64,000 nucleotides of DNA from Staphylococcus phage S6. The notes below the pieces were generated by a model. That model saw nothing but the letters and a program-made list of their open reading frames with translations, was not told where the DNA came from and ran no database searches. The translations under genes were made by a program, and so were the position numbers. Where the stretch lies: sequence record LC680885.1. One strand, given 5' to 3'. Positions within the stretch are counted from its first letter, which is position 1, and each line of letters opens with the position of its first letter. Shown here piece by piece: positions 1 to 64,000 of this stretch.

Positions 1-96
1 TTTTTTATGAGAAGTAAGAGAGAATGTAGTACCATTGAAGCTATGATAATAAGTAGTGGAGGGAAAGTTCTTAGTCATAAAAAGCTCTAATCCTTT

Positions 97-1446
97 ATGA
101 ACATTTCTTTATTCTTAGATAAAGGGATGATAACAATGAATAAAGGAAGAACAATACCAAAAGAAGTTTTTGTTGAAAGGTTAAATAATTTAGATGACAT
201 TGATAAGTATGAATTCCTTATAGAAGATTATAAAGGAGTTACTAAGAAATATACTTTTAAACATACAGAATGTGATCATGAATTTCAAATGACCGGAAAA
301 AACTTTTTAAATGGACAAAGATGTCCAAAATGTGCTCAAAATAAAAGAAACCAATCAAATGTCTTGGAAGATGAAAAAATAATCAATAGGGTTAAAGATT
401 TAAATTTTGATATTATTAAATATAATGGTAAGACTCTTAAAAATGATTTTATGTGTAAAAAATGTAATTATGAATTTAATTGCACCTTTAAATTCCTTTT
501 CTCACAAAAAGAGTGTCCTTACTGTGGACTAAAAAAGGTTGATAAAATCAATAAGAATATCGATAGCTTACAAAGAAAGCTAGATGAAAAAGGATATACT
601 TTAGATATTATACCAGAGTATTTTAATTATACTAAAAAATCTAAATTCAAATGTAGAAATTGTAATGAGTACCTATTAGAATATTATAATAATATTAAAA
701 ATTTAAATAAACCTCAGAATTGTAAATGTTTCGTAAAGAAACGATTAAACATGCTTCCAAGTTATAAGAAGAAATTAGAAAAATATGATAGTGATTACAA
801 AATCTTTGATGAGACTTATATAAACTCTAAAACGCCATGTAAATTTAAACATTTAACTTGTGGTACTGAATTCCAAAAAAGACCGGCTGACTTCTTTTCA
901 AATAGTCAAAAATGTCCTAAATGCGTTATGATTAATAAGAATAAGTATACAGATAAACAAGTTGAGAATATATTGTCTGATACTATGTTTGAAATTACCG
1001 GAGAATATTTTGGAAGTAAAGAAAAAACTGAGTTTAAATGTATGAATTGTGGACATGATTTCACATCAACTCTGATGTCTATATTAAATGGGAAAAAATG
1101 CGGTAAATGTGATTCTAGAGAAAGTTTAGGAGAATCTAGAATCAACAAATTCCTAGTTGACAACAATATAGATTTTGAAAGAGAAAAGTCATTTGATGGT
1201 TTAGAGTATAAATCTAAATTGAGATTTGATTTCTATGTAAAAGACAAAAACCTTCTTATAGAATTTGATGGAGCACAACATTTTGGTCCTATTGAAATAT
1301 TTGGTGGGGAAGATAGATTTAACGAAGATCAAATAAGAGACAATTTAAAAAATAAATACTGCCAAGATAATAACATTGATCTCCTTAGAATCCCTTATAC
1401 AGATATAAGAAATATTGATAAAATATTAGAGCAGAAATTTTTATGA
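97..1446 (+). CDS. Homing-endonuclease-like protein: five tandem zinc ribbons (H/C-x2-C...CPKC) plus a C-terminal Vsr/DUF559-like PD-(D/E)xK nuclease (RFDFYV...LIEFDGAQH)
   Basis: Five repeated CxxC...CxxC modules are visible in the translation. The C-terminal R.DF..IEFDG.QH pattern is typical of the DUF559/Vsr-like fold. The ORF is free-standing and has no SD. Confidence 0.6.
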   Translation: MNISLFLDKGMITMNKGRTIPKEVFVERLNNLDDIDKYEFLIEDYKGVTKKYTFKHTECDHEFQMTGKNFLNGQRCPKCAQNKRNQSNVLEDEKIINRVKDLNFDIIKYNGKTLKNDFMCKKCNYEFNCTFKFLFSQKECPYCGLKKVDKINKNIDSLQRKLDEKGYTLDIIPEYFNYTKKSKFKCRNCNEYLLEYYNNIKNLNKPQNCKCFVKKRLNMLPSYKKKLEKYDSDYKIFDETYINSKTPCKFKHLTCGTEFQKRPADFFSNSQKCPKCVMINKNKYTDKQVENILSDTMFEITGEYFGSKEKTEFKCMNCGHDFTSTLMSILNGKKCGKCDSRESLGESRINKFLVDNNIDFEREKSFDGLEYKSKLRFDFYVKDKNLLIEFDGAQHFGPIEIFGGEDRFNEDQIRDNLKNKYCQDNNIDLLRIPYTDIRNIDKILEQKFL

Positions 1447-1585
1447 TGGAAAGCCGTATGAGGCGAAAGTCTCACGTACGGTTTGGTGCAGGGGAAAAGA
1501 GGTACGTTTAGTATACTCTTACCTATTGCAATAACAATTACTTTCGAAGAAGAATGCATACAGTTTAGATGCTTCAACTAGATCA
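1447..1585 (+). ncRNA. GC-rich structured RNA segment, candidate 3' core (P7-P9-like) of a group I intron
   Basis: Hairpin ccgtatgag-gcgaaagt-ctca(cg)tacgg with a GNRA-type loop, followed by ggtgcaggggaaaagaggtacg. Local GC is well above the window average. Confidence 0.4.
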
Positions 1586-1894
1586 ATGAAGACAGGTCAA
1601 TTAACTTCATCTGACAAAGTGGCAAGTGTATCAAATATGGAAGCTTCTGCATTGAAAGCTATTGGAGCTCAAGATATCTTAAGAGAATTGATGGGTCCAC
1701 GTTCAGACTCTATGAATGCTAAGCAAGAATTAAATAAAAACATCTCTATGTATGGATATTCTCGTTTAGAGGATTTACCAGATGATCTTTCTGATAAGAC
1801 TACATTAAATACTACTTTCTATTATTTACTTGGTGCTGGTATAGAATCTGATTTACTTAAAGACACTAGACCTGATTATGATCAAGAAGAATAA
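1535..1894 (+). CDS. Exon-like ORF (open from 1535, first ATG at 1586) with no ribosome-binding site; putative downstream exon of an intron-split gene
   Basis: No AGGAG within 20 nt of ATG 1586, unlike almost every other gene here. The reading frame stays open upstream to 1535, into the structured segment. Confidence 0.35.
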   Translation, partial: QLLSKKNAYSLDASTRSMKTGQLTSSDKVASVSNMEASALKAIGAQDILRELMGPRSDSMNAKQELNKNISMYGYSRLEDLPDDLSDKTTLNTTFYYLLGAGIESDLLKDTRPDYDQEE

Positions 1895-1900
1895 TAAATA

Positions 1901-1910
1901 TATATTATAA
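1901..1910 (+). promoter_or_regulatory. TATATTATAA motif (candidate phage-RNAP promoter core)
   Basis: Exact 10-mer in an intergenic region, followed by a hairpin and then SD+ATG. Confidence 0.35.
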
Positions 1911-1914
1911 AAAT

Positions 1915-1951
1915 GAGGTAATGACATTAGCTTGTCATTACCTCTAATATA
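1915..1951 (+). repeat. Conserved hairpin element, copy 1 (gaggtaatgaca-ttagct-tgtcattacctc-taatata)
   Basis: 12 bp perfect stem with a conserved 3' flank. Confidence 0.7.
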
Positions 1952-1978
1952 TTTAAATAATAGGAGAGTGTTTTGGAT

Positions 1979-2407
1979 ATGGAAAAAGTTATAGAAAATA
2001 CGGTAAAAGAATTAAGAGAATTGGCAGTAAAAGAAATAGAGTTTTTTGGTGAACCTGAAATAAACGTATTTCATATTAATGGATATACACTTATAAGCTT
2101 AAGTAGAGATTTTTATCTTTTCACATCAGTTAAAGATGATAATAAAGAGATTTTAAACGCATTATTAAAAGATGATTTATTTAATTATTTTGATGAATAT
2201 GATAATAAATTTGGATTTTTCGTATATTATGAAACTGTTGTAGATAAAAAGACAAATAAAAAAGGAGAATGGAAGAATCTCAAACACTTAATAGATACTT
2301 TTGAATGGGAAAATGGAGACCTTTTAGAATTTGTAAAGGAAGAAAATTTATCAGTGAATGAGTCGTTAAAGAAAAAAGAATTAAGAGAATCTACAGAAGA
2401 ATTATAA
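1979..2407 (+). CDS. Hypothetical acidic protein
   Basis: SD taggagagtg 9 nt upstream of ATG 1979. The ORF track starts at TTG 1973. Confidence 0.6.
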   Translation: MEKVIENTVKELRELAVKEIEFFGEPEINVFHINGYTLISLSRDFYLFTSVKDDNKEILNALLKDDLFNYFDEYDNKFGFFVYYETVVDKKTNKKGEWKNLKHLIDTFEWENGDLLEFVKEENLSVNESLKKKELRESTEEL

Positions 2408-2475
2408 AATTGAGTAGAACATATAAGTATCCTTAAGTTCATACAATTTATATGAATTTAGAAAGGAGTAACTAT

Positions 2476-2625
2476 ATGATTACTTGGTTAATAGCTATAC
2501 TAGTAGTTTTATTAATACTAGGTATTATATTCCGTGGACTGTTAGCAGTAATACCACCTATGGGATGGTCTGGAATTGTAGTTGCAATCTTAGTTATATT
2601 AGTAGTATTTTACCTATTCAGGTAG
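2476..2625 (+). CDS. Small hydrophobic peptide (49 aa, 2 TM), not in the ORF track
   Basis: SD gaaaggag 7 nt upstream of ATG 2476. Translation MITWLIAILVVLLILGIIFRGLLAVIPPMGWSGIVVAILVILVVFYLFR. It ends right at a conserved hairpin. Confidence 0.5.
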   Translation: MITWLIAILVVLLILGIIFRGLLAVIPPMGWSGIVVAILVILVVFYLFR

Positions 2626-2630
2626 ATAAA

Positions 2631-2668
2631 GAGGTAATGGCATATTATATGTCATTACCTCTAATATA
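2631..2668 (+). repeat. Conserved hairpin element, copy 2 (stem with a G·U-compatible substitution)
   Basis: gaggtaatggcat-attat-atgtcattacctc-taatata. Confidence 0.7.
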
Positions 2669-2761
2669 TCGCAATTAAAGTATTTTCAAGCATATATTAT
2701 TTAAATGAGATAATGATTATACCAATCATTATCTTTTAATAAAAAACGGGAGGTATAAGGT

Positions 2762-3052
2762 ATGAAAGAATTAACAAGTTCAGTAGAAAAAGCAGCAGGT
2801 ACAAGTTGGAGTGCGTTAGTAACACATCAAGTTTTTATAGGGTTAGGTTTAGTTTTATTAAGTTTAATCGTATTTGCTATTTTGTATTATGCATTTAAAA
2901 AATTAAATGTCATGAATAACTTATCACCTATCATTGTATTGGTAGTTATTTTAGTTATTGGAATTGATTTGGCTTTATTCGGATACGGTTTAATGCATAT
3001 ATTTAATCCAGGATATTATGCATTACAAGAAATTAAAGAAGTCATTAAATAA
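2762..3052 (+). CDS. Small membrane protein (2-3 TM)
   Basis: SD gggagg upstream. Hydrophobic segments are present. A terminator follows at 3075. Confidence 0.6.
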   Translation: MKELTSSVEKAAGTSWSALVTHQVFIGLGLVLLSLIVFAILYYAFKKLNVMNNLSPIIVLVVILVIGIDLALFGYGLMHIFNPGYYALQEIKEVIK

Positions 3053-3074
3053 ATGATTTCAATGAATCAATACA

Positions 3075-3120
3075 ATAATAGATAATAATTAAAAAAGTTA
3101 TTATCTATTATTATTTTTAA
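3075..3120 (+). terminator. Rho-independent terminator
   Basis: 15 bp stem aataatagataataa/ttattatctattatt followed by attttt. Confidence 0.6.
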
Positions 3121-3140
3121 ACTAGGAGAGTGAAATTGAT

Positions 3141-3488
3141 ATGAATAAAGATTATGAAAAAGTAAAGCTAAATTCTATAAATGAAATATTGGGAGGAGTG
3201 GATATTGAATCTTCTTTATATAGATTTTGGGAAATATATAGCAAGAAATATGATGAATATGTTTATTTAGTTTTTGAAGACATAGATTATGAAAATAATT
3301 ATAACAATACAGTTAATATTAAAGGGATATTTAGAATTGACACTTCTGATAAATCTTTATTATTTGAAGATGAATTTACATTCAATAATGTATTGGTAAC
3401 GGATTCAGCTGAGGATTTTGGTATTAGAGTAGATAACTATGCATATGATGATCTAATAAAACATCTAGAGGAAAATAAAATTATTTAA
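3141..3488 (+). CDS. Hypothetical protein
   Basis: SD ggagagtg followed by ATG. Confidence 0.6.
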   Translation: MNKDYEKVKLNSINEILGGVDIESSLYRFWEIYSKKYDEYVYLVFEDIDYENNYNNTVNIKGIFRIDTSDKSLLFEDEFTFNNVLVTDSAEDFGIRVDNYAYDDLIKHLEENKII

Positions 3489-3509
3489 AATTATAGGAGA
3501 TGAATAGAT

Positions 3510-3797
3510 ATGAGAAAAGAATTAAGTGATTATATTAATAAGGAAAAATTGGATGCATTAAGTATATCTTTACAAGGAGATGATTTTGATTCTTTAGAAC
3601 CAAAAGCTAAAGAAGAAGTATTTGAAAAATACTTAAAATTAGAAAAATTACATGTAGAATTTAGATATGAAGAATCATTAAGTAAAATTGCAGAATCTTT
3701 GAAAGATATTTCACGTAAAGAAAATAATTCAGATTCAAGTAATGTAGATAAAGACGCTATTTTATCAGCTTTAAAGAATTTTGCACGTAAAATTTAA
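3510..3797 (+). CDS. Hypothetical protein, paralog of 3817..4074
   Basis: SD ggagatg. Shares a D-x-L-x-A-I/L-S-x-x-L motif with the next ORF. Confidence 0.55.
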   Translation: MRKELSDYINKEKLDALSISLQGDDFDSLEPKAKEEVFEKYLKLEKLHVEFRYEESLSKIAESLKDISRKENNSDSSNVDKDAILSALKNFARKI

Positions 3798-3816
3798 ATA
3801 GAGAGTAGGTAAAACA

Positions 3817-4074
3817 TTGGATGAAATAAGACAAATAGAAAAATATGTAGATGTAGAAAAATTAAATGCAATAAGTAATTATCTCTTTAGAAGCGATTTT
3901 GAAAGTTCTAGATTAGGAGAAGTTCAAAGAAAAGAAGTTTTAGAAGTTTATATGGTAATGGATAAAAATGACATTCAACATTATTTAGCTAAGAAAATTG
4001 AAGAAAATGGAGATAAACTTTGTAATTCTCTAAGTGAATTTGAAGAATTAATAAAAAGGATAAAGGGGATGTAA
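3817..4074 (+). CDS. Hypothetical protein, paralog of 3510..3797
   Basis: TTG start in the track. Similar N-terminal motif (EKLNAISNYLFRSDFES vs EKLDALSISLQGDDFDS). Confidence 0.45.
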   Translation: MDEIRQIEKYVDVEKLNAISNYLFRSDFESSRLGEVQRKEVLEVYMVMDKNDIQHYLAKKIEENGDKLCNSLSEFEELIKRIKGM

Positions 4075-4080
4075 ATTAAA

Positions 4081-4455
4081 ATGAAAAAATTAATGATTTT
4101 AGGTCTAACAATATTTTTAACAGTTATTTTAGCAGCATGTAGTGGTGAAGAAAAGAACCCTAGTGAAGAAACAGCAAAAGGAGATAGTTATAAATTAATA
4201 TATTACGAAATTTTAAATAATGGAGATAGTGATTATCCTAGAGTGGAAATTGCTTATGAAAATAGAATTAAAGAAGTTCAATCCGAATCTATTGATATCG
4301 ATAATTTAATTGAGCATGTCTCAAAAGATCCAAAAGAAAAACCTAAATTAGTTATTGACGGTGATGAGTATCATGTATATAGACAACCTTACATGACTTA
4401 TAATCAAGAAGATATTGAAGGTGAAGTAGAAAGTAAAGAGGAAGTGAAAAAATAA
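4081..4455 (+). CDS. Lipoprotein
   Basis: Signal peptide ending in the lipobox LAAC|SG. Confidence 0.65.
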   Translation: MKKLMILGLTIFLTVILAACSGEEKNPSEETAKGDSYKLIYYEILNNGDSDYPRVEIAYENRIKEVQSESIDIDNLIEHVSKDPKEKPKLVIDGDEYHVYRQPYMTYNQEDIEGEVESKEEVKK

Positions 4456-5051
4456 TGAAAAAGTTTTCTATGATCCTAGTATCAATAATTACATTATTAG
4501 CATTCGTTAGTCAAGATGCATTAGCTATTGGAAGTTCAACTTCCAGTAGTTCTTCATCTTCTTCATCAGTCAGCTCATCTGCATCGAGATCATCAACTTC
4601 ATCAAGTATGAGTTCTTCATCATCAGCAAGTAGATCAGCTATGCAAAGTAGTATGAATGCTCAAAATAATGCTAACAGTGCAAGTAGAAATAGTTCATTG
4701 AACAGTAGTATGAGTAGAAATAATTCATCATTTTCATTAACTAACCCAAATAGTATGTATAATAGAAATAATCAAATGAATTCATATAATTCACAGCTTA
4801 GACAAAGTAATTATATGAATAATATGTTGATGTACTATTTATTATTTAATGGTATTAATAATCAAAATAACTTAAAGAAACAGAAATCAATTTTAATGAA
4901 TCAAATGAATAAAGATCAAAAGTTATATACAGTGACAATTAAAACTAAAGATAATAAAAAGCAATTGTTAACTGTCACTAAAAAGGATTATGATAAAATT
5001 AAAGAAGGAGATACTGTTAAATATTCTAATAATAAATTAGAAATAAAATAA
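4455..5051 (+). CDS. Secreted low-complexity Ser/Asn/Met-rich protein
   Basis: Signal peptide MKKFSMILVSIITLLAFVSQDALA, followed by a poly-Ser stretch and an N/Q/M-rich region. Start overlaps the upstream stop (ATAATGA). Confidence 0.6.
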   Translation: MKKFSMILVSIITLLAFVSQDALAIGSSTSSSSSSSSSVSSSASRSSTSSSMSSSSSASRSAMQSSMNAQNNANSASRNSSLNSSMSRNNSSFSLTNPNSMYNRNNQMNSYNSQLRQSNYMNNMLMYYLLFNGINNQNNLKKQKSILMNQMNKDQKLYTVTIKTKDNKKQLLTVTKKDYDKIKEGDTVKYSNNKLEIK

Positions 5052-5069
5052 TAAAAGGGAGATTATATT

Positions 5070-5441
5070 ATGAAAAAATTTGGAGAAGTATTTAGCAAAA
5101 AAGAAGCAGCAAAATTATTAATTGAATTAAATAAAAATGCATGGTATCCATCAGAGCCAGGTAGTGCGTTTAGTAGTCTTCTTGTTGATGGGAAAACACT
5201 ATCAAGATACAATTTAGATTTTGAAAAAGAATTCCATGATATGTTCTATTATGATACAGAATCTAATGCTATGGAAGAGGATGAAGACTATATCACTATC
5301 CCTGAAGTTAGTGATGATGTTATTGATTTTAATGCGGTATATGACATCTTGAAAGATCAGGATTTAATAAGCGGAGTAATTAATTTAAATTCGATTATTG
5401 GCAAAAGAATTAATGAATCATTTTGGAGAGTACATGGATAG
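5070..5441 (+). CDS. Hypothetical protein
   Basis: SD aagggag followed by ATG. Confidence 0.6.
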   Translation: MKKFGEVFSKKEAAKLLIELNKNAWYPSEPGSAFSSLLVDGKTLSRYNLDFEKEFHDMFYYDTESNAMEEDEDYITIPEVSDDVIDFNAVYDILKDQDLISGVINLNSIIGKRINESFWRVHG

Positions 5442-5473
5442 AAATAAAAATAATAATAGGAGATGAATTGGAA

Positions 5474-6250
5474 ATGGCAGAAAAAATTCTAAATTTAAAA
5501 ATAGTAGTAAGTAATGATTTAAAAGATGTATATGATACAAAATTATCTGGAGGAGGTTATAAAAATAATGAAATAATGGTATCAGAAAATGATATTTTAA
5601 AAATAAAATTAGATATTAAAGATGAACAAGGCAAAGAATTAAAATTAGAAGACATAAATCACTTAATAAGAGTTGGATCTAATGTTAAAAATATTAAAAG
5701 ACTTTTTGATAGAGTTTATAAAATAGATGAATTTTTTGAAAAAGATGGGAAATACTATTTATATAAAATAAAAGAAAATATGGACACTCAATGTTTAATG
5801 TTTAGCGTATACAATTTGGATTCAGAAATTGATGAAGACGTTTTAATGGACATCTTTATTTATAATGATAGTTTTCATAAGTCAGTATTAGGTGTAGTTA
5901 ACAGATATATTGAAAATAAAAAAGATGAAGATATAGTTAAAAAATTTGTATCTGATATCAGAAGTGATTTTGATGAAAAAGAAATTGAATATACAATAGA
6001 AAATATTGACGATTTACTTTTTAGTAGCAATGTTTTTGATTTATTAAATTACGTACATGAAAATAGTCATACTGACGAAGTTATTGATTGTTTTTCAAGC
6101 GAAATTCAAAAATCTTTAAGTGAATCAGTAAATGCTGAAAGTCGTGATGAAGATTATACTTTTGCTGAAGGCATAAATAATATTTTTGGAATTGCAGGGT
6201 TTTCTCTAACAAATGGTAAAGTTTTTAAATTTAATTACTTAAGTGTATAA
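5474..6250 (+). CDS. Hypothetical acidic protein
   Basis: SD taggagatgaattggaaATG. The track's 5423 TTG start lies inside the upstream gene and is probably wrong. Confidence 0.55.
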   Translation: MAEKILNLKIVVSNDLKDVYDTKLSGGGYKNNEIMVSENDILKIKLDIKDEQGKELKLEDINHLIRVGSNVKNIKRLFDRVYKIDEFFEKDGKYYLYKIKENMDTQCLMFSVYNLDSEIDEDVLMDIFIYNDSFHKSVLGVVNRYIENKKDEDIVKKFVSDIRSDFDEKEIEYTIENIDDLLFSSNVFDLLNYVHENSHTDEVIDCFSSEIQKSLSESVNAESRDEDYTFAEGINNIFGIAGFSLTNGKVFKFNYLSV

Positions 6251-6276
6251 TATTAATATTAGGAGATGAATTAGAT

Positions 6277-7371
6277 ATGGAAAATAACAAAAATGAATTA
6301 ATTAGCAGAGAGAATATTTCACCAGAAGTTTTTAAAAAGGTTGATGAAATTAATATACTTGATAAGAAATCTATTATTGAGTATGGACATGAAGTACAAG
6401 ATAAGTTATCTAAAGAATCAGATAAAGTATTAAAGAATATTAAAGAAAATGATTCTAATGAAAAGATTAATAAAGTATTAGATGATATGTTAGATGTATT
6501 TAACTCATATGATCCACAAAAGATTGATGAAAATATGAAACAAGAAGAAAAAGGTTTCATGGATAAAATTAAATCTATGTTTAATAAAGGTAAAGAAAAC
6601 TTAATCGGTAAAGAATTATCTAAAGTTGATTCAGCTTCAAATAATATGACTTTCATTGAAAGACAATTAAAAGAAAGTAGTTCTTCAGTTGATACTGCAA
6701 ATAAAAATTTAGATAATTTAATTCAATCTAATAAAGATTATTATGAGAACTTAAGTGAATATATTGAAGCAGCTAAATATAAGAAATTAGAGTTAACAGA
6801 TGAAATTCAAAAAGATACTGATGAAGTTAGAAATATTGAAGATGTTGGTGAAAAACAAAATCAAATTCAATTAGTATCTGATAAAGAACAAGGTTTAGAT
6901 AATCTTGATAAACGTATTTATGACTTAAGTACATCATTAGCTTTAGCAGAACAAAATGTATTTGAATTAGAAATGATTAAGAATATCAATTATAGTCTTA
7001 AAGAAAATATTAATAACTCTTTAGTAAATAGTATCCCTATCTGGAAATCTCAATTAACTAAAGCAGTAGTATTGATTCAACAACAACAATCAATTAAAAC
7101 TAATAAAGCTATTAGAGAAGCAACTTCTGATATTTTATTAAGTAACTCTAATATTCTTAAAGATAACGCAGTTCAGATGTATAATGAATCTAATAAATCA
7201 TTTATTGATATTGATGTTCTTAAACAAACTCAAAGTAATATGATTGAAATGACAGAAGATTTAAAACGTATGTCTGAAGAAGCTTATAATGAAAGATTAC
7301 GTGGATATGAAGAACTTAAAGAAATTAAGGAAGATAAAAAAGAATTAGAAAACAAGAAAATAGAAATGTAA
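6277..7371 (+). CDS. Coiled-coil protein, possibly TelA-like (low confidence)
   Basis: SD aggagatgaattagatATG. Long helical and coiled-coil composition. Confidence 0.5.
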   Translation: MENNKNELISRENISPEVFKKVDEINILDKKSIIEYGHEVQDKLSKESDKVLKNIKENDSNEKINKVLDDMLDVFNSYDPQKIDENMKQEEKGFMDKIKSMFNKGKENLIGKELSKVDSASNNMTFIERQLKESSSSVDTANKNLDNLIQSNKDYYENLSEYIEAAKYKKLELTDEIQKDTDEVRNIEDVGEKQNQIQLVSDKEQGLDNLDKRIYDLSTSLALAEQNVFELEMIKNINYSLKENINNSLVNSIPIWKSQLTKAVVLIQQQQSIKTNKAIREATSDILLSNSNILKDNAVQMYNESNKSFIDIDVLKQTQSNMIEMTEDLKRMSEEAYNERLRGYEELKEIKEDKKELENKKIEM

Positions 7372-7387
7372 GAAGGTGTATTATTAC

Positions 7388-8551
7388 ATGTTAGATATTT
7401 TAATCTATTCATTTTCTGGTTTCGCCATTGTAGGGGGCTCTGCAATGGCGATTTATAATGGAAATAAGTTAGTTAAAAAGAAAAAAAGAGTCTCACAAAA
7501 TGAATTAAAACTTAAAGATACAGAAGAATTAATTGATCTCAATGAAACTAAAATAATGGAAAAATTAAATGATTCTTATAAATTAGAAAATGCTTTTGAC
7601 TGTAAGGAAAGATACTACGCTTTACATTATCTATTGAGTCATCCAGAAATGGAATTCTATAAAGAAATAGCCACTCATGTTTATTCAGCTGTTTTAAATG
7701 AAAAAACTAATATTGGAGCTGAATATACTAAAGATTTATTTATTGAAGGGAAATCCTATGATAAAAGATTAGACTTATTGACATTCTCTTTAGTATACAA
7801 AAAAGATAGTAAATTTGAAATTAACAAAGAAAATGGAATTATGGAAGAGTTTAAAGATTTACTTGACACTAATATAGAAGATTTAGAGATGCTAGAAAGA
7901 GAAGGTTTTATATATACGAAAGATGACTCAGGCATATTTTATAAATATTTATTTTTCGGGACTAAAATACTAATCGGTTTAGTTAATTTACATGGTGATT
8001 ATTATATAACTATTATAGATGAAAAAGAAAACGTTTATATTAAAGATATGAAACTTGGTGAAGAGTTGGATGCTTTACAATATTTTGACGGAAGAAGGTT
8101 TTTGTATCATCCATTAGATTTCTTTATATTAGAAGATGGCGAATTACAACTATTAGATCCATATTCATATAATTTAGAACATGTTAACAATAAAAAAATA
8201 ATATTTGATCCTAAGTCTTATGATTCAGAACCTATAGGGAATAAGCGTATAAACTTATATCATGAAGACATAGAATTTAAAAAAGTTCCTTTTAACACTG
8301 AAGGATTATTAAATTATTTAAATAATGATGTTAAAATAGAAAATGATGATTTTATTTATCTTAAAGGAAACAAAGTGGAAAGAAATATAGATAAGAATCA
8401 TTGGTCGAATTTAATAGAAACTAATTATATGATGAATTATAGAGATAAAAAGAAATTCATGAAAAATATTCATAATAAATTAGTAGAAGAAAAAAGAATG
8501 AAAGATATTGAAGAATATAAAAGTTACTCTGAAATAGGGAGAAAGGAGTGA
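7388..8551 (+). CDS. Hypothetical protein
   Basis: SD gaaggtg. The track starts at GTG 7376; ATG 7388 is more likely. Confidence 0.5.
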   Translation: MLDILIYSFSGFAIVGGSAMAIYNGNKLVKKKKRVSQNELKLKDTEELIDLNETKIMEKLNDSYKLENAFDCKERYYALHYLLSHPEMEFYKEIATHVYSAVLNEKTNIGAEYTKDLFIEGKSYDKRLDLLTFSLVYKKDSKFEINKENGIMEEFKDLLDTNIEDLEMLEREGFIYTKDDSGIFYKYLFFGTKILIGLVNLHGDYYITIIDEKENVYIKDMKLGEELDALQYFDGRRFLYHPLDFFILEDGELQLLDPYSYNLEHVNNKKIIFDPKSYDSEPIGNKRINLYHEDIEFKKVPFNTEGLLNYLNNDVKIENDDFIYLKGNKVERNIDKNHWSNLIETNYMMNYRDKKKFMKNIHNKLVEEKRMKDIEEYKSYSEIGRKE

Positions 8552-8558
8552 AGATTCT

Positions 8559-9395
8559 TTGAGTAAAGATTTTTTCTCTCATAATAATGTAAATTATAAA
8601 AAAGATTTAGATAAACAACTTGATGATGATTTAGATAAAATTTACGGTCAACAATCTATGGATACCAATCCTTATGGTCATGTAGGGTTTGTTGATAAGG
8701 ATGTTAGGGAAGCTAAAGAGAAACTTGATAAGCTTAATGATGATTTGAGGCTTAAAGGAAACAGTGCAATGATTGATAGTGATTTAATTCTAAAGGGAAT
8801 TGATAAACGTAAAACTTTAGAAAGGGAAAAATTGAATAGTGTTTATGACAGTATATATGATCTTGGTTCCATAGTTCCTGTAAGTCATAGTTACTATAGA
8901 CAGCTGGATGAGATTAATAAACGTAATACTAATATAAAAAATAACTCTCGTAATTATATTAAAAAAGATTTAGATGAAGAAGCATTGAATAGAAGACAAT
9001 ATAGAAATATGTGGAATAAACCTGTAATGACTTATGAACAAAAATTAATGAATAGATTAGATGAAATAAGAAGTAAGAAAATAACTAATAAAAATAAAGA
9101 AAGATATACTGTTGAAGTTTCAGCTATAATGTATATAACAAGTTGTAAATTTATTCCTGAATTCACTAAAGATGATATAATGAATGCTTATTTTGATGTA
9201 AAAGAAATGATGAACAAAAAAGATAAAATCTTAGGAAATGGTGAAAGTGTAAAAAATTTCACTTTAATATTTGCTAAAGCTATATGGTTTTTAAGAGGAA
9301 ATATTAAAGAAAAGAGTATAATAACAAATCATTCAGCACATGCAATTAATACTAATTTTTTAATAAAAGATTTATATGATCTTAGAGTATTTTAA
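8559..9395 (+). CDS. Hypothetical protein (TTG start)
   Basis: SD gaaaggag 10 nt upstream of TTG 8559. There is no nearby in-frame ATG. Confidence 0.5.
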   Translation: MSKDFFSHNNVNYKKDLDKQLDDDLDKIYGQQSMDTNPYGHVGFVDKDVREAKEKLDKLNDDLRLKGNSAMIDSDLILKGIDKRKTLEREKLNSVYDSIYDLGSIVPVSHSYYRQLDEINKRNTNIKNNSRNYIKKDLDEEALNRRQYRNMWNKPVMTYEQKLMNRLDEIRSKKITNKNKERYTVEVSAIMYITSCKFIPEFTKDDIMNAYFDVKEMMNKKDKILGNGESVKNFTLIFAKAIWFLRGNIKEKSIITNHSAHAINTNFLIKDLYDLRVF

Positions 9396-9414
9396 TTAGG
9401 AGAGTGAAAAAGAT

Positions 9415-9804
9415 ATGGGAAGTTTAATAGGTTTAATTGTGCTAATAGTAAATTCACTATTAGCATCAATTTTTATTTTTAGTAACTTAGGAAAAATGGG
9501 TAAATTTAAAAACAGTTCATGGGTTCCAATTGAAAGAGAGATAAAAAATAGAATGAAATTCTTAATGGCTATTAATTTTATTCTATTTCTATCATCATTA
9601 ATATTATTATTTAAAAATATTATATCGGCTCAAGTATCATTATTATCAATAATTATATTTGGAGGGGTATTTATATTCTTTTTATTTAAATTGATGAGAG
9701 ACAATCAGTATTTTAGTAAGAGTAATAAATTTTATAATACAGTTTATATGATGAGTTTATTTTTATTAACAATAGATGTTTTATTATCATTTTATAATCT
9801 ATAA
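9415..9804 (+). CDS. Membrane protein (4 TM)
   Basis: SD ttaggagagtg. Hydrophobic throughout. Confidence 0.6.
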   Translation: MGSLIGLIVLIVNSLLASIFIFSNLGKMGKFKNSSWVPIEREIKNRMKFLMAINFILFLSSLILLFKNIISAQVSLLSIIIFGGVFIFFLFKLMRDNQYFSKSNKFYNTVYMMSLFLLTIDVLLSFYNL

Positions 9805-9837
9805 AAGATTAAAGAAATATATAAGTTAAATAAAGAT

Positions 9838-9875
9838 GAGGTAATGACAAATTATATGTCATTACCTCTAATATA
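9838..9875 (+). repeat. Conserved hairpin element, copy 3
   Basis: gaggtaatgaca-aattata-tgtcattacctc-taatata. Confidence 0.7.
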
Positions 9876-9893
9876 CTATAAGGAGAGTTTAAA

Positions 9894-10985
9894 ATGAAAA
9901 AATCATTAATAACAGCATCATTATTAAGTACGGTACTACTGTTGGGAGCATGCGGAAACGAAGGATCATCATCAGAGAATAAAGGGTCAAACTTAAAACC
10001 AGAAAAGCAAGAAGAAATTTATTCTAAAGAAGCAAAATTATTAGGTAAAGCAATAAGTAATGAAGATGCTATGGATGATTCTACAAATAAAGTTTCAGAT
10101 GATTTTAAGAAATCTTTAGACAGATATGAAGATAAAACTAAAAATTTAGATAGCGTAGATACTCAAGTTGGTGATTTAACTTTAAGAGTTGGAAAATCTA
10201 TTGAAATCATGAGTGAACGCATGTATGAATTAGATAAGTTCAATAAAGATAATCCAGATAAAGAAATGGAATACAATCTAGCTCTTGTTGATGTTGGAAT
10301 TAATACCGCTCAATCTCTAGAAAGTATAAATGAAGATTATGAATCAATCGATGTATCATATAAAAATGAAATTATCGGTAAGAAAGCTAATGAAGAAGTA
10401 ACTGATGTTTTATCAACTTTCCCAGCATATGAACTTGATGAATTGATAGATGATTATGGAACTGGTATTGTTGGAAATGATGAAACAGATCTAACACAAG
10501 AACAACAAAAAGTATTATCAGACACTAAATATCGAGATGAACTTAAAAAAGAAGTAATGACTCAAGAAGAACCAGACGCTTCTAAAAATGAATATAATGA
10601 ATCTGTGAATATGTTTAATAAATTTGCACCAGAATTCCTTCATTATAAAGAAGTAGATGAAATGGTATCTTCAACAGAAAATAACAATATGATGGATATC
10701 AGAAATGCTGTTGTAAGTGCTAATACAGATGCCGGAGTAGATAGTTATGAAGATATGGAAGAAGATGCTGAATCATTAGAAGATGATACTGAGAGTATCG
10801 AAGATGAAGAAAGATCAGATGACGAAGGATATGATATTGATGGCTGGTCTGCAGAATCTTATAATGAATTAGTAGATGAATATAACACTCTTACTGATGG
10901 TGAAAAAATGGATCACGTAGATGAAGATGTATCTAATATTGAATATGAACAATTAGAAGAGAGAGTTGCAAAATTAGAAGAATAA
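9894..10985 (+). CDS. Acidic lipoprotein
   Basis: Lipobox LLGAC|GN. Very acidic C-terminal half. SD aaggagag. Confidence 0.65.
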   Translation: MKKSLITASLLSTVLLLGACGNEGSSSENKGSNLKPEKQEEIYSKEAKLLGKAISNEDAMDDSTNKVSDDFKKSLDRYEDKTKNLDSVDTQVGDLTLRVGKSIEIMSERMYELDKFNKDNPDKEMEYNLALVDVGINTAQSLESINEDYESIDVSYKNEIIGKKANEEVTDVLSTFPAYELDELIDDYGTGIVGNDETDLTQEQQKVLSDTKYRDELKKEVMTQEEPDASKNEYNESVNMFNKFAPEFLHYKEVDEMVSSTENNNMMDIRNAVVSANTDAGVDSYEDMEEDAESLEDDTESIEDEERSDDEGYDIDGWSAESYNELVDEYNTLTDGEKMDHVDEDVSNIEYEQLEERVAKLEE

Positions 10986-10998
10986 CGGAGGAAATTAA

Positions 10999-12405
10999 AT
11001 GAAGAGAATCTTTAAAAGTTTAACTCTTTATATATTTTTATTTATTTTAGCTTCTTTAACCTTATTTTTAGGATTTAAAGAAGCTATTAATTATATCATA
11101 TTGGGATTATTAACTTTCTTATTAATCCTTTCTTTTTACTTTTTATTAAGTTATGCATATAATTTAATTATATCATTATTTGGATATAAGAAATTAAAAA
11201 GAGATTATGATATTATAGCACCTAAAACTAGATTTTTAATAATGGTAGCTGCTCATAATGAAGAGACTGTTATTAGAGAAACTATTAAAAATCTTAAAAA
11301 GATTAATTATGACAAAAGCATGTTTGATATCTGTATAGTTTCAGATAATTCTACAGATAATACAACAAATATTGCTTTAGAAGAAAATGTTACTGTTGTG
11401 GATACGATTAAAGGAAGATTTAAAAGAGAAGGCGTTGGAAAACCAGCAGGATTACAATATGCATTAAGAGAATTAGGATTTGAAAGTATAAAAAATAAAT
11501 ACGATTTAGTAATGGTATTGGATGCAGATAATTTTGTTAGCCCTAATATATTAAGAGAAGTAAATTCTCAATATATCGCTAAAAATAAACCTGAAGCAAT
11601 TCAAGTCTATTTAGATAGTAAAAATTATGATAGTATGATGTCTTTAGCATATAGTGCAGTATTTTGGACTAATAATAAATTTATTCAAGCGGCTAAATAT
11701 AGATTAGGTTTACCGAATTCAATCGGAGGAACAGGTTTCTCAGTTAGATCAGATTATCTTATTGATAGTGGAGGATTTAACTATGAATCATTAACAGAGG
11801 ATTTAGAAATGGAAGTTGAAATAGTTAGCAATGGTGGAAGAGTTTTATGGAATGATTTTGCGTCTATTTATGATGAAAAACCAGAAGGATTGAAAGTTTC
11901 TATGGTCCAACGTTTGAGATGGGCTAAGGGTCATTTTTACGTAGGATATAAAAATTTCTTTCCATTATTAAAATTATTCGCAAAGACATTTAATATTAAA
12001 TATATAGATAAAATAGTTTTCCTTATGACAATGGGAAGAAGTTTACATTTAGCATTAATGTTATTAGTTATATCATTGCAAGGGTTATATTTATATTTAA
12101 ATAATAAAACAGAAATTATCATAAATAATTTCCATTATCCAACTGTATTACAATTATTAAATGATAATTTCTTATTTTTAGGAATTTTTAATGCTATTCT
12201 ATTAAGTTACAGTTTCTTATTTTTACCATTATATTCTATATATAATAAAATAAAGAGTAAAAATATAATTAAGAATGCAATATCATTTTTATATTATGTG
12301 GTAACTGATTTTATAGTTCAAACTCAAGCAATATTTGTTTGGAAAGAACAAAAGAACTGGGTAAGAACTCCTCATGATAAAAATAAAATAAAAACAGACA
12401 AATAA
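10999..12405 (+). CDS. Processive family-2 glycosyltransferase (polysaccharide-synthase-like), membrane-integrated
   Basis: N-terminal TM segments, VAAHNEE, the DxD motif VLDADN, the Q(R/Q)xRW motif VQRLRWAKG, and 4-5 C-terminal TM segments. Confidence 0.7.
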   Translation: MKRIFKSLTLYIFLFILASLTLFLGFKEAINYIILGLLTFLLILSFYFLLSYAYNLIISLFGYKKLKRDYDIIAPKTRFLIMVAAHNEETVIRETIKNLKKINYDKSMFDICIVSDNSTDNTTNIALEENVTVVDTIKGRFKREGVGKPAGLQYALRELGFESIKNKYDLVMVLDADNFVSPNILREVNSQYIAKNKPEAIQVYLDSKNYDSMMSLAYSAVFWTNNKFIQAAKYRLGLPNSIGGTGFSVRSDYLIDSGGFNYESLTEDLEMEVEIVSNGGRVLWNDFASIYDEKPEGLKVSMVQRLRWAKGHFYVGYKNFFPLLKLFAKTFNIKYIDKIVFLMTMGRSLHLALMLLVISLQGLYLYLNNKTEIIINNFHYPTVLQLLNDNFLFLGIFNAILLSYSFLFLPLYSIYNKIKSKNIIKNAISFLYYVVTDFIVQTQAIFVWKEQKNWVRTPHDKNKIKTDK

Positions 12406-12444
12406 TATTGAATGTGAATAAATAAATTAAAGGAGATATCTATT

Positions 12445-13053
12445 ATGCATATTAAAAAATTTAATGATTCACAATTACATTTTATATCTAAAATGATTGA
12501 CAAGGGTTACAATAATAAAACTATTCTTACACTATTCAAAAAAGAGTTCAATGTAGAAACAATATCTGCATATGTAACACAAGTTCGTAGAGGTCAACAA
12601 GGAAAGAATATTAGCCAAAACTATAAATTTGCTATTGATGGCAACTATCCAACTTATTATGAATGGGTAGAATATTTAATTGATAATGATATCTATTATG
12701 GAACTAAATTTGAAGAATTTGGAAATTATATTAAAACTAAAATTGAAGAAGACGATTTATTCTTAATTACTAAAAGTAATACATTTAAATTGATTGCGTA
12801 TTTACAAGAAACTGATAACGGATTTAAAATAGTAAAATCAATAGATGATAAAGTAATTGATGAAAAATTTACACATGATGTTGAAATTAAAGTTAATAAT
12901 ATGTATAAAGTAAATCTAGAAAATAAAAATTCTTATATACTTTTAAATATTGACATTTCAGATAAATATATGGTACTAATGTATATACTTTTATATTCAA
13001 TTAAAGGCATGGATTCTATAATAAATTATCATTTATATAACGACAAAAATTAA
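12445..13053 (+). CDS. Putative DNA-binding protein; N-terminal HTH-like domain paralogous to 35436..36068
   Basis: QLHFISKMIDKGYNNKTILTLFKKEF...VTQVRRGQQ parallels QVHYIAELIDKGHGNTYILKELKAKF...ITHIRRGEH. Confidence 0.5.
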   Translation: MHIKKFNDSQLHFISKMIDKGYNNKTILTLFKKEFNVETISAYVTQVRRGQQGKNISQNYKFAIDGNYPTYYEWVEYLIDNDIYYGTKFEEFGNYIKTKIEEDDLFLITKSNTFKLIAYLQETDNGFKIVKSIDDKVIDEKFTHDVEIKVNNMYKVNLENKNSYILLNIDISDKYMVLMYILLYSIKGMDSIINYHLYNDKN

Positions 13054-13068
13054 TTAAGGAGAGATTGA

Positions 13069-13386
13069 ATGTTTTCAATAACTATAATATTAATGATAGC
13101 ACTATTAGTAGTGCTATCATGTTATACTCATAAATTAAATAAAGAGAATAAAGATGTAGATTTAACCGAAAATATGCCTAGATATGCTATGGCAAACAGA
13201 AATGCTAAATTAATCTATATTAAAGCAGATTCTAAAAGTTATTTAAACTATCAGATTAACGAATTCAAAAATAATAAAAGATTCAAAGATTATGGTTACG
13301 AAATTGATAAAGTTGATTGGAATGGAAATATTGTTCATGAGAGTAGAGATAGTGACCTCAAATTGATTAAAGATCGGAGAAGATGA
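13069..13386 (+). CDS. Small protein with an N-terminal TM segment
   Basis: SD aaggagag. N-terminal hydrophobic helix. Confidence 0.55.
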   Translation: MFSITIILMIALLVVLSCYTHKLNKENKDVDLTENMPRYAMANRNAKLIYIKADSKSYLNYQINEFKNNKRFKDYGYEIDKVDWNGNIVHESRDSDLKLIKDRRR

Positions 13387-13931
13387 TTATGGCCTTAATG
13401 GTAATCACATTGACGCTCATTATAATTGTGCTTATTGCAATTATTCTTTTTCAAGCTAGTCAAATAAAAAATATTAATAAAAATAATGATAGATATTTTG
13501 ACGAAAACGAGTTTTATAATAGTCAAGATATTTTTGGATTTAACAAAAAAGGAATTATGGGTTTTTTAAATATGTCTTTTGCATTGGTTTCAGAATATGA
13601 TAAAGAAGAAAGATTGTATGCGGGTCATTACTTGTTAAAAAATATGAATGCGAAATTCTTGATATTTGATTCTAATCATGTAATATATAAAGAAGTAACT
13701 TCAAAAGAACTACTGTTAGAAAAAGATAAAAGAGAATATCTTTTTTCAAAACAAATAGAAAGACCTAAATTTTATGATCATTGGTCTAATTTAATTCAAA
13801 CTAATAAAAAACTTAACGCTAAGAACTTGAAAAAATTAACGAATGAATACGACAATATTCTAAAACAAAAATTTGACCTAGAACAAATTAATGAATTTAA
13901 AGATTATATGGAAGGAAGAATTACTTTATGA
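13383..13931 (+). CDS. Membrane-anchored protein
   Basis: Leader aaagatcggagaag. N-terminal TM segment. Start overlaps the upstream gene. Confidence 0.55.
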   Translation: MIMALMVITLTLIIIVLIAIILFQASQIKNINKNNDRYFDENEFYNSQDIFGFNKKGIMGFLNMSFALVSEYDKEERLYAGHYLLKNMNAKFLIFDSNHVIYKEVTSKELLLEKDKREYLFSKQIERPKFYDHWSNLIQTNKKLNAKNLKKLTNEYDNILKQKFDLEQINEFKDYMEGRITL

Positions 13932-14068
13932 CAGTATTAATAATATTATCCATAATGACTTTTTTAGTTGTAGCATTTGGCATTATTGAGAAAGATGTTG
14001 ATATCCTTGCAACTGGAGCTTTAATTGCATGTTTGGCATTGTTTTACGTAGCTTTTGGGATAATCTAA
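13928..14068 (+). CDS. Small hydrophobic peptide (46 aa, 2 TM), not in the track
   Basis: ATGA overlap with the upstream stop. Translation MTVLIILSIMTFLVVAFGIIEKDVDILATGALIACLALFYVAFGII. Confidence 0.4.
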   Translation: MTVLIILSIMTFLVVAFGIIEKDVDILATGALIACLALFYVAFGII

Positions 14069-14098
14069 AAAGAAAATAAAAAGATCGGAGAAATAATT

Positions 14099-14272
14099 AT
14101 GATTATAGCACCTATTTTATTGATAATATCTGTTTTTTTAATAATAGCTTCATTAATATCTTTTGTTATAACAGTTATAAATTTTAATGAAGGAATAGTC
14201 TCTTTAATAATTGCAGTTGCAGGAGGCATATTTTTCTTATTATCTTGTGCATTTGGAATAATGGGTTTATAA
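14099..14272 (+). CDS. Small hydrophobic peptide (57 aa, 2 TM), not in the track
   Basis: Conserved leader aaagatcggagaaataattATG. Confidence 0.45.
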   Translation: MIIAPILLIISVFLIIASLISFVITVINFNEGIVSLIIAVAGGIFFLLSCAFGIMGL

Positions 14273-14296
14273 AATTAAAGATCGGAGAAAATAATT

Positions 14297-14488
14297 ATGG
14301 GTACATTTTTGGGAATATCACTCTTAGTGGCTTTTGGATTAACTTTAATCTTCTTTTTATTAACAGCTATATTTGATGATGTTGAAACATTATTAATGAT
14401 AGATATTATCTTAGGTATAATAACTGTAGTACTATTTATAGCCTTAGGTATATTTGCTATACTTGACCAAAGTCAATTTTACTATTAA
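14297..14488 (+). CDS. Small hydrophobic peptide (63 aa, 2 TM)
   Basis: Conserved leader aaagatcggagaaaataattATG. Confidence 0.55.
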   Translation: MGTFLGISLLVAFGLTLIFFLLTAIFDDVETLLMIDIILGIITVVLFIALGIFAILDQSQFYY

Positions 14489-14517
14489 GAATAAATATTA
14501 AGAGAGGATGATTAGAT

Positions 14518-14787
14518 GTGAATTTATTTAATTTATTTAAAAAAGAAGATAAAAGATTAGCATTAATAAGAAATAAATTTGATGAAGAAAAAATTACTGC
14601 AGTAATCAGAAAAGAAGGTAATAAAATTGAAGTGGAATATTTATTATTTAATGATGAAAATTGCATGATGAGACCTTCTTATTATTCTGAAGAAGATCGT
14701 TTAGAAGTAGAAAACAAAATAAAAGCTGTTATGGCATATTATGGTTATTTAGACAATGACTTTATTATGTATGCAGATGTAATTTAA
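14518..14787 (+). CDS. Hypothetical protein (GTG start)
   Basis: SD agagaggatg followed by GTG 14518. Confidence 0.45.
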   Translation: MNLFNLFKKEDKRLALIRNKFDEEKITAVIRKEGNKIEVEYLLFNDENCMMRPSYYSEEDRLEVENKIKAVMAYYGYLDNDFIMYADVI

Positions 14788-14812
14788 TTATATTAAAAGA
14801 GGTGTTTAAGTA

Positions 14813-14896
14813 ATGATAACGACATACATTATATTTTCAATTTTAGTACTAGGATTAGTTAATATTATTTCATACAAAAAATCAAAAGCAAAATAA
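14813..14896 (+). CDS. Tiny hydrophobic peptide (27 aa)
   Basis: SD aaagaggtg followed by ATG 14813. One TM segment. Confidence 0.3.
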   Translation: MITTYIIFSILVLGLVNIISYKKSKAK

Positions 14897-14906
14897 ATTA
14901 AAAATT

Positions 14907-14958
14907 GGAACTAACCTTTCTATATGAGAGGTTAGTTCCTCATATTTGATTTTTTTTA
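14907..14958 (+). terminator. Rho-independent terminator
   Basis: Stem ggaactaacct/aggttagttcc followed by catatttgatttttttt. Confidence 0.7.
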
Positions 14959-15017
14959 GAAATAATTGCGTTATTTATTATTTCAATTAATTTATTTAGA
15001 AGGAGAGATACATTATA

Positions 15018-15191
15018 TTGATAATTAAAATACTGTTTTTGATATTTTTAGTATTGGGCAATATTTTATTTTTAAATTCATTATTTACAATTATCTTTAA
15101 TGAGTTTGATACATATAAGAGAGAATTAATAATGAATCTTATATCACTGCTATCAATTTTTACTGCATTATGGTTATACTCATTAATTTAA
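15018..15191 (+). CDS. Small hydrophobic peptide (TTG start)
   Basis: SD aggagag 10 nt upstream of TTG 15018. Two TM segments. Confidence 0.3.
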   Translation: MIIKILFLIFLVLGNILFLNSLFTIIFNEFDTYKRELIMNLISLLSIFTALWLYSLI

Positions 15192-15250
15192 ATCAACTAG
15201 AAAAATTTTAATGTTTTTAAGGAAAATTTCTAGCTTTTTTATAAAAAATT

Positions 15251-15259
15251 TGTTATAAT
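15251..15259 (+). promoter_or_regulatory. Extended -10-like element TGtTATAAT upstream of the recombinase gene
   Basis: tgttataat lies 45 nt upstream of ATG 15305. The TATATTATAA motif is absent here. Confidence 0.3.
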
Positions 15260-15304
15260 AAATAACGTTATAGTATTAAATAATTTTTGGAGAGTGAATG
15301 TTAA

Positions 15305-16606
15305 ATGTCAAAATTAACTAGCAAAATTAATGATTTGATTAAATCAAACCCATCAGTGTACGGTAAAGAAGATAATTACACGCCTATGTATGAATCAGGA
15401 GTTGACTTATTGGACTATAGAAATGGTTTCTTAAATACTGTTACAGATGATGAACGTATTGGATTAATGGGCGGTAAAGTAACTACATTTATTGGTGGAT
15501 CAGGTTCAGGTAAAACAACACTTGCTATTCAAGCAGCAGCAAAAATTGTTGAAAAATATGAGAACTCAAGTGTTATTCATTATGACTTTGAAGATGCAAC
15601 TACTGATGAACGTATTTATCAAGTAACAGGTTGGTCTAAAGAAATGAAACAAGAAAAATACACTAAATTAAATAAAAAGATTAGTTTAGATTCAGTAGAT
15701 CAATTAATTCGTGGTATCCGTGATACTAAATTAGAAAATGAAGAAGAATTCACTATCCATACAGACAAAATTGATCCAGAAACTGGAGAAAAAGTTTCAT
15801 TCATGGCTCCAACAGTAGTTATCATTGACTCTGTTGCTACAATGGCTTCTAAAGAAATTGATGATAAAGATGGTGAAGGTGGACAAATGAATGCCACTAA
15901 ACAAGCTAAAGATAATACAACATTCATTAAACGTATTATTGGTTCATCTACATTAAATTCAGCTAATATTATGCTTATTTTAATTAATCATATTACAACT
16001 AAAATTGATATCAATCCATATGCAGCTACACCTAAAGAATTAAACTATCTTAAACAAGGTGAAGCATTACCAGGTGGTAAAGCAATCAACTATATGGCGA
16101 ATAACATGTTTAAGATTAGTCCATCACAGGCTTTAGATCCAGAAGGAAATTCTAATCAAGCTAAATATGGAATTAAAGGTTTTATCAATACAGTTGAAGT
16201 TATTAAATCACGTTCAAATGCAGCTGGTGCTAAATTTGATTTAATCTTTGAACAAAAGAATGGCTTTAATAATGCTTTATCAAATCTATTGTTCTTACAA
16301 AGTGAAAAAATGCTTAAAGGTAATCCAAGAGCTTATCGTATTGATGGTTATGATGATGTTAGCTTTACACTTAAAACATTTATGGATAAATATGAGAGTA
16401 ATAAAGATTTTAAAGAATACTTTGATAACTATGTTAAAGGTATCTATAAAGAAAAATTCTTAGCTAATATTGAACATGAATCTAGTTTAGATAATGAAGA
16501 ATTAGAATTAGTTGAATTAGTTAATAAAGATGAAGATATTTGGTTAGGTTCAGACGGTAATTATTATGATTCTGATAAAAATGCTATAGAAGTATCTAAA
16601 GATTAA
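15305..16606 (+). CDS. RecA-family recombinase (RecA/UvsX-like)
   Basis: Walker A GGSGSGKTTLAIQAAAK. IIDSVATMASKEIDDKDGE resembles RecA VVDSVAAL...EGEMGD. LILINHIT resembles RecA IFINQIR. Confidence 0.8.
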   Translation: MSKLTSKINDLIKSNPSVYGKEDNYTPMYESGVDLLDYRNGFLNTVTDDERIGLMGGKVTTFIGGSGSGKTTLAIQAAAKIVEKYENSSVIHYDFEDATTDERIYQVTGWSKEMKQEKYTKLNKKISLDSVDQLIRGIRDTKLENEEEFTIHTDKIDPETGEKVSFMAPTVVIIDSVATMASKEIDDKDGEGGQMNATKQAKDNTTFIKRIIGSSTLNSANIMLILINHITTKIDINPYAATPKELNYLKQGEALPGGKAINYMANNMFKISPSQALDPEGNSNQAKYGIKGFINTVEVIKSRSNAAGAKFDLIFEQKNGFNNALSNLLFLQSEKMLKGNPRAYRIDGYDDVSFTLKTFMDKYESNKDFKEYFDNYVKGIYKEKFLANIEHESSLDNEELELVELVNKDEDIWLGSDGNYYDSDKNAIEVSKD

Positions 16607-16612
16607 TTTTTA

Positions 16613-16670
16613 AAAGGGATAATTCCAATGAAGATAATATACTTCATTGGAACCCTTTAATTCAAATTTT
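16613..16670 (+). terminator. Hairpin after the recombinase gene
   Basis: aaagggataattccaatgaag...cttcattggaaccctttaa. The T-run is weak. Confidence 0.4.
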
Positions 16671-16680
16671 GGTTCAAATA

Positions 16681-16690
16681 TATATTATAA
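16681..16690 (+). promoter_or_regulatory. TATATTATAA motif upstream of the RNAP beta-C gene
   Basis: Exact 10-mer, then hairpin tgtagaatat...atattctaca, then SD. Confidence 0.35.
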
Positions 16691-16758
16691 GATTGTAGAA
16701 TATTAAGAGCATGATATTCTACAAATATATTCATTATTATAGGAGAGTGTATTAAGAT

Positions 16759-18900
16759 ATGACAAAAGACAAAACACAAAGAATGGTAGAAATTGAAGAT
16801 AAGCGAAGTCATGAGTTTTTATCAGAACCTCTATTAATGCCTAACGTTAATAGAACTAATGGTAACAGATCACAAATGTTTACATCTCACATTGGTCAAT
16901 GTATTCAATTAACTGGAGCTGAACCACCTTTAATTCAAACTGGTTTTGAAAATCAAGTAGGTAAATATTCAACTGGATACAAGAAAGCTAATAGAGATTT
17001 TGAAGTTATTTATAAATTTGAAAAGAATAAGTACGTTAATTACTATTTAATTAAGTACAAAGATAATGATGAATATGATGTAATTATTAGAGAAGAAGCT
17101 AATCACTTAGCTGAGAAGTTCGGAAATAAATATAATAATGATGAAATTGATAAACTAAAAGTTGGAGATACTGTTAGTAAAGAAACTGTATTATTTAAAG
17201 ATCAAAACTATGATGAAGATAATAATTTCCAATATGGTGCTAATGCAACTTCTGTATTCTTACCATTCAAAGGTATGACGAATGAGGACGGAATTGTAGT
17301 ATCAGAATCATTAGCAGAGAAAATGTCAAGTTATTTTGTAAATGTAATCAATATCACTATCAATACAAACGATATTCCTTTAAATTTATATGGAAATGAA
17401 GATGAGTATAAATCATTTCCAGATGTAGGTGAAGAAGTTCAAAATGGAGTATTGTGTGCAACTCGTAGATTGAATTACGATGAGATTATTCATAAATTTA
17501 AAAATGAAATGCTTACTAAAACATTAGAAGATGATAATGCTTATAAAGTTCACGGTAAAGTTATTGATATTGATGTACTTAATAATGAAGATATTGAAAA
17601 ATTAGAAAATCAAAAATATTCAGAGCAATTTGTCAAGTATATTAAAGAATTAAGACACTTTTATAAAACATTTGTAACTGTTACAGATGATATTGTACGT
17701 AAAAAGAAATTTAGTAATGACTTAATTAGAATTCATAATAAATTTAAAGGTTATATTGATGATAACGCTAAATTAGTTTATGACAATAATCAATTTGATA
17801 AAATTATCTTTAGAGTTAAAGTTTTAGAAAAGAAACCTTTAGTTCATGGATCGAAAATCACCACACGCTATGGGGGTAAAGGAGTCGTAGCTGAAATTGT
17901 ACCTGATGATCAAATGCCAATGATCACAGAGTTCGATGGAGAAGACTTCACTAAAGATTCTACTAAAACACCAATTAGTAAACGAGTAGATTTAATCCAT
18001 AATAATATGGGTATCATTAACCGTGGAAATCCATCAGCTTTAATTGAGTTAGAATTAAATCATGTATCAAATGTAATAAGACATCGTATAAGTAAATTAG
18101 ATGATGTTAATCAACAGAAAGAATATCTATTAGGATATATTAAAGATGTAGATAAAATTTCATACGATAATTATGTTAAATTATTTAATCAATTAGATTT
18201 ATCTGAAACTAAAGAAGCTATTAATGAAATTATTAAAGAAGGTATTGTATTACATCAAGCACCATTCTTTGGCAATATTGATTCAGAACAATTAAGATAC
18301 GTATTTAATAAATATAATATTAAGAAAAATAGATTAAATATAAGTAATAGAACATTCATGGTTGGAGATTTATATCACTTAAAACTTAAACATGAACCGT
18401 CTGGTAAATTAAGTGCAAAATCTCTTGACTTTAACAATTACAGTGGAATTCCTACTAGAACTCCAGATAGTAAAAAGTATCTATCAAGAATTAATAATAA
18501 TCCACTTAGAATTGGCGAGATGGAAACATCTAATATGATGATCGGTGGATCTATTAAAGCAATCAATCAATTAACGAATATGTATTCAAATAACCCAGAT
18601 ATGCGTAAACGTTTATTAGTTGAATTGTATACAGGTAATCCATTTAAGATCAATACAGAGAGTATACAAAAACGAACTCAAAATAATAATACTAAAGTAC
18701 TTAATGCTTACTTTAGTCCATTGAATGTTAGTATGACATTTGATGAACCTGAAGAAGATGAATTACTAGATATCATGGATTTAAATGAAGACCAATTAGA
18801 ATTCTTAATGGAAAAATACGAAAATTTAGATGATATCAATGATTTAACACCTCAAGAAATAAATGGTTTAGTTAAAGAAATTATTGAAGAAAGTAAATAA
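16759..18900 (+). CDS. Multisubunit RNA polymerase beta subunit, C-terminal fragment (split beta)
   Basis: NRTNGNRSQMFTSHIGQ resembles NRALMGANMQRQ. TRYGGKGVVAEIVPDDQMP resembles GRHGNKGVxSxIxPxEDMP. LRIGEMETSNMMIGGS resembles GQRFGEMEVWALEAYGA. Confidence 0.8.
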   Translation: MTKDKTQRMVEIEDKRSHEFLSEPLLMPNVNRTNGNRSQMFTSHIGQCIQLTGAEPPLIQTGFENQVGKYSTGYKKANRDFEVIYKFEKNKYVNYYLIKYKDNDEYDVIIREEANHLAEKFGNKYNNDEIDKLKVGDTVSKETVLFKDQNYDEDNNFQYGANATSVFLPFKGMTNEDGIVVSESLAEKMSSYFVNVINITINTNDIPLNLYGNEDEYKSFPDVGEEVQNGVLCATRRLNYDEIIHKFKNEMLTKTLEDDNAYKVHGKVIDIDVLNNEDIEKLENQKYSEQFVKYIKELRHFYKTFVTVTDDIVRKKKFSNDLIRIHNKFKGYIDDNAKLVYDNNQFDKIIFRVKVLEKKPLVHGSKITTRYGGKGVVAEIVPDDQMPMITEFDGEDFTKDSTKTPISKRVDLIHNNMGIINRGNPSALIELELNHVSNVIRHRISKLDDVNQQKEYLLGYIKDVDKISYDNYVKLFNQLDLSETKEAINEIIKEGIVLHQAPFFGNIDSEQLRYVFNKYNIKKNRLNISNRTFMVGDLYHLKLKHEPSGKLSAKSLDFNNYSGIPTRTPDSKKYLSRINNNPLRIGEMETSNMMIGGSIKAINQLTNMYSNNPDMRKRLLVELYTGNPFKINTESIQKRTQNNNTKVLNAYFSPLNVSMTFDEPEEDELLDIMDLNEDQLEFLMEKYENLDDINDLTPQEINGLVKEIIEESK

Positions 18901-18907
18901 ATAAATG

Positions 18908-18947
18908 GGAGTAATGATCATTATTTTGATCATTACTCCTATATTTA
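18908..18947 (+). terminator. Terminator hairpin
   Basis: Stem ggagtaatgatca/tgatcattactcc followed by tatattt. Confidence 0.5.
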
Positions 18948-18953
18948 AAGGAT

Positions 18954-19508
18954 GTGTTTAAAATTTATCCTGATTACGATGAATTTTTAAAGAAAGAGTT
19001 AGATCGCTTTGGAATTGATACAGATAGCATAGCTTATCATTCTGATCTTAATTACAATTATTGTAAAGAGAAATTAGAATCAATTGAAAAGGAAGATAAA
19101 GAAATGGAATTTAATTATTTGAATTTAGAAGATATATCTTTAAATAAAGAAGAGACAAGTGGAGTTATGACTATAAGAGAATTAGTAAATACTATTGATC
19201 ACTTGATATATACAGAAAATGAAGTTACACCTCTATACTACTTCTTTATGGATAAAATCGATTCACTTCCTATGATTAATATGATTACTTATAAAAAGGC
19301 AGCTAACACATTCTATGAAGAGTATAAAAGATATAACACTGGAAATCATTCAGCTTATATAAATATTAAAGGAGAATGGAAACAGTTATCATTTAATCAA
19401 TTTAAAGAATCTTTAAAAGAAGTTTTATTATCTTCACATAAAGAAAGCAATGTTGATAAATTATTTAAAGAGTTAAATAATTTAACTGTAAAAGATAATT
19501 TTTCATAA
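18954..19508 (+). CDS. Hypothetical protein (GTG start)
   Basis: aaagga followed by GTG 18954. Confidence 0.45.
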   Translation: MFKIYPDYDEFLKKELDRFGIDTDSIAYHSDLNYNYCKEKLESIEKEDKEMEFNYLNLEDISLNKEETSGVMTIRELVNTIDHLIYTENEVTPLYYFFMDKIDSLPMINMITYKKAANTFYEEYKRYNTGNHSAYINIKGEWKQLSFNQFKESLKEVLLSSHKESNVDKLFKELNNLTVKDNFS

Positions 19509-19538
19509 TTATTCTTAGATCAAAATTAGTAATAAGTA

Positions 19539-19548
19539 TATATTATAA
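19539..19548 (+). promoter_or_regulatory. TATATTATAA motif
   Basis: Exact 10-mer, then hairpin. Confidence 0.35.
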
Positions 19549-19551
19549 ATA

Positions 19552-19600
19552 TGAGACAATGTTCATTAACTTGATCATTGTCTCATATATTGTTTTATTT
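19552..19600 (+). terminator. Hairpin plus T-run (terminator-like) immediately downstream of a TATATTATAA motif
   Basis: Stem tgagacaatg/cattgtctca followed by tatattgttttattttttat. Confidence 0.5.
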
Positions 19601-19629
19601 TTTATAAAAATAAGGAGATGAATTGGATA

Positions 19630-21507
19630 ATGGAAAATAATACATTAAATTCGTATATAAAGGATAATTTTAAATATTTTAAAGATGATAAATTAGAAAT
19701 TGATAAAATATTTAAATTTAAAGATGATAAGACTAAAGAAAAATTTGAAATGTTTTTTAATGGAGTTATATATACATTGAAAAATTTAAGTTATAGTGAA
19801 GTATCTAAAATGTATAATGAAACAATTAAAGAGAAAAGTAATGTTCAAGGTAAAGCTGAAAGTTATATAAATTATTTAAATAATGAATTGAAAAATAGAG
19901 GACTAGATGAAGAAACTAAAAAACTTTATAAAGATTTATTAATGACTTTAAAAGCTGATTTGAAAAGATATAATGCTAATTTAGATGACAGCATTATAAA
20001 TAAATTATTCAAAAATAAGAATATATCAATATCTTATTATAGTTTAATAGTACCTTATAATATTGCTAACGAAATTGAATTTAATAAAAACTATTATAGT
20101 TTTCTTGGATTAGATGATTTCACTAAATTCATAATCTTTCCATATTATCAACTTCTATATTTATCTAAAGGTAATCTAAAAAATATTCATATAAAGAATA
20201 CAGACATAAATCTTCATAGTTACTTTATTGATATAATAAAGAAGTATATTAGAAATTTAATAGATAATAAAGATTTAGATACATTAAAAGAATTATTAGA
20301 CGTATTAACAAATGAGCACGAATATTTAAGATCTCTAAGACATACCGACTATAGAAAAGGTAATGGAAAAAATTTATTAGAGTTACTAATAGAAATGAAT
20401 TTTAATGAATTTAAGGAAATATTATATGAAATGATATATATTATAATGAATAATAACTTGAAAAAAGAATTAAAATCAGAAATGAATTATGATATATACA
20501 AGCATAGTATACTTTTAGTAAGTTTAATGAATAATGAGGTAGAAGAACATAGACAAACTAAATTTAATAGTAAATTTTTAATAGAGAGTAATAATACAAT
20601 TAGAGCAACTGCTATTTCAGATTCATACGGTAAAAATGAGTACTACCAAAATAACTTATTAGGTCACTATATTAATGATCTATATGTAGATAAAAATAAA
20701 ATAAATAAATTTAAAAGAGTTAATAAAGTTAGAAGTTTTAAATCTTTTATTTATTTAACTAACCAAAGATGTATTATCGGTGGTGAGAAATATTATAAAT
20801 ACTTGTATAAATATTTATTTGATCCAAGTAATTTAACTAGAGAAGAGTTTGAAGTATCTACATTATTAATTAAATTAATAACTTGTAAATCTAGTAATCA
20901 ATTAAAGAAAGTTATGGAAAATGCTAAAACTGACTCTGTATTAAATAATATTTTATTTGAAAATGAAATTAGTGATATAATTAAAATTGGTATACAGATG
21001 AATATTAATACTATATTCAATAAAAAAGGTTTAAGTAAAATTAATACAGTTGATTTAACTGTAGGAAATATTGTAAATCCTTTGTTATATAATAAAGCAA
21101 ATGATTATGAAGAACAAACAGAAATCATTGATTCAGTATTTAAAAATTTTACTTATGATATAGATATCAATTTTGATAAATATTATTATAAAGATTTAAA
21201 TGAATATTTTGAAAATAAATTAAATTTAGGTCTTCTAAAAGAATCAAATATAGATATTAGTATTAATATTAATTATAATAAAATTGCAAAAACTATTGTA
21301 AATAATATTAAAGATAAGCTTAGAGGAAAATATCATTTTGAAAGGAATGAATTTATTATTACTTACGATAAGATGAATATTACTCGTTTAACCACTACAG
21401 AATTTTGTAATGGTTTATGTGAATATTTAAGTAAATACTTCCCAGAAGAAGCTAAAAAGTTAAATAAGAGTTTTAGAGCTGAAATTGTAAATACAATGTT
21501 TAGATAA
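19630..21507 (+). CDS. Hypothetical large protein (~625 aa)
   Basis: SD ggagatgaattggataATG. The track start 19618 uses the ATG inside the SD motif. Confidence 0.55.
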   Translation: MENNTLNSYIKDNFKYFKDDKLEIDKIFKFKDDKTKEKFEMFFNGVIYTLKNLSYSEVSKMYNETIKEKSNVQGKAESYINYLNNELKNRGLDEETKKLYKDLLMTLKADLKRYNANLDDSIINKLFKNKNISISYYSLIVPYNIANEIEFNKNYYSFLGLDDFTKFIIFPYYQLLYLSKGNLKNIHIKNTDINLHSYFIDIIKKYIRNLIDNKDLDTLKELLDVLTNEHEYLRSLRHTDYRKGNGKNLLELLIEMNFNEFKEILYEMIYIIMNNNLKKELKSEMNYDIYKHSILLVSLMNNEVEEHRQTKFNSKFLIESNNTIRATAISDSYGKNEYYQNNLLGHYINDLYVDKNKINKFKRVNKVRSFKSFIYLTNQRCIIGGEKYYKYLYKYLFDPSNLTREEFEVSTLLIKLITCKSSNQLKKVMENAKTDSVLNNILFENEISDIIKIGIQMNINTIFNKKGLSKINTVDLTVGNIVNPLLYNKANDYEEQTEIIDSVFKNFTYDIDINFDKYYYKDLNEYFENKLNLGLLKESNIDISININYNKIAKTIVNNIKDKLRGKYHFERNEFIITYDKMNITRLTTTEFCNGLCEYLSKYFPEEAKKLNKSFRAEIVNTMFR

Positions 21508-21523
21508 AAAGGAGAAATTAAAG

Positions 21524-22078
21524 ATGGATGTTAAAAAAACGTTTAATGCAGATATTATGGAGACAGATAGAAGAATTTTCTATAACATTATTAACGTAGA
21601 AATGTCTCTTAGTGATAAAAGAAAAATGTATAATAAAGTCAATGATGAAAATGAGGTTTTAACATATGTATTTGATAGTTACACAGATTACGTATTGATG
21701 GAAAATGAAGGTATAATGACTATGGCAAAAGATTTAAATGATTTCATTAAACATTCTATTTTCGATTACCATTTTTCCTCTTTAATAAAACAATTTTTAC
21801 CTTCGACCAACTTCCGGAATTTTGGAGATTTTGTCCTTATGTTAGAAAGAGAATTATTTGCACCTAATCAAGAAACTTTAAGTCAATTCTCTTCAAAAGA
21901 TGATATAATTTATGTGTACTATAATACTACTCTAAATAAAATAATTATTGTTGATCACATTATGTACTTAAAAGCACTAATGGAGTACGTTAAAGAAGAA
22001 AAAGATTTCTATGAAGATTTATATATAGAATTTGAAAAAGAAGTTAAAAAATATTTAGTTGAAAATAACTTTAAATAG
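21524..22078 (+). CDS. Hypothetical protein
   Basis: SD aaaggagaaattaaagATG. Confidence 0.6.
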   Translation: MDVKKTFNADIMETDRRIFYNIINVEMSLSDKRKMYNKVNDENEVLTYVFDSYTDYVLMENEGIMTMAKDLNDFIKHSIFDYHFSSLIKQFLPSTNFRNFGDFVLMLERELFAPNQETLSQFSSKDDIIYVYYNTTLNKIIIVDHIMYLKALMEYVKEEKDFYEDLYIEFEKEVKKYLVENNFK

Positions 22079-22095
22079 AGGAGAGATAATATTTA

Positions 22096-22836
22096 ATGAA
22101 TGAATATGGTAAAATTAATAAAAAAGTTTTTAATATAGATCGTAGCAACTTTGAAGTAGTTTTAATGGACTACATGGATACTAAACAGATGAAAAATAAT
22201 TACAATAGAAATATAACCGATCAAGAAAAAATTGATCGGTTAATACCTTTAATTAAACAACAAGAAAATGAACAAGATGAGGGTAGAATATTTGAAAATG
22301 CTAGAAGATATGAACTTCTTTTAGCTAAAACATTTGAATACTCTCTTAATGGAAAATTAGAATTATACAAATTAAAAGAAGTATTAAATTATTACGAAGA
22401 AAAAAATCTTTTTAATATAGTATATCCAAATTTTAAATACACTTTTAATGTAGTTTCACCCAGTAAAGAGTATTCCTTATTGTCTTTAAAAACTAAAATA
22501 TTTTTAATTATAGAAACTATTATAGACTTTATTAAAAATGATTATGTAGAAGATAATCTTTCTATTAAGTTAATTTTAAATTCAGAAGAAATAATGATTG
22601 ATACACTTGATTTAAACGAAAAATCATTGTATAATATCTTTAATCTATCAAGTAAATATACAAATGAATTATTATCTTATAATGGAGATTATTTGTTCTC
22701 ACATGATCAAATAAAACGTATAGAAAATATAAATAATATTTTATTTAACGATATATACAAAGATAAAGATAAAGAAATTTTAGAATTTTTATCTAAGAAA
22801 GTAAAAAATAAATACATTTCAAAATATTTTAAATAA
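22096..22836 (+). CDS. Hypothetical protein
   Basis: SD gaggagag. Confidence 0.6.
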   Translation: MNEYGKINKKVFNIDRSNFEVVLMDYMDTKQMKNNYNRNITDQEKIDRLIPLIKQQENEQDEGRIFENARRYELLLAKTFEYSLNGKLELYKLKEVLNYYEEKNLFNIVYPNFKYTFNVVSPSKEYSLLSLKTKIFLIIETIIDFIKNDYVEDNLSIKLILNSEEIMIDTLDLNEKSLYNIFNLSSKYTNELLSYNGDYLFSHDQIKRIENINNILFNDIYKDKDKEILEFLSKKVKNKYISKYFK

Positions 22837-22853
22837 ACAGGAGTGAATAGGAT

Positions 22854-24023
22854 ATGTCAAATTTAACTATGCAAGAAAAAGACTTAATTATGATTGAAAA
22901 TAAGTATAATAGATTTTTAGATAAAAAGGAAAAGATAATGAATAAAGAAACAGACTTTATTAAAATTGCATTTGAAGAATTAATGGACTTCATTGTACAT
23001 TTTGGTCATAATAAATTCTTTAAATCAGACACAATATTTTATAGATATTATGATGGAATGTTAGAGAATTATAAAATAGAATTAAATAAAATATCTAAAG
23101 TGGAAGATGATTTAGTACTAACGTATTTAAATAAAATTATTAATGATACTGATAAAGTTGAATTCTATAATAACATGAAGAAAATTTCAGAAAGTTATAG
23201 TAAAGAAAAATTAATCGTATCTATATCATATATAAAAGCTTTGGACTTCTATATACACATGATGCGAAATGAAGAATTAATGAGTGATATGGGATCTCTT
23301 ACAGTTCATCCTTACGATTTTAATAAACGATTAATAAGTGAATATAAAAAAGATAATATATTTTGGAAAAAACTAAGTGATGAAGAAAAGTCAAATGCAA
23401 TTCAAATGTCTAATATATATTTTGAAGGTATTGAAAATAAAGAAATTGGTAGATTTACCACTGAACATATAAACAGTGAAAAAGAAGGAACTGCATTTAA
23501 TTTTAATATAAATACATTTCATAAATTCTTTGATCAATTTGTATCTTTGGATATAGCTTATACGGATGGTTTAATATTTAATTTAATGATGAATAGTAAT
23601 ATCAATAAATATTATGAGAGATACTATAAAGAAATAGATCATGATATCTTCAATGCTAGTTATATTTCTGATAAATATGAATATGAAAACTTAGAAAAAG
23701 ATAAATTTTTAAAAACTTTAAATCGTATAGATATGTTTTATGATATAAATGTACCTTTATATATTTATAATAGTGAAGAACCATCAAATAAAAAATACTA
23801 TAATTATCTAACTGCTATGAAGTCTTTTGCTTTAAATGATTTGGTTAATCGTTATTATGATTCTTATGAATATATAGAATATTTTAGCGAAGTTAATGTC
23901 AATGATTCTTTCACGTTAGATATGTTAAGTGACGATGATGAAAGTGAATCAAATTATTTTGAAGAATTGTTTAAAAAAATAAAGAAAGAAAATGAAGAAA
24001 GACAATGGTTACAAGCTTTTTAA
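22854..24023 (+). CDS. Hypothetical protein
   Basis: SD acaggagtgaataggatATG. Confidence 0.6.
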   Translation: MSNLTMQEKDLIMIENKYNRFLDKKEKIMNKETDFIKIAFEELMDFIVHFGHNKFFKSDTIFYRYYDGMLENYKIELNKISKVEDDLVLTYLNKIINDTDKVEFYNNMKKISESYSKEKLIVSISYIKALDFYIHMMRNEELMSDMGSLTVHPYDFNKRLISEYKKDNIFWKKLSDEEKSNAIQMSNIYFEGIENKEIGRFTTEHINSEKEGTAFNFNINTFHKFFDQFVSLDIAYTDGLIFNLMMNSNINKYYERYYKEIDHDIFNASYISDKYEYENLEKDKFLKTLNRIDMFYDINVPLYIYNSEEPSNKKYYNYLTAMKSFALNDLVNRYYDSYEYIEYFSEVNVNDSFTLDMLSDDDESESNYFEELFKKIKKENEERQWLQAF

Positions 24024-24056
24024 AAATGAATTAAAAAGATAGAGAGGAGAAAATTT

Positions 24057-24242
24057 ATGACATTTTTAATTGGTATCTTAACTATTATTTTAATTTGTTT
24101 AGTGATAATAGGAGTGTTTTTATTTGTATCAGGTCTGATAAGTTTGTTACTTTCAACAAGTAATTTTGAAGAAGATATAATAACAACGAGTATATCAGGT
24201 TTATTTGCCATCATATTCTTTCTTATACTGTCATCGTTCTAA
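24057..24242 (+). CDS. Small membrane peptide, paralog of 24277..24504
   Basis: SD gagaggag. MTFLIGILTIILICLVIIGVFLFVSG parallels MFALLGILAIIFLLLIFIGLPLFVMG. Confidence 0.5.
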   Translation: MTFLIGILTIILICLVIIGVFLFVSGLISLLLSTSNFEEDIITTSISGLFAIIFFLILSSF

Positions 24243-24276
24243 CAAAAATATTTTTTAATAAAAAGGAGAGAAAATT

Positions 24277-24504
24277 ATGTTTGCTTTATTAGGAATATTA
24301 GCAATAATATTTTTATTATTAATATTTATAGGTTTACCTTTATTTGTCATGGGAGTAGCTTGCATATTTATGTCACTTTATGAAATCTTTGTGGAAAAAG
24401 AAAAAGATATTGATATGCTACTGACATCAACTTATATAACTCTCGGTTCATCAATGGCATTAGGTTTAGCTATCTTTATATCATTTTGTGTTGAAAACAT
24501 GTAA
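24277..24504 (+). CDS. Small membrane peptide, paralog of 24057..24242
   Basis: SD aaaaggagag. Confidence 0.5.
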   Translation: MFALLGILAIIFLLLIFIGLPLFVMGVACIFMSLYEIFVEKEKDIDMLLTSTYITLGSSMALGLAIFISFCVENM

Positions 24505-24531
24505 TCATTTAAAATAAAAAGGAGAAATATT

Positions 24532-26523
24532 ATGTTAAAATTTAATGAAATTAATGAAAGTAATTTAGATGACGTACAAAAATATTTAGAGGAGCAATCT
24601 TATGTATATTATAATACATCAGATCAACCAGAATTAACTGATGAAGAATTTGACAAACTATTAAGAGAATACGAAAAGTTCCGTCCATTTAATGGCGGAG
24701 CTTTACCTTCTAAAGGTAAAAAATTAGTAGATGTTTCACATGAATATCCTGAATTAGTAGGAACAGTTTCTAAGGTTAATTCAGTTGAAGAATTAGCTGA
24801 ATGGATTGAAGAAAAAGGACTAATTAATAGAGAATTATTAATTACACAGAAATATGATGGTAATTCAGTATTAGTTATTTTAACTACTAAAGGAGATTAT
24901 TTAGTAACTAAATCAGCATTAACTAGAGGTAAAGATGGTAAAGGTGCTGACTTAACTGACTTCTTCAGTCATATTAAAATTAAAAAATCAGATGTCGATA
25001 TTAATGCAGTTGATTTATCTGAAGACGATATTGATATCGCTATTAAGTGTGAAGCAGTAATGAGTTATAGTAACTTTAATAAGATTGATGAAGAGTATGC
25101 TAACCCTAGATCAATCGTTGCAGGATTATTAAACTCAGATGATGGATATAAGAAACGTAAGTTAATTAATTTATTACCATTGAGAATTAATATTAGTAAT
25201 AAAGAATTAACTCGACAAGAAGAATTAAATTTAATTTCAGCAATTACTAGTCATAGTACTGTATTTGATCAGCTTGATCCACAGTATAATTTTGTTATGG
25301 AAGATGAACACGATTATAAAGACTTTAATGAATTATATCATCAGATAGCTGATGAAAGAGAGTATTATGAATACATGATTGATGGATTAGTTATTGAAGC
25401 TCTTGATGAAGATGATAGAAATCGTTTAGGTAGATTAAATGATCGTAATAAGTTTGATGTAGCATTGAAATTCCCATATATGACTAAAAAGACTAATGTT
25501 ATTGATATTGAATTTGATGTATCTGAAAATGGTACAGGTAGATATACACCTGTAGTTAGATTTGAACCTATTTATTTTAATGGTGCTAAATGTGAAAGAG
25601 TTTCTATTTCTAACTATAAACGTTTTAAAGAACTTCAATTAGTTAAAGGACAAGAAGTTATTATTGAATATCGTAATGATGTTTTGAGTTATTTAACTCC
25701 ATCTCCTACTAACGAAATTACTGGAGAACCTATACCGTTCATTAAAGAGTGTGTATACTGTGGTGAAGAACTTGAAGTTAATGAAAATGAAACATTTGTA
25801 TCATGTATTAATAACGATTGTGAATGTAGAGTATTAGGTATTATTAACAACTATGTAGATAAAATGAGTATTAAAGGAATTGAATATTCTACTATTAATA
25901 AGCTTTATAAAGGTAACAAACTACCTAACGGAATCCAAAGTTTATATGAAATTGATAAAAACGATATTATGCAAGTAGATACTTTTAAAGAAAAATCAGC
26001 TCAGAATATTATTAATACAATTCATAAAAATAAAGAATATTATGACTATGATGTATTAGGTTCATTAGGATTAAATGGAGTTGGAAGAACTACATTTAAA
26101 TTAGTTACTAAAGTCTATGATCCACAAGAAATAGATTATACAGATTTAAGTATTAAAGATTTAACTTCTATTAAAGGAATCGCTGATATTACTGCTGAGA
26201 TTATTATTAATGGTTATAAACAGAATAAAGATTTAATTGAATTCTTATTTAATGAATTGGATGTTAAATCACTTAAAAAAGAAATGGAAGCTAATAAAGA
26301 TGATTCAGTTGAGCCAATGAATATTGTATTTAGTGGATTTAGAGATGCTGAATTTAAAGAACAGTTAGAACTTAAAGGTCATAAAGTAACTTCATCAGTT
26401 TCAGGTAAGACTGATTTATTAGTTACTCCAGATCCAAATTCAGGTTCATCTAAGATTAATAAAGCTAAAGAAAAAGGTATCAAGATCATTGATATTGAAA
26501 GTTCTAAAGGTGAGTTGTTATAA
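24532..26523 (+). CDS. ligA: NAD-dependent DNA ligase (LigA type)
   Basis: Adenylation motif KYDG (ITQKYDGNSV). Cys4 zinc finger CVYCGEEL...CINNDCEC. C-terminal BRCT (IVFSGFRD...KTDLLV). Confidence 0.85.
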   Translation: MLKFNEINESNLDDVQKYLEEQSYVYYNTSDQPELTDEEFDKLLREYEKFRPFNGGALPSKGKKLVDVSHEYPELVGTVSKVNSVEELAEWIEEKGLINRELLITQKYDGNSVLVILTTKGDYLVTKSALTRGKDGKGADLTDFFSHIKIKKSDVDINAVDLSEDDIDIAIKCEAVMSYSNFNKIDEEYANPRSIVAGLLNSDDGYKKRKLINLLPLRINISNKELTRQEELNLISAITSHSTVFDQLDPQYNFVMEDEHDYKDFNELYHQIADEREYYEYMIDGLVIEALDEDDRNRLGRLNDRNKFDVALKFPYMTKKTNVIDIEFDVSENGTGRYTPVVRFEPIYFNGAKCERVSISNYKRFKELQLVKGQEVIIEYRNDVLSYLTPSPTNEITGEPIPFIKECVYCGEELEVNENETFVSCINNDCECRVLGIINNYVDKMSIKGIEYSTINKLYKGNKLPNGIQSLYEIDKNDIMQVDTFKEKSAQNIINTIHKNKEYYDYDVLGSLGLNGVGRTTFKLVTKVYDPQEIDYTDLSIKDLTSIKGIADITAEIIINGYKQNKDLIEFLFNELDVKSLKKEMEANKDDSVEPMNIVFSGFRDAEFKEQLELKGHKVTSSVSGKTDLLVTPDPNSGSSKINKAKEKGIKIIDIESSKGELL

Positions 26524-26970
26524 ATGAAATATTATAAGGTTAATTATAATGGTATATTGAAAATATTGAATCTAGATGATTTTGAAGATGATAGAATTAT
26601 TGAAACACTTAGTAATATTGAGTTATATTTAAAAGAAGATGAAGAAATTAGATTATTGGATTTATTTAAAAAGCCAACTATAGCAATGGACACTCGAATT
26701 ACAAAAGAAAGAGATAACCTTTATATGAATGGTCATCTCTTTTTAGAAGTTGAGAATGCATCATGTAAACTATGGAGTTACCATATTAATTTAAATGGTG
26801 ACGAAACATTAAATGAAATATATGAAAGGATATATAACGGATACGATAAAATTTTCTCTTTTAATAAAATGAGAGAAGATGGTCTATTATTTTTATATGA
26901 ATATGAACATTATACAGAAATATCTGAAAAAGAATATAAAGAAAATAAGGTTAAAGAAAATTTTAAATAA
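26524..26970 (+). CDS. YK-tail family member A1 (MKYY... ...SEKEYKENKVKENFK)
   Basis: Conserved N-terminus MKYYK.N..GI and C-terminal tail shared with 13 other ORFs. Confidence 0.6.
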   Translation: MKYYKVNYNGILKILNLDDFEDDRIIETLSNIELYLKEDEEIRLLDLFKKPTIAMDTRITKERDNLYMNGHLFLEVENASCKLWSYHINLNGDETLNEIYERIYNGYDKIFSFNKMREDGLLFLYEYEHYTEISEKEYKENKVKENFK

Positions 26971-26988
26971 AAAAGGAGATTTTAAATT

Positions 26989-27441
26989 ATGAAATATTAT
27001 ATTTTAACACAACAGGGGATTGCTGAAGTTTTAGGTATTGATAGTGAATCGGTTTATTGCTATAGAAATTTATTTAGAGATGATGAATTATATTTAAAAG
27101 AAGATGAAGAAATTAAATTTTCAGAAATTATTACTAATCAAACACCGGATATAGAATACAAAGTTGTTGGAACAAATAAAGATACCGTAACAGTGATAGC
27201 TTATATGGAAATAGATTTAGGTGAAGGAGATTATCATCAAATTGGATCTTGCAGAATGAAATTAGATAAAGATAGAACTCTAGAAGAAGTATACAATATT
27301 GTATATGAGAAAATGTCCAATAGAACTTTTTCATTCAATAAAGCTAAAGAAATGGGTATATCTTTATATGAAGAGAGTGATTATGAAGAAGTATCTAAAA
27401 AAGAATATAAAAAATACAAAGTAGAGAATAATTTTAAATAA
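26989..27441 (+). CDS. YK-tail family member A2
   Basis: SD aaaaggagattttaaattATG. C-terminal tail SKKEYKKYKVENNFK. Confidence 0.6.
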   Translation: MKYYILTQQGIAEVLGIDSESVYCYRNLFRDDELYLKEDEEIKFSEIITNQTPDIEYKVVGTNKDTVTVIAYMEIDLGEGDYHQIGSCRMKLDKDRTLEEVYNIVYEKMSNRTFSFNKAKEMGISLYEESDYEEVSKKEYKKYKVENNFK

Positions 27442-27461
27442 TGGAATGAGTTGTTATTGTT

Positions 27462-27941
27462 ATGGAAAAATATTATAGATTAACTTTAGAGGGTGTTAGT
27501 TTTATTTTAAATGATTGTGAAGAAAACGATATAGTTAAATCAACTTATAATGAAGATGAAAATTATGTACATTTAGAATCTTTATTAAATGTAGGAATGC
27601 CTTATGAAACTATATATTTTAAAGATAGACATAAAATAGTATTTAAAGAAAATGAAAATATATTCAAGACATTGATAAATTCAATTAAAAATAAATATTA
27701 TGACTTTGATGATAAAAATATGGAATTTCAAGTAGGCATTGGTGATGATGAAATAAAGGTCAAATCACCGATGCCAGTATTTTCTAAAGTGAATATATTT
27801 AATTTTAAAGTTAATAAAGAAATGGACATTATTGATTTTATGGACAATTATAAAATTAATGTATTAATTAAAGATAAGCATTACATTGAAATTACTGAAA
27901 AAGAATATAAAAATATTATAATTAAAAATACATTTAAATAA
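27462..27941 (+). CDS. YK-tail family member A3
   Basis: Tail TEKEYKNIIIKNTFK. Confidence 0.55.
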   Translation: MEKYYRLTLEGVSFILNDCEENDIVKSTYNEDENYVHLESLLNVGMPYETIYFKDRHKIVFKENENIFKTLINSIKNKYYDFDDKNMEFQVGIGDDEIKVKSPMPVFSKVNIFNFKVNKEMDIIDFMDNYKINVLIKDKHYIEITEKEYKNIIIKNTFK

Positions 27942-27957
27942 TAAGGAGATTTTATAA

Positions 27958-28416
27958 TTGAAATATTATGAATTTAATAAAAAAGGAATTATTAAAATAT
28001 TAGGATTAGATACAGCTTATTTAAGAGAAGATGAAGATATTTTTAGAGAAGGAAATCTTTATTTAAAAGAAAATGAATCAATAAAAATAAAAGATATTAT
28101 AACAAATAAAAAAGATATGAAATTTAATTGCAGTCTTTATGAAGGATCTGAAGATAGCTCATTAATGAAAGCTAATTTAACTTTCAGACATGGGTCAGGG
28201 CAACTTTTATTGAATATTGAATATATTGATTTAAAAGAAATAAAAGATCACACTGTTGAAGAAGTTTACAAATACGCTAAAGATTTAGTTTTAAATAAAA
28301 CATTTTCTTTTAATAAAGCTGAAGAGCTTGGTATATGTTTATATGAAGGAAAAGAATATGAAGAAATTACTGAGGAAGAATATAAAAAATACAAAGTAGA
28401 AAATACTTTTAAATAA
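27958..28416 (+). CDS. YK-tail family member A4 (TTG start)
   Basis: aaggagattttataaTTG. Tail TEEEYKKYKVENTFK. Confidence 0.55.
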   Translation: MKYYEFNKKGIIKILGLDTAYLREDEDIFREGNLYLKENESIKIKDIITNKKDMKFNCSLYEGSEDSSLMKANLTFRHGSGQLLLNIEYIDLKEIKDHTVEEVYKYAKDLVLNKTFSFNKAEELGICLYEGKEYEEITEEEYKKYKVENTFK

Positions 28417-28436
28417 TGAAATGAGGTGTTATTGTT

Positions 28437-28886
28437 ATGGACAAATATTATAAATTAACAGCGGAAGGTATATTTGATGTTTTCAAATTAGATAAAAAAC
28501 ACATTATATTCCCAGAAGATAAAAATACAATAATAGATTTCAGATCAAAGGAAGAACGTATAGAGAAAATTAATGAACTTATATACTTTAAAGATAATCA
28601 AGAAATAACAATAAACTCATTATCTAATTTAACAGACAATATCGTAATAGATAAATCAGGTTCTAAATATACATTTAACCATTTAATAGAAATATCATTC
28701 ACTACTTTTAGTCATAAAAAAAGATATAACAAAACAATCAATGTACCGAATGTATTTAAAGGAACTGTAAGAGAAAATAGTAGTAGAAGTGCCTTAGATA
28801 TACCGATAGATATCAACAATATTGATAAAATAGAATTAACATTTAAAGAATATAAAGATCTAGTAATAAAAGAAACTTTTAAATAA
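28437..28886 (+). CDS. YK-tail family member A5
   Basis: Tail TFKEYKDLVIKETFK. Confidence 0.55.
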   Translation: MDKYYKLTAEGIFDVFKLDKKHIIFPEDKNTIIDFRSKEERIEKINELIYFKDNQEITINSLSNLTDNIVIDKSGSKYTFNHLIEISFTTFSHKKRYNKTINVPNVFKGTVRENSSRSALDIPIDINNIDKIELTFKEYKDLVIKETFK

Positions 28887-28902
28887 TAAGGAGATTTTAT
28901 AA

Positions 28903-29352
28903 TTGAAATATTATAAATTAAATAAGGATGGTTATATTAAATTTTTAGGGTTAGATGTTTTGCCTGGACTTAAAACCTCAATTGTTGAAAAAGAAATAAA
29001 AAATAAAAACTTCATTGTCAAATATTGCAATGGAGCAGATTTTTGTTTTACATTAGATGAAATTAATAAAATGAAAAACAAAGATATTTACCCTAAACTT
29101 GGATTTGAAAGTCTAACTGAAAAAGTTAATCATGAAATAGAAAATAATCCAATAGTATTTGTTAATAGAAAATATGAAGATGCTAAAGCTTTAATTCATG
29201 TAGATTTAATTATTAATAATGAAGAAACTACATTAATGACTATGCCAAGATTTAATATTAATTTTTTAAATCATAATTTGTATATGGAACACTTTGATGA
29301 AATAACAGAGAAACAGTATAAAAATATTATGGTAAAAGATTCATTTAAGTAA
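28903..29352 (+). CDS. YK-tail family member A6 (TTG start)
   Basis: Tail TEKQYKNIMVKDSFK. Confidence 0.55.
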   Translation: MKYYKLNKDGYIKFLGLDVLPGLKTSIVEKEIKNKNFIVKYCNGADFCFTLDEINKMKNKDIYPKLGFESLTEKVNHEIENNPIVFVNRKYEDAKALIHVDLIINNEETTLMTMPRFNINFLNHNLYMEHFDEITEKQYKNIMVKDSFK

Positions 29353-29367
29353 AACTCAATTTAAATA

Positions 29368-29377
29368 TATATTATAA
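29368..29377 (+). promoter_or_regulatory. TATATTATAA motif
   Basis: Exact 10-mer, then hairpin gaaagatgtat...atacatctttc. Confidence 0.35.
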
Positions 29378-29446
29378 AATTGTGAAAGATGTATGATACT
29401 TATACATCTTTCTAAAATATTTATTTAAAGAGAGGTGAAAAAGATA

Positions 29447-29863
29447 ATGAGTTCTAATTTTGATTATTATATATTGCAATCGAGTATTTCAGAAGCTAGA
29501 AAAAGGATTAAGAATAATCTAGATGTAAATGGATATATGGTTATAAGACAAATATTTTTCAGTCATTTAGATTATAAAGATTATTATAATATGTATCATA
29601 AAGTAAATAATGTAGAAGATTATTACAATGATATTATATTAGAAAGTATTAAGGATATTATATTTGATGAAGAAGGTAAACTTAATGAAGAAGTAGCATT
29701 TAGTTTAATTAGAGGTTCTAATTCGAATATATGTGCTTTAATTAAAGATAATAAAGGCAATTACAAAATTTATAAAAAAGATAAATATGTAATTAAAGCT
29801 ATAGAAGATTTATTATCTGAGAAAGATTATAAAAGAATATTGGTTAAAAATACTTTTAAATAA
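29447..29863 (+). CDS. YK-tail family member A7 (divergent N-terminus)
   Basis: SD agaggtga followed by ATG 29447. Tail SEKDYKRILVKNTFK. The track starts at GTG 29435. Confidence 0.5.
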   Translation: MSSNFDYYILQSSISEARKRIKNNLDVNGYMVIRQIFFSHLDYKDYYNMYHKVNNVEDYYNDIILESIKDIIFDEEGKLNEEVAFSLIRGSNSNICALIKDNKGNYKIYKKDKYVIKAIEDLLSEKDYKRILVKNTFK

Positions 29864-29929
29864 TTTGAAAGTGAATGCAACTTACTTTTATTATATTACA
29901 AGTGAGAGTTGGTGATTTTATTGATAAAA

Positions 29930-30574
29930 ATGCATTTAATAAACTTTCAAAAAAGGTCTATGAATAGTTATAAGAAGAATTTAAACACAATTGTACTTTT
30001 CATAGATTATGATAAAAATATTTTCAACCAAATTAATAATCAATTAGTTATAGATGTATTAGGTAATGATACTATAAGATTAAATAATGCTAATTATTCA
30101 TTAATGTTAGATGAGAAGATTTTTAGTTCTGAAAGGACAACAATTGATTTCTATAATAAAATAGTAAATAATGATATATTAAATATTATTAAAGAAAATA
30201 TATCTAATGTAGATAATTATTCTAAATTAAAAGAAATCAATAATATGACTGATAGTGAATTTAATGATATTATTAATAAAGATAATTTATTTAAATGTCA
30301 AAATAAATACTTCAGTATGAATAAAATACCTTATATAGAAAAAGAAATACCTGAAAGTTTTTATCTAGATCATTTTAAAGAGATTAATTTAGATTTTATA
30401 TTTGAGAAGCTTTTTGAAGAGAATAGAGAAGATGAAGAAAAATTAAAGTACGTTTATACTTTAGCTGAATTATTTCTAACACTCAAACAAGGTAAGAATA
30501 TATTTTATAATTATAATAAAGAGGTAGATAAGAAATATTATAGATCTATATTTATAAATTCTTTATTTAATTAA
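29930..30574 (+). CDS. Hypothetical protein
   Basis: The start is uncertain. The track uses 29909; ATG 29930 is also possible. SD is weak. Confidence 0.4.
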   Translation: MHLINFQKRSMNSYKKNLNTIVLFIDYDKNIFNQINNQLVIDVLGNDTIRLNNANYSLMLDEKIFSSERTTIDFYNKIVNNDILNIIKENISNVDNYSKLKEINNMTDSEFNDIINKDNLFKCQNKYFSMNKIPYIEKEIPESFYLDHFKEINLDFIFEKLFEENREDEEKLKYVYTLAELFLTLKQGKNIFYNYNKEVDKKYYRSIFINSLFN

Positions 30575-30599
30575 TATGATAAGAAAGGAGAGAAATAAT

Positions 30600-30893
30600 A
30601 TGAAGAAAATATACGGATTTAAAATAAAATATAATAAAAAAGTGGTAGATACTTTCACTTTTGAAAGTTTTGAAGAAGCTATGAATAAACTAGAATTATC
30701 ATTATTAGAAATTTATGACTCAGAAGATTTTACAACTATGCAATTAATTTTAAACACATATGACATTGAAGAAATTAATGAAGATAGTTTTAAAGATAAA
30801 TTAAGACTAAATCATCTTAATCACATTAAGAATTTTAGTATTGAATTGTTTTCTAAATATATTAACAATAATAAGGAAGAAGGAATTGCGTAA
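30600..30893 (+). CDS. Hypothetical protein
   Basis: SD aaaggagag followed by ATG 30600. The track start 30576 lies upstream of the SD. Confidence 0.5.
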   Translation: MKKIYGFKIKYNKKVVDTFTFESFEEAMNKLELSLLEIYDSEDFTTMQLILNTYDIEEINEDSFKDKLRLNHLNHIKNFSIELFSKYINNNKEEGIA

Positions 30894-31108
30894 TGTTCGA
30901 GGAAAGTAAAGTACCATTTTCATTTATTTATAAAGAAACTAAATACTTCTTACACAGAAGAAATATTAAGAATTTCCCTAATGGAGATTCTGAATTCTTA
31001 TTGTATGGAGATGAAAATGGGAAGTCATTCATAATAGAAGAAAGTAAATTAGAAAACTTAATTGAACAACATGAAGTTGAAGTATCTTACGAAGAAGATA
31101 TTATTTAA
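30893..31108 (+). CDS. Hypothetical small protein
   Basis: ATG overlaps the upstream stop (gcgtaATG). Confidence 0.45.
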   Translation: MFEESKVPFSFIYKETKYFLHRRNIKNFPNGDSEFLLYGDENGKSFIIEESKLENLIEQHEVEVSYEEDII

Positions 31109-31112
31109 ATAT

Positions 31113-31123
31113 ATATTATTAAA
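31113..31123 (+). promoter_or_regulatory. TATATTATtAA variant motif
   Basis: Precedes conserved hairpin copy 4. Confidence 0.3.
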
Positions 31124-31125
31124 TT

Positions 31126-31163
31126 GAGGTAATGACATACAATTTGTCATTACCTCTAATATA
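31126..31163 (+). repeat. Conserved hairpin element, copy 4
   Basis: gaggtaatgaca-tacaatt-tgtcattacctc-taatata. Confidence 0.7.
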
Positions 31164-31189
31164 TTAAACAATCAAAGGAGAAAACGATC

Positions 31190-31573
31190 ATGAAGAAATT
31201 TTTAGTATTACCATTATTATTCGTTTTATTATTAACAGGGTGCTCTCAAGCTGATAAAGTTAGTCAGAATATGTCTGAAGAGTCAGATAATTTTAATGTA
31301 GTTAGAAAAGTAACTGTCATTAATGCAATTAAAAATGACATAATATTCCAAATGTCTGGACGTATGTCTATTAAAGCAGATAATGAGGATAACCAATTAG
31401 AAATAGTTGTAGAAAATGAAGATGGCAAATATCAGAAACATATCATTGGTTTATCTGATAATGTTTCATATACTGTTGAAGATGTTACAACTAAAAATGT
31501 AAGTAAATATCAATATGAAATTAATTATAATCCTAAAATGTGGATCCCTGCAAAACCAGATTATAAAGATTAA
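31190..31573 (+). CDS. Lipoprotein
   Basis: Lipobox LLLTGC|SQ. SD aaaggagaaaacgatcATG. Confidence 0.65.
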   Translation: MKKFLVLPLLFVLLLTGCSQADKVSQNMSEESDNFNVVRKVTVINAIKNDIIFQMSGRMSIKADNEDNQLEIVVENEDGKYQKHIIGLSDNVSYTVEDVTTKNVSKYQYEINYNPKMWIPAKPDYKD

Positions 31574-31598
31574 TATAATAGAATGGAGAGTATGATTT

Positions 31599-31895
31599 AT
31601 GTCTAAGAAAAAGAAATTAGAAAAAAGACTTAATGTAAGAATTAATCAAGAACAAAAGAAAGCTATTTTAAAACGTGAAGATATCGATAGAATGGATTTT
31701 GAGTTCATTACATTAGATAAAGAGAAACATGATGAAGAAGAAAAATTTGATATCAAAGTAAAATCTAACGATAAGTTTTCTCTAATTATCATTATTAAAT
31801 TCTTTTCTAAATTGTTGAATTTTAGTATTAAAAGAGATAAGAAAAAAGAAGATATAAAAGACGGTAATGAAGATTCTAATTTAGATAAAGAATAA
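31599..31895 (+). CDS. Small basic/acidic Lys/Glu-rich protein
   Basis: SD aatggagag. Confidence 0.5.
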   Translation: MSKKKKLEKRLNVRINQEQKKAILKREDIDRMDFEFITLDKEKHDEEEKFDIKVKSNDKFSLIIIIKFFSKLLNFSIKRDKKKEDIKDGNEDSNLDKE

Positions 31896-31902
31896 TAAAA
31901 AT

Positions 31903-31948
31903 GCCATAATACACTTAAATTGTGTATTATGGCAAATTATTTATTTTT
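31903..31948. terminator. Bidirectional terminator between convergent genes
   Basis: Stem gccataatacac/gtgtattatggc, flanked by a T-run on the plus strand (aaattatttattttt) and an A/T-run on the minus strand. Confidence 0.65.
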
Positions 31949-32243
31949 CAGGTTTAAAACGGTCTTTAAGTCTAGGATATAGACGTAGATGCGCTTTACG
32001 AGTAGGATCTGTAACAACAATTTGATTTGTTCTAGGATTTCTACGTTTACGCATATCTTCAGGTTTAACTTCAAGGACACCAATTTCAGGGATAATAGTT
32101 TTAGTTTGATCAGCATCATTTGCAGATTCAACAATTATTTCTATCATCTCATTATAAGCATCAACTAGTTCTCTTTGTGTTAATCCAGTACGTCTAGACC
32201 ATTCTCTAAAGAAGTGTTTTTGATCTTGAATTTGATTTAGCAT
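31941..32243 (-). CDS. HU/IHF-family DNA-binding protein (histone-like; TF1-like)
   Basis: GLTQRELVDAYNEMIEII...IPEIGVLEVKPEDMRKRRNPRTNQIVVTDPTRKAHLRLYPRLKD matches the HU beta-arm region (R-x-G-R-N-P-x-T). This is the only minus-strand gene within the plus-strand block. Confidence 0.75.
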   Translation of the reverse strand: MLNQIQDQKHFFREWSRRTGLTQRELVDAYNEMIEIIVESANDADQTKTIIPEIGVLEVKPEDMRKRRNPRTNQIVVTDPTRKAHLRLYPRLKDRFKPEK

Positions 32244-32325
32244 TTTATTAGTTCCTTTCCATATAATATATTTTTAATTTTTTTAGAAAATTGTTAATAT
32301 TTTACTAGCTTTTTTCTAAATTTTA

Positions 32326-32334
32326 TGATATAAT
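32326..32334 (+). promoter_or_regulatory. Extended -10-like element TGaTATAAT upstream of the RNAP beta-N/beta'-N operon
   Basis: tatgatataat lies ~100 nt upstream of TTG 32435, in a divergent intergenic region. No TATATTATAA motif on the plus strand here. Confidence 0.3.
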
Positions 32335-32434
32335 ATTGTTATGGAATTTCATAGTTGTAAAAAAATAATTTTTTGCAATAACTTAAATTTTTATATGGTT
32401 TCGAATTTTTAATTATAAGGAGAGTCAGATATCG

Positions 32435-34057
32435 TTGGGTAATTATTTAAGAAAAATTACGAAGAATATACAAGATGAGGTCAGTACAAAAGAGTCATTT
32501 AATGAGGATGTAATATACTTTAGGGAGAATGAAAACCTAGAAGATATTATATCTGATATTTACAAATCAGTAGAATTTATTAAAGGCGTAAAATTCATTG
32601 ATTGTAAAGTTGTTCCTCCAAGTGAAGTTTATGAGTACAATCAAATGACAGACAAACAATTTAAAGCAAGAGATTTTAGAAAAATCAACGTAGAAGAATC
32701 AAAACTATTAGAAGTTCAAATTACTGTAGAATTTGAATCAGCTGAAGGGGAAAAAGAATTATACACACATAAATTAGATTTCCCTGAACTTATAGAAGGT
32801 CAGTATTATTATATTAATGATAATAAGTTCTTCCCTATCTTACAATTAGCTGATACTGAATTCTATAAACCTAAAGCAAGTACAGTAGTAATGAAAAACT
32901 TATTACAACCATTATCAGTAAATGGTTCTAAAAAAGATGAACTTATTGATGATGATAAGAAAATGCCTAAGAAGTTAAGAGGTAGAACATTATACTTAGA
33001 AGTATTTAATAAAAATAAACCTGTTCCAGCATTTTTATTCTTTATTGCTAAAATGGGTCTAGATGAAACATTTGAATTCTTAGATATTAAAGAATATTGT
33101 GAATTAGTAGATACCAACGATGAAAAAGATGATGAACACTACTATTTTAGAATTAATAATAAAATAACTATTCAAGTTGATAAAGAATGGTTAGATCAAG
33201 ACGATAGATATAGAACTTCTATGGTCTTATGTATTAAAGATTTATTTAAAGGTATGAGAGCAGGATTAGATAAAGTATATGATAAAGAATTCTGGCTTAA
33301 GAATTTAGGATCTGTATTTAGTGGTTCTACTAACGTTGACACTAAAATTGAAAAATCTAATTCTATGATTTTATCATTTGATAGAATTTTAGATAGTCGT
33401 ACTAAAAATATTTCTAGATTAGATCCAGAAGATAAAGAATCAACTTATCATGTAGTTAAATACATGTTTAAAAACTTTGATAATCTTAATTTATTAGATA
33501 ATACAGATTTAGCTAATAAACGTTTAAGAGTATTAGAATACTTAACTTATCCACTGAATAGAAAGAACTCTGATACATCTTATCGTATGATTAATTTCAC
33601 AGATAAGAAACGTACAATTAAAAATCTTAAAGGATTATTCTCAGGTGTACCTCGTGATTTCTTATTAAAAACTATAGGAACATCTGAAGGAATTAGATAT
33701 TCCAATGCAGTTAATACAATTGACTTATTTACTAGAATTCTTAAAATGACTAAAGCAGGTCCACAAACTGCTGTTGATACTAGTAAACCATCTATTAGAA
33801 CTATTAATATCAATAATACTTATTTCGGTAGAATTGATTTAATAGCAACATCTTCAAACAATCCAGGTATTACACGTACATTAACACCATTCTGTGAGGT
33901 TAAAGATCCTGGTGAGAATGGTTCATTCTATTTTGAAAATAAACCTAACATCAGAGAAAATATTGACACAGATAATTTAGATAAACTAGAGAAAGAATCT
34001 GAAGACAATGAAGTTGTATTAGATATTAAAGAAATTGTAGAAGAGGATGACGAATAA
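32435..34057 (+). CDS. Multisubunit RNA polymerase beta subunit, N-terminal fragment (split beta)
   Basis: [25 protein letters not shown] resembles beta [46 protein letters not shown] resembles [31 protein letters not shown] resembles [20 protein letters not shown]. TTG start with SD aaggagag. Confidence 0.7.
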   Translation: [540 protein letters not shown]

Positions 34058-35367
34058 TGGCTAGATTTTTACTTAAGAATAAAGACTTATCAAAATTACC
34101 AGTAGTAACAAATCATGAATCAATTGATAAGAAAGGTGATTTCACTGAAGACGGTATCTTCAGTGAGAAAATCTTTGGACCTGATTCAGATGTAGATAAT
34201 ATTACAAATGAAGCTATAGTTTATTTAGGTAATAACTATATTATTACACCTTTAGGATATGACAGAATTAAAAAATTAATAGGTAGAAAAAGATTTGCTG
34301 AAATTATTAGTTCTGAAAAACCTATTGATGAAAATGGTAATGTAATTGAACCAGAAGATGACCATAATTCATATATTGGTTTAGTTGAATTTAGAAAGAA
34401 CTTCTTAAAGATTCTTAAAGAAGAAGTTAAACGTGATAAACGTAAAACTAAAGATTACAATAGAGTTGTTCAATGGTATTTAAATGGAACATTATTCCAA
34501 AATTATGTAACTGTATTTAGTCCTAAATTAAGACCGGCTACAGTTAATAAAGCAACTAAGACATTTAGACATTCAGAAATTAATAAAGAATTTAATTTAT
34601 TAATTGCTCATAGTAATAGTCTTAAAGAATTAGATGAACATTATACAGATGATTCAGTTGAACTACAAAAGTTAAACCTACTTAATAAAATTCAAGATGA
34701 CAACATGAATATCTATGATCGTATTATCAATGAAAACATTAAAGGTAAAATGGGTACTATTCGTAAATTAATTATGGGTAGTCGTGTAGGATATTCAGCT
34801 CGTTCAGTAATTGTTCCAGCTCCTGATTTAAAATTAAATGAAATTAGAATGAATTATACAATCTTCTTAGAAATATACAAACCACTATTAGCTAATTTAA
34901 TGTATGTAACGGAAAATATTCCATTACCTAAAGCAGAAGAAATATTAGGTAGAGCTTTAGATAACTTTAATCCTAAAGTATATAAATATATGAAAGAATT
35001 AGTTAACAAAACTGAAGGTGGAATGAGAGTAATTTTGAACCGAAATCCATCTATCTCAGAATCATCAGTTCAAATATTAAAAATTAAAGATATCATTAGT
35101 GATATTGACTCAGCTGTAGTAGGTATTAGTAATAATATACTTGCAGGTATGGGTGCTGACTATGATGGAGACACATTGAATATTATAGCTCTCTTCTCAG
35201 AAGAGCAATATGATATGTTAAAAGTACAAGATCCAGTCAATCAATTAATATCATATAATGATGGTCTATTTAATAGAACTTATTCACTTAATAAAGACTC
35301 ACAGATTGCAGTTTATTTATTAAATAATCCTAAATCAAAAGATGTAAGTATAAAAGCTAGTAAATAG
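34057..35367 (+). CDS. Multisubunit RNA polymerase beta' subunit, N-terminal fragment (up to ~70 aa past the catalytic DFDGD)
   Basis: DGIFSEKIFGP resembles beta' DGLFCARIFGP. GSRVGYSARSVI resembles GKRVDYSGRSVI. GADYDGDTLNI resembles NADFDGDQM. ATG overlaps the upstream stop (translational coupling). Confidence 0.8.
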   Translation: MARFLLKNKDLSKLPVVTNHESIDKKGDFTEDGIFSEKIFGPDSDVDNITNEAIVYLGNNYIITPLGYDRIKKLIGRKRFAEIISSEKPIDENGNVIEPEDDHNSYIGLVEFRKNFLKILKEEVKRDKRKTKDYNRVVQWYLNGTLFQNYVTVFSPKLRPATVNKATKTFRHSEINKEFNLLIAHSNSLKELDEHYTDDSVELQKLNLLNKIQDDNMNIYDRIINENIKGKMGTIRKLIMGSRVGYSARSVIVPAPDLKLNEIRMNYTIFLEIYKPLLANLMYVTENIPLPKAEEILGRALDNFNPKVYKYMKELVNKTEGGMRVILNRNPSISESSVQILKIKDIISDIDSAVVGISNNILAGMGADYDGDTLNIIALFSEEQYDMLKVQDPVNQLISYNDGLFNRTYSLNKDSQIAVYLLNNPKSKDVSIKASK

Positions 35368-35374
35368 ATTTTTT

Positions 35375-35410
35375 AGAATAACGGTCTTATCAGATCGTTA
35401 TTCTTATTAA
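35375..35410 (+). terminator. Terminator hairpin after beta'-N
   Basis: gaataacggtc...gatcgttattc followed by ttattaaat. Confidence 0.45.
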
Positions 35411-35435
35411 ATAAATATGACTGGAGACATTGACC

Positions 35436-36068
35436 ATGAACAAAAGACAAAGAAAGAAATTAGAGAAGAAAAAATTAGAAGAACAAAGTAACGAAAAAAT
35501 TATAGATTTGCCAAAATTAAAAGAAGAAAAGGATGAAGTTAAAATGAATAAAGAAGTTAAAAGAGAAGGATCTTACAAGAAATTAACTAAGGAACAAGTA
35601 CATTATATTGCAGAATTAATTGACAAAGGACACGGAAACACTTATATTTTAAAAGAACTTAAAGCTAAGTTTGGTATTGACCGTAAATCACATTCAATCA
35701 CACATATTAGACGTGGTGAACATCCTACATTTAAAGCACTTACAGATGACAATTATCACTTTGCTGAAGTGGGATATCCTACATTTAATGAATACAAAAA
35801 GATTTTACGTGGAGAAGTTAAACCTAAAAGTAAAACACGTGTAAAAGCTGAAGAAAAGGTTAATAAAGTAAAAGAATCACCAGTAGTAGAAAAAGTATCT
35901 AATGTTACAGAAGAAAAAGTAGAACAAGTAAAAGAAAAAATGAGTAATATTCAAAAAGATAAAGAAACTGGTAAAGAATATCGTGATAAAGAAAGTATTC
36001 ATAAAGCAGGTAAACCTCAAGAAACTATCTTTGATAAGATTATCAAACGTGTTTTAAATATTTTATAA
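35436..36068 (+). CDS. Basic DNA-binding-like protein; HTH-like domain paralogous to 12445..13053
   Basis: Lys-rich N- and C-termini around a shared central domain. The track start is TTG 35430. Confidence 0.5.
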   Translation: MNKRQRKKLEKKKLEEQSNEKIIDLPKLKEEKDEVKMNKEVKREGSYKKLTKEQVHYIAELIDKGHGNTYILKELKAKFGIDRKSHSITHIRRGEHPTFKALTDDNYHFAEVGYPTFNEYKKILRGEVKPKSKTRVKAEEKVNKVKESPVVEKVSNVTEEKVEQVKEKMSNIQKDKETGKEYRDKESIHKAGKPQETIFDKIIKRVLNIL

Positions 36069-36086
36069 TAGAAAAGATGATAAGAA

Positions 36087-37139
36087 ATGTCCAAATATGA
36101 TTTAACTTTATATCATCATTTAAAACAAGAAGTAAAACCATGTAGATTAACAACTTCACAGGATGAGACAATGATACGTTGTCCTTTCTGTGGAGATTCT
36201 AAAAAGTCTAAAAGTTCAACACATTTATATATACAAAATAGAACTCCATTTAAATATTTCTGTCAAAGATGTAATGCTTCTGGAGTTATGAGTAATAAAG
36301 TTTTAGCTATGTTAAATAGTGGTAATGTAGAAATAAATAGTTATATTAACAATCAATATAATGAATATATTTCTAATATGAATAAAAAATATGGCAAATC
36401 TTTTATCAATAGAAATACAAAAGAATTAAAATACTACCCAAATAAATATACCGATTTAGAAATAAGCAAGATTAATTATATTAATGAAAGATTGGGTATT
36501 AACATAGATGAGAAGGATATTGAATTATATAAGATTATTTTAAATATAGAAGATTTTTATAAGAATAATGAATTTGATATAGATAATCAATATCAAATAA
36601 ATAATCTTAATAATAATTATTTTAGTTATATGTTGAACGATAAGAACACTATTAATTGTAGATTAATGAATAGTGACACATTTGGGGCTAATGGGAAGAA
36701 ACATTTTAAACAAAAAATATTTAAGAATTTAGCTGATGAAAGTACTAGATTTTATTCAATTAAGAATGAATTAAGATTGGATAGAAGAGTATATAATATT
36801 CATATAGCTGAAGGATTCTTTGATATATTGGGGATATTTAATCATGTGTATAATAAAGAAATAAATGACAATGATATATTTATAGCTAATAACGGAAAAG
36901 GTTATAAATTTGTATTAAATTATCTAAATAGTTTAGGTATACTTAATATGAATATAAATATTTATTCCGATAGAGATGTTAAAATTACTGATTATCGCAG
37001 TAAGAGAATGCTCGGTAATTCGCTACCAGTAATTTTAAATGATGCTAATATATATTATAATGAATTTGAAGATGAGAAAGATTTTGGGGTAACAAAAGAT
37101 AAAATAAAATTATCAGAACCAATTAAGTTTAATCAATAA
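36087..37139 (+). CDS. DnaG-like DNA primase (zinc ribbon + TOPRIM)
   Basis: Zinc ribbon CPFCGDS...CQRC. TOPRIM-like EGFFD (HIAEGFFDILG) and DxD (YSDRDVKITD). Confidence 0.5.
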   Translation: MSKYDLTLYHHLKQEVKPCRLTTSQDETMIRCPFCGDSKKSKSSTHLYIQNRTPFKYFCQRCNASGVMSNKVLAMLNSGNVEINSYINNQYNEYISNMNKKYGKSFINRNTKELKYYPNKYTDLEISKINYINERLGINIDEKDIELYKIILNIEDFYKNNEFDIDNQYQINNLNNNYFSYMLNDKNTINCRLMNSDTFGANGKKHFKQKIFKNLADESTRFYSIKNELRLDRRVYNIHIAEGFFDILGIFNHVYNKEINDNDIFIANNGKGYKFVLNYLNSLGILNMNINIYSDRDVKITDYRSKRMLGNSLPVILNDANIYYNEFEDEKDFGVTKDKIKLSEPIKFNQ

Positions 37140-37146
37140 ATAAATT

Positions 37147-37156
37147 TATATTATAA
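37147..37156 (+). promoter_or_regulatory. TATATTATAA motif
   Basis: Precedes conserved hairpin copy 5. Confidence 0.35.
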
Positions 37157-37160
37157 AAGT

Positions 37161-37196
37161 GAGGTAATGGATATTATATTCATTACCTCTAATATT
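37161..37196 (+). repeat. Conserved hairpin element, copy 5 (G·U-compatible substitution)
   Basis: gaggtaatgga-tattata-ttcattacctc-taatatt. Confidence 0.7.
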
Positions 37197-37222
37197 ATTT
37201 ACACTAGGAGAGTGAATTGGAT

Positions 37223-37723
37223 ATGGCAAAAGAAATTTTTAGTTCAGAAGATATTTTTAAGGATTTAACAGATTTTCACACAGAAAGTAGATTAGAGGAA
37301 TTTAGTCACAAGAATATTTTAACATCTTTATTAGAAAATGCAGATAGTAAAAATAATTTAGAAAAAATAATATTGATTCTATCTATAAATATTAATTCAT
37401 CTTTAAAAAATTTAAATTCTATTGAAGATGAAATGATAGATGTTTTTAGTAAAGAAATAGATATTAAGAAAGATAAAGATAATATTGATTTGCTATTAAA
37501 AAATCTTAGAAATGTTAAAGATAATTCAAGTATGGAAGACATTAAAGAATATTTAGTATTAGAAGTATCTTTAGATGAGGTTATTGATAAAATTAATGAA
37601 GATGATTTTTATAATGAAGAAGTAAAAGATTTATATCTTAAATTCTATAATAATCTTTCTATTTTAATTATATCTTTTAAATTGTTAACATTCTATAATG
37701 GTTTTAATAATGTAGTATCTTAA
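37223..37723 (+). CDS. Hypothetical protein
   Basis: SD taggagagtgaattggatATG. The track start is TTG 37217. Confidence 0.55.
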   Translation: MAKEIFSSEDIFKDLTDFHTESRLEEFSHKNILTSLLENADSKNNLEKIILILSININSSLKNLNSIEDEMIDVFSKEIDIKKDKDNIDLLLKNLRNVKDNSSMEDIKEYLVLEVSLDEVIDKINEDDFYNEEVKDLYLKFYNNLSILIISFKLLTFYNGFNNVVS

Positions 37724-37752
37724 TTAAATTTAATATAAGGAGAATGATTAGA

Positions 37753-38373
37753 ATGAGAGATAAATTTTTATTATTTGAAAATGATGATAATAGCATATAT
37801 ATGCTATTATCAAATTTTAAATTCAATAAAGAAATTAAAATAGATTATACACATGATATAAAAAATATCGATGATGTTCCTAAGTATTTTAATAAAGGAA
37901 TAAAGAGATTTAAAATGAGATATGACTTTCATTCAGGCCATATTATTAGACAAGATGAATTTTACAACTACATGGATAATTTAGATGCTGATTTTAAAAA
38001 TTCAAATGCTAAAGCTTTAGAGAAAATAACTTTCTCTAATCTTATTAGTGATGATAAAATCAATATAGTATATACAGGTAAGAAAGATGATAATAATAAA
38101 ATTGTAAAAACTAATATTTACTTTATTGTCCCTGTTAGTATTGCTTCTGAAGAAATAAATTCAAATCTAATATCTTTAGATATTACAGCTATGAATAAAA
38201 GATTAAATGATGTTTATAAATCTGAAACAACTAATCAGAAACTATTAGGAATAAAACCTAGTGTTACAAATATCAATATTATTGATAGACAAAATAAAAT
38301 TATTAATGAATACTTTAGAGATATAGGAGTAGATTATAACTTTATTAATGATTTTAGTAAATCAGAAGAATAA
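37753..38373 (+). CDS. Hypothetical protein
   Basis: SD aaggagaatgattagaATG. The track start 37744 uses an ATG inside the SD region. Confidence 0.5.
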   Translation: MRDKFLLFENDDNSIYMLLSNFKFNKEIKIDYTHDIKNIDDVPKYFNKGIKRFKMRYDFHSGHIIRQDEFYNYMDNLDADFKNSNAKALEKITFSNLISDDKINIVYTGKKDDNNKIVKTNIYFIVPVSIASEEINSNLISLDITAMNKRLNDVYKSETTNQKLLGIKPSVTNINIIDRQNKIINEYFRDIGVDYNFINDFSKSEE

Positions 38374-38387
38374 AGGAGGATATATTT

Positions 38388-39119
38388 ATGATTGAAGAAG
38401 CTTTTAAATTGAATTTCATAAGTCTAATATTAAATATACCTTACTTTTTAATATCAATTTACTTATTTTATTATTTTTATACTTACAAGAAAATTAAAAA
38501 TAATAAAGATGATATATACGATGTAGCACCAGTAGCTTTTACAAGTTATTTGAGTATAATAATTATAATTATACTCAAATTATCTACTAATAGTTTATCT
38601 CAATATGGTAATTTGATATATCATCCTTTTAAAATATTTACTTTAATTATAGTAGGTTTGATGATGTATGTTGTACTGGATGCTTCATTATTTATATTTG
38701 ATAAGATGAAAAGCTCATTAAAGATATTCATTGTATTGAATATCTTTTTAATTGCATTATTAATATCTGATTCATTATTGTTTAATATGATTATTATGAT
38801 AGTTATATCAATTCTATTAATTTTGACTTCATTATACTTTACAGTTGATCATTTAGATAGTAAAGATAAATATGTAAAAATAACTTTTTGCACATTCTTT
38901 ACTTTATTCCCTCTATTTTTATCACTGTTAGTTATAAATATGGATGTAATTAAATTTAACTTAATAGATGTTAATACTAATAATAAAATTGATAATATGC
39001 ATTTAGTTATAATTGTGCAAATAATTTTACTAATATGGAACTTAGTAGTAATGATATTCAAAATATTTAATATCAATATATACACCGTTATATCAGAAGT
39101 ATTTAAAAGAAATAAATGA
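38388..39119 (+). CDS. Polytopic membrane protein (~6 TM)
   Basis: SD aaaggagg. Hydrophobic throughout. Confidence 0.6.
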   Translation: MIEEAFKLNFISLILNIPYFLISIYLFYYFYTYKKIKNNKDDIYDVAPVAFTSYLSIIIIIILKLSTNSLSQYGNLIYHPFKIFTLIIVGLMMYVVLDASLFIFDKMKSSLKIFIVLNIFLIALLISDSLLFNMIIMIVISILLILTSLYFTVDHLDSKDKYVKITFCTFFTLFPLFLSLLVINMDVIKFNLIDVNTNNKIDNMHLVIIVQIILLIWNLVVMIFKIFNINIYTVISEVFKRNK

Positions 39120-39123
39120 ATAT

Positions 39124-39176
39124 TAGGATAATGATCAAATTAATGGTCATTATCCTAATATTATTTTCTTTTTTTT
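39124..39176 (+). terminator. Rho-independent terminator
   Basis: Stem taggataatgatca/tggtcattatccta (one G·U) followed by atattattttcttttttttg. Confidence 0.7.
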
Positions 39177-39198
39177 GTAACTACTATTATTTTAGATA

Positions 39199-39208
39199 TA
39201 TATTATAA
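39199..39208 (+). promoter_or_regulatory. TATATTATAA motif
   Basis: Followed by ttATGAAGggagg; no intervening hairpin. Confidence 0.35.
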
Positions 39209-39230
39209 TTATGAAGGGAGGAATATAATA

Positions 39231-39476
39231 ATGATATTTAATATTCTAATAGCAATTGCATATGAGATGCTTGTTTCTTTAGGTTTAGGTGTTTCAGCTT
39301 TTTATATATCTTTATTTTTATTAAGATATATAAAAAATAATATTATCAAGAAAGAAATTAAAAATGAAAATAGAAAGTTATTTTATTTTTCATTATTAAT
39401 AGTTATAATATTTATGTCAATAAAATCATACGTTGATATAAAATTAAGTATTATAGAACAAATATTGAAAATGTAA
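39231..39476 (+). CDS. Small membrane protein
   Basis: SD gaagggagg. Two TM segments. Confidence 0.55.
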   Translation: MIFNILIAIAYEMLVSLGLGVSAFYISLFLLRYIKNNIIKKEIKNENRKLFYFSLLIVIIFMSIKSYVDIKLSIIEQILKM

Positions 39477-39503
39477 AAAGCGTAACATAAGATATTTTAA
39501 TTA

Positions 39504-39513
39504 TATATTATAA
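39504..39513 (+). promoter_or_regulatory. TATATTATAA motif inside the repeated AAAGCGTAAC module
   Basis: aaaagcgtaacataagatattttaattatatattataattatgaag. Confidence 0.35.
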
Positions 39514-39570
39514 TTATGAAGATATAATAATATTAATTATATCTTTAATAAAAATAAAGGAGAAATTAAA

Positions 39571-39849
39571 ATGACAGAATTTGAAAATGAAATTAAAGTA
39601 TCAAAAGAGGAGAAGAAGATTAAAAGATTTATTGATCAAGGTATTGATAATTTATCTGATACTGTGGGAGAGAATATTGAAGGTATTCCATTATCTTTAA
39701 CTGATTATTTTCCTAAAATAAAGAAATTAATTATTAAATTAATTGATCGAGAAGAAAGTGATGAAATTAAAATGACAAATGAATTAGGTGAAGTATTTAA
39801 ATTTAATAGAACTTCACACGATATTTATTTAACATCAACTAAATTTTAA
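39571..39849 (+). CDS. Hypothetical small protein
   Basis: SD aaaggagaaattaaaATG. Confidence 0.55.
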   Translation: MTEFENEIKVSKEEKKIKRFIDQGIDNLSDTVGENIEGIPLSLTDYFPKIKKLIIKLIDREESDEIKMTNELGEVFKFNRTSHDIYLTSTKF

Positions 39850-39895
39850 TGAAAACTTTCTATGATCCAACAATAAAATTAAAGGTGTGGTATGT

Positions 39896-40519
39896 ATGAT
39901 TAAAGTCAATGAGCTATTAACAGAAGTTAAGGAAATAAAAACAAATGACAGTTATACGAAATTAATAAATGAGTATAGGGATATTATTAATGAAGAATAT
40001 ATATCTTATAAACCGTTAAAAGATTATTACAATTTTATTATATATTATCTAGAGAAATCTAGAAATCAAGCATTGGAATCTAACAACTTTAATGAATCCA
40101 ATTTAAATATCAAATTATTAATAGAAGATCTAATGATATTAAAAGATATTGTTAAATCTAATATTTTTGATACTAAAGAAGTAATCAGATCTACTGGGTT
40201 TAAATTAACAAATGGTAGTACATTTGATAGAGTTATCAAATACATTAAAGATAAACTAGATGAATTAATTATAGAAATAAATTCAAATAATTATAAATAT
40301 CAAAATATCTATTTCTATCTACCTGAACTAAATAATCTATTGCATAATACAATTCATATAGAACGTGTTTTAGATAAATATAAGAATAATGTAGATATTA
40401 TTAATATAAATAAATATAATTTATTTGAAATGATGCCTTGTAATGATATTATGGATAAAGATGAATTTTATATAATGGTTAATCATTTATATGATTTAGG
40501 TGTTTTAGAAAAAGCGTAA
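39896..40519 (+). CDS. Hypothetical protein
   Basis: The track starts at GTG 39887; ATG 39896 is also possible. SD-like aaaggtgtgg. Confidence 0.5.
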   Translation: MIKVNELLTEVKEIKTNDSYTKLINEYRDIINEEYISYKPLKDYYNFIIYYLEKSRNQALESNNFNESNLNIKLLIEDLMILKDIVKSNIFDTKEVIRSTGFKLTNGSTFDRVIKYIKDKLDELIIEINSNNYKYQNIYFYLPELNNLLHNTIHIERVLDKYKNNVDIININKYNLFEMMPCNDIMDKDEFYIMVNHLYDLGVLEKA

Positions 40520-40537
40520 CATGTAATAAAATAAGTA

Positions 40538-40547
40538 TATATTATAA
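40538..40547 (+). promoter_or_regulatory. TATATTATAA motif inside the repeated AAAGCGTAAC module
   Basis: Same module as at 39.5 kb. Confidence 0.35.
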
Positions 40548-40606
40548 TTATGAAGAAAGATAAAGTATTAATATCTTTCTAAATAAATCAAATGGAGGAA
40601 TTTAAA

Positions 40607-40777
40607 ATGAAAAAGAATTTATTATTAAAATCAGCAGTGGGATTTGGGTTAGGTATTGTATTAGGTGTAGTAAGTAATAAAATTGATGAAATGGTTATGC
40701 AAAAGGAAATGGAAAAGCAAATCTTTAAAAGAGCTTCAGAAATAACTTTTGAACATCCATTCAATAATCTAAAATAA
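40607..40777 (+). CDS. Small membrane peptide, paralog of 41305..41409 and 42033..42227
   Basis: aaATGGAGGaatttaaaATG: the track start 40592 is the ATG inside the SD. KSAVGFGLGIVLGVV. Confidence 0.5.
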   Translation: MKKNLLLKSAVGFGLGIVLGVVSNKIDEMVMQKEMEKQIFKRASEITFEHPFNNLK

Positions 40778-40858
40778 AGGAGGAAAGAGGATAATTGTTT
40801 TAAAGACCTAATGGACAAGGATCAAGTTCATTAGGTCTATAATTTTCTATGATCCAAA
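40770..40858 (+). repeat. ~88 bp direct repeat, copy 1 (identical to 41402..41489)
   Basis: ctaaaataaaggaggaaagaggataattgttttaaagacctaatggacaaggatcaagttcattaggtctataattttctatgatccaa. Confidence 0.8.
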
Positions 40859-40880
40859 AAATAAAAAGGAGCTAAAATCA

Positions 40881-41195
40881 ATGAATAACAAAACTAAATT
40901 AGCAGAATTAAGAAAAGAATTAAAAATCGTATATTCGGATATACAATTGAGCAAAACAAGTACTATAGAAGAAAGACTTCACAAGAAAAAGGAAAGACTA
41001 ATTAAAGAAATTAATGAAATATTAGAAAAAGATCAAAATGTTTTCGATAGAGAAAAACATATAGCAAGAGTTAAAGATCAGAATAACGATAACATTCACA
41101 AGGGATCAGATGAATTTTCTAAGGCAGGTAGACTCCATAGAAAATATCAGAAGCAAGATAAACACAACATTTTCAATAATCCAGTACAAGATTAA
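40881..41195 (+). CDS. Small basic protein, paralog of 41704..42009 (shared ...KAGRLH...)
   Basis: SD aaaaggagc. Conserved FSKAGRLHRKYQ vs YAKAGRLHQSFQ. Confidence 0.55.
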   Translation: MNNKTKLAELRKELKIVYSDIQLSKTSTIEERLHKKKERLIKEINEILEKDQNVFDREKHIARVKDQNNDNIHKGSDEFSKAGRLHRKYQKQDKHNIFNNPVQD

Positions 41196-41237
41196 AAAGT
41201 TGAATTTGAAAAAGCGTAACGTAAGATATTTTAATTA

Positions 41238-41247
41238 TATATTATAA
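41238..41247 (+). promoter_or_regulatory. TATATTATAA motif inside the repeated AAAGCGTAAC module
   Basis: Same module. Confidence 0.35.
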
Positions 41248-41304
41248 TAATGAAGAAAGAGATTATCATTAACTCTTTCTAATAAATTAAAAGGAGAAAT
41301 TATT

Positions 41305-41409
41305 ATGAAAAACTTAGTATTGAAATTAGTAGCAGGATTTGGATTAGGAATTGTGATGGCAGTTGTTTTAGACAAGATTGAAGAAATGACGTTCTCTAAT
41401 TTAAAATAA
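41305..41409 (+). CDS. Tiny membrane peptide (34 aa), not in the track
   Basis: SD aaaaggagaaattattATG. LVAGFGLGIVMAVV. It ends ...SNLK, inside the 88-bp direct repeat. Confidence 0.4.
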   Translation: MKNLVLKLVAGFGLGIVMAVVLDKIEEMTFSNLK

Positions 41410-41489
41410 AGGAGGAAAGAGGATAATTGTTTTAAAGACCTAATGGACAAGGATCAAGTTCATTAGGTCTATAATTTTCTATGATCCAA
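41402..41489 (+). repeat. ~88 bp direct repeat, copy 2
   Basis: Identical to copy 1. Includes the last codons (...NLK*) of a small TM-peptide gene, a strong SD, a 10 bp-stem hairpin and the TTTCTATGATCCA motif. Confidence 0.8.
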
Positions 41490-41521
41490 ACTAAAACTAA
41501 AAATAAAAAGGAGAAATTAAA

Positions 41522-41698
41522 ATGTTAGAATTAAATGGAATTGAATTTGTAAATGAAAAGGAAATTAAAGAAGAGGAATTATTATTTAATTATTCAGATG
41601 AAGCAAGATATCCATCTGAACAGGCTTATAGAGAAGTAGATTTAATCATTGAGAGCTTCGACAATACAGCTTTCGGATTAAGAAAATGGGGAGTGTAA
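41522..41698 (+). CDS. Small acidic protein (58 aa), not in the track
   Basis: SD aaaaaggagaaattaaaATG. Confidence 0.4.
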   Translation: MLELNGIEFVNEKEIKEEELLFNYSDEARYPSEQAYREVDLIIESFDNTAFGLRKWGV

Positions 41699-41703
41699 TT
41701 AAA

Positions 41704-42009
41704 ATGGTCAGAGAAGAAAAAATCAAACAAATGAAACAAGAATTACAAGCAATTTTAGACAAAGAAATTAGGTTTAATGGTAAACCAATTTCAAATAAAC
41801 AATTTGAGAGAAAATTAGAACTAATGAAACAAATAGAAAAGTTAAAATTTGACATTAGATCAGAAAGATATCTGAGAAATGTCAAAAAGAATAAAATCAC
41901 TGAGTTTAAGGGTAAAAGTGATTATGCGAAAGCAGGAAGACTACATCAATCTTTCCAAAGTAAAGAAGAGCATAAAATATGGAAAGAAGATTTATTAGTA
42001 ATTCAATAA
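41704..42009 (+). CDS. Small basic protein, paralog of 40881..41195
   Basis: The track start 41686 lies inside the upstream ORF. ATG 41704 follows aaaatggggagtg. Confidence 0.5.
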   Translation: MVREEKIKQMKQELQAILDKEIRFNGKPISNKQFERKLELMKQIEKLKFDIRSERYLRNVKKNKITEFKGKSDYAKAGRLHQSFQSKEEHKIWKEDLLVIQ

Positions 42010-42032
42010 TATATTAAATGGAGGAATTTAAA

Positions 42033-42227
42033 ATGAAAAAGATTATTAAATTAAAAACTGAGTATGCATTAATTTTAGGAATGTTAGTTGGGCTATTATT
42101 AGGATTATTAACTATGAATTTCTTTTTAGCGTTAGATATTATGTTCATGACAACTTTAGCATTTGTAGGTATGAATCATTATATCGGTGAAAAAAGAATG
42201 AATAATAGAAAAGGGGAAGTAAATTAA
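42033..42227 (+). CDS. Small membrane peptide (paralog family)
   Basis: aaATGGAGGaatttaaaATG. The track start 42018 is the ATG in the SD. Confidence 0.5.
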   Translation: MKKIIKLKTEYALILGMLVGLLLGLLTMNFFLALDIMFMTTLAFVGMNHYIGEKRMNNRKGEVN

Positions 42228-42228
42228 T

Positions 42229-42423
42229 ATGCAGAATAAAATTAAGATAAAACCATGGATAGTATTTTGGACCGTATTTATTATTGGATTTATAGTTGGA
42301 GAAATTCTAGGTTATGTAGAAGGTAAATCATTGTTTGTAGGTATCGTATCAGCATTTATTTGTTTAGGAATTAATTATATGGTTGGAGAAATTAGAAGAG
42401 ATATTATTAGAAATAGAAAATAA
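42229..42423 (+). CDS. Small membrane peptide
   Basis: taatATG overlaps the upstream stop. Two TM segments. Confidence 0.5.
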   Translation: MQNKIKIKPWIVFWTVFIIGFIVGEILGYVEGKSLFVGIVSAFICLGINYMVGEIRRDIIRNRK

Positions 42424-42456
42424 AAATTAATTAAATTATAAGGAGTTGAATTGGAT

Positions 42457-42564
42457 ATGTTATTAGAAAACTTCATTACAATTATCGTGTTACTTGGCTT
42501 AATGAAATTTACAGGTTGTTTCAAATTTATGAAAGAAATCTGGTCTAACAAAGGTAACAAATAG
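42457..42564 (+). CDS. Tiny hydrophobic peptide (35 aa), not in the track
   Basis: SD aaggagttgaattggatATG. Confidence 0.35.
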   Translation: MLLENFITIIVLLGLMKFTGCFKFMKEIWSNKGNK

Positions 42565-42641
42565 CAATAAAAGAGTGGATTATTTTCTATGATCCACTCT
42601 ACATATTTAAATTAAAAAAAAAACGAAAAGAGGAAATTAAA

Positions 42642-43148
42642 ATGAAAAAATTATTAATGACATTAGCATCAATCGCTTTAATCGCAGTTATCGGAGCAGC
42701 AGGGATATTTGGTTATAGTAGTTTTAAAAGCTTAACAGTCAATAAAGAAGATAGTAAGACTGAAGAAGTATCTAAAAAGAAAGAAGACAAAAAAGAAAAG
42801 AAAGAACAAGAAGAATCAGATAATGTAGAAGTAAATCAACAACAAGATCAAACTCAAGAAGTAAATAATAATGAACGACAAAATCAAACTACAGAAGATA
42901 ATAATACAAATGTACAACAAAATCAACAACAAGAACCAGTAGTTGAAGAGAAAACTCAAGTAACAGATAATGAAGGTAATAATATAGATGATATGGATTC
43001 AGAAGAATTTATTTCTAAATATACGGAAGGAATGGATGAAGAAGAAGCTCAAACAGTAAAAGACATGGCTGAAGAAGATTCAGGATATGAAGATTTCTTA
43101 CGTGGACAAGTAGAAGCTAGACAAAACGGACAAGGCGGAAATTACTAA
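42642..43148 (+). CDS. Membrane-anchored Q/N/E-rich protein, paralog 1 of 3
   Basis: MKKLLMTLASIALIAVIGAAGIFGYSSFK signal anchor, then a low-complexity acidic/Q-rich region. Confidence 0.6.
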   Translation: MKKLLMTLASIALIAVIGAAGIFGYSSFKSLTVNKEDSKTEEVSKKKEDKKEKKEQEESDNVEVNQQQDQTQEVNNNERQNQTTEDNNTNVQQNQQQEPVVEEKTQVTDNEGNNIDDMDSEEFISKYTEGMDEEEAQTVKDMAEEDSGYEDFLRGQVEARQNGQGGNY

Positions 43149-43171
43149 TAAGAAGAAAAGAGTGAAATGAA

Positions 43172-43639
43172 ATGAAAAAAATCTTAAGTATTTTAACAGC
43201 GATAGCTTTAATCACAGTTATCGGAGCAGCAGGAGTATTCGGCTATAGTAGTTTTAAAGAATTAAATAATAGTAAAGATAGTCATAAAGTTGAAACAAGT
43301 AAAAAACAAAAAGAATCAGATGATAAAAATAACACTCAACAACAAGAACAAAATACATCAAAAGAAAACAACAATATCCAACAACAATCAAATGAAGATA
43401 GCCTAACAGAAAATATGGATGAAGAATATAAAAAACAACAGGAAATGTATGAAAGGCAATCAAAAGATGAAGCTCCAGAACCGGATTCTATAATTGGCAA
43501 CCCACCAAAAAATTATGAAACTCCAGAAAAAGATAAAATAACTATAAGTGAGTTAAGAGAAGTTTTAGGCGATGATATTGATGAAAGTAAAATTGATGAA
43601 GCAAAAGCGTCTGGCGAATATATTAATGATGAAGAATAA
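43172..43639 (+). CDS. Membrane-anchored Q/N/E-rich protein, paralog 2 of 3
   Basis: MKKILSILTAIALITVIGAAGVFGYSSFK. Confidence 0.6.
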   Translation: MKKILSILTAIALITVIGAAGVFGYSSFKELNNSKDSHKVETSKKQKESDDKNNTQQQEQNTSKENNNIQQQSNEDSLTENMDEEYKKQQEMYERQSKDEAPEPDSIIGNPPKNYETPEKDKITISELREVLGDDIDESKIDEAKASGEYINDEE

Positions 43640-43670
43640 AAAATAAATAAAAAGAATAGAGGAAAATAAA

Positions 43671-44147
43671 ATGAAAAAATTATTAGTATCATTATCAATC
43701 TTAGCAGTAATTGTAGTATTAGTAGCGGCAGGTGTGTTTGGATATTCAAAATATAAAGAAGTAGAAATGAAACAACAGAATTTAGAAACACAATTAGAAG
43801 AAAAAAATTCCAATGAGCAAACTAATGAAAACGATCAACAACAAGAACAAGCAAATACAAATGAATCTCAAAATCAAGAAAATAGTTCAACAAAAAACAA
43901 TAACGACAATAAACAAAAAGTATCTAGAGACAATGTATTTGACTATGCTTTAGCTGCAGTAAATGAAGTAGGTGACGCTGATTTAATGAAATTCCAAGAA
44001 CCTTCTTACAGTGATGGTGTATGGACAATTGACACTAATAATAAATCTGGTTCAGGATCTAATACTATAAAAGTATACGATGATGGCTGGGTACAGATAT
44101 ATGATGGATCTGGTGAAATAGCTCATGAAACAAAAATAGAACTATAA
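43671..44147 (+). CDS. Membrane-anchored Q/N/E-rich protein, paralog 3 of 3
   Basis: MKKLLVSLSILAVIVVLVAAGVFGYSKYK. Confidence 0.6.
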   Translation: MKKLLVSLSILAVIVVLVAAGVFGYSKYKEVEMKQQNLETQLEEKNSNEQTNENDQQQEQANTNESQNQENSSTKNNNDNKQKVSRDNVFDYALAAVNEVGDADLMKFQEPSYSDGVWTIDTNNKSGSGSNTIKVYDDGWVQIYDGSGEIAHETKIEL

Positions 44148-44167
44148 TTATTAAGGAGTGTTGATGA

Positions 44168-44413
44168 ATGATTAAAACAGAAACAAAAAATGAACATTTA
44201 TTTTTCAAATTTATTTCAGAATTAGGACTAACTAACGTGTATGATAACTTTATTGTAAGTGTTCCTTCAGGTCCTAAATTCATCAGATTAAATGAATTTG
44301 ATGAGGTAGAAGTGTATGAAAAATGCAATGAAAACCTAATCAAAGTAGTCAATATAGATACTAAATTTGATGATGTATTTTCGTTATTTTTCAAAATAAC
44401 GAAAGGAATTTAA
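44168..44413 (+). CDS. Hypothetical small protein
   Basis: SD taaggagtg. Confidence 0.55.
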   Translation: MIKTETKNEHLFFKFISELGLTNVYDNFIVSVPSGPKFIRLNEFDEVEVYEKCNENLIKVVNIDTKFDDVFSLFFKITKGI

Positions 44414-44421
44414 AATATTAT

Positions 44422-44472
44422 AGTCATGAATCTATTCAAGTAGATTCATGACTATTAATTATATATTTTTTT
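44422..44472 (+). terminator. Rho-independent terminator
   Basis: Stem agtcatgaatcta/tagattcatgact followed by attaattatatattttttt. Confidence 0.6.
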
Positions 44473-44491
44473 ATAAATATAAGAAAGAGAG

Positions 44492-45193
44492 ATGACATTA
44501 ATTGTGTATGAAATTTCAGTAGCTCTAATGTTTTTAATCATAATATATTTTTCATTCAATACAATATATAAAACATTAGTAAGTGCGTATAACGAAAAAT
44601 TAAAAGGAAAATTCTTTTCCACAACGTTTTTGATATCTAGTTTATTATTTCCAATAATGATTATTGTATTTTACAATATAGATGGAATAGATATTGAAAT
44701 AGAATATGTTTTATTTTATTTTATACTATTAATAATTAACTTTGTATTAAATAAATTTCTTAAAGTTCATGATATTATAGTATATACGTCATTATTCTAT
44801 TCTTTATTTATAATGAATTATCATTATGAAATAGCTAACGACTTATATTTTGCTATATTTATTATAATAATAAATTTAACAATTCCATTAATTAAAATTT
44901 ATTTTCAATTAATGGAAATTGTAATTCAAACTGATGGAGAATATAAAGATATAGATATTAAAAAGAATATATTAAGACAGAATTTAAAAATAGTTAATTT
45001 AAATGATAACAATGCAAAATTTTCATTAGATGATTTTCTTGAAAGTAAATTTAATAATGATGAAGAATCAATAAGTGAATTCTTAGATAAAATGATTGAA
45101 AAAATATATTCTGAAAAAATAAATATAAAGTTGTATTGTTATCATATATTAATGGCATTATTAACTATATACTTTTTATTATCTCAAATTTAA
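44492..45193 (+). CDS. Membrane protein
   Basis: SD aagaaagagag followed by ATG. Multiple TM segments in the N-terminal two thirds. Confidence 0.55.
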   Translation: MTLIVYEISVALMFLIIIYFSFNTIYKTLVSAYNEKLKGKFFSTTFLISSLLFPIMIIVFYNIDGIDIEIEYVLFYFILLIINFVLNKFLKVHDIIVYTSLFYSLFIMNYHYEIANDLYFAIFIIIINLTIPLIKIYFQLMEIVIQTDGEYKDIDIKKNILRQNLKIVNLNDNNAKFSLDDFLESKFNNDEESISEFLDKMIEKIYSEKINIKLYCYHILMALLTIYFLLSQI

Positions 45194-45196
45194 ATA

Positions 45197-45206
45197 TATA
45201 TTATAA
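45197..45206 (+). promoter_or_regulatory. TATATTATAA motif
   Basis: Then hairpin gagattaataa...ttattaatctc. Confidence 0.35.
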
Positions 45207-45263
45207 AAATGAGATTAATAATTTATTATTAATCTCAAATAAAAATTAAAGGTGGAAATAATT

Positions 45264-45782
45264 ATGACACAAGAATTTTATGCAATCGTACAGTTTCAAA
45301 CTAATAGAAAATTTCAAGGAAAAGAGTATATTTATAAAGTACCTAAAAGACTTATTAAAAATGAAGATGAATTAGGATTAGAAAAATTTGCAATTGTATC
45401 TAATTTCAATCATAAAGATAGTAATTCAGTTCTAAGTCTTGCAGAAGATATTGCTAACGCTATTAGACCGGTAAAAATTAATAAAATCATGAATGAAGAT
45501 GAATTTATTGAATCAGAATATGTTGAAGATGCAGATGATTTAAATTATAGAAAAACCGATCAAGATGAAAGAGTTGAGTACAAATACTTATTATCTTTTA
45601 TCAAAGATGATGTTTATGATTATATTGAAGATATTGAGAAAGAAAAGGAAAAAGAAAAAATTGAAAAATTAATGAGACTAAGATTACAGAAGTTAGAAAA
45701 GAAAAAATCGTTTGACAATATTGTTGCGAGTTATGATGATAAAGAATTAAATGAATTATTTAATCGTTTTAAAGAATTATAA
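45264..45782 (+). CDS. Hypothetical protein
   Basis: aaaGGTGGAaataattATG. The track's GTG 45252 lies inside the SD. Confidence 0.5.
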   Translation: MTQEFYAIVQFQTNRKFQGKEYIYKVPKRLIKNEDELGLEKFAIVSNFNHKDSNSVLSLAEDIANAIRPVKINKIMNEDEFIESEYVEDADDLNYRKTDQDERVEYKYLLSFIKDDVYDYIEDIEKEKEKEKIEKLMRLRLQKLEKKKSFDNIVASYDDKELNELFNRFKEL

Positions 45783-45854
45783 ATATAATATCCCAATGAG
45801 ATGAATTATTCTCATTGGGATTATTTAATTACTTAATTAGGAGATGAAAAGGAT

Positions 45855-46685
45855 ATGTATAACAATAAAAATTTTATGTCAAGTTTAAATTTAAACGAAA
45901 CAAAGTTGAGTGAATTTATAGATAAAGAAGATATAAATTCTGATGTGTCTAAGAAAGTGTATTATGAGAAAGTTATTGATTTGTACATGGATCAAATATT
46001 TAATGTAGATAATGAATTCTTAAAAAGTCTAATTGACTTTGATGATTTAAAATATACTAAAGATGAATTAGATTATATAATATATGAAGAAATGGGAGTA
46101 AATAGAAATAATAAAAAAGACTTATCTTTAATTCTTAATAGAGTATATGAATCTTATAAAGAATCTAAATCAGATAAAAATTATTATTTAATGAAATATT
46201 TATTACCGTTTACTCTATATAATGATAGAATTTTTAATAAAAACTTTTATTTACATTTTGGAGCTAATAGATTTTTTAAAAATGAATTTATAGATGCAAT
46301 TACTGATACTTTTATGTATATTAGAGATAATAATATAGAATGTGAAGTTATAGAATTATTATTTAACGATATACTCACTAAATTATATGTGCACAGTAAT
46401 GAAGTAGTATCTAGAATTTTAGTTAGAATAGCTAAAAAAGACGCTAGTTTATTATTTACCGATGATACTATATTTAATATACTATATTCTTTATATTCAC
46501 ATCAAACTATTAAGAAAATAAAAAGAAATATAAGTATAGAAAGTATCGAAAAAATTATTAAAATGAATAGATATACTTATATTGAAAGAATTGAAAAAGC
46601 TATAGGAAGACAATTATCTTTTTATGATAATCCAAACGGTAAAGAAATAAAGAATATGATAAAAGAATTTAAAAATAATAAATAG
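45855..46685 (+). CDS. Hypothetical protein
   Basis: SD aggagatgaaaaggatATG. Confidence 0.6.
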   Translation: MYNNKNFMSSLNLNETKLSEFIDKEDINSDVSKKVYYEKVIDLYMDQIFNVDNEFLKSLIDFDDLKYTKDELDYIIYEEMGVNRNNKKDLSLILNRVYESYKESKSDKNYYLMKYLLPFTLYNDRIFNKNFYLHFGANRFFKNEFIDAITDTFMYIRDNNIECEVIELLFNDILTKLYVHSNEVVSRILVRIAKKDASLLFTDDTIFNILYSLYSHQTIKKIKRNISIESIEKIIKMNRYTYIERIEKAIGRQLSFYDNPNGKEIKNMIKEFKNNK

Positions 46686-46700
46686 GGAGTTGAAACGGAT

Positions 46701-47201
46701 ATGTTAAAAAATAAAAATATTGAAATTAACCAAGATATTATTAATCAAGAATTAATGAAAACAAAATATATGGAAGAGGCGATGTTAAAAGTGTTAAATC
46801 AAGACCTAGTAATCAATTTAAGATTTTTAAAAGATAATCTACTAACTGGATGGGAATTTGAAAATAATACAGCTGAATTTAAAGAAATAGAAAAATTCTA
46901 TGATCCGTCACTAAAAATAAGATTAATTTTTAAAGTTAATAATGAAAAAGAAATCAAGTATACAATTAATGAAGATGTTCAAGATATTTTAGAAAACTTT
47001 ATGATTAAAAAATCAAATGACGAAAGAGCTTGTGAAATTATTAAATCTGTTATTGAGTATGAATTCTTTAAGAAAGAAAATAAAAAGGGTCATGAACTTG
47101 ATATGAATACAATAGATTTATTAATGGGTAAAGTTAATGAATTAAAAATTAAGTACAATATCAGTAATAAACAAGCTAAGAAATTATATATAGCATTTTA
47201 A
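46701..47201 (+). CDS. Hypothetical protein
   Basis: SD gggagttgaaacggatATG. Confidence 0.6.
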   Translation: MLKNKNIEINQDIINQELMKTKYMEEAMLKVLNQDLVINLRFLKDNLLTGWEFENNTAEFKEIEKFYDPSLKIRLIFKVNNEKEIKYTINEDVQDILENFMIKKSNDERACEIIKSVIEYEFFKKENKKGHELDMNTIDLLMGKVNELKIKYNISNKQAKKLYIAF

Positions 47202-47226
47202 AATATAACTAAAGAGAGGTAATTTC

Positions 47227-47853
47227 ATGAGAAAAACAGTAAATCTATTTGATTGGTATATCTATAAAAATGGAGAATATACATTGATTCCTTACTTCTT
47301 CAGATTAGCTTCAGGATTATTAATATTAATTGTATTCTCATCTTTAACTGTAATTAATATTAAATTATCTTTTATATCATTAATGGTAACAATTCCAACA
47401 TTTTTGATAATTAATCTATTAATTTATTTATATTTTAATAAAAATTGTCTTAGAGAATATGGAGAAATAAATAAATCTTTTAAAGTGAAAGATAAATATT
47501 ATTCTTTTTGGTATATTGAATTAAATGAAGATAATGAGGTTTTTAAAGAAGCTTTTAATAATTTTAAAAATGAACACGAATGGATTATAGAAGAAGAAAA
47601 TATAAAAAATCTATCAGAAATACTGTCACAAAAATTTTTTATAAAAGACACTAAAATAGTAGAGACTGTAGCGAGAGAAAAAAGAAAACATTGGAAGAAC
47701 AATATTGACACTAATAGACTGATAACTTATAGAGAGTTTCTTAAATATAGAAAGAATAAAAAGAAATTTGAAGAGTCTAAGAAGTTAGAAAAGGAAATAA
47801 AAGAGTTTCAAGATTATTACAATTTAAACACTAAAGGAGAAATTAAAAAATGA
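47227..47853 (+). CDS. Membrane-anchored protein
   Basis: SD aaagagaggtaatttcATG. TM segments in the N-terminal half. Confidence 0.55.
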   Translation: MRKTVNLFDWYIYKNGEYTLIPYFFRLASGLLILIVFSSLTVINIKLSFISLMVTIPTFLIINLLIYLYFNKNCLREYGEINKSFKVKDKYYSFWYIELNEDNEVFKEAFNNFKNEHEWIIEEENIKNLSEILSQKFFIKDTKIVETVAREKRKHWKNNIDTNRLITYREFLKYRKNKKKFEESKKLEKEIKEFQDYYNLNTKGEIKK

Positions 47854-48314
47854 ATACTAAAATAATCGCAGCATTTCCGGGTACAGGTAAATCTTACATC
47901 AAAAATAATATCTCATTCTTAAAAACATCTGATTCAGATTCAACTAGTTTTTCATGGATAATTAAAGATGGAGAAAAAGTTAGAAATCCTAAATTTCCAA
48001 CGAATTATATTAGTTATATTAAGGATCTCTATTATAAAAATGTAATGGATTATATTTTCGTATCAACTCATAAAGAAGTTATCCAAGAGTTGATTGATAA
48101 TAATTTAGAATTTGTAGTAGCTTATCCAAAACGTTCAGATAAAGAATTATATTTAAAGAGATACAAAGAAAGAGGTTCAGATAGTAAATTTATTGAGCTT
48201 CTTGATAATATGTTTGATAGTTTTATAGATGATATAGAGAATAGAGTTCCTGAAGAAAACAGAATTGAACTTAATCATAATGAATATTTAGCTAACGTAT
48301 TAGATAAAATTTAA
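47850..48314 (+). CDS. P-loop NTPase/kinase-like protein
   Basis: Walker A IIAAFPGTGKSY near the N-terminus. ATGA overlap with the upstream gene. Confidence 0.4.
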   Translation: MNTKIIAAFPGTGKSYIKNNISFLKTSDSDSTSFSWIIKDGEKVRNPKFPTNYISYIKDLYYKNVMDYIFVSTHKEVIQELIDNNLEFVVAYPKRSDKELYLKRYKERGSDSKFIELLDNMFDSFIDDIENRVPEENRIELNHNEYLANVLDKI

Positions 48315-48331
48315 ATAAGGAGAAATTAAAA

Positions 48332-48790
48332 ATGAGATACTTTAAAGGTATAGTAGCAGGAAAAGACTTTTTCTTAAAAGCAGATAATGAAGAAAATGCC
48401 ATTAAGGAATTAGCATCAAAAGAAATTAATTCTATAGGATCTTTTACAATGTTAAGTAATGAAAAACAGAAATACCTAATAATTTTCTTTAATGAAGATG
48501 AAGATAAATTTGTTGTTGGAAATGGATTAGAATCATATATATCATTAGACAGTCTTAAATCTGAATTAGAATCTAAAGATTTAGAATGTTATTATTTAGA
48601 TTTAGGTAATACAGATAATATCGAGATAAACGGTATTATAAAAAATCAAGAATACACATTAACAGAAATAATAATGGAAAGTATTAAATTAACTATGAAT
48701 GATTTTTATCAACAAGTTATAAATTCTGTATTAACTGAATTAACTGAAAAAGAATACAAAAATTCAATAGTTGTTAAAAATTTTAAATAA
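48332..48790 (+). CDS. YK-tail family member B1
   Basis: Tail TEKEYKNSIVVKNFK. Confidence 0.55.
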   Translation: MRYFKGIVAGKDFFLKADNEENAIKELASKEINSIGSFTMLSNEKQKYLIIFFNEDEDKFVVGNGLESYISLDSLKSELESKDLECYYLDLGNTDNIEINGIIKNQEYTLTEIIMESIKLTMNDFYQQVINSVLTELTEKEYKNSIVVKNFK

Positions 48791-48809
48791 CTAGGAAGGA
48801 ATAAAAATA

Positions 48810-49280
48810 GTGAGAAATAAAAAAAGAAGCATAGATAGTTTGATAAATAATAATCTAGAATTACCAATTGAGATTACTGAAAATTATATAAATAATTTTA
48901 TATACAAATCATTAACTGCTATAAATAAGAAAAAAGAAATAAAACCAAATCAAACTTATATAATTAATCATAAGAATGAATTATTTAATAAAGCAGATAA
49001 TTTCATAAATTGTATTTTAGAATTATTAAAAGGTGATGTGGGTACTTTAATAGATAAAAAAGATTTAAAGTTAAAAAGAAATGTAAAGAAAGACAATATA
49101 AGTAATTGTCTTACAATATATACTATTGTAGAAACTTTAACTTACAATAATTCTATAACAATGATGATGGTAAAAAATGTAAATAATACCAATAAGGAAG
49201 TAACTGGTGAACTAATATTTGATATTAATATAAGTGATAAATTAGGTAAAGATAATTACAATGAAAATATTTATATTTAA
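48810..49280 (+). CDS. Hypothetical protein (GTG start)
   Basis: ggaaggaataaaaataGTG. Confidence 0.4.
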   Translation: MRNKKRSIDSLINNNLELPIEITENYINNFIYKSLTAINKKKEIKPNQTYIINHKNELFNKADNFINCILELLKGDVGTLIDKKDLKLKRNVKKDNISNCLTIYTIVETLTYNNSITMMMVKNVNNTNKEVTGELIFDINISDKLGKDNYNENIYI

Positions 49281-49294
49281 TTACTATTTAAATA

Positions 49295-49306
49295 TATATT
49301 ATATAA
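49295..49306 (+). promoter_or_regulatory. TATATTATaTAA variant motif
   Basis: Intergenic; ~25 nt upstream of the SD. Confidence 0.3.
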
Positions 49307-49341
49307 ATGAAGTTAATTAAAATACAGGAGATGAATTGGAT

Positions 49342-49683
49342 ATGTTAAACGATACTAAAAAGATTTTAGACAGAATATACGACAAAATAAATGGTGATTT
49401 AATTGTTATTTCAGAGTGTAAAGATCTATTTGATAAGGAATTAAATTACACTTTAACTGAAGGTAATGAAGAAACAACAAATCTTGATTATTTGGCAGAT
49501 TCTTTAATTGTAGTTGCTTCAGATATATTTACTTTAAAAGAAGTACTTAATATTGACGAAGAAACTATTAATAATGAACTATTAGCAGAATTTAAACTAA
49601 GCTATAGAATGATACAAAATTTTCATATGAAATTAGAATTAAATAGTTATAAATTAAAAAAGATTAAAACCTCGGTTGAATAA
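49342..49683 (+). CDS. Hypothetical protein
   Basis: SD ggagatgaattggatATG. The track start is TTG 49336. Confidence 0.55.
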   Translation: MLNDTKKILDRIYDKINGDLIVISECKDLFDKELNYTLTEGNEETTNLDYLADSLIVVASDIFTLKEVLNIDEETINNELLAEFKLSYRMIQNFHMKLELNSYKLKKIKTSVE

Positions 49684-49702
49684 ATATAGGAGATGATTAG
49701 GA

Positions 49703-50188
49703 ATGAATTATTTAAAGAATGAAAAAGGGGAGGTCTTTCCAGTCAATGAAGAAGGAATGGAGAATATTATATTCTTTCTTCTAGACTACTCACAGAAAAA
49801 TGATTATAACACAATGAATTTGATTAAAGAGATAAATGATCACGTGATGAAAGGCGAAAATATAAGTAATAAATTTATTAATGAAAAGACAAAAGAAACG
49901 ATATTAACATTAGGTAAAGTAAAAGGTAATTTAACTAATGAATTAGCTAGAAGTGGTTATATAGTTAATTTCTCTAGAAATAAAATATCACTATCGATAT
50001 ATGTAAAAAATAATAGTTTTAAATTAGTAAGAATTTCAGATCATAATATTAATAAAAAAATAAATAAAAAAGGTGTAATCAGTAATAGATTTGACGGACA
50101 ATTAGTATGTAAAAATAATCTAGTTAAATCTTCTGATTTGAAAAAGCATGGAATTGATATTAATGAAGGAATATATTATTTAGAATAG
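49703..50188 (+). CDS. Hypothetical protein
   Basis: SD taggagatgattaggaATG. Confidence 0.55.
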   Translation: MNYLKNEKGEVFPVNEEGMENIIFFLLDYSQKNDYNTMNLIKEINDHVMKGENISNKFINEKTKETILTLGKVKGNLTNELARSGYIVNFSRNKISLSIYVKNNSFKLVRISDHNINKKINKKGVISNRFDGQLVCKNNLVKSSDLKKHGIDINEGIYYLE

Positions 50189-50201
50189 GATGAAACTATA
50201 T

Positions 50202-50483
50202 ATGAAAAAGATAATAATGTTTTTAGGTATTTTGTTACTAACAACGGTATTGGTCGGTTGTGGAGAAAGTGTTGATTCAAAAGATAAAAAAGATTCAATC
50301 AAAACAGTAACTATTTATAGTAAAGACGGTAAAGTATTACATCAATATGAAGGAAAAGTTAGTGCTGAGAGAGTAACGGATAACAAATTTACTAAAATTG
50401 ATATAGACGGTAAGAAATTAAGAGTTGTAAATGCAGATGTAGTTATTGAAGAGAAAGGTATTGAGAAATTTGAAACAAAATAA
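50202..50483 (+). CDS. Lipoprotein
   Basis: Lipobox VLVGC|GES. The track start 50190 lies in the SD region (aggATGaaactatatATG). Confidence 0.6.
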   Translation: MKKIIMFLGILLLTTVLVGCGESVDSKDKKDSIKTVTIYSKDGKVLHQYEGKVSAERVTDNKFTKIDIDGKKLRVVNADVVIEEKGIEKFETK

Positions 50484-50494
50484 AGATTAAGTAT

Positions 50495-50504
50495 ATATTA
50501 TAAT
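50495..50504 (+). promoter_or_regulatory. TATATTATAA motif
   Basis: tatattataattatgaagaaagatatt..atatctttc hairpin. Confidence 0.35.
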
Positions 50505-50560
50505 TATGAAGAAAGATATTATCATATATCTTTCTAATAAAATTAATGGAGGAATTTGTT

Positions 50561-50857
50561 ATGGCAAAATTAAATGAAGAAGTATTAAGAGACTTTCAAG
50601 TAAAAACTGAAATTGATGGAGAATTTGAAGTAATGGAATCTGATGAGCTTGGTGTTGATGAAGCTTATGAAATTGAATTAATTAAAGAATTGGGATTAGA
50701 TGTCGATTCAAGTGTATTCTCTTATGCAATATCAGAAAAAGATGATGAAGAAAATACGTATACTTTAGAATATAGTCATGAAGGCGTTCTATTAACTATT
50801 CATGATATCGATTTTGAAAATGGTATTCATGATACTATTTATAAAAATGTAATTTAA
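50561..50857 (+). CDS. Small acidic protein
   Basis: aATGGAGGaatttgttATG. The track start 50546 is the ATG in the SD. Confidence 0.5.
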   Translation: MAKLNEEVLRDFQVKTEIDGEFEVMESDELGVDEAYEIELIKELGLDVDSSVFSYAISEKDDEENTYTLEYSHEGVLLTIHDIDFENGIHDTIYKNVI

Positions 50858-50867
50858 TGATTTAAGT

Positions 50868-50917
50868 ATAGCTGATATCTTTAACGGATATCAGCTATAT
50901 TATTTTTATTTTTTTAC
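50868..50917 (+). terminator. Rho-independent terminator
   Basis: Stem atagctgatatc/gatatcagctat followed by attatttttatttttttac. Confidence 0.75.
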
Positions 50918-50940
50918 TTAAAGGAGATGAAAAGGATAAT

Positions 50941-51552
50941 ATGAATTATTTTGAATTGGAATATACAGGTTTAATTAATAATAATAAATTAGATAATCTA
51001 GTTCTACACAAACAAGAAAATGAAGAAATTGAATCGGGTGTTTTAAATATGGTTTTATTTAAATTGTATCTAAAAGAATTCTATAATGATAATATGGATG
51101 ATAATGATTTATGTAAGAAACTAAAAATGGAAATAAGAAGTATTCATAGTTATAATAATTCAGAAATTTATATTAATGAAGACTTTGCTGAAATATATGA
51201 TGGTATTAATCCGAATAATAATATTAAATCAGGAAAAATAAATAAAGATTATGAATATTTATTTAAATTTATTAAAGATAATATAAATGAAAAAGATTTA
51301 AATAATATACATGTGATTAAATTTACAACATTTGAAATAGAGAAATATAAACCTGTTGTGATTTTTATAAACTCAGATAAACTTAGAATTAAGACCAATA
51401 AATCAATTAGTAGATATACATCAACAAATGAATTTGTATTCTATAATATTTCAAGCGAAAGTTTATATACATTAATGAAAAATACAAATAGAATAAGAAA
51501 TATAACGGAAAAAGAATATAAAAAAGAATTAGTTAAAAGGAGTTTTTTATAA
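50941..51552 (+). CDS. YK-tail family member B2
   Basis: Tail TEKEYKKELVKRSFL. Confidence 0.55.
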   Translation: MNYFELEYTGLINNNKLDNLVLHKQENEEIESGVLNMVLFKLYLKEFYNDNMDDNDLCKKLKMEIRSIHSYNNSEIYINEDFAEIYDGINPNNNIKSGKINKDYEYLFKFIKDNINEKDLNNIHVIKFTTFEIEKYKPVVIFINSDKLRIKTNKSISRYTSTNEFVFYNISSESLYTLMKNTNRIRNITEKEYKKELVKRSFL

Positions 51553-52100
51553 TGTATGAAGTTAATAAAAAATTTAAATATGCTAAAAGAGATAAAGAAT
51601 TCACATTATTCCACCATAAATCAAAAGAAAAAATAACTGATTCATTTATAATTAATAATTATATTTCATATGTATTATATCAATGCTACGAAAGAACACC
51701 AGGAAATGCAGAAGTTTGGTTGGAAATTAATGATATAAATAATATAAAAGGTGATTTCTTATTTAAATTTATGTTTGACAACAGACCTTCTTTTGGTTCT
51801 AATTATTTTCCTAAGTGTAAATTAAATATACAAGATAACAGTGATAATAATATTGTAACTATTGAATTTAGTGATAAATATAAAAGACATAATTTTATTC
51901 TAGAAGAAATATCTAAATTTAATAATGTTCATATTAATTTTTATGAAGAAGTATTATTTACTAATGAAGATGAAGAATTCAAGTTATTAAAGAATGTATT
52001 TAAAACTGATAACATTAAATATTACCAAAATAAAGATTTAATTAGTTATATTTCAGACAAAGAAGCTAGAAAAATTTTAGTAAAAGAAAACTTTAAATAG
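51552..52100 (+). CDS. YK-tail family member B3
   Basis: Tail SDKEARKILVKENFK. ATG overlaps the upstream stop. Confidence 0.55.
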   Translation: MYEVNKKFKYAKRDKEFTLFHHKSKEKITDSFIINNYISYVLYQCYERTPGNAEVWLEINDINNIKGDFLFKFMFDNRPSFGSNYFPKCKLNIQDNSDNNIVTIEFSDKYKRHNFILEEISKFNNVHINFYEEVLFTNEDEEFKLLKNVFKTDNIKYYQNKDLISYISDKEARKILVKENFK

Positions 52101-52116
52101 AATAGGGGCAAATAAA

Positions 52117-52650
52117 TTGAATAAATATTTTAAATTTAAATTAAATAATAAAAGTGATTACGATGTATTTAAATTTTCAGGAAATGAAGAAGAAATAAGC
52201 GATTCTAAAATTATAGAGTCTTATTTTGATTATATGTTTAATTATTATATAAATGAAGCAATACCTGACTCCAGTATGATTAATATTGCTGTATTTACTG
52301 AAGGTAAAAGAAAAAGATTATTGAGATTTACTATAGATAAACCACCAATTTATATAAAAGAGCCAGTTAGTACTTTATTTATGAATGAAAATGATGAAGA
52401 TAAACAAATTAATTTTAAAGAATTTAACGAAATTAAAAAATTTATACACGAAAAGATTATGGAATTGAATAAAGGTGAATTTTATATTTATATTGATTAT
52501 AATTTTGATTATTCTTATAGAATAGATTACGATGATGTATTTGATAAAATATTATTTAATAAAAATAATCTAAATCTTTATTCATCATTTATTAAAGAAA
52601 CAGATGAAAATGAATATAAAAATTATCTAGTAAGAGAGAATTTTAAATAA
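52117..52650 (+). CDS. YK-tail family member B4 (TTG start)
   Basis: Tail DENEYKNYLVRENFK. Confidence 0.5.
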   Translation: MNKYFKFKLNNKSDYDVFKFSGNEEEISDSKIIESYFDYMFNYYINEAIPDSSMINIAVFTEGKRKRLLRFTIDKPPIYIKEPVSTLFMNENDEDKQINFKEFNEIKKFIHEKIMELNKGEFYIYIDYNFDYSYRIDYDDVFDKILFNKNNLNLYSSFIKETDENEYKNYLVRENFK

Positions 52651-52667
52651 GGAAGTGAGACAGATAA

Positions 52668-53444
52668 ATGGAATATGTTATGATAAATAAATTATTAACA
52701 AAAAATGATTCATCTGAATTAAAAATAAACATGGTTAAACTATATAAAGAGGAAGAAGACTTTTTCAATTTCTTTTTAAACTTTATTATAGAATATAATT
52801 CATATTATATAGGAAATTATAAATACTTTTATAGTATAGATTCATTATCAGATTATAATTCAGATTATCAAATAAATGGAAATCCTTATGTGCCATTTGA
52901 GGAAGGGATAAAGGTAAATGAAGTCATTCATATTTATAAAAATAAATTATTTAGGAATATAAGTAAAGATATTGAAAATAGAATAACCGTACTTTATGTA
53001 GAAGACAAAGAAGACGATATTTCCTATTATATATTAATATCTAATTACTTTAATAAAAAATTTAAAAAAGAATATAAAGAAGAACTTCCCGATAAAGAAA
53101 AATTGTTAGCTAGACTTATAGTAAGATCCTTTCTAAATGAAAAAATTTTATTAGATTCACATTCAGAATTTTTAGTTATTAAAGATAAAGAAAAATTGAA
53201 TAATTTAATTAATAATTTAATGAAAAATCAAAAATACAAAATTTTAAATTTTGATTTCTTAAGTAATAGGGAATTAAAATATAATGGAGTAATATTTAAT
53301 ACAAATTTATATGATAATAAACTAATCCTGAAGTATTTAAAAGGAATAGACTACAAAGATATTATTAATAAAGATAAAGAAAAAATTACGTTTATAAATG
53401 AAAAAGGATATAAAAAACTAGCATTGAAAGAATCATTTAAATAA
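52668..53444 (+). CDS. YK-tail family member B5
   Basis: Tail NEKGYKKLALKESFK. Confidence 0.5.
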   Translation: MEYVMINKLLTKNDSSELKINMVKLYKEEEDFFNFFLNFIIEYNSYYIGNYKYFYSIDSLSDYNSDYQINGNPYVPFEEGIKVNEVIHIYKNKLFRNISKDIENRITVLYVEDKEDDISYYILISNYFNKKFKKEYKEELPDKEKLLARLIVRSFLNEKILLDSHSEFLVIKDKEKLNNLINNLMKNQKYKILNFDFLSNRELKYNGVIFNTNLYDNKLILKYLKGIDYKDIINKDKEKITFINEKGYKKLALKESFK

Positions 53445-53522
53445 ATAATAAATATTCTCATCCATTCATTATATAATAACTTTTAATTATATAATAATTT
53501 TTAGAATGGATGAGATGCTTTT

Positions 53523-54182
53523 ATGAGTAATTATTTATATCGTTTTAACAAAGAGAATGTAAATATCTTCTATCATAAAAGGACTAATAATGGTCATAAA
53601 ATGTTATTTAATAATAGTAATGATAAAGATAGATCTATATACTTAATAAATACTGATGAAGAAATCAATAATATGGAACTAGTATCTAAATATATTGCTG
53701 GAAAAGTATTTGAAATACTAAACCAAGAAAATATGAAAATAGTACATATGGATTTCTTTAATAGTAAATTAGAATTCTTTATAAGTAGATCATCCAAGAA
53801 TAAATATATAATGAATATGTATTTTAGTTTAAAAAGTTATAATGATCTAATAGAAAATGAAAAAGAATTTATAGATAGTGTTAATGAGCTTAATTTAGAC
53901 TTTTTAAAATCAGTTTCTTTAGATCAAGACAATAATCATGTATTAGATATGACATTAATATTTTTAATAGATAAAAATAAAATAGATGAATTTATTAAAA
54001 ATCTATTTTACATTAATTATGTAAAGATAATAGAATTTATAATAGATACTATATCAGTATATGCAGATGATTACAAGAAATTTAATGAAGAAATAAATAT
54101 TCTTTTGGATCATAGAAATTTTGTAGAGGAAATAACATATAAAGAATATAAAAAGATAATGACAAAAGAGATGTTTATTTAA
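53523..54182 (+). CDS. YK-tail family member B6
   Basis: Tail TYKEYKKIMTKEMFI. Confidence 0.5.
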   Translation: MSNYLYRFNKENVNIFYHKRTNNGHKMLFNNSNDKDRSIYLINTDEEINNMELVSKYIAGKVFEILNQENMKIVHMDFFNSKLEFFISRSSKNKYIMNMYFSLKSYNDLIENEKEFIDSVNELNLDFLKSVSLDQDNNHVLDMTLIFLIDKNKIDEFIKNLFYINYVKIIEFIIDTISVYADDYKKFNEEINILLDHRNFVEEITYKEYKKIMTKEMFI

Positions 54183-54195
54183 GGAGTAATTAACT

Positions 54196-54906
54196 ATGAA
54201 GATTTCAGCCAATAAAGAATTATTAGGAAAGAAAGTTATACCTTTAGGTTTTAAACAACTTAATAACTTATATAAAGATCATGATTATGTATATTTAAGA
54301 ATTCCTGAAATATTTAATGTATTTGATAAGTATCAATTTAAAGATGATAAATTTGTATATCTTAAAACAGAAATAAAACCCAGTACTATTGTAGATTTAA
54401 TAGATTCTTTATCAAGTGGTTTTAATTGGTTAATAAATGAATATATTTCTAATGATATACTAAATATACATTATATAAAGAAAAATTTATTAGACATTTC
54501 CAATAGTGAATATAAAACTCTAGAAGAAACAAGATCTCAGTTAGATTTAGAATTAGAATTCATAAGTAGTAATGAAAAACAAAGAAAGCAATCTAATATT
54601 TTAATAAAGGATATTCATAAAGAAATAAATTATATAAGGAATGAATACACAAAAGTATTCACTCTTAAGAAAAGTAAAACCAGAAATAATAAACCAATAA
54701 AAATAAAAATTAGAAATTTATATGATGAAGATCCAATATCTATATTAAAAATAATATTAGACTTAGGAGAAGAATATTGTATGAATAGTACTATATTTAA
54801 CGCATTTACTTATTCATTAATGTTAACAAATAATTTAGATTTCATAGACGAAAAAGAATTTCAGGATATAGTTAAGAAAGAGAAAGTGAAAAATACTTTC
54901 ATTTAA
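54196..54906 (+). CDS. YK-tail family member B7
   Basis: Tail EKEFQDIVKKEKVKNTFI. Confidence 0.5.
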   Translation: MKISANKELLGKKVIPLGFKQLNNLYKDHDYVYLRIPEIFNVFDKYQFKDDKFVYLKTEIKPSTIVDLIDSLSSGFNWLINEYISNDILNIHYIKKNLLDISNSEYKTLEETRSQLDLELEFISSNEKQRKQSNILIKDIHKEINYIRNEYTKVFTLKKSKTRNNKPIKIKIRNLYDEDPISILKIILDLGEEYCMNSTIFNAFTYSLMLTNNLDFIDEKEFQDIVKKEKVKNTFI

Positions 54907-54915
54907 AACATTATT

Positions 54916-54972
54916 CATATAGTTTGAGGAAATTTTCCTCAAACTATATGAATTATTTTATTTTTTTTTCTA
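54916..54972 (+). terminator. Rho-independent terminator
   Basis: Stem catatagtttgagga/tcctcaaactatatg followed by aattattttatttttttttc. Confidence 0.75.
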
Positions 54973-55103
54973 AAAATATAAACTAATTTATATTAATAAT
55001 TTTTATAATGTATCATTCACTTAGTCGCAAATATTTATTTATTTTAAGAACATAAATTTTATATCAAATAATATAGAATTTTTAAAAAGGAGAATTTAAT
55101 TTT

Positions 55104-55667
55104 ATGGAAAAATATGATAAATTAACTGAAGAATTAGAAGCTTTATATGAGCAATCTCAAGAAGAAGCTCTAGAAGAACAGTTCGAAAGCATTATCGAAT
55201 CAACTGATGAAGATAAAGCAGAAGAAGTTGAAGATAAAGATTCTAAAGAAGATTCAGACGAAGAAGAAACATCTGTTGAAGAACAATTTAACAGTATCTT
55301 AGAATCAGAAGATGAAGAATCTGATGAGGAAGAAGATGACGAAGATTCAGAAGAAGAACCGGTTGAAGAATCTGATGAGGAAGATTCAGAAGACGATTCA
55401 GAAGATGATGAAGATTCTTTAGAAGAAGAATTAAATCGTTTATTTGAAGAAAATGAAGACCCAGAAATGGATGTCGAAAAGCAAACTACAAAAGCTAATG
55501 ACATGAACTCAAAAAAATCATCTGACTCTACTGAACATCCTGAAGAAGATGTGAAAAAAATCACTTCAGAAGATGAAGACGAAGAAGAAGATGCTGAAGA
55601 TGACGAAGAAGAATCTACTAATGAAGATGAATCATTAGAAGAATCATTAGATCGTATCTTTGGTTAA
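55104..55667 (+). CDS. Extremely acidic Asp/Glu/Ser-rich protein with internal repeats
   Basis: SD aaaaggagaa. Repeats EEQF(E/N)SI(I/L)ES(T/E)DE... and runs of D/E. Confidence 0.6.
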   Translation: MEKYDKLTEELEALYEQSQEEALEEQFESIIESTDEDKAEEVEDKDSKEDSDEEETSVEEQFNSILESEDEESDEEEDDEDSEEEPVEESDEEDSEDDSEDDEDSLEEELNRLFEENEDPEMDVEKQTTKANDMNSKKSSDSTEHPEEDVKKITSEDEDEEEDAEDDEEESTNEDESLEESLDRIFG

Positions 55668-55688
55668 TTATTAATTAATCTTTAAAAT

Positions 55689-55737
55689 ATCCCCTAACCT
55701 TATTAATTTAAGGTTAGGGGATTAATATTGTATTTTT
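55689..55737. terminator. Bidirectional terminator at the strand-switch point
   Basis: GC-rich stem atcccctaacct/aggttaggggat followed by taatattgtatttttt. It lies between convergent genes. Confidence 0.75.
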
Positions 55738-56195
55738 TATCTGAAATAATTAGTATTATCAGTCATTTTTCTTCCAAAAGCATCTAGTCCATCTAATGGA
55801 TTAACTTTATCTCCAGTTGTTTTAAAATCATCTCCACCATAAGTGCCGCTAAAATTTGTATCTACGCCTTTAGATAATTCTTCACTCATTTTATTTAAGT
55901 GTCTTACTCTTTCAACTTTTCTCTGATAATAGTCTTCTGCTTCTTGTTGAGATTTTAATCTATTTTCATCAATAGTTTCGTTATCTTTTAATTTAGTTAC
56001 TGGAGTAAAACCATCCATAACTACATAAAATTTATCAATTTGATCCTGATAAATAAAAGGTATTTTAGTTTTTAAATGTAAAGTAGTTGGTTCATCTTCA
56101 TACTGTAATGTCTCATATTCAAGTATATTACCTTCTTTATCGACAGTGACAGATATATCCATCATAATTTCTTCTTTTTTCTTTTCTTCTGACAA
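55737..56195 (-). CDS. Hypothetical protein (start uncertain)
   Basis: Minus-strand ORF. Alternative start at the internal MMD. Confidence 0.45.
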   Translation of the reverse strand: MSEEKKKEEIMMDISVTVDKEGNILEYETLQYEDEPTTLHLKTKIPFIYQDQIDKFYVVMDGFTPVTKLKDNETIDENRLKSQQEAEDYYQRKVERVRHLNKMSEELSKGVDTNFSGTYGGDDFKTTGDKVNPLDGLDAFGRKMTDNTNYFR

Positions 56196-56219
56196 GTCTT
56201 TTCATCTCTCTTTCATATT

Positions 56220-59216
56220 TTAGTTTCTTCCATAAATATAAGAGTTTAGGAACCAAGCATTTCCTTTTTGACCTGGTTTAACACGAGCTCGTATAGCTAC
56301 TGAAGCTATAGATTGTTGTGGTATTCCTAAATCAACAATAATCTCTTTAAATTTAGTTTTAGTAACACTAGTAGAAGTGTCTTTAGGTATTGATACAGTT
56401 TTATCAAAAATTACACCATTCTGTTCGTTAAAAGAGTCTACTTTAATATCTATACCACATTGTGGAGTAGCATACCATATACCAATGTGTAACCATCTAG
56501 TTTCATGTTGACCGTATAATGTCATAGCACGTCTAAAGTAGCTACCTGTAGTCTTATCACTAAACATAAATGCATTACCGACATTTTTAAATCTAGGAGT
56601 ACCATTAGACATTAAATCTTGCACACCAGGTTCTGAACGTACATAAGCTGTAGTGAATCGTGGCATACCATTGTATACTAAATAACCACCATCAGGGCGT
56701 TTGATAGTGATACCGCCTTTAACTTCTCCCATAGCGTCTAACATAGTTTGAACAACTATATTTTTAGACATTAAATTAGTAATAGCAGCTTCTTTAATAG
56801 TAGCTCTACCATTAGAAATTATTACATCACCATCATTAATATCAACCATCTTAGATTTTAATTTAATACTATTAGGATCAATATCAAAAGAAGACAATTT
56901 ATCATTAGAAGAAGATGACATAGTAATACCATCAGCTAATAAAGATAATGCAGAACCCATTTTTTCTATTTTAGTTTTATCAGCATTGTAAGTTTCTTTA
57001 GTAACACTTAAAGCGATATTATTTTCTGTTTGACTAATTCTACTTTCCATATTAGTAATTCTAGCATTACTATCTTTAATAGATGGTTGCCAAGCAGTAG
57101 ATTTATTACCTTCTTCAACTTTTAATCCTTCAATATCAACAGACATTGGGAAAGTTCCATTTTTATTAATAATCATATTAATTAATGTGTCAACTGTAAA
57201 TGAATCATTAGGAATAAATACTACTTCTATTAATGTTAAAGCAGAAGTATCATCAAACGTAATATTACGTGAATCTTGACCTTTAGCAACACCATTAACA
57301 AAAGTATTAGTTATAGTTGAATTAGGTATACTAATATCAACATTAGTTAATGTACCAGTTTTCTTTTCTAAGTTAAAGCTTAATATGTGTTCACGTCTAT
57401 TTCTAACTTTATCTAATTTAAATTTAATACCTTGACCGTTAGCAGTTAAAGCTGCATTAAGTTCTCCGTATTCTAAATAATTAGTTTTAGTTAAAGTTAC
57501 AGAACCAATTGGTGTAATATTAGCAATGCTAATTAAGTTCATACCGCCAACTGTAATTTTACCGGCTTCTGTAACAGCATAACCATTAGAAATACTGTCA
57601 ATAGCTTTTTGAATAGCATCTTTAATATTCGATTGAGCTTCATTATATCTCAAGTAGTTAGTATTAAATTGAGCTATTTCTTCTTGAGTAGCTACACCGT
57701 CACTAATAGTATTAGTGATATCTTGTATTAGTATATTATATTTCTCATTAAATAAATCATATTTATTTTTTAAATCTGTTTTTACTGAATTAGCCATCAT
57801 TTTATTAGGATAAAGTGTATTAAAGATTTTATCTATTTCAGCTTTATCTTTATCAATAACATTTTTCTGTTTATCAATAGCAATTCTTTCAGCATTAGAT
57901 ATAATACCATCTTTGAAAGCTTCAGTAACTGTATCACCTAAACCTACAGCATTCTTTTCGATATTAGTTATTTTACCATTAATGGTTTTATTATAGTTTT
58001 CTAACATATTATCATAATCTTCAGGTGCAGATGTCCAGTCAGAAGACACACTACCTCGTTCAACTTTAACTCTAGCAATATCAAATGTACCACTTAATCC
58101 ATTAAGATCAGTGTCTACTCCAAGAAGTAATTTAGTATTATTTCTTCCAGTTAGTGTTTGTTTATATACGAATGAATATCTATGCCATTCTTCATCAATA
58201 TCTAAATACTTTTCAGCGATTGGTGTAGAATAATTACCAGAAGGATCAATGAAGTAACAATAATCAAGTCTATTAAATGTATCTGATCTAAAATCAAATG
58301 AAATAGTATAAGTCTCATTGTATTCTAGTTTAAAACCATTATAACTTTGAGCACCTACTTGACCTTCAATACCTTCAGTATTAATTGTAAAATAACTTTT
58401 ACCGTCACTATCTTGTCCAAAAGTTAAAGCATTTGGGTTTGATGAATTTAAAGCATCCGGTTTTAACAACCAATTACCTGAAACAGCTAAAGAATTTTCT
58501 AATAAGTTTTTACCACCAATAACAATACCGTCAATTTCAGATTTAGAAACTGTTTGTTCTATTAAGTCTGCAAATTGAGATATCTGACTTTCAAATTCAG
58601 TTACTTTATTATTAACCGTATCTATATCAGCTCTAGTAACTGTATCTTGTAGAACTCTAGCTGTTTGTTCTCTAAATGATTCTAATTTAGTAATACTATC
58701 ATTAATTTCATTAAGAGTATAATCAGTAGCTATACTCTTAATGGACTCTGCAGTTTGTTCTACTTTAGTACTTAAATATTGTATAGATGATTCATATTTA
58801 TTAACTTTAGACATTGCTATTGATAGGGACTCTTCATTAGATGAAACTCTTCCATTTAAAGAATCTAGATTACCTTTAATATCAGAATCCCATCCACCTT
58901 CAGCAACGCTATCAATATAGTCAATACTTAGTTTTTGGTATTTTCTTAATTCAGTTTTTAATGTATCAAGTGTAACATAGTTAGATAAATCTAAATCAAT
59001 ATCGTGACTACCATCTAAATTTCTTAATTTTTCTATTAAATTATCATTTTCTTTATCTAAAGAATCAATACTTGTATTTAAGACATTAATTCTATTTTTA
59101 TTATCTTCTGACAGATTTTTAATGCTATCTTGTTCTTGTAATAAAGAATTGAATTTCGATTTAATAGAATTTATTTCTTCATTTATTTGAAGAAGATTTT
59201 TTTCTTTATCTTCCAT
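56220..59216 (-). CDS. Large structural protein, tail-fibre-like (N-terminal coiled coil, 998 aa)
   Basis: SD ggtgaaatttaataATG on the minus strand. The long coiled-coil N-terminus and Gly/Thr/Asn-rich C-terminal part suggest a fibre. No definitive motif. Confidence 0.35.
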   Translation of the reverse strand: MEDKEKNLLQINEEINSIKSKFNSLLQEQDSIKNLSEDNKNRINVLNTSIDSLDKENDNLIEKLRNLDGSHDIDLDLSNYVTLDTLKTELRKYQKLSIDYIDSVAEGGWDSDIKGNLDSLNGRVSSNEESLSIAMSKVNKYESSIQYLSTKVEQTAESIKSIATDYTLNEINDSITKLESFREQTARVLQDTVTRADIDTVNNKVTEFESQISQFADLIEQTVSKSEIDGIVIGGKNLLENSLAVSGNWLLKPDALNSSNPNALTFGQDSDGKSYFTINTEGIEGQVGAQSYNGFKLEYNETYTISFDFRSDTFNRLDYCYFIDPSGNYSTPIAEKYLDIDEEWHRYSFVYKQTLTGRNNTKLLLGVDTDLNGLSGTFDIARVKVERGSVSSDWTSAPEDYDNMLENYNKTINGKITNIEKNAVGLGDTVTEAFKDGIISNAERIAIDKQKNVIDKDKAEIDKIFNTLYPNKMMANSVKTDLKNKYDLFNEKYNILIQDITNTISDGVATQEEIAQFNTNYLRYNEAQSNIKDAIQKAIDSISNGYAVTEAGKITVGGMNLISIANITPIGSVTLTKTNYLEYGELNAALTANGQGIKFKLDKVRNRREHILSFNLEKKTGTLTNVDISIPNSTITNTFVNGVAKGQDSRNITFDDTSALTLIEVVFIPNDSFTVDTLINMIINKNGTFPMSVDIEGLKVEEGNKSTAWQPSIKDSNARITNMESRISQTENNIALSVTKETYNADKTKIEKMGSALSLLADGITMSSSSNDKLSSFDIDPNSIKLKSKMVDINDGDVIISNGRATIKEAAITNLMSKNIVVQTMLDAMGEVKGGITIKRPDGGYLVYNGMPRFTTAYVRSEPGVQDLMSNGTPRFKNVGNAFMFSDKTTGSYFRRAMTLYGQHETRWLHIGIWYATPQCGIDIKVDSFNEQNGVIFDKTVSIPKDTSTSVTKTKFKEIIVDLGIPQQSIASVAIRARVKPGQKGNAWFLNSYIYGRN

Positions 59217-59278
59217 TATTAAATTTCACCAAACTTTCATTTTTATTTAAATAATAAGTTGATGTTTTATGATTTTAA

Positions 59279-59785
59279 TTAAACGAATAATGAAAGATTG
59301 ATTGCATTTGTATAAGGATCTGATAATTTATATACATAAATATTAGTAATCATTAAATCTTTCATTTCAATTTCATTATTTTTCATCAATTCATCTAACT
59401 CTGTATCTTCTTTAATAGAATCAAAAATAGCTGGGCCGATATACTTTAATACTTCTTTGTCTAATTTGTCAGCTACATCTTCTTCATATTCTCTTAAGTA
59501 AGCTTCATACTCATCATTATTTCCCTGAAAACTTTGTTTATTTTTAGCATGCAAATCTTCATCATCTAATTTAATAACAAATGTTGGTTTTTTAACATCA
59601 ATATGTTTTTCTGCCGCTTCAGATCTAAATTTAAAGTTTTCAGATTTATTAATAGTATCACGAATAATATCAACTGTATTCTCTAAATCGATATAGTTCA
59701 TAATGTTATTTCTAATTCTCATTATTAACTGCAAATCTCTAATATCTTTTTCTTCATTAACTAATACATCTTTATTATTTCTCAT
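59279..59785 (-). CDS. Hypothetical late protein
   Basis: SD aatggagaataaataaaaATG on the minus strand. Confidence 0.5.
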   Translation of the reverse strand: MRNNKDVLVNEEKDIRDLQLIMRIRNNIMNYIDLENTVDIIRDTINKSENFKFRSEAAEKHIDVKKPTFVIKLDDEDLHAKNKQSFQGNNDEYEAYLREYEEDVADKLDKEVLKYIGPAIFDSIKEDTELDELMKNNEIEMKDLMITNIYVYKLSDPYTNAINLSLFV

Positions 59786-59787
59786 TT

Positions 59788-60414
59788 TTATTTATTCTCC
59801 ATTCTTTTCTCTTTTATTTTTTCTATTAATGTTTTATACTTGTCTAATAATACTTTATCCATTCTACCTTTAGATTCTTCTAGATCATCTTTTACATATT
59901 TAATATGTATGAATGTTTTATCTTTAAAATCACTAGAATACTTCTTAAGAGAAGTTACTTTAAATATCTGAGCATCATCTTTCCAAAACATTTCATTCAT
60001 AACATCAAATGTAGTTTTTTGGAAATTATCAACATCAGGAGTATTTGTTCTCTTAATTAAACCTAAAAGTTTAAATAATATAAGTTTTATTGAATCAGTA
60101 TTATTACAAGGATTTCTTTCTGTAATTAATTCAAATTCAATAGGTTTTTCAAAATTATTTTTAATGATATCTTTTATAAAATCTTCTTTTAATTCTTCTT
60201 TCATTCTTTTCTTTAGTTCTTTTTTATATGTGTGTAAAGGATCATAAGTTCTCATTCCGCTTTTTCTATGTCTAAGATATTGATAAACTTCATGATCATC
60301 TATAGAAATAATAATTTCATTATCATTTACACTTTTATATTCAATATTACAATTTTTAACTTCTTCAATTTTATCTAATATCTTTTTAGGTACTTCTTTT
60401 TTCTTTTTAGGCAT
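59788..60414 (-). CDS. Hypothetical basic protein
   Basis: Minus-strand ORF with Lys-rich N-terminus MPKKKKEVPKK. Confidence 0.5.
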   Translation of the reverse strand: MPKKKKEVPKKILDKIEEVKNCNIEYKSVNDNEIIISIDDHEVYQYLRHRKSGMRTYDPLHTYKKELKKRMKEELKEDFIKDIIKNNFEKPIEFELITERNPCNNTDSIKLILFKLLGLIKRTNTPDVDNFQKTTFDVMNEMFWKDDAQIFKVTSLKKYSSDFKDKTFIHIKYVKDDLEESKGRMDKVLLDKYKTLIEKIKEKRMENK

Positions 60415-60479
60415 TTTTCATTCAATTCCTTTAGCAAAGTGTATATTTATAATAATAACGTTATATGTATATTAAAATT

Positions 60480-60524
60480 TTTTATAAAATAAACGGTAAC
60501 ATTCAATTTAATGAATGTTACCGT
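60480..60524 (-). terminator. Minus-strand terminator
   Basis: Stem acggtaacattca/tgaatgttaccgt. On the minus strand it is followed by ttattttataaaaaatttt. Confidence 0.6.
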
Positions 60525-60532
60525 AAAATATA

Positions 60533-61072
60533 TTAATTTGATTGATCTCCAGCAGATCCTCCACCTAAGATTTCAGGATTGTAATTAGCATCAGCTCTAA
60601 CATCTGATTCTATTAATTCTTCATCATCTTCAGTAGAAACTTGTTGTTCTAAACCTTCACTCTCAGGGATTTCTGGATCCTTTGACAAGTTTGTAGTTTC
60701 TTGGTTGCTCTCTTGCTCCAAAAAAGGTTTCACTGGAGGAAGAACCGTACCGTCATAGTCCATTGCTTGAAGAGATTTTTCATTATTTGTAGTAGGTCTA
60801 CTTTTAGCTAAGTTACGTTCAGAGTCAGCTATTCCTTCAGTAGTACTATCTACAAAACGACCAACTAAACTAGATATAACCCCTGCTAAAACTTGAACAA
60901 TACTTAAAACATTAGTTTCAGTGTCACCAGAAACTTCTCCGCCAAAAGCACGAATTAAGAAAATAACTACGTTGACTAATTGAACTAATAGGGCTGCTGT
61001 CCATGCTTTATTTTTAAATCTAACTAATACGTTAATCTGTTTATCTTTACCAATTTTTAAATTTTTTCCCAA
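60533..61072 (-). CDS. Holin-like membrane protein (TTG start)
   Basis: SD aaaaggagaaatattaaaTTG on the minus strand. Two TM segments (AWTAALLVQLVNVVIFLI; LSIVQVLAGVISSLVG) followed by a charged C-terminal tail. Confidence 0.35.
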   Translation of the reverse strand: MGKNLKIGKDKQINVLVRFKNKAWTAALLVQLVNVVIFLIRAFGGEVSGDTETNVLSIVQVLAGVISSLVGRFVDSTTEGIADSERNLAKSRPTTNNEKSLQAMDYDGTVLPPVKPFLEQESNQETTNLSKDPEIPESEGLEQQVSTEDDEELIESDVRADANYNPEILGGGSAGDQSN

Positions 61073-61111
61073 TTTAATATTTCTCCTTTTTATTAAAATA
61101 AATATTTAAAA

Positions 61112-61669
61112 CTATCCTCCAAATATTCTTCTAAGTATATCTAAGATTACTGAAGGAGCTAATATCAAAGACACTATATTGACAAATAAATTTCTTTTAA
61201 AAGTTTTATTTTCTTTTTCATCATTAGAACCGTCTTCAATCTTCTTAAACTCAATTTCAAAGTCTTCTATATTAAGTTTACTATCTAAACCCAATCTTAA
61301 ATCTTGTATATCACTAGTTATTTTTCTTTCAACTTGTTCAACATTTTGATTTAATTCTTGTTTAACAGATTGTATTTGTGATTCTAATTCATAATGTCTT
61401 CTTTTTCTTTCTTCTTCTTCAATTTTTCTATTTTCTCTATCTTCTTTCATTTCTTTTCTAATTTCTTCAGTATTTTTACCCATGCTTTCAAGTAATACTT
61501 CTACACGTACTAAAGTGTTACTTGTTTTTTGACTCTCGGATTTAACTTCATCTATTTTCTTATCAAACTTCTCTTCAATTTCTTCTTTAAGTGAATTATT
61601 TGACTTTAGTAATTCTAATTCAGTTATAGATTTACTATTTTCATACAATCTTCTTTTATCTTCTTCCAT
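61112..61669 (-). CDS. Coiled-coil protein with a C-terminal TM anchor
   Basis: A C-terminal TM segment (LFVNIVSLILAPSVILDILRRIFGG) preceded by a long charged coiled-coil region. Confidence 0.5.
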   Translation of the reverse strand: MEEDKRRLYENSKSITELELLKSNNSLKEEIEEKFDKKIDEVKSESQKTSNTLVRVEVLLESMGKNTEEIRKEMKEDRENRKIEEEERKRRHYELESQIQSVKQELNQNVEQVERKITSDIQDLRLGLDSKLNIEDFEIEFKKIEDGSNDEKENKTFKRNLFVNIVSLILAPSVILDILRRIFGG

Positions 61670-62150
61670 TTATAATAGATTCCATTCTCATTTCAAGAAT
61701 TGTAAATACTGCAAAGAAGAGATTTAGGAAAGAGATGATGATTTTTAATATTATAGTAGATTGCATACCAGCACTATCTAAAGATAGAATAGCGTATATT
61801 AAAAATAGAGCGAAGTTAATAAATGCACCTATAGTCATTAAAGGTTTTGTCATGAAATTATCCAAGAATAGGGAAGCGGCTAAAGCCAATCCTCCAATAA
61901 TTAAAAATACTCCATATGTTTTTAAATCCATAAAATGAGAAATAGCCACATAAATATCTGATGTTCTATAAGCTTCTCTTGTTCTAAAAACAAATTGAAA
62001 ACCATAAATTAAAGAATAAACAGCTAAGAAAATAGGAGTTATATAATATTTAAATTGCTTAAGAAAATAATATAATTTGATGACTAAACTATTTGCTTCT
62101 TCAACACTTAGATTATCTTCTCTATCATTATTTTTATTATCGTCCGTCAT
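61656..62150 (-). CDS. Membrane protein (4 TM)
   Basis: SD aggatgtgaaaaataactATG on the minus strand. Confidence 0.55.
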   Translation of the reverse strand: MTDDNKNNDREDNLSVEEANSLVIKLYYFLKQFKYYITPIFLAVYSLIYGFQFVFRTREAYRTSDIYVAISHFMDLKTYGVFLIIGGLALAASLFLDNFMTKPLMTIGAFINFALFLIYAILSLDSAGMQSTIILKIIISFLNLFFAVFTILEMRMESIINGRR

Positions 62151-62251
62151 AGTTATTTTTCACATCCTATTCTTTTATTATAAATCTTTATTATAAACCT
62201 TTGTTCCTTTAATAGTCTTGATGAGTCCTATAAATTTTCGAGCAAAATAAA

Positions 62252-62285
62252 GTCCCTAACACTCAAATAAGAATGTTAGGGACTG
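62252..62285 (-). terminator. Minus-strand terminator hairpin
   Basis: Stem agtccctaaca/tgttagggact. On the minus strand it is followed by ttattttgctcg. Confidence 0.45.
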
Positions 62286-62423
62286 TTTGAAGACTTTGCC
62301 AAAATTAAAAGAAAAAAGAATAAAGATAGACAAGAACAAAGAAATTGTATGAAAGATATTTATGTAAATAACTTTCATATAAATATGTTCTATTTTTCTT
62401 TATTCAATTGATGCTGATAAGAA

Positions 62424-62840
62424 TTACTGGTTAGGTAAAGATCCACCTTGAGCTGTTGAAGGGTTTTCAGGATCTTCTTCTTGAGGATCTACTTCTGTAG
62501 CTCGACCAACGCCTTGAACTTCAGAATCTTCAACTGAATCTTCAACCATATGTTCTTCATCAATAGGATCGATTTCTTCAACTAATTCTTCACTACTATT
62601 GTGGGTTCCGCTTGTATACCATGTTTGAGATCCTCTAAAATCATTAGCTGGATCATATGATGGATCCGTCACCCAATCACCATTATTAGAATTTTCTTCA
62701 TTGAAAGCAATTTCATTTAAAATTTCTTCAACTAATGCTTTTAACCCATTGCCTTCAGAAACTTCTTCTAATTCCAATACTCCTTTAGCAACTAAGGTTG
62801 CATGAAAAGTTACAATAAAAGATTTTTTACTAAATTCCAT
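62424..62840 (-). CDS. Hypothetical protein
   Basis: SD ataggaggaattttatattATG on the minus strand. Confidence 0.55.
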   Translation of the reverse strand: MEFSKKSFIVTFHATLVAKGVLELEEVSEGNGLKALVEEILNEIAFNEENSNNGDWVTDPSYDPANDFRGSQTWYTSGTHNSSEELVEEIDPIDEEHMVEDSVEDSEVQGVGRATEVDPQEEDPENPSTAQGGSLPNQ

Positions 62841-62855
62841 AATATAAAATTCCTC

Positions 62856-63224
62856 CTATTTTCTATTAGCCATTAAAGCAGCTAATCTCTCTTGAAGCTC
62901 ACGAATTTCTTTTTCTTCAGGAGTTTCTTCTGGTTCTTCTTTCTTATTAAAAGTTTCACCTGGTTTTTCAGCTAATCTAGGAGTAGCATTTTCATATTCT
63001 ATTTTTAATTTTTCCATCTGTTCACGAATATTATGGTCTACAATAAATATTACAGATTCTTTAGTTGAATCATTCATATTTCCTATAGAATAACCATAGA
63101 AATATCCTTCTTCATCTATATCTTGCATATTTATGATTAGCCAGAATCGACCATCAATTCTTTTTCCTCTTTCATCATACATATTTTTATGTGTTTCTAC
63201 AAATGCCAATAAGAAAACCTCCAC
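62856..63224 (-). CDS. Hypothetical protein (start uncertain: GTG 63224 or in-frame TTG 63209 after GGAGG)
   Basis: Minus-strand ORF. GGAGG overlaps the first codons. Confidence 0.4.
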   Translation of the reverse strand: MEVFLLAFVETHKNMYDERGKRIDGRFWLIINMQDIDEEGYFYGYSIGNMNDSTKESVIFIVDHNIREQMEKLKIEYENATPRLAEKPGETFNKKEEPEETPEEKEIRELQERLAALMANRK

Positions 63225-63270
63225 TATATTATTTTAATTTATAAATAATAGTTTAAAATAATATAGTTAG

Positions 63271-64000
63271 TTATCTCACATCACTTTCAAAATTACTTAA
63301 TGACATACGCACTATAGATATTTGACCTAATTGTGCACTTCCTGTAGAACCTGTTATAGAAAGCTGTATCAGTAAATATTTATTAAAATTATCAGGAACT
63401 CCTAAATCTATAGTTGCTATTCTTGTTGAAGTATCAACTTTAGAACTTCCTGTTACCCCTATTTCTTTATGCATTTTTATATCACTATTTGTTTTCCAAC
63501 CCATACCATCACTAAATGTAATATAAAGATTATTGCCTTCAGTTACTGTTGCCCTGTAAACAAATTTTAGATATCTTCTATTATGATGATAACTAAATAC
63601 ATTTAGTGTCGCTTTGTCTTTACCTGATGATTCATCTAATTGTGCATTATCGTAACCATATTTATAAATATCTCTATAAATATTATATGTTCCAGCTCTA
63701 GTATCGTCTAATACTATAGGTCTAAAGTTTTTTTCATTGGTAGCATGAGCAGATCCACTAACCCAGTTCCAAGTTCTAACTCCAGGCATAGTAGGCATAA
63801 AGTTAGTTTCAGATAAGAACATACCTTCAACCATTTGGTCAACACCGTTTTTTCTTATATTTAATCCAGTTGAATTTATTTCCACAAAATTATCAGTATC
63901 TAGAGCACTTTTTGATATTCTCAATACATCATTTGTAAATGAAAGATTGCCTTTATTATTATATATTTTAACTTTATCCGTATTTAGATCTATACTACTA
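63271..64000 (-). CDS. Structural protein, possibly tail fibre/receptor-binding C-terminal part; partial, continues past the window end
   Basis: The frame stays open upstream of the track's start at 63924 all the way to 64000. Confidence 0.4.
   Translation of the reverse strand, partial: SSIDLNTDKVKIYNNKGNLSFTNDVLRISKSALDTDNFVEINSTGLNIRKNGVDQMVEGMFLSETNFMPTMPGVRTWNWVSGSAHATNEKNFRPIVLDDTRAGTYNIYRDIYKYGYDNAQLDESSGKDKATLNVFSYHHNRRYLKFVYRATVTEGNNLYITFSDGMGWKTNSDIKMHKEIGVTGSSKVDTSTRIATIDLGVPDNFNKYLLIQLSITGSTGSAQLGQISIVRMSLSNFESDVR

Follow-up and report, generated by a model that had tools for sequence, protein, structure and literature searches.

Ll.LtrB-type group II introns begin with GUGYG, have an AGC triad in domain V, a branch-point A in domain VI and an EBS1-IBS1 pairing, and carry in domain IV an ORF that encodes RT/maturase/En. 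Most bacterial group II introns require a maturase in vivo, while homing at the DNA level is typical of group I introns. Until 2025 phages were believed to lack group II introns, and examples in which a DNA endonuclease takes the place of the reverse transcriptase (RT) are rare anywhere. I-Bth0305I (PDB 3R3P), an enzyme with a Vsr-like fold and conserved acidic and His residues, is the founding EDxHD homing endonuclease and comes from a group I intron in a Bacillus phage recombinase gene. In organellar and bacterial group II introns with LAGLIDADG or GIY-YIG genes, a DNA endonuclease replaces the RT (PMC12350094, refs 5 and 54), and such a replacement in a group II ribozyme implies homing at the DNA level. 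Similar introns occur in the beta' genes of AR9 and PBS1 (Bacillus) and MarsHill (Staphylococcus); these are group IIB introns bearing a homing-endonuclease gene (HEG) in virion RNA polymerase (RNAP) genes of jumbo AR9-like phages (PMC12350094, Fig. 5). Their RT is replaced by a protein with CapR/DUF4379 repeats and an EDxHD/Vsr-like endonuclease (PMC12350094).

The intron of Staphylococcus jumbo phage S6 analyzed here shares these features and has already been published by Merk, Jones & Eddy (NAR 2025, Table S1), who list four group II introns with a homing endonuclease in phages, this one among them (PMC12350094). Their table lists for LC680885 an intron at 191615-193532 and an ORF at 192136-193443, with class IIB, triad AGC, boundaries GTGTG/AT, an HEG, a D1D4-5 model E value of 1.7e-5 and the host 'viral RNA pol beta' (PMC12350094). 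Our window is the whole 64,000-nt stretch of that record under analysis, and with window position 1 at LC680885 192001, the published coordinates correspond to a window ORF at 136-1443 and an intron end at 1532; the two descriptions concern the same element with no sequence difference. Table S1 marks the pseudoknot evidence as '-' for both S6 and the related phage PALS_2 (PMC12350094). Added here are a compensatory change in EBS1-IBS1 relative to Listeria phage LPJP1, covariation in domain VI, the insertion codon shared with LPJP1, and clusters of substitutions in the exon flank. The S6 intron differs from those of AR9, PBS1 and MarsHill in its site (beta, against the N-terminal part of beta'), its triad (AGC, against CGC) and the length of its ORF product (436 aa, against about 300-325 aa). 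It resembles Ll.LtrB-type introns in its AGC triad, its branch-point A and the place of its ORF in domain IV, and, judged on the PALS_2 and LPJP1 copies, in the GUGYG start and the EBS1-IBS1 pairing, but its ORF has no RT or maturase X domain. Compared with the LAGLIDADG and GIY-YIG cases, it has an endonuclease of the EDxHD/Vsr-like family and resides in a protein-coding gene of a lytic jumbo phage. The S6 nuclease is 21% identical to I-Bth0305I, and unlike that enzyme has zinc-finger repeats and a group II carrier.

Judged from the sequence, window positions 1-1532 make up the 3'-terminal 80% of an intron of group IIB. The complete intron would be ~1.9 kb long, with the window portion as intron nt 387-1918, and we predict with high confidence that it is self-splicing. 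Exon 1 and the first 386 nt of the intron precede the window, and the 5' splice site, domain I and the EBS1-IBS1 pairing were examined on the copies in PALS_2 and LPJP1. The Rfam group II model RF00029 matched window 1449-1532, covering domains V-VI, with 66.4 bits (E 7.4e-11; gathering score 40) and terminated at 1532. No match to RF00028 or the other Rfam group I models was obtained anywhere in the window, at the gathering score or at E <= 0.5, and no further introns or tRNAs were found elsewhere in it. The GC fraction in 100-nt segments reached its maximum of 0.42 at 1451-1550, against a background of ~0.25, and the predicted fold of 1447-1534 (-31.7 kcal/mol) was more stable than dinucleotide shuffles (mean -17.9 kcal/mol; z = -5.1), with 0/200 shuffles as stable. 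Megablast matches of phages without the S6-type intron begin precisely at window 1533.

An earlier note on this DNA had proposed that a probable group I intron, harbouring a gene for a homing endonuclease, splits a host gene, as opposed to three independent genes. That architecture is borne out by RF00029 and by the intronless alleles of phages UFV_DC4 and MarsHill, but the class has to be changed to group II, and the scan with intron covariance models that the note proposed returned a group II match and none to group I. The structured stretch that it placed at 1447-1585 is indeed GC-rich and folded; the structured RNA stops at 1532, however, and 1533-1585 is already exon. Its GNRA-capped stem (ccgtatgag/ctca..tacgg) is real and corresponds to domain V. 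The features of the locus are collected in Table 1.

Table 1. Predicted features of the S6 intron and its 3' exon, in window coordinates.
Feature	Position	Strand	Basis or remark
Domain II (assigned), small-hairpin loop and 3' strand	1-12	+	Colinear with PALS_2 L001 5902-5913; label by position only
J2/3 linker AGUAAGA (13-19) and domain III, stem 20-25 with 67-72	13-72	+	Domain inferred by position
Domain IV basal stem, 5' strand GUCAUAAAAA	74-83	+	Pairs with 1438-1447
Domain IV loop holding the endonuclease gene	84-1437	+	~1.35 kb longer than in the ORF-less PALS_2 intron
Putative homing-endonuclease gene, 436 aa plus stop	136-1446	+	Pfam, PHROG; TGA 1444-1446 lies within stem strand 1438-1447 of domain IV
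EDxHD/Vsr-like nuclease domain	1111-1443	+	AlphaFold2, Foldseek, domain alignment
Domain IV basal stem, 3' strand UUUUUAUGAU	1438-1447	+	Complementary to 74-83; same pairing in the PALS_2 fold
Domain V, 34 nt; triad AGC 1452-1454, 2-nt bulge, GAAA tetraloop 1465-1468	1451-1484	+	RF00029 alignment, folds
Domain VI; bulged branch-point A1525, 7 nt upstream of the 3' splice site	1487-1530	+	RF00029, RNAalifold
Last intron nucleotides AU; 3' splice site 1532/1533	1531-1532	+	RF00029 end, megablast, Table S1 (PMC12350094)
3' exon of the gene for the virion RNAP beta subunit, last 120 codons plus stop	1533-1894	+	phrog_3233, splice colinearity, bacterial beta alignment

Two ORF-less relatives of the intron allowed its structure to be compared. 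In PALS_2, the same intron occupies L001 5516-6096 (581 nt), starts with GUGUG at L001 5516, ends with AU, and matched RF02004 (D1-D4) with 45.5 bits and RF00029 with 65.9 bits. The copy in Listeria phage LPJP1 is 68.6% identical and lies at the identical codon. At the hairpin assigned to domain II, UCUCAUAA and UUAUGAGA pair in the PALS_2 region L001 5902-5913, and LPJP1 has a different sequence, CCCUA/UAGGG, that is still self-complementary. The segment comprising the J2/3 linker and domain III is nearly invariant between PALS_2 and LPJP1, and the domain III stem is present in MFE folds. The domain IV stems of PALS_2 are the same as those in S6 and enclose a loop of just 15-16 nt, and the megablast match between the two resumes at window 1437. 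Domain V is invariant between the Staphylococcus and Listeria phage copies, and an RNAalifold analysis of S6, PALS_2 and LPJP1 identified seven pairs changed on both sides, every one of them in domain VI, where A1525 is unpaired in both the RF00029 alignment and the folds. EBS1, in a hairpin loop of domain I, pairs with IBS1 over 6 bp in PALS_2 (GUAGGC with GUCUAC). The corresponding sequences in LPJP1 are GUAGUC and GACUAC, so that relative to PALS_2 both sides have changed and a G.U pair has become U-A. For EBS2-IBS2 there were several AT-rich candidates, none of them consistent between PALS_2 and LPJP1.

The interrupted gene encodes the beta subunit of the virion RNA polymerase. Its 3' exon starts in codon phase 1 (C/AA, Gln) and matched phrog_3233 at 1.5e-14, a family named 'RNA polymerase beta subunit'; the product aligned in phmmer to bacterial beta residues 1198-1319 (E 1e-3), with the motif MEASALKAIGAQDILRELMGPRSD, which the earlier note had picked out, aligned around E. 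coli residues 1270-1295. The segment containing the insertion (slash), ...GYLHVKRL/QQLLSKK..., is the counterpart of bacterial beta GYMYMLKL/NHLVDDK near the active centre, and the MarsHill orthologue is annotated as 'viral RNA polymerase beta subunit'. In searches of PDB and Pfam by sequence alone, the host protein matched RNAP beta weakly (E about 1e-3). In Pfam, the exon product gave a sub-threshold match of 18 bits to Rpb2_7 (Rpb2 domain 7), and the full intronless host protein likewise gave solely sub-threshold Rpb2_7. The host gene is uninterrupted at the S6 insertion site in both UFV_DC4, where it is a continuous 677-aa ORF, and MarsHill, and spliced PALS_2 reads across the junction colinearly with these two intronless genes. 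The earlier note had surmised a beta' gene. It was right that a multisubunit phage RNA polymerase is involved, and the profile search of the exon product did return an RNAP match; the subunit, however, is beta (phrog_3233, phmmer and the MarsHill annotation). No beta' (Rpb1) family and no PDB beta' chain was returned, all RNAP matches being to beta, and the beta' assignment was thus ruled out.

The observation in that note that the downstream frame is open from 1535 and that ATG 1586 has no Shine-Dalgarno (SD) sequence was reproduced: a TAA at 1532-1534 spans the splice junction, and the sequence upstream of ATG 1586 is CAGTTTAGATGCTTCAACTAGATCA. A start at this ATG would leave the protein without 18 conserved residues, QQLLSKKNAYSLDASTRS, which both uninterrupted genes, those of UFV_DC4 and MarsHill, encode. 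The remark that nearly every other gene has AGGAG was overstated, as among 72 ORFs that start with ATG on the plus strand and reach 80 aa or more, 35 had a 5-mer SD and 48 had the 4-mer core, in a crude count that includes spurious ORFs. The ORF that it described at 97..1446 exists and its ATG 97 has no SD, but the in-frame ATG 136 is preceded by AAAGGGA (121-127), 8-9 nt upstream. ATG 136 is likely the start of the endonuclease ORF; it is also the annotated start in phage S6, P0001 being 100% identical to the S6 436-aa protein.

The ORF encodes an EDxHD/Vsr-fold DNA endonuclease, whose activity is predicted from the modelled structure. It contains at least four DUF4379/CapR-like treble-clef zinc-finger modules followed by a C-terminal nuclease. 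Pfam matched DUF4379 in four stretches (1.6e-17) and, weakly, CapR and DUF2726, and the PHROG endonuclease families phrog_559, phrog_9084 and phrog_7140 matched at 2e-79 to 2e-20. Sequence searches of PDB gave no meaningful match. The AlphaFold2 model of the nuclease domain had a mean pLDDT of 95.9, and Foldseek retrieved as its best PDB match the catalytic domain of I-Bth0305I (3r3p; E 4.4e-4, TM 0.57/0.64), followed by Vsr (1cw0 and 1vsr). Residues D365, E376, D378, H382, D402 and K405 (436-aa numbering) are conserved, with the alignment columns D40, E51, D53, H57, D77 and K80 invariant or at least 90% conserved across 63 homologues. The closest homologue, P0002, is 45% identical, and no paralogues were found in the window. 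No family match to an RT or maturase X domain was obtained for the ORF in Pfam or PHROG, and retrohoming by the intron's own protein is therefore impossible.

Taken as a whole, we consider it highly likely that the locus is a group IIB intron with an endonuclease in the beta gene that would spread by homing at the DNA level. The analysis establishes the class of the intron and its 3' boundary, the identity of the host gene, the occurrence of alleles without the intron or without its ORF, the fold of the nuclease and the covariation in the RNA; splicing, splicing without a maturase, the endonuclease activity and its target, and homing itself are the parts that we infer. The transcript would splice by the branching pathway at A1525, ligating the upstream exon 1 to 1533, so that the ligated exons would read ...CUAC/AACAAUUA... 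at window 1533, or ...CGUCUAC/AACAAUUACUU in a longer view. In a mixed infection, the endonuclease would cleave a beta allele that lacks the intron, close to where the intron inserts. Repair off the intron-bearing genome would then copy in the intron along with a few nucleotides of the adjoining exon, among them the IBS1 required by the ribozyme. The exon-1 flanks of PALS_2 (with the intron) and UFV_DC4 (without it) differ at 2/380 nt upstream, followed by four differences within the final 20 nt, and two of these four near-junction differences convert EBS1 mismatches to pairs. Such clustering of synonymous changes at the junction is consistent with repair-mediated co-conversion, and could also reflect selection for IBS pairing.

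A group I intron bearing the endonuclease gene would agree with the main habitat of this endonuclease family, whose genes reside for the most part in group I introns (PMC12350094). It would also agree with MarsHill, where a second intron with a homologous endonuclease lies 65 nt downstream in the same gene; this intron had no Rfam match at E <= 1 and is called 'group I-like' solely from its U...G boundaries. We give a group I intron in S6 next to no credence, however, because the strong match to domains V-VI and the lack of Rfam group I matches rule it out, and because its ends are those of another class: the S6 intron ends in U1532 and not in the expected G, in PALS_2 and LPJP1 the last nucleotide of exon 1 is C where U is expected, and their introns start with GUGUG or GUGCG. 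It is also very improbable that no splicing occurs, with three independent genes, beta made as separate polypeptides and the intron-like RNA a dead relic. The PALS_2 and S6 annotations do list the pieces as separate 'hypothetical proteins', and the RNAP subunits of AR9-like phages are naturally divided over several genes (Korn et al.), but the continuous alleles of UFV_DC4 and MarsHill rule out three independent genes. Moreover, the break falls within a codon, and ATG 1586 would be a start without a ribosome-binding site and with a loss of conserved residues. The invariance of domain V, together with the compensatory changes that preserve the domain VI and EBS1-IBS1 pairings between Staphylococcus and Listeria phages, points to selection for a working ribozyme.

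A spliced intron may also spread or persist by other means, namely retrohoming with an RT supplied in trans, vertical inheritance only with a dead endonuclease, or use of the endonuclease mainly as a weapon against intronless phages in the same cell. MarsHill-like phages possess an orphan RT (Korn et al.), a trans-acting RT has been proposed for the ORF-less LPJP1 introns (Merk et al., PMC12350094), introns lacking the ORF have persisted in both PALS_2 and LPJP1, and EBS1 matches its own exon, as retrohoming would need. The MarsHill-like RT, however, is described as being of the retron-like and not the group II type, and no maturase domain has been reported for it (Korn et al.). The endonuclease ORF of S6 is intact, its catalytic-type residues are conserved among the homologues, and the synonymous cluster by the junction fits repair-mediated co-conversion. 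On balance we regard these other routes as unlikely, and prefer DNA-level homing of the group IIB intron by its endonuclease. The endonuclease gene may itself be a mobile unit that moves among ribozyme scaffolds, in which case homing of a group II intron by its endonuclease would be viable only if repair co-converts IBS1 (at least the last 5 nt of exon 1). We put this forward tentatively, as a possibility that fits the homologue in the group I-like intron of MarsHill 65 nt away, the empty loop of PALS_2 and the 7-nt direct repeat that borders the S6 insert. If true, the requirement for IBS1 co-conversion would explain the synonymous changes clustered beside the junction.

The element itself is not new, and the value of the present analysis lies in correcting its first reading and adding supporting detail. 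The S6 intron is inserted into a virion RNA polymerase gene, in a segment of the catalytic centre, and the related phages form a natural comparison set, with the endonuclease-bearing intron in S6, ORF-less introns in PALS_2 and LPJP1, an empty site in UFV_DC4 and an adjoining group I-like intron in MarsHill. This set is suited to questions about splicing without a maturase, homing of group II introns at the DNA level and the role of intron endonucleases in competition between jumbo phages. If the endonuclease gene does move among ribozyme scaffolds, the RNAP-beta hotspot would be a site at which co-infecting jumbo phages compete by means of their introns, comparable to the case of the intron endonuclease reported for PhiPA3 against PhiKZ.

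An Rfam scan of the whole window gave a single match above the gathering score, RF00029 (group II intron domain V/VI), which covered the full model length at 1449-1532 (66.4 bits, E = 7.4e-11). The earlier note had correctly read an intron with a homing-endonuclease gene here but had assigned it to group I; no group I model was found in the window by a permissive Rfam scan (E ≤ 0.5), which added just a second group II domain V model and a stray snoRNA-like match (archaeal C/D-box sR52, 55569-55623, 30.5 bits, E = 0.022, below the gathering score of 50), most likely a chance match. The ORF 97..1446 was present, as was the GC-rich, self-complementary stretch noted after it (GC 0.42 at 1451-1550 vs ~0.25 in the background), whose GNRA-capped stem is domain V. 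The fold of 1447-1534 had an energy of -31.7 kcal/mol, compared with a mean of -17.9 for shuffled sequences (z = -5.1, 0 of 200 as stable). The downstream ORF indeed lacks a ribosome-binding site (frame open from 1535, ATG at 1586, stop at 1892-1894). The absence of a Shine-Dalgarno sequence claimed for ORF 97..1446 held for ATG 97 only, whereas the in-frame ATG 136 is preceded by AAAGGGA at a suitable spacing. The 436-aa product from ATG 136 is identical to an annotated protein of Staphylococcus phage S6.

Staphylococcus jumbo phage relatives found by megablast defined the intron boundaries. UFV_DC4, MarsHill, LY01, and SA1 aligned with the window only from 1533 on, and UFV_DC4 has a continuous 677-aa ORF spanning the insertion site. 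The PALS_2 alignment started at 1437, and window 1-83 was matched too. PALS_2 (sequence L001) carries the same intron minus the ORF (L001 5516-6096, 581 nt), with 5' GUGUG and 3' AU ends and matches to RF02004 (D1-D4, 45.5 bits) and RF00029 (65.9 bits). Joining its two exons gave ...GYLHVKRL followed by QQLLSKKNAYSL..., colinear with UFV_DC4 and MarsHill. The junction splits a Gln codon (C/AA), which accounts for the apparent in-frame TAA at 1532-1534. The domain IV stem closes a 15-nt loop in PALS_2 and encloses the endonuclease gene in S6, where the TGA stop of this gene lies within the stem. A 7-nt direct repeat, TTTATGA, brackets the endonuclease block (94-100 and 1440-1446); deletion between the copies would yield a domain IV loop like that of PALS_2, but so short and AT-rich a repeat may have arisen by chance.

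Features of the S6 intron and other genes in the window
Feature	Window position	Details
Window start	1	intron nt 387
End of small hairpin, assigned domain II	1-12	
J2/3 and domain III	13-72	
Domain IV stem	74-83 and 1438-1447	GUCAUAAAAA paired with UUUUUAUGAU
Domain V	1451-1484	AGC triad 1452-1454; GAAA loop 1465-1468
Domain VI	1487-1530	unpaired A1525, 7 nt upstream of AU 3' end (1532)
UvsX-like recombinase	15305-16606	
RNA polymerase subunit genes	16759-18900; 32435-34057; 34057-35367	phrog_3295, 2.5e-104; phrog_2943 'polymerase', 3e-41; phrog_2987, 8e-50
NAD-dependent ligase	24532-26523	
Primase	36087-37139	
Large tail protein	56220-59216	minus strand

The S6 element was shown to be a group IIB ribozyme of intact structure whose domain IV houses an intact endonuclease gene. 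Comparison of three phages independently supported the view that the ribozyme is functional. Listeria phage LPJP1 has an ORF-less intron (68.6% identity) at the identical codon of the orthologue (...GYLPVRRL/QQTLSKK...). Among S6, PALS_2, and LPJP1, domain V is unchanged and the domain VI pairing is retained via seven two-sided changes. The 5' part of the S6 intron lies outside the window, and the 5' end and EBS1-IBS1 pairing were read from PALS_2 and LPJP1. In PALS_2, the hairpin-loop sequence GUAGGC (intron nt 264-269) pairs with GUCUAC, the sole pairing of at least 6 bp covering the last exon-1 nucleotide; in LPJP1, the aligned intron bases read GUAGUC and the exon reads GACUAC, a compensatory change relative to PALS_2. 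No EBS2 position could be fixed in these two copies.

The intron ORF was assigned to endonuclease families in PHROGs and contains four DUF4379 treble-clef zinc-finger stretches in Pfam, with weak CapR and DUF2726 matches; reverse-transcriptase families of Pfam and PHROGs gave no match. An AlphaFold2 model of residues 326-436 (62 homologues, pLDDT 95.9) had as its top PDB match 3r3p, the catalytic domain of the homing endonuclease I-Bth0305I (E = 4.4e-4), with Vsr next. The D/E/D/H/D/K columns are conserved, consistent with an active site of the Vsr type. Relatives of this ORF are encoded in ~500 phage genomes. The intron RNA would splice without its own maturase, and the element would spread through cleavage of intronless alleles by the endonuclease and subsequent recombinational repair.

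Phage group II introns have been reported by Merk, Jones & Eddy (NAR 2025, PMC12350094), four of them with a CapR/DUF4379-repeat and EDxHD/Vsr-like endonuclease instead of a reverse transcriptase. Their Table S1 lists LC680885 (S6) under 'viral RNA pol beta', with the intron at 191615-193532 and the ORF at 192136-193443 (IIB, D1D4-5, AGC, GTGTG/AT, HEG), and gives PALS_2 50111-50691 as ORF-less. With position 1 equal to 192001, the S6 coordinates correspond exactly to our ORF 136-1443 and intron end 1532, and the PALS_2 boundaries that we derived independently are the same as theirs. The S6 intron is therefore already in the literature and is not new.

For the exon, the PHROG match was 3233, 'RNA polymerase beta subunit' (1.5e-14), and Pfam gave a weak match to Rpb2 domain 7. 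The intronless protein aligned with bacterial beta residues ~1198-1319, with VGYLHVKRLQQLLSKK opposite VGYMYMLKLNHLVDDKM and MEASALKAIGAQDILRELMGPRSD opposite another bacterial beta segment, and the MarsHill orthologue is annotated as 'viral RNA polymerase beta subunit'. Because all these sources give beta, the earlier suggestion of a beta' exon was wrong, and the motif on which it relied is a beta motif. The insertion codon was shown to be conserved and near the active centre in an essential gene. The other RNA polymerase subunit genes in the window are apparently uninterrupted.

The gyrase A-RNAP beta neighbourhood is dense in selfish elements. MarsHill (sequence L002), without the group II intron, has another intron of 1,328 nt (L002 6066-7393) in the same gene, 65 nt downstream after ...MKTG, whose empty site in the window is between 1597 and 1598. 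It gave no Rfam match at E ≤ 1 and looks group I-like from its exon 1 ending in U and intron ending in G. Its endonuclease is homologous to that of S6 (31% identity, E = 3e-30). The MarsHill DNA gyrase A gene (L002 448-4002), which immediately precedes the RNAP beta gene, is annotated with an intein bearing a LAGLIDADG endonuclease, as also described by Korn et al.; the S6 equivalent of this gyrase gene lies upstream of the window.

Exon sequences on both sides of the insertion site differ among the relatives. Upstream of the junction, PALS_2 (intron-plus) and UFV_DC4 (intron-minus) differ at 2 of 380 nt and then at four positions within the final 20 nt of exon 1 (L001 5496-5515 vs ~3981-4000 of L003, the UFV_DC4 sequence; positions -17, -14, -5, and -2, all synonymous). 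The changes at -5 and -2 convert EBS1 mismatches to pairs. The pattern is consistent with co-conversion of the flank in the course of homing, with selection that favours IBS1 pairing, or with a combination of the two. In exon 2, PALS_2 has seven substitutions in 19 nt relative to S6 and UFV_DC4 (L001 ~6167-6185, window 1603-1621, exon-2 offsets 71-89), all synonymous and including a serine codon change from TCA to AGT. This cluster begins 6 nt and ends 24 nt downstream of where the MarsHill-type intron inserts, and it may have been left by earlier intron traffic or by escape from an endonuclease target. With an endonuclease-bearing intron in S6, ORF-less introns in PALS_2 and LPJP1, and no group II intron at this site in UFV_DC4 and MarsHill, these phages form a convenient natural allele series.

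Follow-up and report, generated by a model that had tools for sequence, protein, structure and literature searches.

Probable AR9-type early promoters, most of them fused to a 5′ hairpin, in Staphylococcus phage S6

The 64,000-nt stretch of Staphylococcus phage S6 DNA analyzed here (LC680885.1; hereafter, the window) is from an AR9-like jumbo phage of Staphylococcus and shares 97% identity with PALS_2. Its G+C content is 24%. An earlier note on this DNA described a short recurring word, TATATTATAA, as present in about 14 copies that are always intergenic, and proposed that it is an early promoter for a phage RNA polymerase (RNAP). Two questions arise: what reads this word, and what is the role of the hairpin that usually follows it?

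Exact copies of TATATTATAA number 14 in the window, and all are on the plus strand. Eleven are intergenic, but three that had been overlooked (20437, 24605 and 37051) lie in ORFs, and in these both the 5′ AAATA flank and the N5-N6 T-G are missing. The full unit is AAATATATATTAT-N5-T-G. We assigned 14 plus-strand sites to this promoter class (Table 1), and all of them fall within non-coding DNA, which makes up 8.9% of the window, so that the claim of an exclusively intergenic location is true of the extended motif, but not of the bare 10-mer. The T-G is present in 14 of 14 sites, while the 13-mer has no mismatch in seven sites, one in six and two in one. The 11 exact positions listed previously (under a stated count of ten) are right except for 50495, which should be 50494. 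The close variants listed at 2693, 31113 and 49295 are all real members, although the second actually starts at 31112.

In such AT-rich DNA, the recurrence could in principle reflect chance or low-complexity sequence, and the bare 8-mer TATATTAT is indeed frequent elsewhere on both strands (12 additional copies on the plus strand and 17 on the minus strand, mostly in coding sequence). However, dinucleotide shuffles contain TATATTATAA on average 5.3 times over both strands (maximum 12), and none of 100 reached 14. With at most one mismatch, AAATATATATTAT-N5-TG has 15 matches versus 0.38 expected (shuffle maximum 2; 0 of 100 reach 15). Thirteen of these 15 are intergenic promoter-class sites; the fourteenth site, at 2688, has two mismatches. 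Equal density in coding DNA or on both strands, which would speak against a promoter, is not what we find for the extended motif, whose promoter-class sites are split 14 to 0 between the strands. Conservation of the sites extends to AR9 and to five relatives: when the syntenic regions of the five relatives are pooled with the window, all 76 sites are on the gene strand and none is on the opposite one. The shuffles and this conservation rule out chance recurrence for practical purposes, and the original view that the motif recurs more often than expected is borne out.

The extended motif is identical, letter for letter, to the early promoter consensus of phage AR9, AAATATATATTAT-(6N)-G+1, which was derived from 41 transcription start sites (TSSs) by dRNA-seq and primer extension (Lavysh et al. 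2017, PMC5312081). Both the 13-nt element and its spacing to the conserved G are shared with AR9/PBS1. The AR9 promoters are active without new protein synthesis and were attributed to the virion RNAP (PMC5312081). As in AR9, the sites precede non-structural genes and share their strand, in a type of genome with two multisubunit phage RNAPs; the window carries a virion RNAP beta-N exon and non-virion RNAP genes with Rpb2 and Rpb1 domains. Gene order is also shared for UvsX, non-virion RNAP beta-C, ligase, HU (on the opposite strand) and non-virion RNAP beta-N. However, AR9 has an early promoter between the HU and non-virion RNAP beta-N genes, and the Staphylococcus phages have none there. The resemblance to phiKZ/AR9 promoters that the earlier note pointed out is an identity in the case of AR9, and is specific to it: phiKZ-related virion RNAP promoters are described only as AT-rich, with initiation 6 nt downstream of the element (PMC5312081).

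In phage MarsHill, a MEME search identified a motif centered on the same TATATTAT upstream of 29 genes, and this motif was ascribed to the virion RNAP (Korn et al., bioRxiv 10.1101/2020.12.14.422802). MarsHill belongs to the same clade (~92% identity over the query). The AT-rich motif is therefore an already-described early promoter of AR9-like jumbo phages, here in a Staphylococcus phage, and the promoter itself is already known.

It is very likely that the 14 sites are early promoters read by a virion RNAP of the AR9 type, as had been proposed. The start at G and the early timing are extrapolated from AR9; our search of the literature found no study that maps the transcripts of a Staphylococcus jumbo phage. 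By this analogy, the multisubunit RNAP injected with the virion would recognize the AT-rich AAATATATATTAT, centered near -13, and initiation would fall on the invariant G, 6 nt downstream of the element and directly after the invariant T.

We also considered whether the motif might be the -10-like element of sigma-A promoters for the S. aureus RNA polymerase. The motif includes TATTAT and TATAAT-like hexamers, and a generic sigma-70 scan gives many such matches in AT-rich DNA. However, the number of these matches is not above that in shuffled sequence (176 vs 185), the flanks show no conserved -35 element, and the conserved block consists of 13 nt plus a T-G at a fixed distance of 5-6 nt downstream. 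Since this block is also identical to the AR9 element that is active without new protein synthesis and ascribed to the virion RNAP (PMC5312081), a host promoter is highly improbable.

The distribution of the motif elsewhere in the window is mostly as first described. The minus-strand late block lacks an upstream motif, and two of its intergenic regions contain the AR9 late consensus AACA-N6-TA. TGnTATAAT elements precede the recombinase gene and the non-virion RNAP beta-N/beta′-N operon. The variant upstream of the minus-strand HU gene, from which the earlier note concluded that the motif tracks gene orientation, does exist (AAAAATATATTAT, minus strand, 32275-32263). However, it has A instead of T-G at the start position and no conserved counterpart in Machias, AH12, PB50 or SA1, and for these reasons it is doubtful as a promoter.

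Table 1 Predicted early promoters in the window and their hairpins (all on the plus strand)
Site	13-mer	Predicted +1	Hairpin	Context
1896-1908 (13-mer)	AAATATATATTAT	G 1915	1915-1944, 12 bp	directly 3′ of last exon of virion RNAP beta-N gene (1533-1894); downstream ATG 1979
2688-2735	AAGCATATATTAT, 2 mismatches	G 2707	2707-2735	long operon 2762-14787 downstream
16676-16722	exact	G 16695	16695-16722	gene for non-virion RNAP beta C-terminal part, 16759-18900
19534-19584	AAGTATATATTAT	G 19553	19553-19584	operon 19630-29352, including NAD-dependent ligase gene
29363-29412	exact	G 29382	29384-29412, 2 unpaired 5′ nt	
31107-31156	exact	G 31126	31126-31156	overlaps stop codon of upstream ORF (ORF end 31108)
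37142-37189	AAATTTATATTAT	G 37161	37161-37189	primase gene (end 37139) directly 5′
39194-39213	AGATATATATTAT	G 39213	none	18-nt leader directly to Shine-Dalgarno
39499-39546	AATTATATATTAT	G 39518	39518-39546	~100-nt cassette family
40533-40580	AAGTATATATTAT	G 40552	40554-40580	cassette family
41233-41280	AATTATATATTAT	G 41252	41254-41280	cassette family; then 34-codon ORF from 41305
45192-45236	exact	G 45211	45211-45236	overlaps stop codon of ORF ending 45193
49290-49309	exact	G 49309	none	27-nt leader
50489-50535	AAGTATATATTAT	G 50508	50510-50535	cassette family

The stable hairpin reported to follow the motif is present at 12 of the 14 sites, where the first 45 nt have folding energies of -7.6 to -19.1 kcal/mol. 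Such energies have a background rate of about 7% (binomial P = 6e-13). Among the 76 sites in the five relatives and the window, 62 have the hairpin and 14 do not; at the hairpin-less site 49290, the orthologues in SA1 and Machias do have a short hairpin at +1. The stems comprise 9-13 bp and begin 0-2 nt from the predicted +1. The first paired base is exactly +1 in 46 of the 62 hairpins and +3 in 12. Relative to the predicted TSS, the hairpin start has an SD of 0.9 nt, while the distance from hairpin to start codon is variable (24-45 nt). By contrast, AR9 early promoters analyzed with the same criteria (dG <= -5 kcal/mol and <= 4 unpaired 5′ nt) have a hairpin in 0 of 17 cases, with one weak borderline stem. 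AR9 leaders are short and essentially unstructured (median 34 nt), whereas the median here is 55 nt. The MarsHill preprint presents its motif as a logo only, and the words hairpin, stem-loop and terminator are absent from its text (bioRxiv 10.1101/2020.12.14.422802). In the literature that we compared, the conserved RNA hairpin at the predicted +1 is the only feature that we did not find described.

Stem sequences vary widely between sites, yet their pairing is kept. In small covariation sets, one of which (set A2) combines paralogous and orthologous sites, 98% of cells are paired versus 88% in shuffles, and the observed value is reached in 0 of 500 shuffles. Compensatory changes occur in 6 of 12 stem pairs, and slid controls give 31-62%. 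The sense strand has the more stable fold in 47 cases and the antisense strand in 9 (p=6e-8), which implies G-U pairs and thus selection on the transcript. Together, these properties make it likely that the hairpin acts as RNA at the 5′ end of the transcript.

Alternatively, the inverted repeats could function as duplex DNA, either as operators for a dimeric regulator of early shut-off or as cruciform or hairpin promoter elements like those of phage N4. Palindromes of 9-13 bp over +1 to +30 are positioned so that a protein bound to them would obstruct the polymerase. However, widely differing stems are unlike the target of one DNA-binding specificity, and the strand bias in stability through G-U pairs is relevant only to RNA or to a single DNA strand. 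Moreover, AR9 promoters share the recognition element and have no repeats, and in phage N4 the hairpin is upstream of the start site. We therefore think it very unlikely that the repeats function in this form.

The main rival concerns termination. The hairpins could be terminators or attenuators of the upstream transcription unit, so that promoter and stem-loop together would make up a promoter-terminator cassette comparable to the PeSLs of T4-like phages; such cassettes would insulate adjacent units and may mediate gene shuffling. Promoters directly abut the upstream stop codon, leaving no space for a separate terminator, and the only clearly hairpin-less promoter, at 39194, has a canonical U-tract terminator just 5′ of it (39119-39162). 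The Machias GenBank record marks the syntenic counterpart (GAGGTAATGACATACAATTTGTCATTACCTC) of the hairpin at 31126-31156 as a 'terminator'. In addition, the ~100-nt cassettes at 39.5-41.3 kb and 50.5 kb (73% column identity) lie beside unrelated small ORFs. PeSLs are likewise conserved, composite intergenic cassettes of ~100 nt in which an early promoter is combined with a stem-loop; they recur between small ORFs that are unrelated and have no known function, and their G/C-rich stem-loops were shown to terminate efficiently (Arbiol et al. 2010, PMC2839356). However, PeSL promoters are of the sigma-70 type and used by the host RNAP, and their stems are upstream of the start, where they cover the -35 and -10 boxes or lie in the space separating these, so that self-termination is avoided (PMC2839356). 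The stems here are AU-rich and wholly downstream of the predicted start of a promoter for a phage RNAP, so that the promoter's own transcript would also end. They have no U-tract: the 3′ tail is A-rich and contains on average 2.8 T per 8 nt, in contrast to the T-runs of true terminators in the same genomes. Nor would a terminator need the tight register between stem and +1 (46 of 62 exact). Given these differences, termination appears unlikely as the role of the hairpins.

Overall, AR9-type early promoters, most of which are fused to a 5′ hairpin, are probably the best explanation of these sites. The role of the hairpin could well be mRNA stabilization by a 5′-terminal protective stem-loop, a proposal to which we give about an even chance. 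A few unpaired nucleotides at most precede the 5′ stem-loops of the ompA and papA mRNAs of E. coli and the aprE leader of B. subtilis, which lead into a single-stranded spacer and then a strong ribosome-binding site, and 5′ secondary structure is a long-known stabilizer of mRNA (reviewed in PMC3997798). Bacillus RppH requires at least two unpaired 5′ nucleotides and prefers at least three (PMC3997798). Leaders of the ompA, papA and aprE type are single cases that were tested experimentally, whereas here the arrangement is systematic across a whole promoter class and its stabilizing effect is inferred. Another 5′-terminal stabilizing stem-loop is that of the T7 gene 10 leader. Protection is not obligatory, since AR9, whose host also has RNase J1, does without hairpins.

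According to this proposal, most of these promoters in the Staphylococcus clade are fused to a module of ~28 nt, and the transcript would open with a 9-13 bp stem-loop paired from +1, or sometimes from +3, followed by an A-rich spacer of about 25-45 nt, the Shine-Dalgarno sequence and the ATG. The stem would withhold a single-stranded 5′ end from the host RNA pyrophosphohydrolase and from the 5′-to-3′ exonuclease RNase J1. Read-through transcripts that are cleaved within the AU-rich promoter sequence would acquire the same protected end. Early phage mRNAs would thereby persist longer.

The window belongs, as judged by its sequence, among the Staphylococcus jumbo phages. Its megablast identity is 97% with PALS_2 and vB_SauM-UFV_DC4, 91–94% with LY01, MarsHill and Madawaska, and 81–85% with SA1, AH12, PB50 and Machias. 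Its G+C content is about 24%, and its genes switch from the plus to the minus strand at about 55.7 kb. These relatives are AR9/PBS1-like and have two multisubunit RNA polymerases (RNAPs), one virion and one non-virion, and five virion RNAP subunits are given for the Staphylococcus clade in the MarsHill preprint (Korn et al., bioRxiv 10.1101/2020.12.14.422802). That the S6 genome encodes a virion RNAP is seen at 1533–1894, which is homologous to the last exon annotated as “viral RNA polymerase beta subunit, N-terminal” in Madawaska, Machias and PB50; the remaining subunits are located beyond the window. Coding sequence for virion RNAP beta-N picks up again at about 1533 after a group II intron domain V/VI (1449–1532, plus strand; RF00029, Rfam, 66 bits). 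Directly 5′ of this domain is a 449-aa ORF (97–1446) that has a DUF4379 treble-clef zinc-finger domain and no reverse-transcriptase match. The stretch 97–1532 has the appearance of a group II intron that carries an unusual ORF and sits in a phage RNAP gene.

The 10-mer TATATTATAA, which the earlier note had reported as a recurrent motif upstream of plus-strand genes, does recur: there are 14 copies, every one on the plus strand, while shuffles predict 5.3 on both strands together and none of them gets to 14. The earlier list of exact copies holds for its 11 intergenic positions, apart from two one-base slips in coordinates, and it omits three copies inside ORFs (20437, 24605 and 37051). The bare 10-mer is therefore not always intergenic as claimed. 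Once the flanks are compared, conservation extends over a longer unit, AAATA-TATATTAT-N5-T-G. This extended unit is present at all 11 intergenic exact copies and at the proposed variants 2693, 31112 (previously placed at 31113) and 49295, and it is absent at the three intragenic copies.

The claim of exclusively intergenic placement is correct for the extended unit. All 14 sites are on the plus strand, each ahead of plus-strand genes, and within the non-coding 8.9% of the window. A search for AAATATATATTAT-N5-TG with at most one mismatch gives 15 matches, as compared with 0.38 expected and a maximum of 2 in 100 shuffles, which rejects chance recurrence. Thirteen of the 15 matches are intergenic sites of the promoter class, and the fourteenth such site, 2688 (sites are named by the start of the 13-mer), has two mismatches. 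The 13-mer is exact at seven sites and has one mismatch at six and two at one, the TATATTAT core is identical at all 14, and a G preceded by T invariably occurs 6 nt downstream of the element. When the same definition is applied to the window and to syntenic DNA of five relatives (SA1, AH12, PB50, Madawaska and Machias), all 76 sites found are on the gene strand.

The extended motif is identical, letter for letter and including the spacing to the G, to the early consensus AAATATATATTAT-(6N)-G+1 of phage AR9, in which 41 early transcription start sites were mapped by dRNA-seq and primer extension (Lavysh et al., PMC5312081). Because AR9 early transcripts need no new protein synthesis, the virion RNAP was taken to make them (PMC5312081). 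In the GenBank record of AR9, the same 13-mers are annotated as early promoters, and the AR9 region around them has synteny with the window (UvsX, then non-virion RNAP beta-C, ligase, HU on the opposite strand and non-virion RNAP beta-N). The comparison with AR9 thus supports the 14 sites as AR9-type early promoters, with a predicted start at the G, in agreement with the early promoter for a phage RNAP that had been proposed. A host sigma-A promoter was rejected from the identity to the AR9 consensus and from a scan for sigma-70-type promoters. The promoter is of a known kind that was already reported for the Staphylococcus clade: Korn et al. ran a MEME motif analysis on MarsHill (bioRxiv 10.1101/2020.12.14.422802), and, according to a review (PMC7598289), bioinformatic searches can detect motifs of this type in all jumbo phages that encode an RNAP. 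We found no transcript maps in the literature on Staphylococcus jumbo phages.

Promoter-like TATATTAT-N5-[TA]G sites also occur in more distant AT-rich jumbo phages, namely Listeria phage LPJP1 and two IMG/VR contigs (L007 and L069). In an IMG/VR scan for AAATATATATTAT-N5-TG, the matches listed are mostly single chance ones in unrelated AT-rich contigs; among them, L007 and L069 have several sites each, some with hairpins at the predicted start (+1), a pattern too patchy to build on. An extra early promoter with a hairpin (GGAGTAATGATGATTAACTTCATCATTACTCT) is located upstream of the ligase region in AH12 (L003 21990, minus strand), PB50 (L004 23111, minus strand) and Machias (L127 29113, plus strand), and is missing from the window. 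Promoter content therefore varies among close relatives.

The early motif is co-oriented with non-structural genes, and is absent upstream of the minus-strand tail-fibre/holin block of late genes, as the earlier note had stated. Two intergenic regions of this block (59217–59278 and 62151–62423) have AACA-N6-TA on the minus strand instead, about 40–50 nt upstream of the tail-fibre gene start at 59216 and of the gene start at 62150. This sequence is the AR9 late promoter consensus, used by the non-virion RNAP, but it is short and its presence is only suggestive. One supposed exception to the plus-strand pattern, a copy upstream of the minus-strand HU gene, had been taken as a sign that the motif tracks gene orientation, and this argument fails. 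The copy exists (AAAAATATATTAT, 32275–32263, minus strand), but an A replaces the T-G at the start position, and unrelated sequence takes its place in four of the five relatives (Machias, AH12, PB50 and SA1). Given both properties, it is weak evidence at best.

The recombinase (UvsX-like) gene and the non-virion RNAP beta-N/beta′-N operon lack the early motif and have TGnTATAAT, again as previously noted. These are the only two places with a second promoter-like element, CTAGCTTTTTT-N13/14-(TGn)TATAAT-N5-7-GTTATRG (15230–15275 and 32305–32345, plus strand), flanked by the short inverted repeats TTTAGAAAA / TTTTCTAAA. The element hardly varies among SA1, AH12, PB50, Madawaska and Machias, whose coding DNA is just 80–94% identical. 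It may be an extended −10 promoter of the host sigma-A type, or else belong to a separate class of phage promoter. In AR9, TTTTATGTTATAATA lies upstream of the non-virion RNAP beta-N gene. AR9 differs in having an early promoter ahead of this operon, which the Staphylococcus phages lack.

Most of the 14 predicted early transcripts begin with a hairpin. The earlier note had described a hairpin after the motif as typical; it is present at 12 of the 14 sites and missing at two. Each of the 12 has a stem of 9–13 bp within the first 45 transcribed nucleotides, with a ΔG of −7.6 to −19.1 kcal/mol that about 7% of background windows reach (binomial P = 6e-13). The stem starts at the predicted +1 at eight sites and at +3 at four, while 24 to 45 nt separate it from the start codon, so the hairpin keeps its register with the start site and not with the ribosome-binding site. 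The hairpin is present at 62 of the 76 sites of the six phages. Relative to the inferred start, the number of unpaired 5′ nucleotides is 0 in 46 of these hairpins, which start exactly at +1, 1 in two, 2 in twelve, 3 in one and 4 in one, and is either 0 or 2 in the window; the stem would thus begin about 0–4 nt from the 5′ end of the RNA. An N4-like hairpin promoter was rejected, as the hairpin is located on the wrong side of the start.

The hairpins at orthologous sites change in sequence and keep their structure. In the hairpin preceding non-virion RNAP beta-C, the pair 9–20 is U-A, A-U or G-C depending on the phage, and pairing is kept in 98% of cells. The GAGNTAATGA stem family, aligned over 13 sequences, pairs in 98.1% of cells, versus 87.6% in shuffles, none of which (0 of 500) reaches the observed value; 6 of the 12 pairs have compensatory changes on both sides, and slid controls gave 31–62%. 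The sense fold is more stable than its complement in 47 hairpins and less stable in 9 (p = 6e-8), a signature of G-U pairs that implies selection on the transcript. Thus, structure rather than sequence is under selection, and in the transcribed strand. Covariation in the face of sequence change, together with the bias to the sense strand, led us to reject a DNA operator or cruciform.

No hairpin matches a known RNA family in Rfam at gathering thresholds, where the sole match is the group II intron piece at 1449–1532. We saw no reference to the hairpins in the papers on AR9 and DC4, the MarsHill preprint or the review on RNAPs, and the +1 hairpin is well supported as a structural feature whose description we did not find in those papers. 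By the same criteria, none of the 17 annotated early promoters of AR9 has such a hairpin, with one weak borderline stem. Leaders with the hairpin are 53–77 nt long, and those at the two hairpin-less sites are 18 and 27 nt; the AR9 median is 34 nt. Since the AR9 leaders are short and lack hairpins, the leader of the Staphylococcus clade looks like an AR9-type leader plus a module of about 28 nt at +1. In LPJP1, about two of six candidate early promoters have a +1 hairpin, so the feature is neither strictly confined to the Staphylococcus clade nor general.

Coordinates of genes, hairpins and repeats in the window and of +1 hairpin sites outside the Staphylococcus clade
Feature	Coordinates	Strand	Remark
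RecA/UvsX-like	15305–16606	+	ORF; domain check
Non-virion RNAP beta-C	16759–18900	+	ORF; Rpb2 domain
HU-type protein	31941–32243	−	ORF; domain check
Non-virion RNAP beta′-N	34057–35367	+	ORF; Rpb1 domain
Canonical terminator hairpin	14905–14940		delimits plus-strand units; T-run
Canonical terminator hairpin	31902–31934		bidirectional, between convergent genes; T-run
Canonical terminator hairpin	39119–39162		delimits plus-strand units; run of 7–9 T
Canonical terminator hairpin	44420–44455		delimits plus-strand units; T-run
Canonical terminator hairpin	45790–45821		delimits plus-strand units; T-run
Canonical terminator hairpin	~50865–50895		delimits plus-strand units; run of 7–9 T
Canonical terminator hairpin	~54920–54960		delimits plus-strand units; T-run
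Cassette repeat spans	39470–39575, 40500–40610, 41200–41308, 50455–50565	+	AAAAAGCGTAAC...TATATATTATAATTATGAAGA...
+1 hairpin sites, LPJP1 (L129)	32121, 13531	both −	
+1 hairpin sites, IMG/VR contigs	L007 3581, L069 5965		

The +1 hairpins could instead be terminators or attenuators, perhaps as a second function, so that each unit would be a promoter-terminator cassette like the PeSLs of T4-like phages. Upstream stop codons directly abut the promoters, and the hairpin-less promoter 39194 comes after a canonical terminator, both as this explanation would have it. The Machias record even labels as “terminator” the hairpin equivalent to window 31126–31156. This annotated feature (L127 34147–34178; MW349128.1 272146–272177) is immediately 3′ of an exact early promoter 13-mer, is identical in sequence to the window hairpin and lacks a U-tract. 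However, the +1 hairpins in general have no U-tract immediately 3′ of the stem: the tail is A-rich, averaging 2.8 T among its first 8 nt and having mostly A at positions 2, 3, 5 and 7, whereas the real terminators of these genomes carry long T-runs and are clearly a distinct class. Moreover, a start at +1 is not required of a terminator, and the entire stem is downstream of the predicted +1 and hence wholly within the promoter's own transcript. We consider termination or attenuation an unlikely role.

The resemblance to PeSLs, which join an early promoter with a stem-loop in a conserved intergenic cassette repeated between ORFans, is seen at 39499, 40533, 41233 and 50489. These four cassettes of about 100 nt (73% column identity over ~110 nt) are flanked by unrelated small ORFs, which have no detectable similarity to one another, and the gene content between cassettes differs among relatives. 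The arrangement is reminiscent of PeSL-mediated shuffling in T4-like phages. By contrast, the PeSL promoter is sigma-70-type, and its stem-loop, placed between or over the −35 and −10 boxes, acts as a terminator (PMC2839356), while the units described here have the AR9 virion RNAP consensus, a stem downstream of +1 and no U-tract.

A role as 5′ stabiliser is what we infer for the hairpin by analogy with known leaders, of which the 5′ stem-loop leader of T7 gene 10 is an example. The virion RNAP would recognise the AT-rich element and initiate at the G, as in AR9, and the nascent RNA would immediately fold into a 5′-terminal stem-loop. In Firmicutes, a pyrophosphohydrolase with a preference for single-stranded ends initiates 5′-end-dependent decay; the Bacillus enzyme, RppH, requires at least 2 unpaired nucleotides and prefers at least 3, and is followed by RNase J1, a monophosphate-dependent 5′ exonuclease (PMC3997798). 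Secondary structure at the 5′ end is a long-known stabiliser of mRNA (PMC3997798), and the 0–2 unpaired nucleotides in the window fit a protective role. RNase Y cleaves AU-rich single-stranded RNA adjoining downstream structure (PMC3997798). Given this preference, read-through RNA could be cut in the promoter sequence and obtain the same protected 5′ end, a proposal that is our own and not the review's.

A more elaborate version of the stabiliser role, which we advance as a long shot, is a clade-specific PeSL-like cassette for a phage multisubunit RNAP, in which the +1 stem is a cap-like 5′ shield and the repeats are recombination sites. Primary and cut read-through early mRNAs would then be spared 5′-end-dependent decay, be it through RppH and RNase J1 of the host or through a host-shutoff nuclease induced by the phage, and the repeated cassettes would shuffle small early genes by serving as recombination sites.

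The promoter itself adds little, in that the AR9 early-promoter code is unchanged in Staphylococcus jumbo phages, as was proposed for MarsHill. Its practical yield is 14 precise predicted starts of early transcription units for annotating PALS_2-like genomes, and at least one public “terminator” label, that in Machias, belongs to a hairpin downstream of the predicted start of an early promoter. The +1 hairpin is a systematic, covarying structure on most predicted transcripts of one promoter class, and is missing from AR9, the best-studied relative. It may also yield compact promoter-leader parts for expression by phage RNAPs. The difference between AR9 and the Staphylococcus clade provides a clean natural contrast for the survival of mRNAs made by an injected polymerase in a Gram-positive host.

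Follow-up and report, generated by a model that had tools for sequence, protein, structure and literature searches.

A hairpin family at gene boundaries and predicted early transcript starts of a Staphylococcus jumbo phage: a possible transcript-boundary stem-loop

Why should one hairpin recur five times in a phage genome with nearly the same stem, and at which level does it act? The copies lie between positions 1915 and 37196 of the 64,000-nucleotide stretch of DNA analyzed here (the window), and a sequence-only reading had taken them for RNA elements with a sequence-specific partner, be it a terminator or pause signal, an RNase processing site, or the binding site of a phage protein. The source is an AR9-like Staphylococcus jumbo phage with 98.0% identity to Staphylococcus phage PALS_2, MarsHill and AR9 being further relatives, and it has two multisubunit RNA polymerases (RNAPs), virion and non-virion.

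Five hairpins and the virion RNAP promoter

All five copies lie on the plus strand, at the positions first read for them, and are oriented in gene sense. Copy 1 (1915-1951) has a 12-bp stem, a 6-nt loop, and a TAATATA flank; copy 2 (2631-2668, with flank) is a G·U variant; copies 3 (9838-9875) and 4 (31126-31163) are likewise given with their flanks; and copy 5 (37161-37196) has a 13-bp stem with G·U, a 3-nt loop, and a TAATATT flank. Their RNA folds reach -17.9, -18.0, -16.4, -17.3, and -14.7 kcal/mol, respectively, with z-scores of -6.0 to -8.0, the latter for copy 1, which scores 54.9 bits on the plus strand and 47 on the minus strand with the R1 model. Allowing at most two mismatches, GAGGTAATGACAT gave 11 matches (both arms and both strands counted) versus 2.3 expected, a number equaled in none of 100 shuffles, and CATTACCTCTAATATA is exact in four copies, with one mismatch at 37181. 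Copies 2631 and 37161, whose A-to-G changes were said to pair in the plus-strand transcript only, indeed stay G·U paired there (-18.0 and -14.7 kcal/mol) and leave an internal mismatch on the minus strand (-13.5 and -10.7 kcal/mol).

Three copies had been described as following a TATATTATAA motif. A motif is present before all three, although it reads TATATTATTA, not TATATTATAA, before 31126. By match to the AR9 consensus, the TATATTATAA motif corresponds to the early promoter of the virion RNAP, AAATATATATTAT-N6-G(+1); the sequence-only reading missed this identity of the TATATTAT motif and the start of the hairpin at its predicted +1. In AR9, the early promoter AAATATATATTAT-(6N)-G+1 was mapped by dRNA-seq and primer extension, and in MarsHill, the TATATTAT motif precedes 29 genes. 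On the plus strand of the window, the exact consensus lies at 1896-1908 and 31107-31119, with predicted +1 at G1915 and G31126, and AAATTTATATTAT, with one mismatch, lies at 37142-37154, with predicted +1 at G37161. Each time, the promoter motif is followed by a 6-nt spacer and the first G of the stem, at which we infer from the AR9 mapping that transcription starts; the literature searched yielded no RNA-end data on any Staphylococcus jumbo phage. Since these three copies begin at the predicted +1, a 5′-terminal element is the leading reading there, over a terminator or pause site.

The promoter consensus is absent before 2631 and disrupted before 9838, which is preceded by the promoter-like stretch AAATATATAAGTTAAATAAAGAT. 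Both copies had been placed directly after a stop codon; ORF 2452-2625 ends 5 nt ahead of the 2631 copy, which has the next early promoter 20 nt downstream, and the 9838 copy is not directly behind its stop but 33 nt beyond it (ORF end 9804). Copy 2 is kept in PALS_2 and MarsHill, copy 4 and its promoter are kept in PALS_2, MarsHill, and SA1, and the SA1 orthologue of copy 5 has a compensated stem.

Coliphage N4 resembles this phage in having a virion-delivered polymerase and early promoters with a hairpin, which in N4 is a DNA hairpin of 5 to 7 bp upstream of +1 and itself the recognition element. An N4-type hairpin promoter was rejected, the hairpin here being at +1 to +30, 12 to 13 bp long, and absent from the homologous AR9 promoters.

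The hairpin at +1 across promoters and genomes

A hairpin starts from +1 or +3 at 12 of the 14 intergenic early promoters of the window. The family of the five copies amounts to about 12 members per genome, and each of the nine Staphylococcus jumbo phages sequenced has it; the window also has diverged members at 2707, 18906, 19553, 35373, and 39123, as well as nine additional promoter-linked hairpins with other sequences. None of the hairpins reached the gathering threshold of a family in an Rfam scan of the window.

The sites listed here are all on the plus strand. The early promoter AAGCATATATTAT and a diverged family hairpin at +1 (2707; GAGATAATGATT..AATCATTATCTT) occupy 2688-2735. An unrelated +1 hairpin (GTAGAATATTA..TGATATTCTAC) follows the early promoter located 5′ of the non-virion RNAP beta gene (16676-16722), and its MarsHill and SA1 orthologues stay paired via G·U and double changes. 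The early promoter at 19534-19584 has the family member at 19553 as its +1 hairpin (GAGACAATGTTCA..TGATCATTGTCTC); in MarsHill, a promoter-less family hairpin, GAGGTAATG, occupies this site. Other early promoters with a +1 hairpin are at 39499-39546 (GAAGATATAAT..ATTATATCTT) and 45192-45236 (GAGATTAATAA..TTATTAATCTC), and the hairpin begins from +3 at 29363-29412, 40533-40580 (AGAAAGATA..TATCTTTCT), 41233-41280 (AGAAAGAG..CTCTTTCT), and 50489-50535 (AGAAAGATAT..ATATCTTTCT). The two exceptions without a +1 hairpin are the early promoters at 39194-39213, with a ribosome-binding site from about +4, and at 49290-49309. At orthologous promoters, the hairpin persists and its sequence turns over: MarsHill has another hairpin sequence at the 29363 site, PALS_2 and MarsHill carry different hairpins at the 40533 site, and PALS_2 and SA1 do so at the 45192 site.

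Genome-wide, a strict stem finder, with a background of 2 to 3% at random G starts, found a hairpin directly behind 23/35 early promoters in PALS_2, 23/36 in MarsHill, and 20/35 in SA1. In the same three genomes, the strongest hairpin within the first 70 nt begins at +1 in 18/35, 18/36, and 17/35 cases, respectively; it begins at +3 in 1 to 5 of the ~35 promoters per genome and almost never beyond +4. Each genome of the Staphylococcus jumbo phages has ~35 early promoters, and about one-third of them are without hairpin. The virion RNAP promoters of AR9 have the same 13-nt consensus, 6-nt spacer, G at +1, and AT-rich context but show no +1 hairpin at any of 34 early promoters, and none was found at the 9 early promoters in the first 50 kb of Listeria phage LPJP1. 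From the sequences compared, the fusion of the hairpin to a virion RNAP promoter is specific to the Staphylococcus clade, and this promoter-plus-hairpin design, at about two-thirds of early promoters, is without earlier description. Hairpin leaders have their Shine-Dalgarno sequence at +44 to +46 versus +23 in AR9, the AR9 leaders being ~22 nt shorter, and the Staphylococcus leader is roughly an AR9-type leader plus the hairpin. Position +2 is A or T at all but 1 to 3 of the ~35 promoters per genome.

Covariation, strand asymmetry, and the level of action

The search for the stem was extended beyond the five copies, and the compensatory changes were tabulated in an alignment of 38 distinct family members (12 stem pairs, 454 stem cells). 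All 454 cells pair, and double, compensatory changes occur at 8 of the 12 pairs, in 56 cells compared to 14.2 in shuffles, with 0/500 shuffles reaching 56. G·U occurs in 19 cells of these stems and A·C in none; in 60 distinct promoter-linked hairpins, G·U outnumbers A·C by 23 to 3 (p = 9e-5). Because all cells pair, with compensation and with G·U in the family without A·C, the hairpin is a structure under selection on the sense strand, most simply as RNA, in agreement with what the two A-to-G variants had suggested. The non-compensatory stem changes named beforehand as evidence to the contrary were found once, in LY01, where the orthologue of the 9838 copy is degenerate. A G·U asymmetry would also be expected if the non-template strand of uracil-containing phage DNA extruded the hairpin.

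An element acting at the DNA level could be a palindromic cassette that recombines or moves like a PeSL (promoter-early stem-loop), a cruciform aiding or regulating the virion RNAP promoter, or the operator of a DNA-binding repressor of early promoters. Presence/absence and swap differences between close relatives would fit: MarsHill lacks the 9838 copy (sequence read), which is apparently absent from Madawaska as well (shortened BLAST match only) and present without promoter in AH12, and the 19553 site has a different hairpin with or without promoter among relatives. Moreover, cassettes come in families, +1 to +30 is where a repressor is expected, and uracil in DNA allows G·U wobble in an extruded non-template strand. 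Nevertheless, neither a site in duplex DNA nor a symmetric cruciform is expected to show G·U to A·C ratios of 19:0 and 23:3, loops of 3 to 8 nt and stems that differ between promoters are incompatible with a dimeric operator, and in AR9, promoters with this consensus function in the absence of a hairpin, so that we regard a DNA-level element as highly improbable. The PeSL cassettes of T4-type phages are similar in being small, repeated, intergenic units that join an early promoter to a stem-loop behind the stop codon and ahead of the Shine-Dalgarno sequence, where small early genes cluster; they are associated with indels and swaps that set close relatives apart (PMC2839356, PMC4122927). In the Staphylococcus phages, sites compared singly gave one presence/absence case (9838) and several exchanges of hairpin. 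In PeSL, however, the stem-loop is rich in G/C tracts, is a proven terminator, and lies upstream of or within a sigma-70-type promoter, before the start site and thus outside the transcript of that promoter. The hairpin described here is at +1, lacks a U tract, and belongs to a virion RNAP promoter; its position downstream of +1 and this promoter type led us to reject the PeSL class.

If the structure acts as RNA, the GAGGTAATGACA stem and TAATATA tail could form a sequence-specific site, either for a host or phage nuclease (RNase Y cutting the AU-rich tail, or an enzyme of the RNase III type, with SP82 as precedent) or for a phage RNA-binding protein that times the translation or the stability of some messages. 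An RNase III site of the SP82 type takes about two helical turns of duplex RNA and is cleaved in a staggered manner; the SP82 sites have longer duplexes, with mapped cleavage, compared to stems of 12 to 14 bp here, which are short for RNase III. Across the 38 members, stem positions 5 and 7 to 9 are invariant and the tail is conserved to at least 90% at T38/A39, and the family is kept in 9/9 Staphylococcus jumbo phages, with a near-identical stem in the distant LPJP1. RNase Y is known to cleave AU-rich single strands beside secondary structure (PMC3997798), and RNase III sites in the early mRNA of SP82, a Bacillus phage, are likewise conserved, repeated stem-loops of a Gram-positive phage early region (references in PMC4838370). 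Against such a site, most of the sequence is free, as 8/12 stem pairs vary by compensation, and no candidate protein was found. The specific partner first suggested by the sequence identity of the copies is not supported in that form, since unlike hairpins fill the same promoter position and replace each other at orthologous sites, and since ordinary terminators of the phage form equally repetitive sequence families, an identity that can stem from duplication or gene conversion. Altogether, a sequence-specific RNA site seems quite unlikely.

Gene ends, read-through, and a proposed role

Another explanation is that the hairpins are plain transcription terminators for the virion and/or the non-virion RNAP, with a 5′ location devoid of function: an A/U-only tail would suffice, rU:dA and rA:dU hybrids both being weak on uracil-DNA, and the promoter would be squeezed between stop codon and terminator merely for compactness. 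All tandem copies are indeed stable gene-sense stem-loops 0 to 35 nt 3′ of a stop codon. About half of the family has no promoter and sits close 3′ of stop codons, including copies between convergent genes (PALS_2 120865 and 171295) and 3′ of the terminase gene (MarsHill 60112), and the MarsHill GenBank record annotates two members as terminators (93048-93082 and 229468-229507). On the plus strand of the window, promoter-less relatives follow immediately the stop of ORF 16759-18900 (18906-18949, GGGAGTAATGATCA..TGATCATTACTCC; 37.7 bits with the R1 model) and that of ORF 34057-35367, which encodes the beta′ subunit of the non-virion RNAP (35373-35414, AGAATAACGGTCT..AGATCGTTATTCT; 33 bits), and the relative at 39123-39166 (GGATAATGATCA..TGGTCATTATCC; 44.4 bits), with a true T run, is an ordinary terminator-type member. 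In LPJP1, a related hairpin with a near-identical stem has a classical T10 run, which points to terminator ancestry, and AR9 gene-end hairpins have the RRRRTAAYGA stem as well.

The tails, however, differ from those of ordinary terminators. Intrinsic terminators of the same phage group (window 39119, 54913, and 55689; LPJP1 4582-4625) are alike in gene-end position and stem length and have the RRRRTAAYGA stem flavor, the AT-only loops, and the repeated families in common with the five copies, but they carry runs of 4 to 10 T right behind the stem, where the five copies have TAATATA(T/C), with T runs of 1 to 3 as in most family members. There is thus no U tract directly behind the stem in the five copies, which weakens the canonical terminator as a candidate. 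More generally, the 8 nt after the stem hold 3.4 T in promoter-linked hairpins versus 5.2 in other gene-end hairpins, and T runs of at least 4 follow 17% of the former versus 59% of 223 of the latter (p = 3e-10). These A-rich tails with few T runs would make poor canonical terminators, and hence read-through is possible. Moreover, an efficient terminator 30 nt past a conserved promoter would abort its own transcripts, and the terminator explanation does not account for a start pinned to +1 or +3. Nor does it account for the +1 hairpins at 4/7, 4/8, and 5/8 promoters of divergent intergenic regions, with no co-directional upstream gene, or for those behind already terminated genes, as the promoters 16676 (distinct gene-end hairpin at 16623-16652, just 5′) and 2688 have their own gene-end hairpin upstream. 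We therefore consider plain termination an unlikely explanation.

We propose instead, with a probability of about 0.5, that the hairpin is a transcript-boundary stem-loop, which would shield early mRNAs at their 5′ end, with a second use as a gene-end hairpin. At 1915, 31126, and 37161, where it is fused to the virion RNAP promoter and begins at the predicted 5′ end, transcription starting at the first stem G would make the early mRNA begin as a hairpin, born with 12 to 13 bp of stem and zero unpaired 5′ nucleotides. RNase J1 requires a free 5′ end. The most likely job of such a 5′-terminal hairpin would be to shield early phage messages from 5′-end-dependent decay. Among known 5′-terminal stabilizing stem-loops is the T7 gene 10 leader hairpin. 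RppH requires at least two unpaired 5′ nucleotides, the Bacillus subtilis enzyme (BsRppH) also a G at position 2, and long downstream mRNA is stabilized in B. subtilis by a hairpin located at the 5′ end or close to it (PMC3997798). The leaders of Escherichia coli ompA and papA and of B. subtilis aprE likewise have a hairpin with 0 to 2 unpaired 5′ nucleotides, followed, as here, by an AU-rich unstructured spacer and a strong ribosome-binding site, an arrangement that blocks access of RppH, RNase E, and RNase J (PMC3997798). Unlike these single-gene leaders, the phage hairpins, for which stabilization is a prediction, are fused to about two-thirds of one promoter class of a phage multisubunit RNAP, form repeated families, and double as gene-end hairpins.

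The 5′ role cannot be the whole story, as a promoter, and with it a predicted 5′ end at the hairpin, is lacking in two of the five copies (2631 and 9838) and in about half of the family. Where the cassette lies directly behind an upstream stop, the same hairpin would come near the 3′ end of the read-through transcript of the upstream gene, on which it could protect the 3′ end and act as a weak insulator; the promoter-less copies would be the gene-end form of the same module. The promoter-plus-hairpin design probably protects and separates early messages. Nevertheless, AR9 and LPJP1 do without +1 hairpins in hosts with similar RNases, and the need for protection is therefore not obvious.

A more speculative idea, to which we give little credence, is that the +1 hairpin, instead of passively stabilizing, labels early transcripts as self or controls the early program of Staphylococcus jumbo phages, being read by a phage factor. 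If true, early messages could be spared from a phage-induced nuclease that shuts off host mRNA; other roles could be to time the shut-off of virion RNAP transcription or to help this polymerase to escape or to go on where others stop. The structure read could be RNA or extruded uracil-DNA, with the GAGGTAAYG/TAATATA family as its high-affinity form.

As a side observation, a group II intron domain at 1449-1532 is the sole Rfam match in the window.

Distribution and sense-strand constraint of the hairpin family

In a comparison of its first 20 kb, the window (GC content of ~24%, genes nearly all on the plus strand up to 55.7 kb) was 98.0% identical to PALS_2 and 96.4% identical to vB_SauM-UFV_DC4, with MarsHill, Madawaska, LY01, AH12, Machias, PB50, and SA1 as more distant matches. 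These relatives are AR9/PBS1-like jumbo phages of ~260 kb that have two multisubunit RNA polymerases, one virion and one non-virion (bioRxiv 10.1101/2020.12.14.422802), and we analyzed PALS_2, MarsHill, and SA1 as whole genomes. The five hairpins of the sequence-only reading, starting at 1915, 2631, 9838, 31126, and 37161, were all located on the plus strand, with RNA folds of -14.7 to -18.0 kcal/mol and z-scores of -6 to -8. The feature is therefore real and the structural half of that reading correct; its count of five was incomplete, further diverged members of the same family (the GAGGTAATG family, also the GAGGUAAUGACA hairpin) being present in the window. At up to two mismatches, the stem 13-mer occurs 11 times with both arms counted, against 2.3 expected, and none of 100 shuffles had as many. 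The copy at 9838, which had been placed directly behind a stop codon, lies 33 nt from it.

The search for more copies yielded ~12 members each in PALS_2, MarsHill, and SA1. For covariation, 38 distinct members were aligned and pairs counted over the 12-bp stem, the collecting pattern neither demanding pairing nor constraining stem positions 10 to 12 in any way. Standard pairs fill 454 of 454 stem cells, and 8 of the 12 pairs changed on both sides (e.g., G-C to A-U at the base and U-A to C-G at position 8). Double-change cells number 56, compared with 14.2 in shuffles (0 of 500 reached 56), and the covariation score is 0.418 versus 0.167 shuffled, with slid registers at 0.093 or less. The earlier argument that A-to-G variants keep pairing in the plus-strand transcript only was right, the minus-strand fold being 4 kcal/mol weaker in the two copies concerned (-13.5 and -10.7), and it is far stronger than two cases: the 38 members hold 19 wobble cells (G·U or U·G), 13 of them at one unconstrained pair (position 10, alignment columns 12-25), and A·C cells are absent. 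Since the pattern did not demand pairing, the covariation and the 19:0 wobble asymmetry demonstrate that the structure is under sense-strand selection. On the G·U asymmetry alone, RNA and an extruded non-template DNA strand cannot be told apart because the phage DNA contains uracil, RNA being the simpler reading; an action of the hairpin at the DNA level is very improbable in view of its strand asymmetry and variable loops. The operator of a dimeric DNA-binding protein was ruled out, as neither loop length (3-8 nt) nor stem sequence is constant from promoter to promoter.

BLAST with promoter plus hairpin as query found no family member outside nine Staphylococcus jumbo phages, in which 8-13 places per genome were counted over both strands, and no Rfam family covers the element. 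Scanning IMG/VR and GTDB genomes with GAGGTAAYG-N(6-20)-CRTTACCTC, for which chance alone should give ~500 hits in 596 Gb, yielded 109 and >120 loci, all of them lacking the promoter, the flank, and any low-GC jumbo-phage context; by expectation and missing context, we rejected them as chance matches. These scans showed no link of the hairpin to Staphylococcus host genomes. Within the phage group, the copy at 9838-9868 is dispensable. It is absent from MarsHill (sequence read at 245900-246010) and apparently from Madawaska, as judged from a shortened BLAST match only; it is present in AH12 without promoter and with a different upstream gene, and it is decaying in LY01, with one C·A mismatch and the loss of 1 nt. 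The 19553 site holds the GAGGTAATG hairpin without promoter in MarsHill and a promoter plus a different hairpin in the window.

Hairpins at the early promoters

The early promoter of the AR9 virion RNA polymerase was defined by dRNA-seq and primer extension as AAATATATATTAT-(6N)-G+1 (PMC5312081), and an AR9-type early motif lies upstream of 29 MarsHill genes (bioRxiv 10.1101/2020.12.14.422802). By its sequence, the TATATTAT motif noted earlier in front of three copies is a predicted promoter of this type, and the AR9 definition thus applies to three of the five copies. The 13-mer promoter is exact at 1915 and 31126, where the motif actually reads TATATTATTA before the latter copy, and has one mismatch at 37161. 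In all three, the first stem base is the G right after the 6-nt spacer, so that these hairpins constitute the predicted 5' end of early transcripts, transcription being presumed by analogy with AR9 to start at the stem G (+1).

This arrangement extends well beyond the family. In the window, a hairpin begins at +1 or +3 behind 12 of 14 intergenic early promoters, with stems unrelated in sequence (e.g., GTAGAATATTA, GAAAGATGTATGA, GAAGAAAGAG, and GAGATTAATAA). With a strand-symmetric stem finder, for which a hairpin had to begin at +1 to +4 and contain 7 or more Watson-Crick pairs, hairpins were detected at 23/35 early promoters of PALS_2, 23/36 of MarsHill, and 20/35 of SA1, versus 2-3% of random G starts in PALS_2, MarsHill, and AR9 (119, 106, and 87 of 4000); none was detected at the 34 early promoters of AR9 or at the 9 in the first 50 kb of Listeria phage LPJP1. 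Of the hairpins in the first 70 nt, the strongest begins at +1 in 18/35, 18/36, and 17/35 promoters of PALS_2, MarsHill, and SA1 and at +3 in 5, 3, and 1, other starts being almost never seen. Among 60 distinct promoter-linked hairpins, 23 G·U positions stand against 3 A·C positions (P = 9e-5). Orthologous promoters keep the hairpin, its sequence being exchanged or compensated: at 16695, the window has GTAG..CTAC, MarsHill GTGG..CTGC, and SA1 TGGAATAGTA..TACTATTCCA, and the hairpins at 29384, 40552, 45211, and 50508 differ between phages.

Hairpin-bearing leaders have their start codon at +57 to +59, behind a Shine-Dalgarno sequence at +44 to +46, compared with +34.5 and +23, respectively, in AR9; hence, the Staphylococcus leader resembles that of AR9 extended by a hairpin on the 5' side. 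An N4-like promoter hairpin was ruled out by the position of the hairpin, downstream of +1, and by its absence from AR9 promoters. Papers on MarsHill, DC4, AR9, phiKZ, and 201phi2-1 and a review of jumbo-phage RNA polymerases do not mention a hairpin at early promoters. The promoter-plus-hairpin design is thus undescribed so far and specific to one clade, for which it gives a simple sequence-defined rule, the early promoter leading straight into a hairpin; AR9, the experimentally studied relative, is without this rule.

Several other features of these promoters were observed. The 6-nt spacer is A-richer in PALS_2, MarsHill, and SA1 (0.6) than in AR9 (0.47), and position -1 is T in 33/35, 33/36, and 29/35 of their early promoters, respectively. 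Three early promoters clustered within 39-41.3 kb each have, 12-13 nt upstream, a conserved AAAAAGCGTAAC(A/G)T box (39477, 40511, and 41211, plus strand), which recurs at their orthologues in PALS_2 and MarsHill; it could serve a subset of promoters as an upstream element or as the site of a regulator. From the opposite strand, the promoter and hairpin together resemble a good terminator (hairpin then AUUUUUAUAAU), and antisense transcription might therefore be stopped by the cassettes as well. A minus-strand early promoter in the TAATATAT flank was rejected, its reverse complement AAATATATTAG being two bases short and off-consensus; in AR9, a single deviation kills an early promoter (PMC5312081). 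Direct reading of the element found no AR9 late-promoter motif (AACA-N6-TW). In read-through RNA, promoter ATATATTA could additionally pair with flank TAATATAT, yet this is not required, because promoter-less copies keep the flank.

Gene-end copies and the terminator question

About half of the family members are promoter-less, 0-35 nt behind a stop codon. Members lie between convergent genes (PALS_2, 120865 and 171295) and behind the terminase gene (MarsHill, 60112), and two are labeled terminators in the MarsHill record. Each genome has ~70 gene-end hairpins, many of which end in a clear T run (in the window at 3074, 14907, 39119, 44420, 50865, 54913, and 55689). Compared with 223 promoter-less gene-end hairpins, promoter-linked hairpins have fewer T (3.4 versus 5.2, P = 3e-10) and more A (4.4 versus 2.4) in the 8 nt past the stem, a T run of at least 4 in 17% rather than 59%, and a mean energy of -13.4 rather than -17.9 kcal/mol. 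The tail of the GAGGTAATG family is TAATATA(T/C) or TATTATATTG with T runs of 1-3, promoter present or absent, and the element lacks the U tract of intrinsic terminators.

Hairpins at +1 occur in tandem context (19/25, 17/25, and 14/25 promoters) and also at divergent intergenic promoters into which no co-directional gene reads (4/7, 4/8, and 5/8), and the promoters at 16676 and 2688 already have a separate gene-end hairpin upstream. These observations speak for a +1 hairpin that is not just the terminator of the upstream gene and that would let the adjacent promoter read through. A pure terminator for the phage polymerases is an unlikely reading.

The family covariance model retrieved further relatives: one with a true T run in the window (39123), one in LPJP1 (4582-4625) between convergent genes (AAGGTAACGATCA..GTTACCTC then T10), and weaker RRRRTAAYGA-type gene-end stems in AR9 (L011, 19767-19812; L010, 15081-15121). 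These relatives suggest that the module probably descends from an old lineage of terminator hairpins of this phage group. The purine-rich RRRRTAAYGA stem is common to gene-end hairpins of the distant relatives LPJP1 and AR9. Ordinary gene-end terminators also form repeated families, such as ATCCCCTAACCTTATTAATTTAAGGTTAGGGGAT and ATCCCAATACCTA..TAGGTATTGGGAT (window 55689-55722; many sites in L001-L006, L012-L017, and L247-L252), with loops biased to TTAATTT or AAATTAA; repetition of hairpin sequences is thus a general habit of these genomes.

Proposed protective role and neighboring features

To our knowledge, jumbo-phage virion RNA polymerases are poorly understood, with little known about the fate of their transcripts; our literature search found no published transcript ends for Staphylococcus jumbo phages. 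In Bacillus-type decay, a hairpin at or near the 5' end stabilizes long stretches of downstream mRNA, BsRppH needs a minimum of two unpaired 5' nucleotides and G at position 2, and RNase J1 attacks free 5' ends (PMC3997798). A stem beginning at +1, or at +3 after GA or GT, would be exactly what evades this RppH/RNase J1 pathway, and position +2 is A or T in all except 1-3 of ~35 promoters per genome. We propose, from this fit, that the promoter-linked copies may be stem-loops protecting early messages at the 5' terminus. As the cassette lies between a stop codon and a ribosome-binding site, the hairpin also comes near the 3' end of read-through RNA from upstream, where it could give 3' protection and insulate weakly, as could the promoter-less copies. 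We infer all functions of the hairpin, and to the overall reading of a 5' protective stem-loop doubling as a gene-end hairpin we give a probability of about 0.5. The invariant core and conserved tail would suit a site for a sequence-specific RNase or protein, which we nevertheless consider rather improbable given the free covariation of the stem and its replacement by unrelated hairpins.

In its action, the element may be likened to the 5' stabilizer hairpins of ompA and aprE. Its genomic layout is similar to that of the PeSL cassettes of T4-type phages, but the element falls outside the PeSL definition, since PeSLs have their stem-loop upstream of a sigma-70-type promoter's start. If 5' protection is true, the design would show how a phage shields its first messages and offer a compact, portable promoter-plus-stabilizer module for Staphylococcus; if the hairpin attenuates or is read by a factor, it would provide a handle on early-gene timing. 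Annotation is also corrected, as these hairpins are mostly unannotated and the few annotated ones are called terminators.

Other features of the window deserve mention. An Rfam group II intron match (domain V/VI, 66.4 bits against a gathering score of 40) at 1449-1532 on the plus strand is the probable 3' end of an intron whose ORF (97-1446) fills the window start; in this phage group, introns are known to interrupt RNA polymerase genes. One 35-nt hairpin (AGACCTAATGGAC..GTTCATTAGGTCT) is present twice, at 40804-40838 and 41436-41470, its flanks being identical over at least 24 nt and 16 nt, which indicates local duplication of a promoter-gene unit of ~630 bp. Six successive plus-strand ORFs of 148-159 aa at 26524-29352, without intergenic promoter or hairpin, are by appearance a candidate tandem paralogue array. 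Finally, GC skew and AT skew change sign at ~55.7 kb, where genes turn from plus to minus, and this convergent junction carries a strong bidirectional hairpin (55689-55722).
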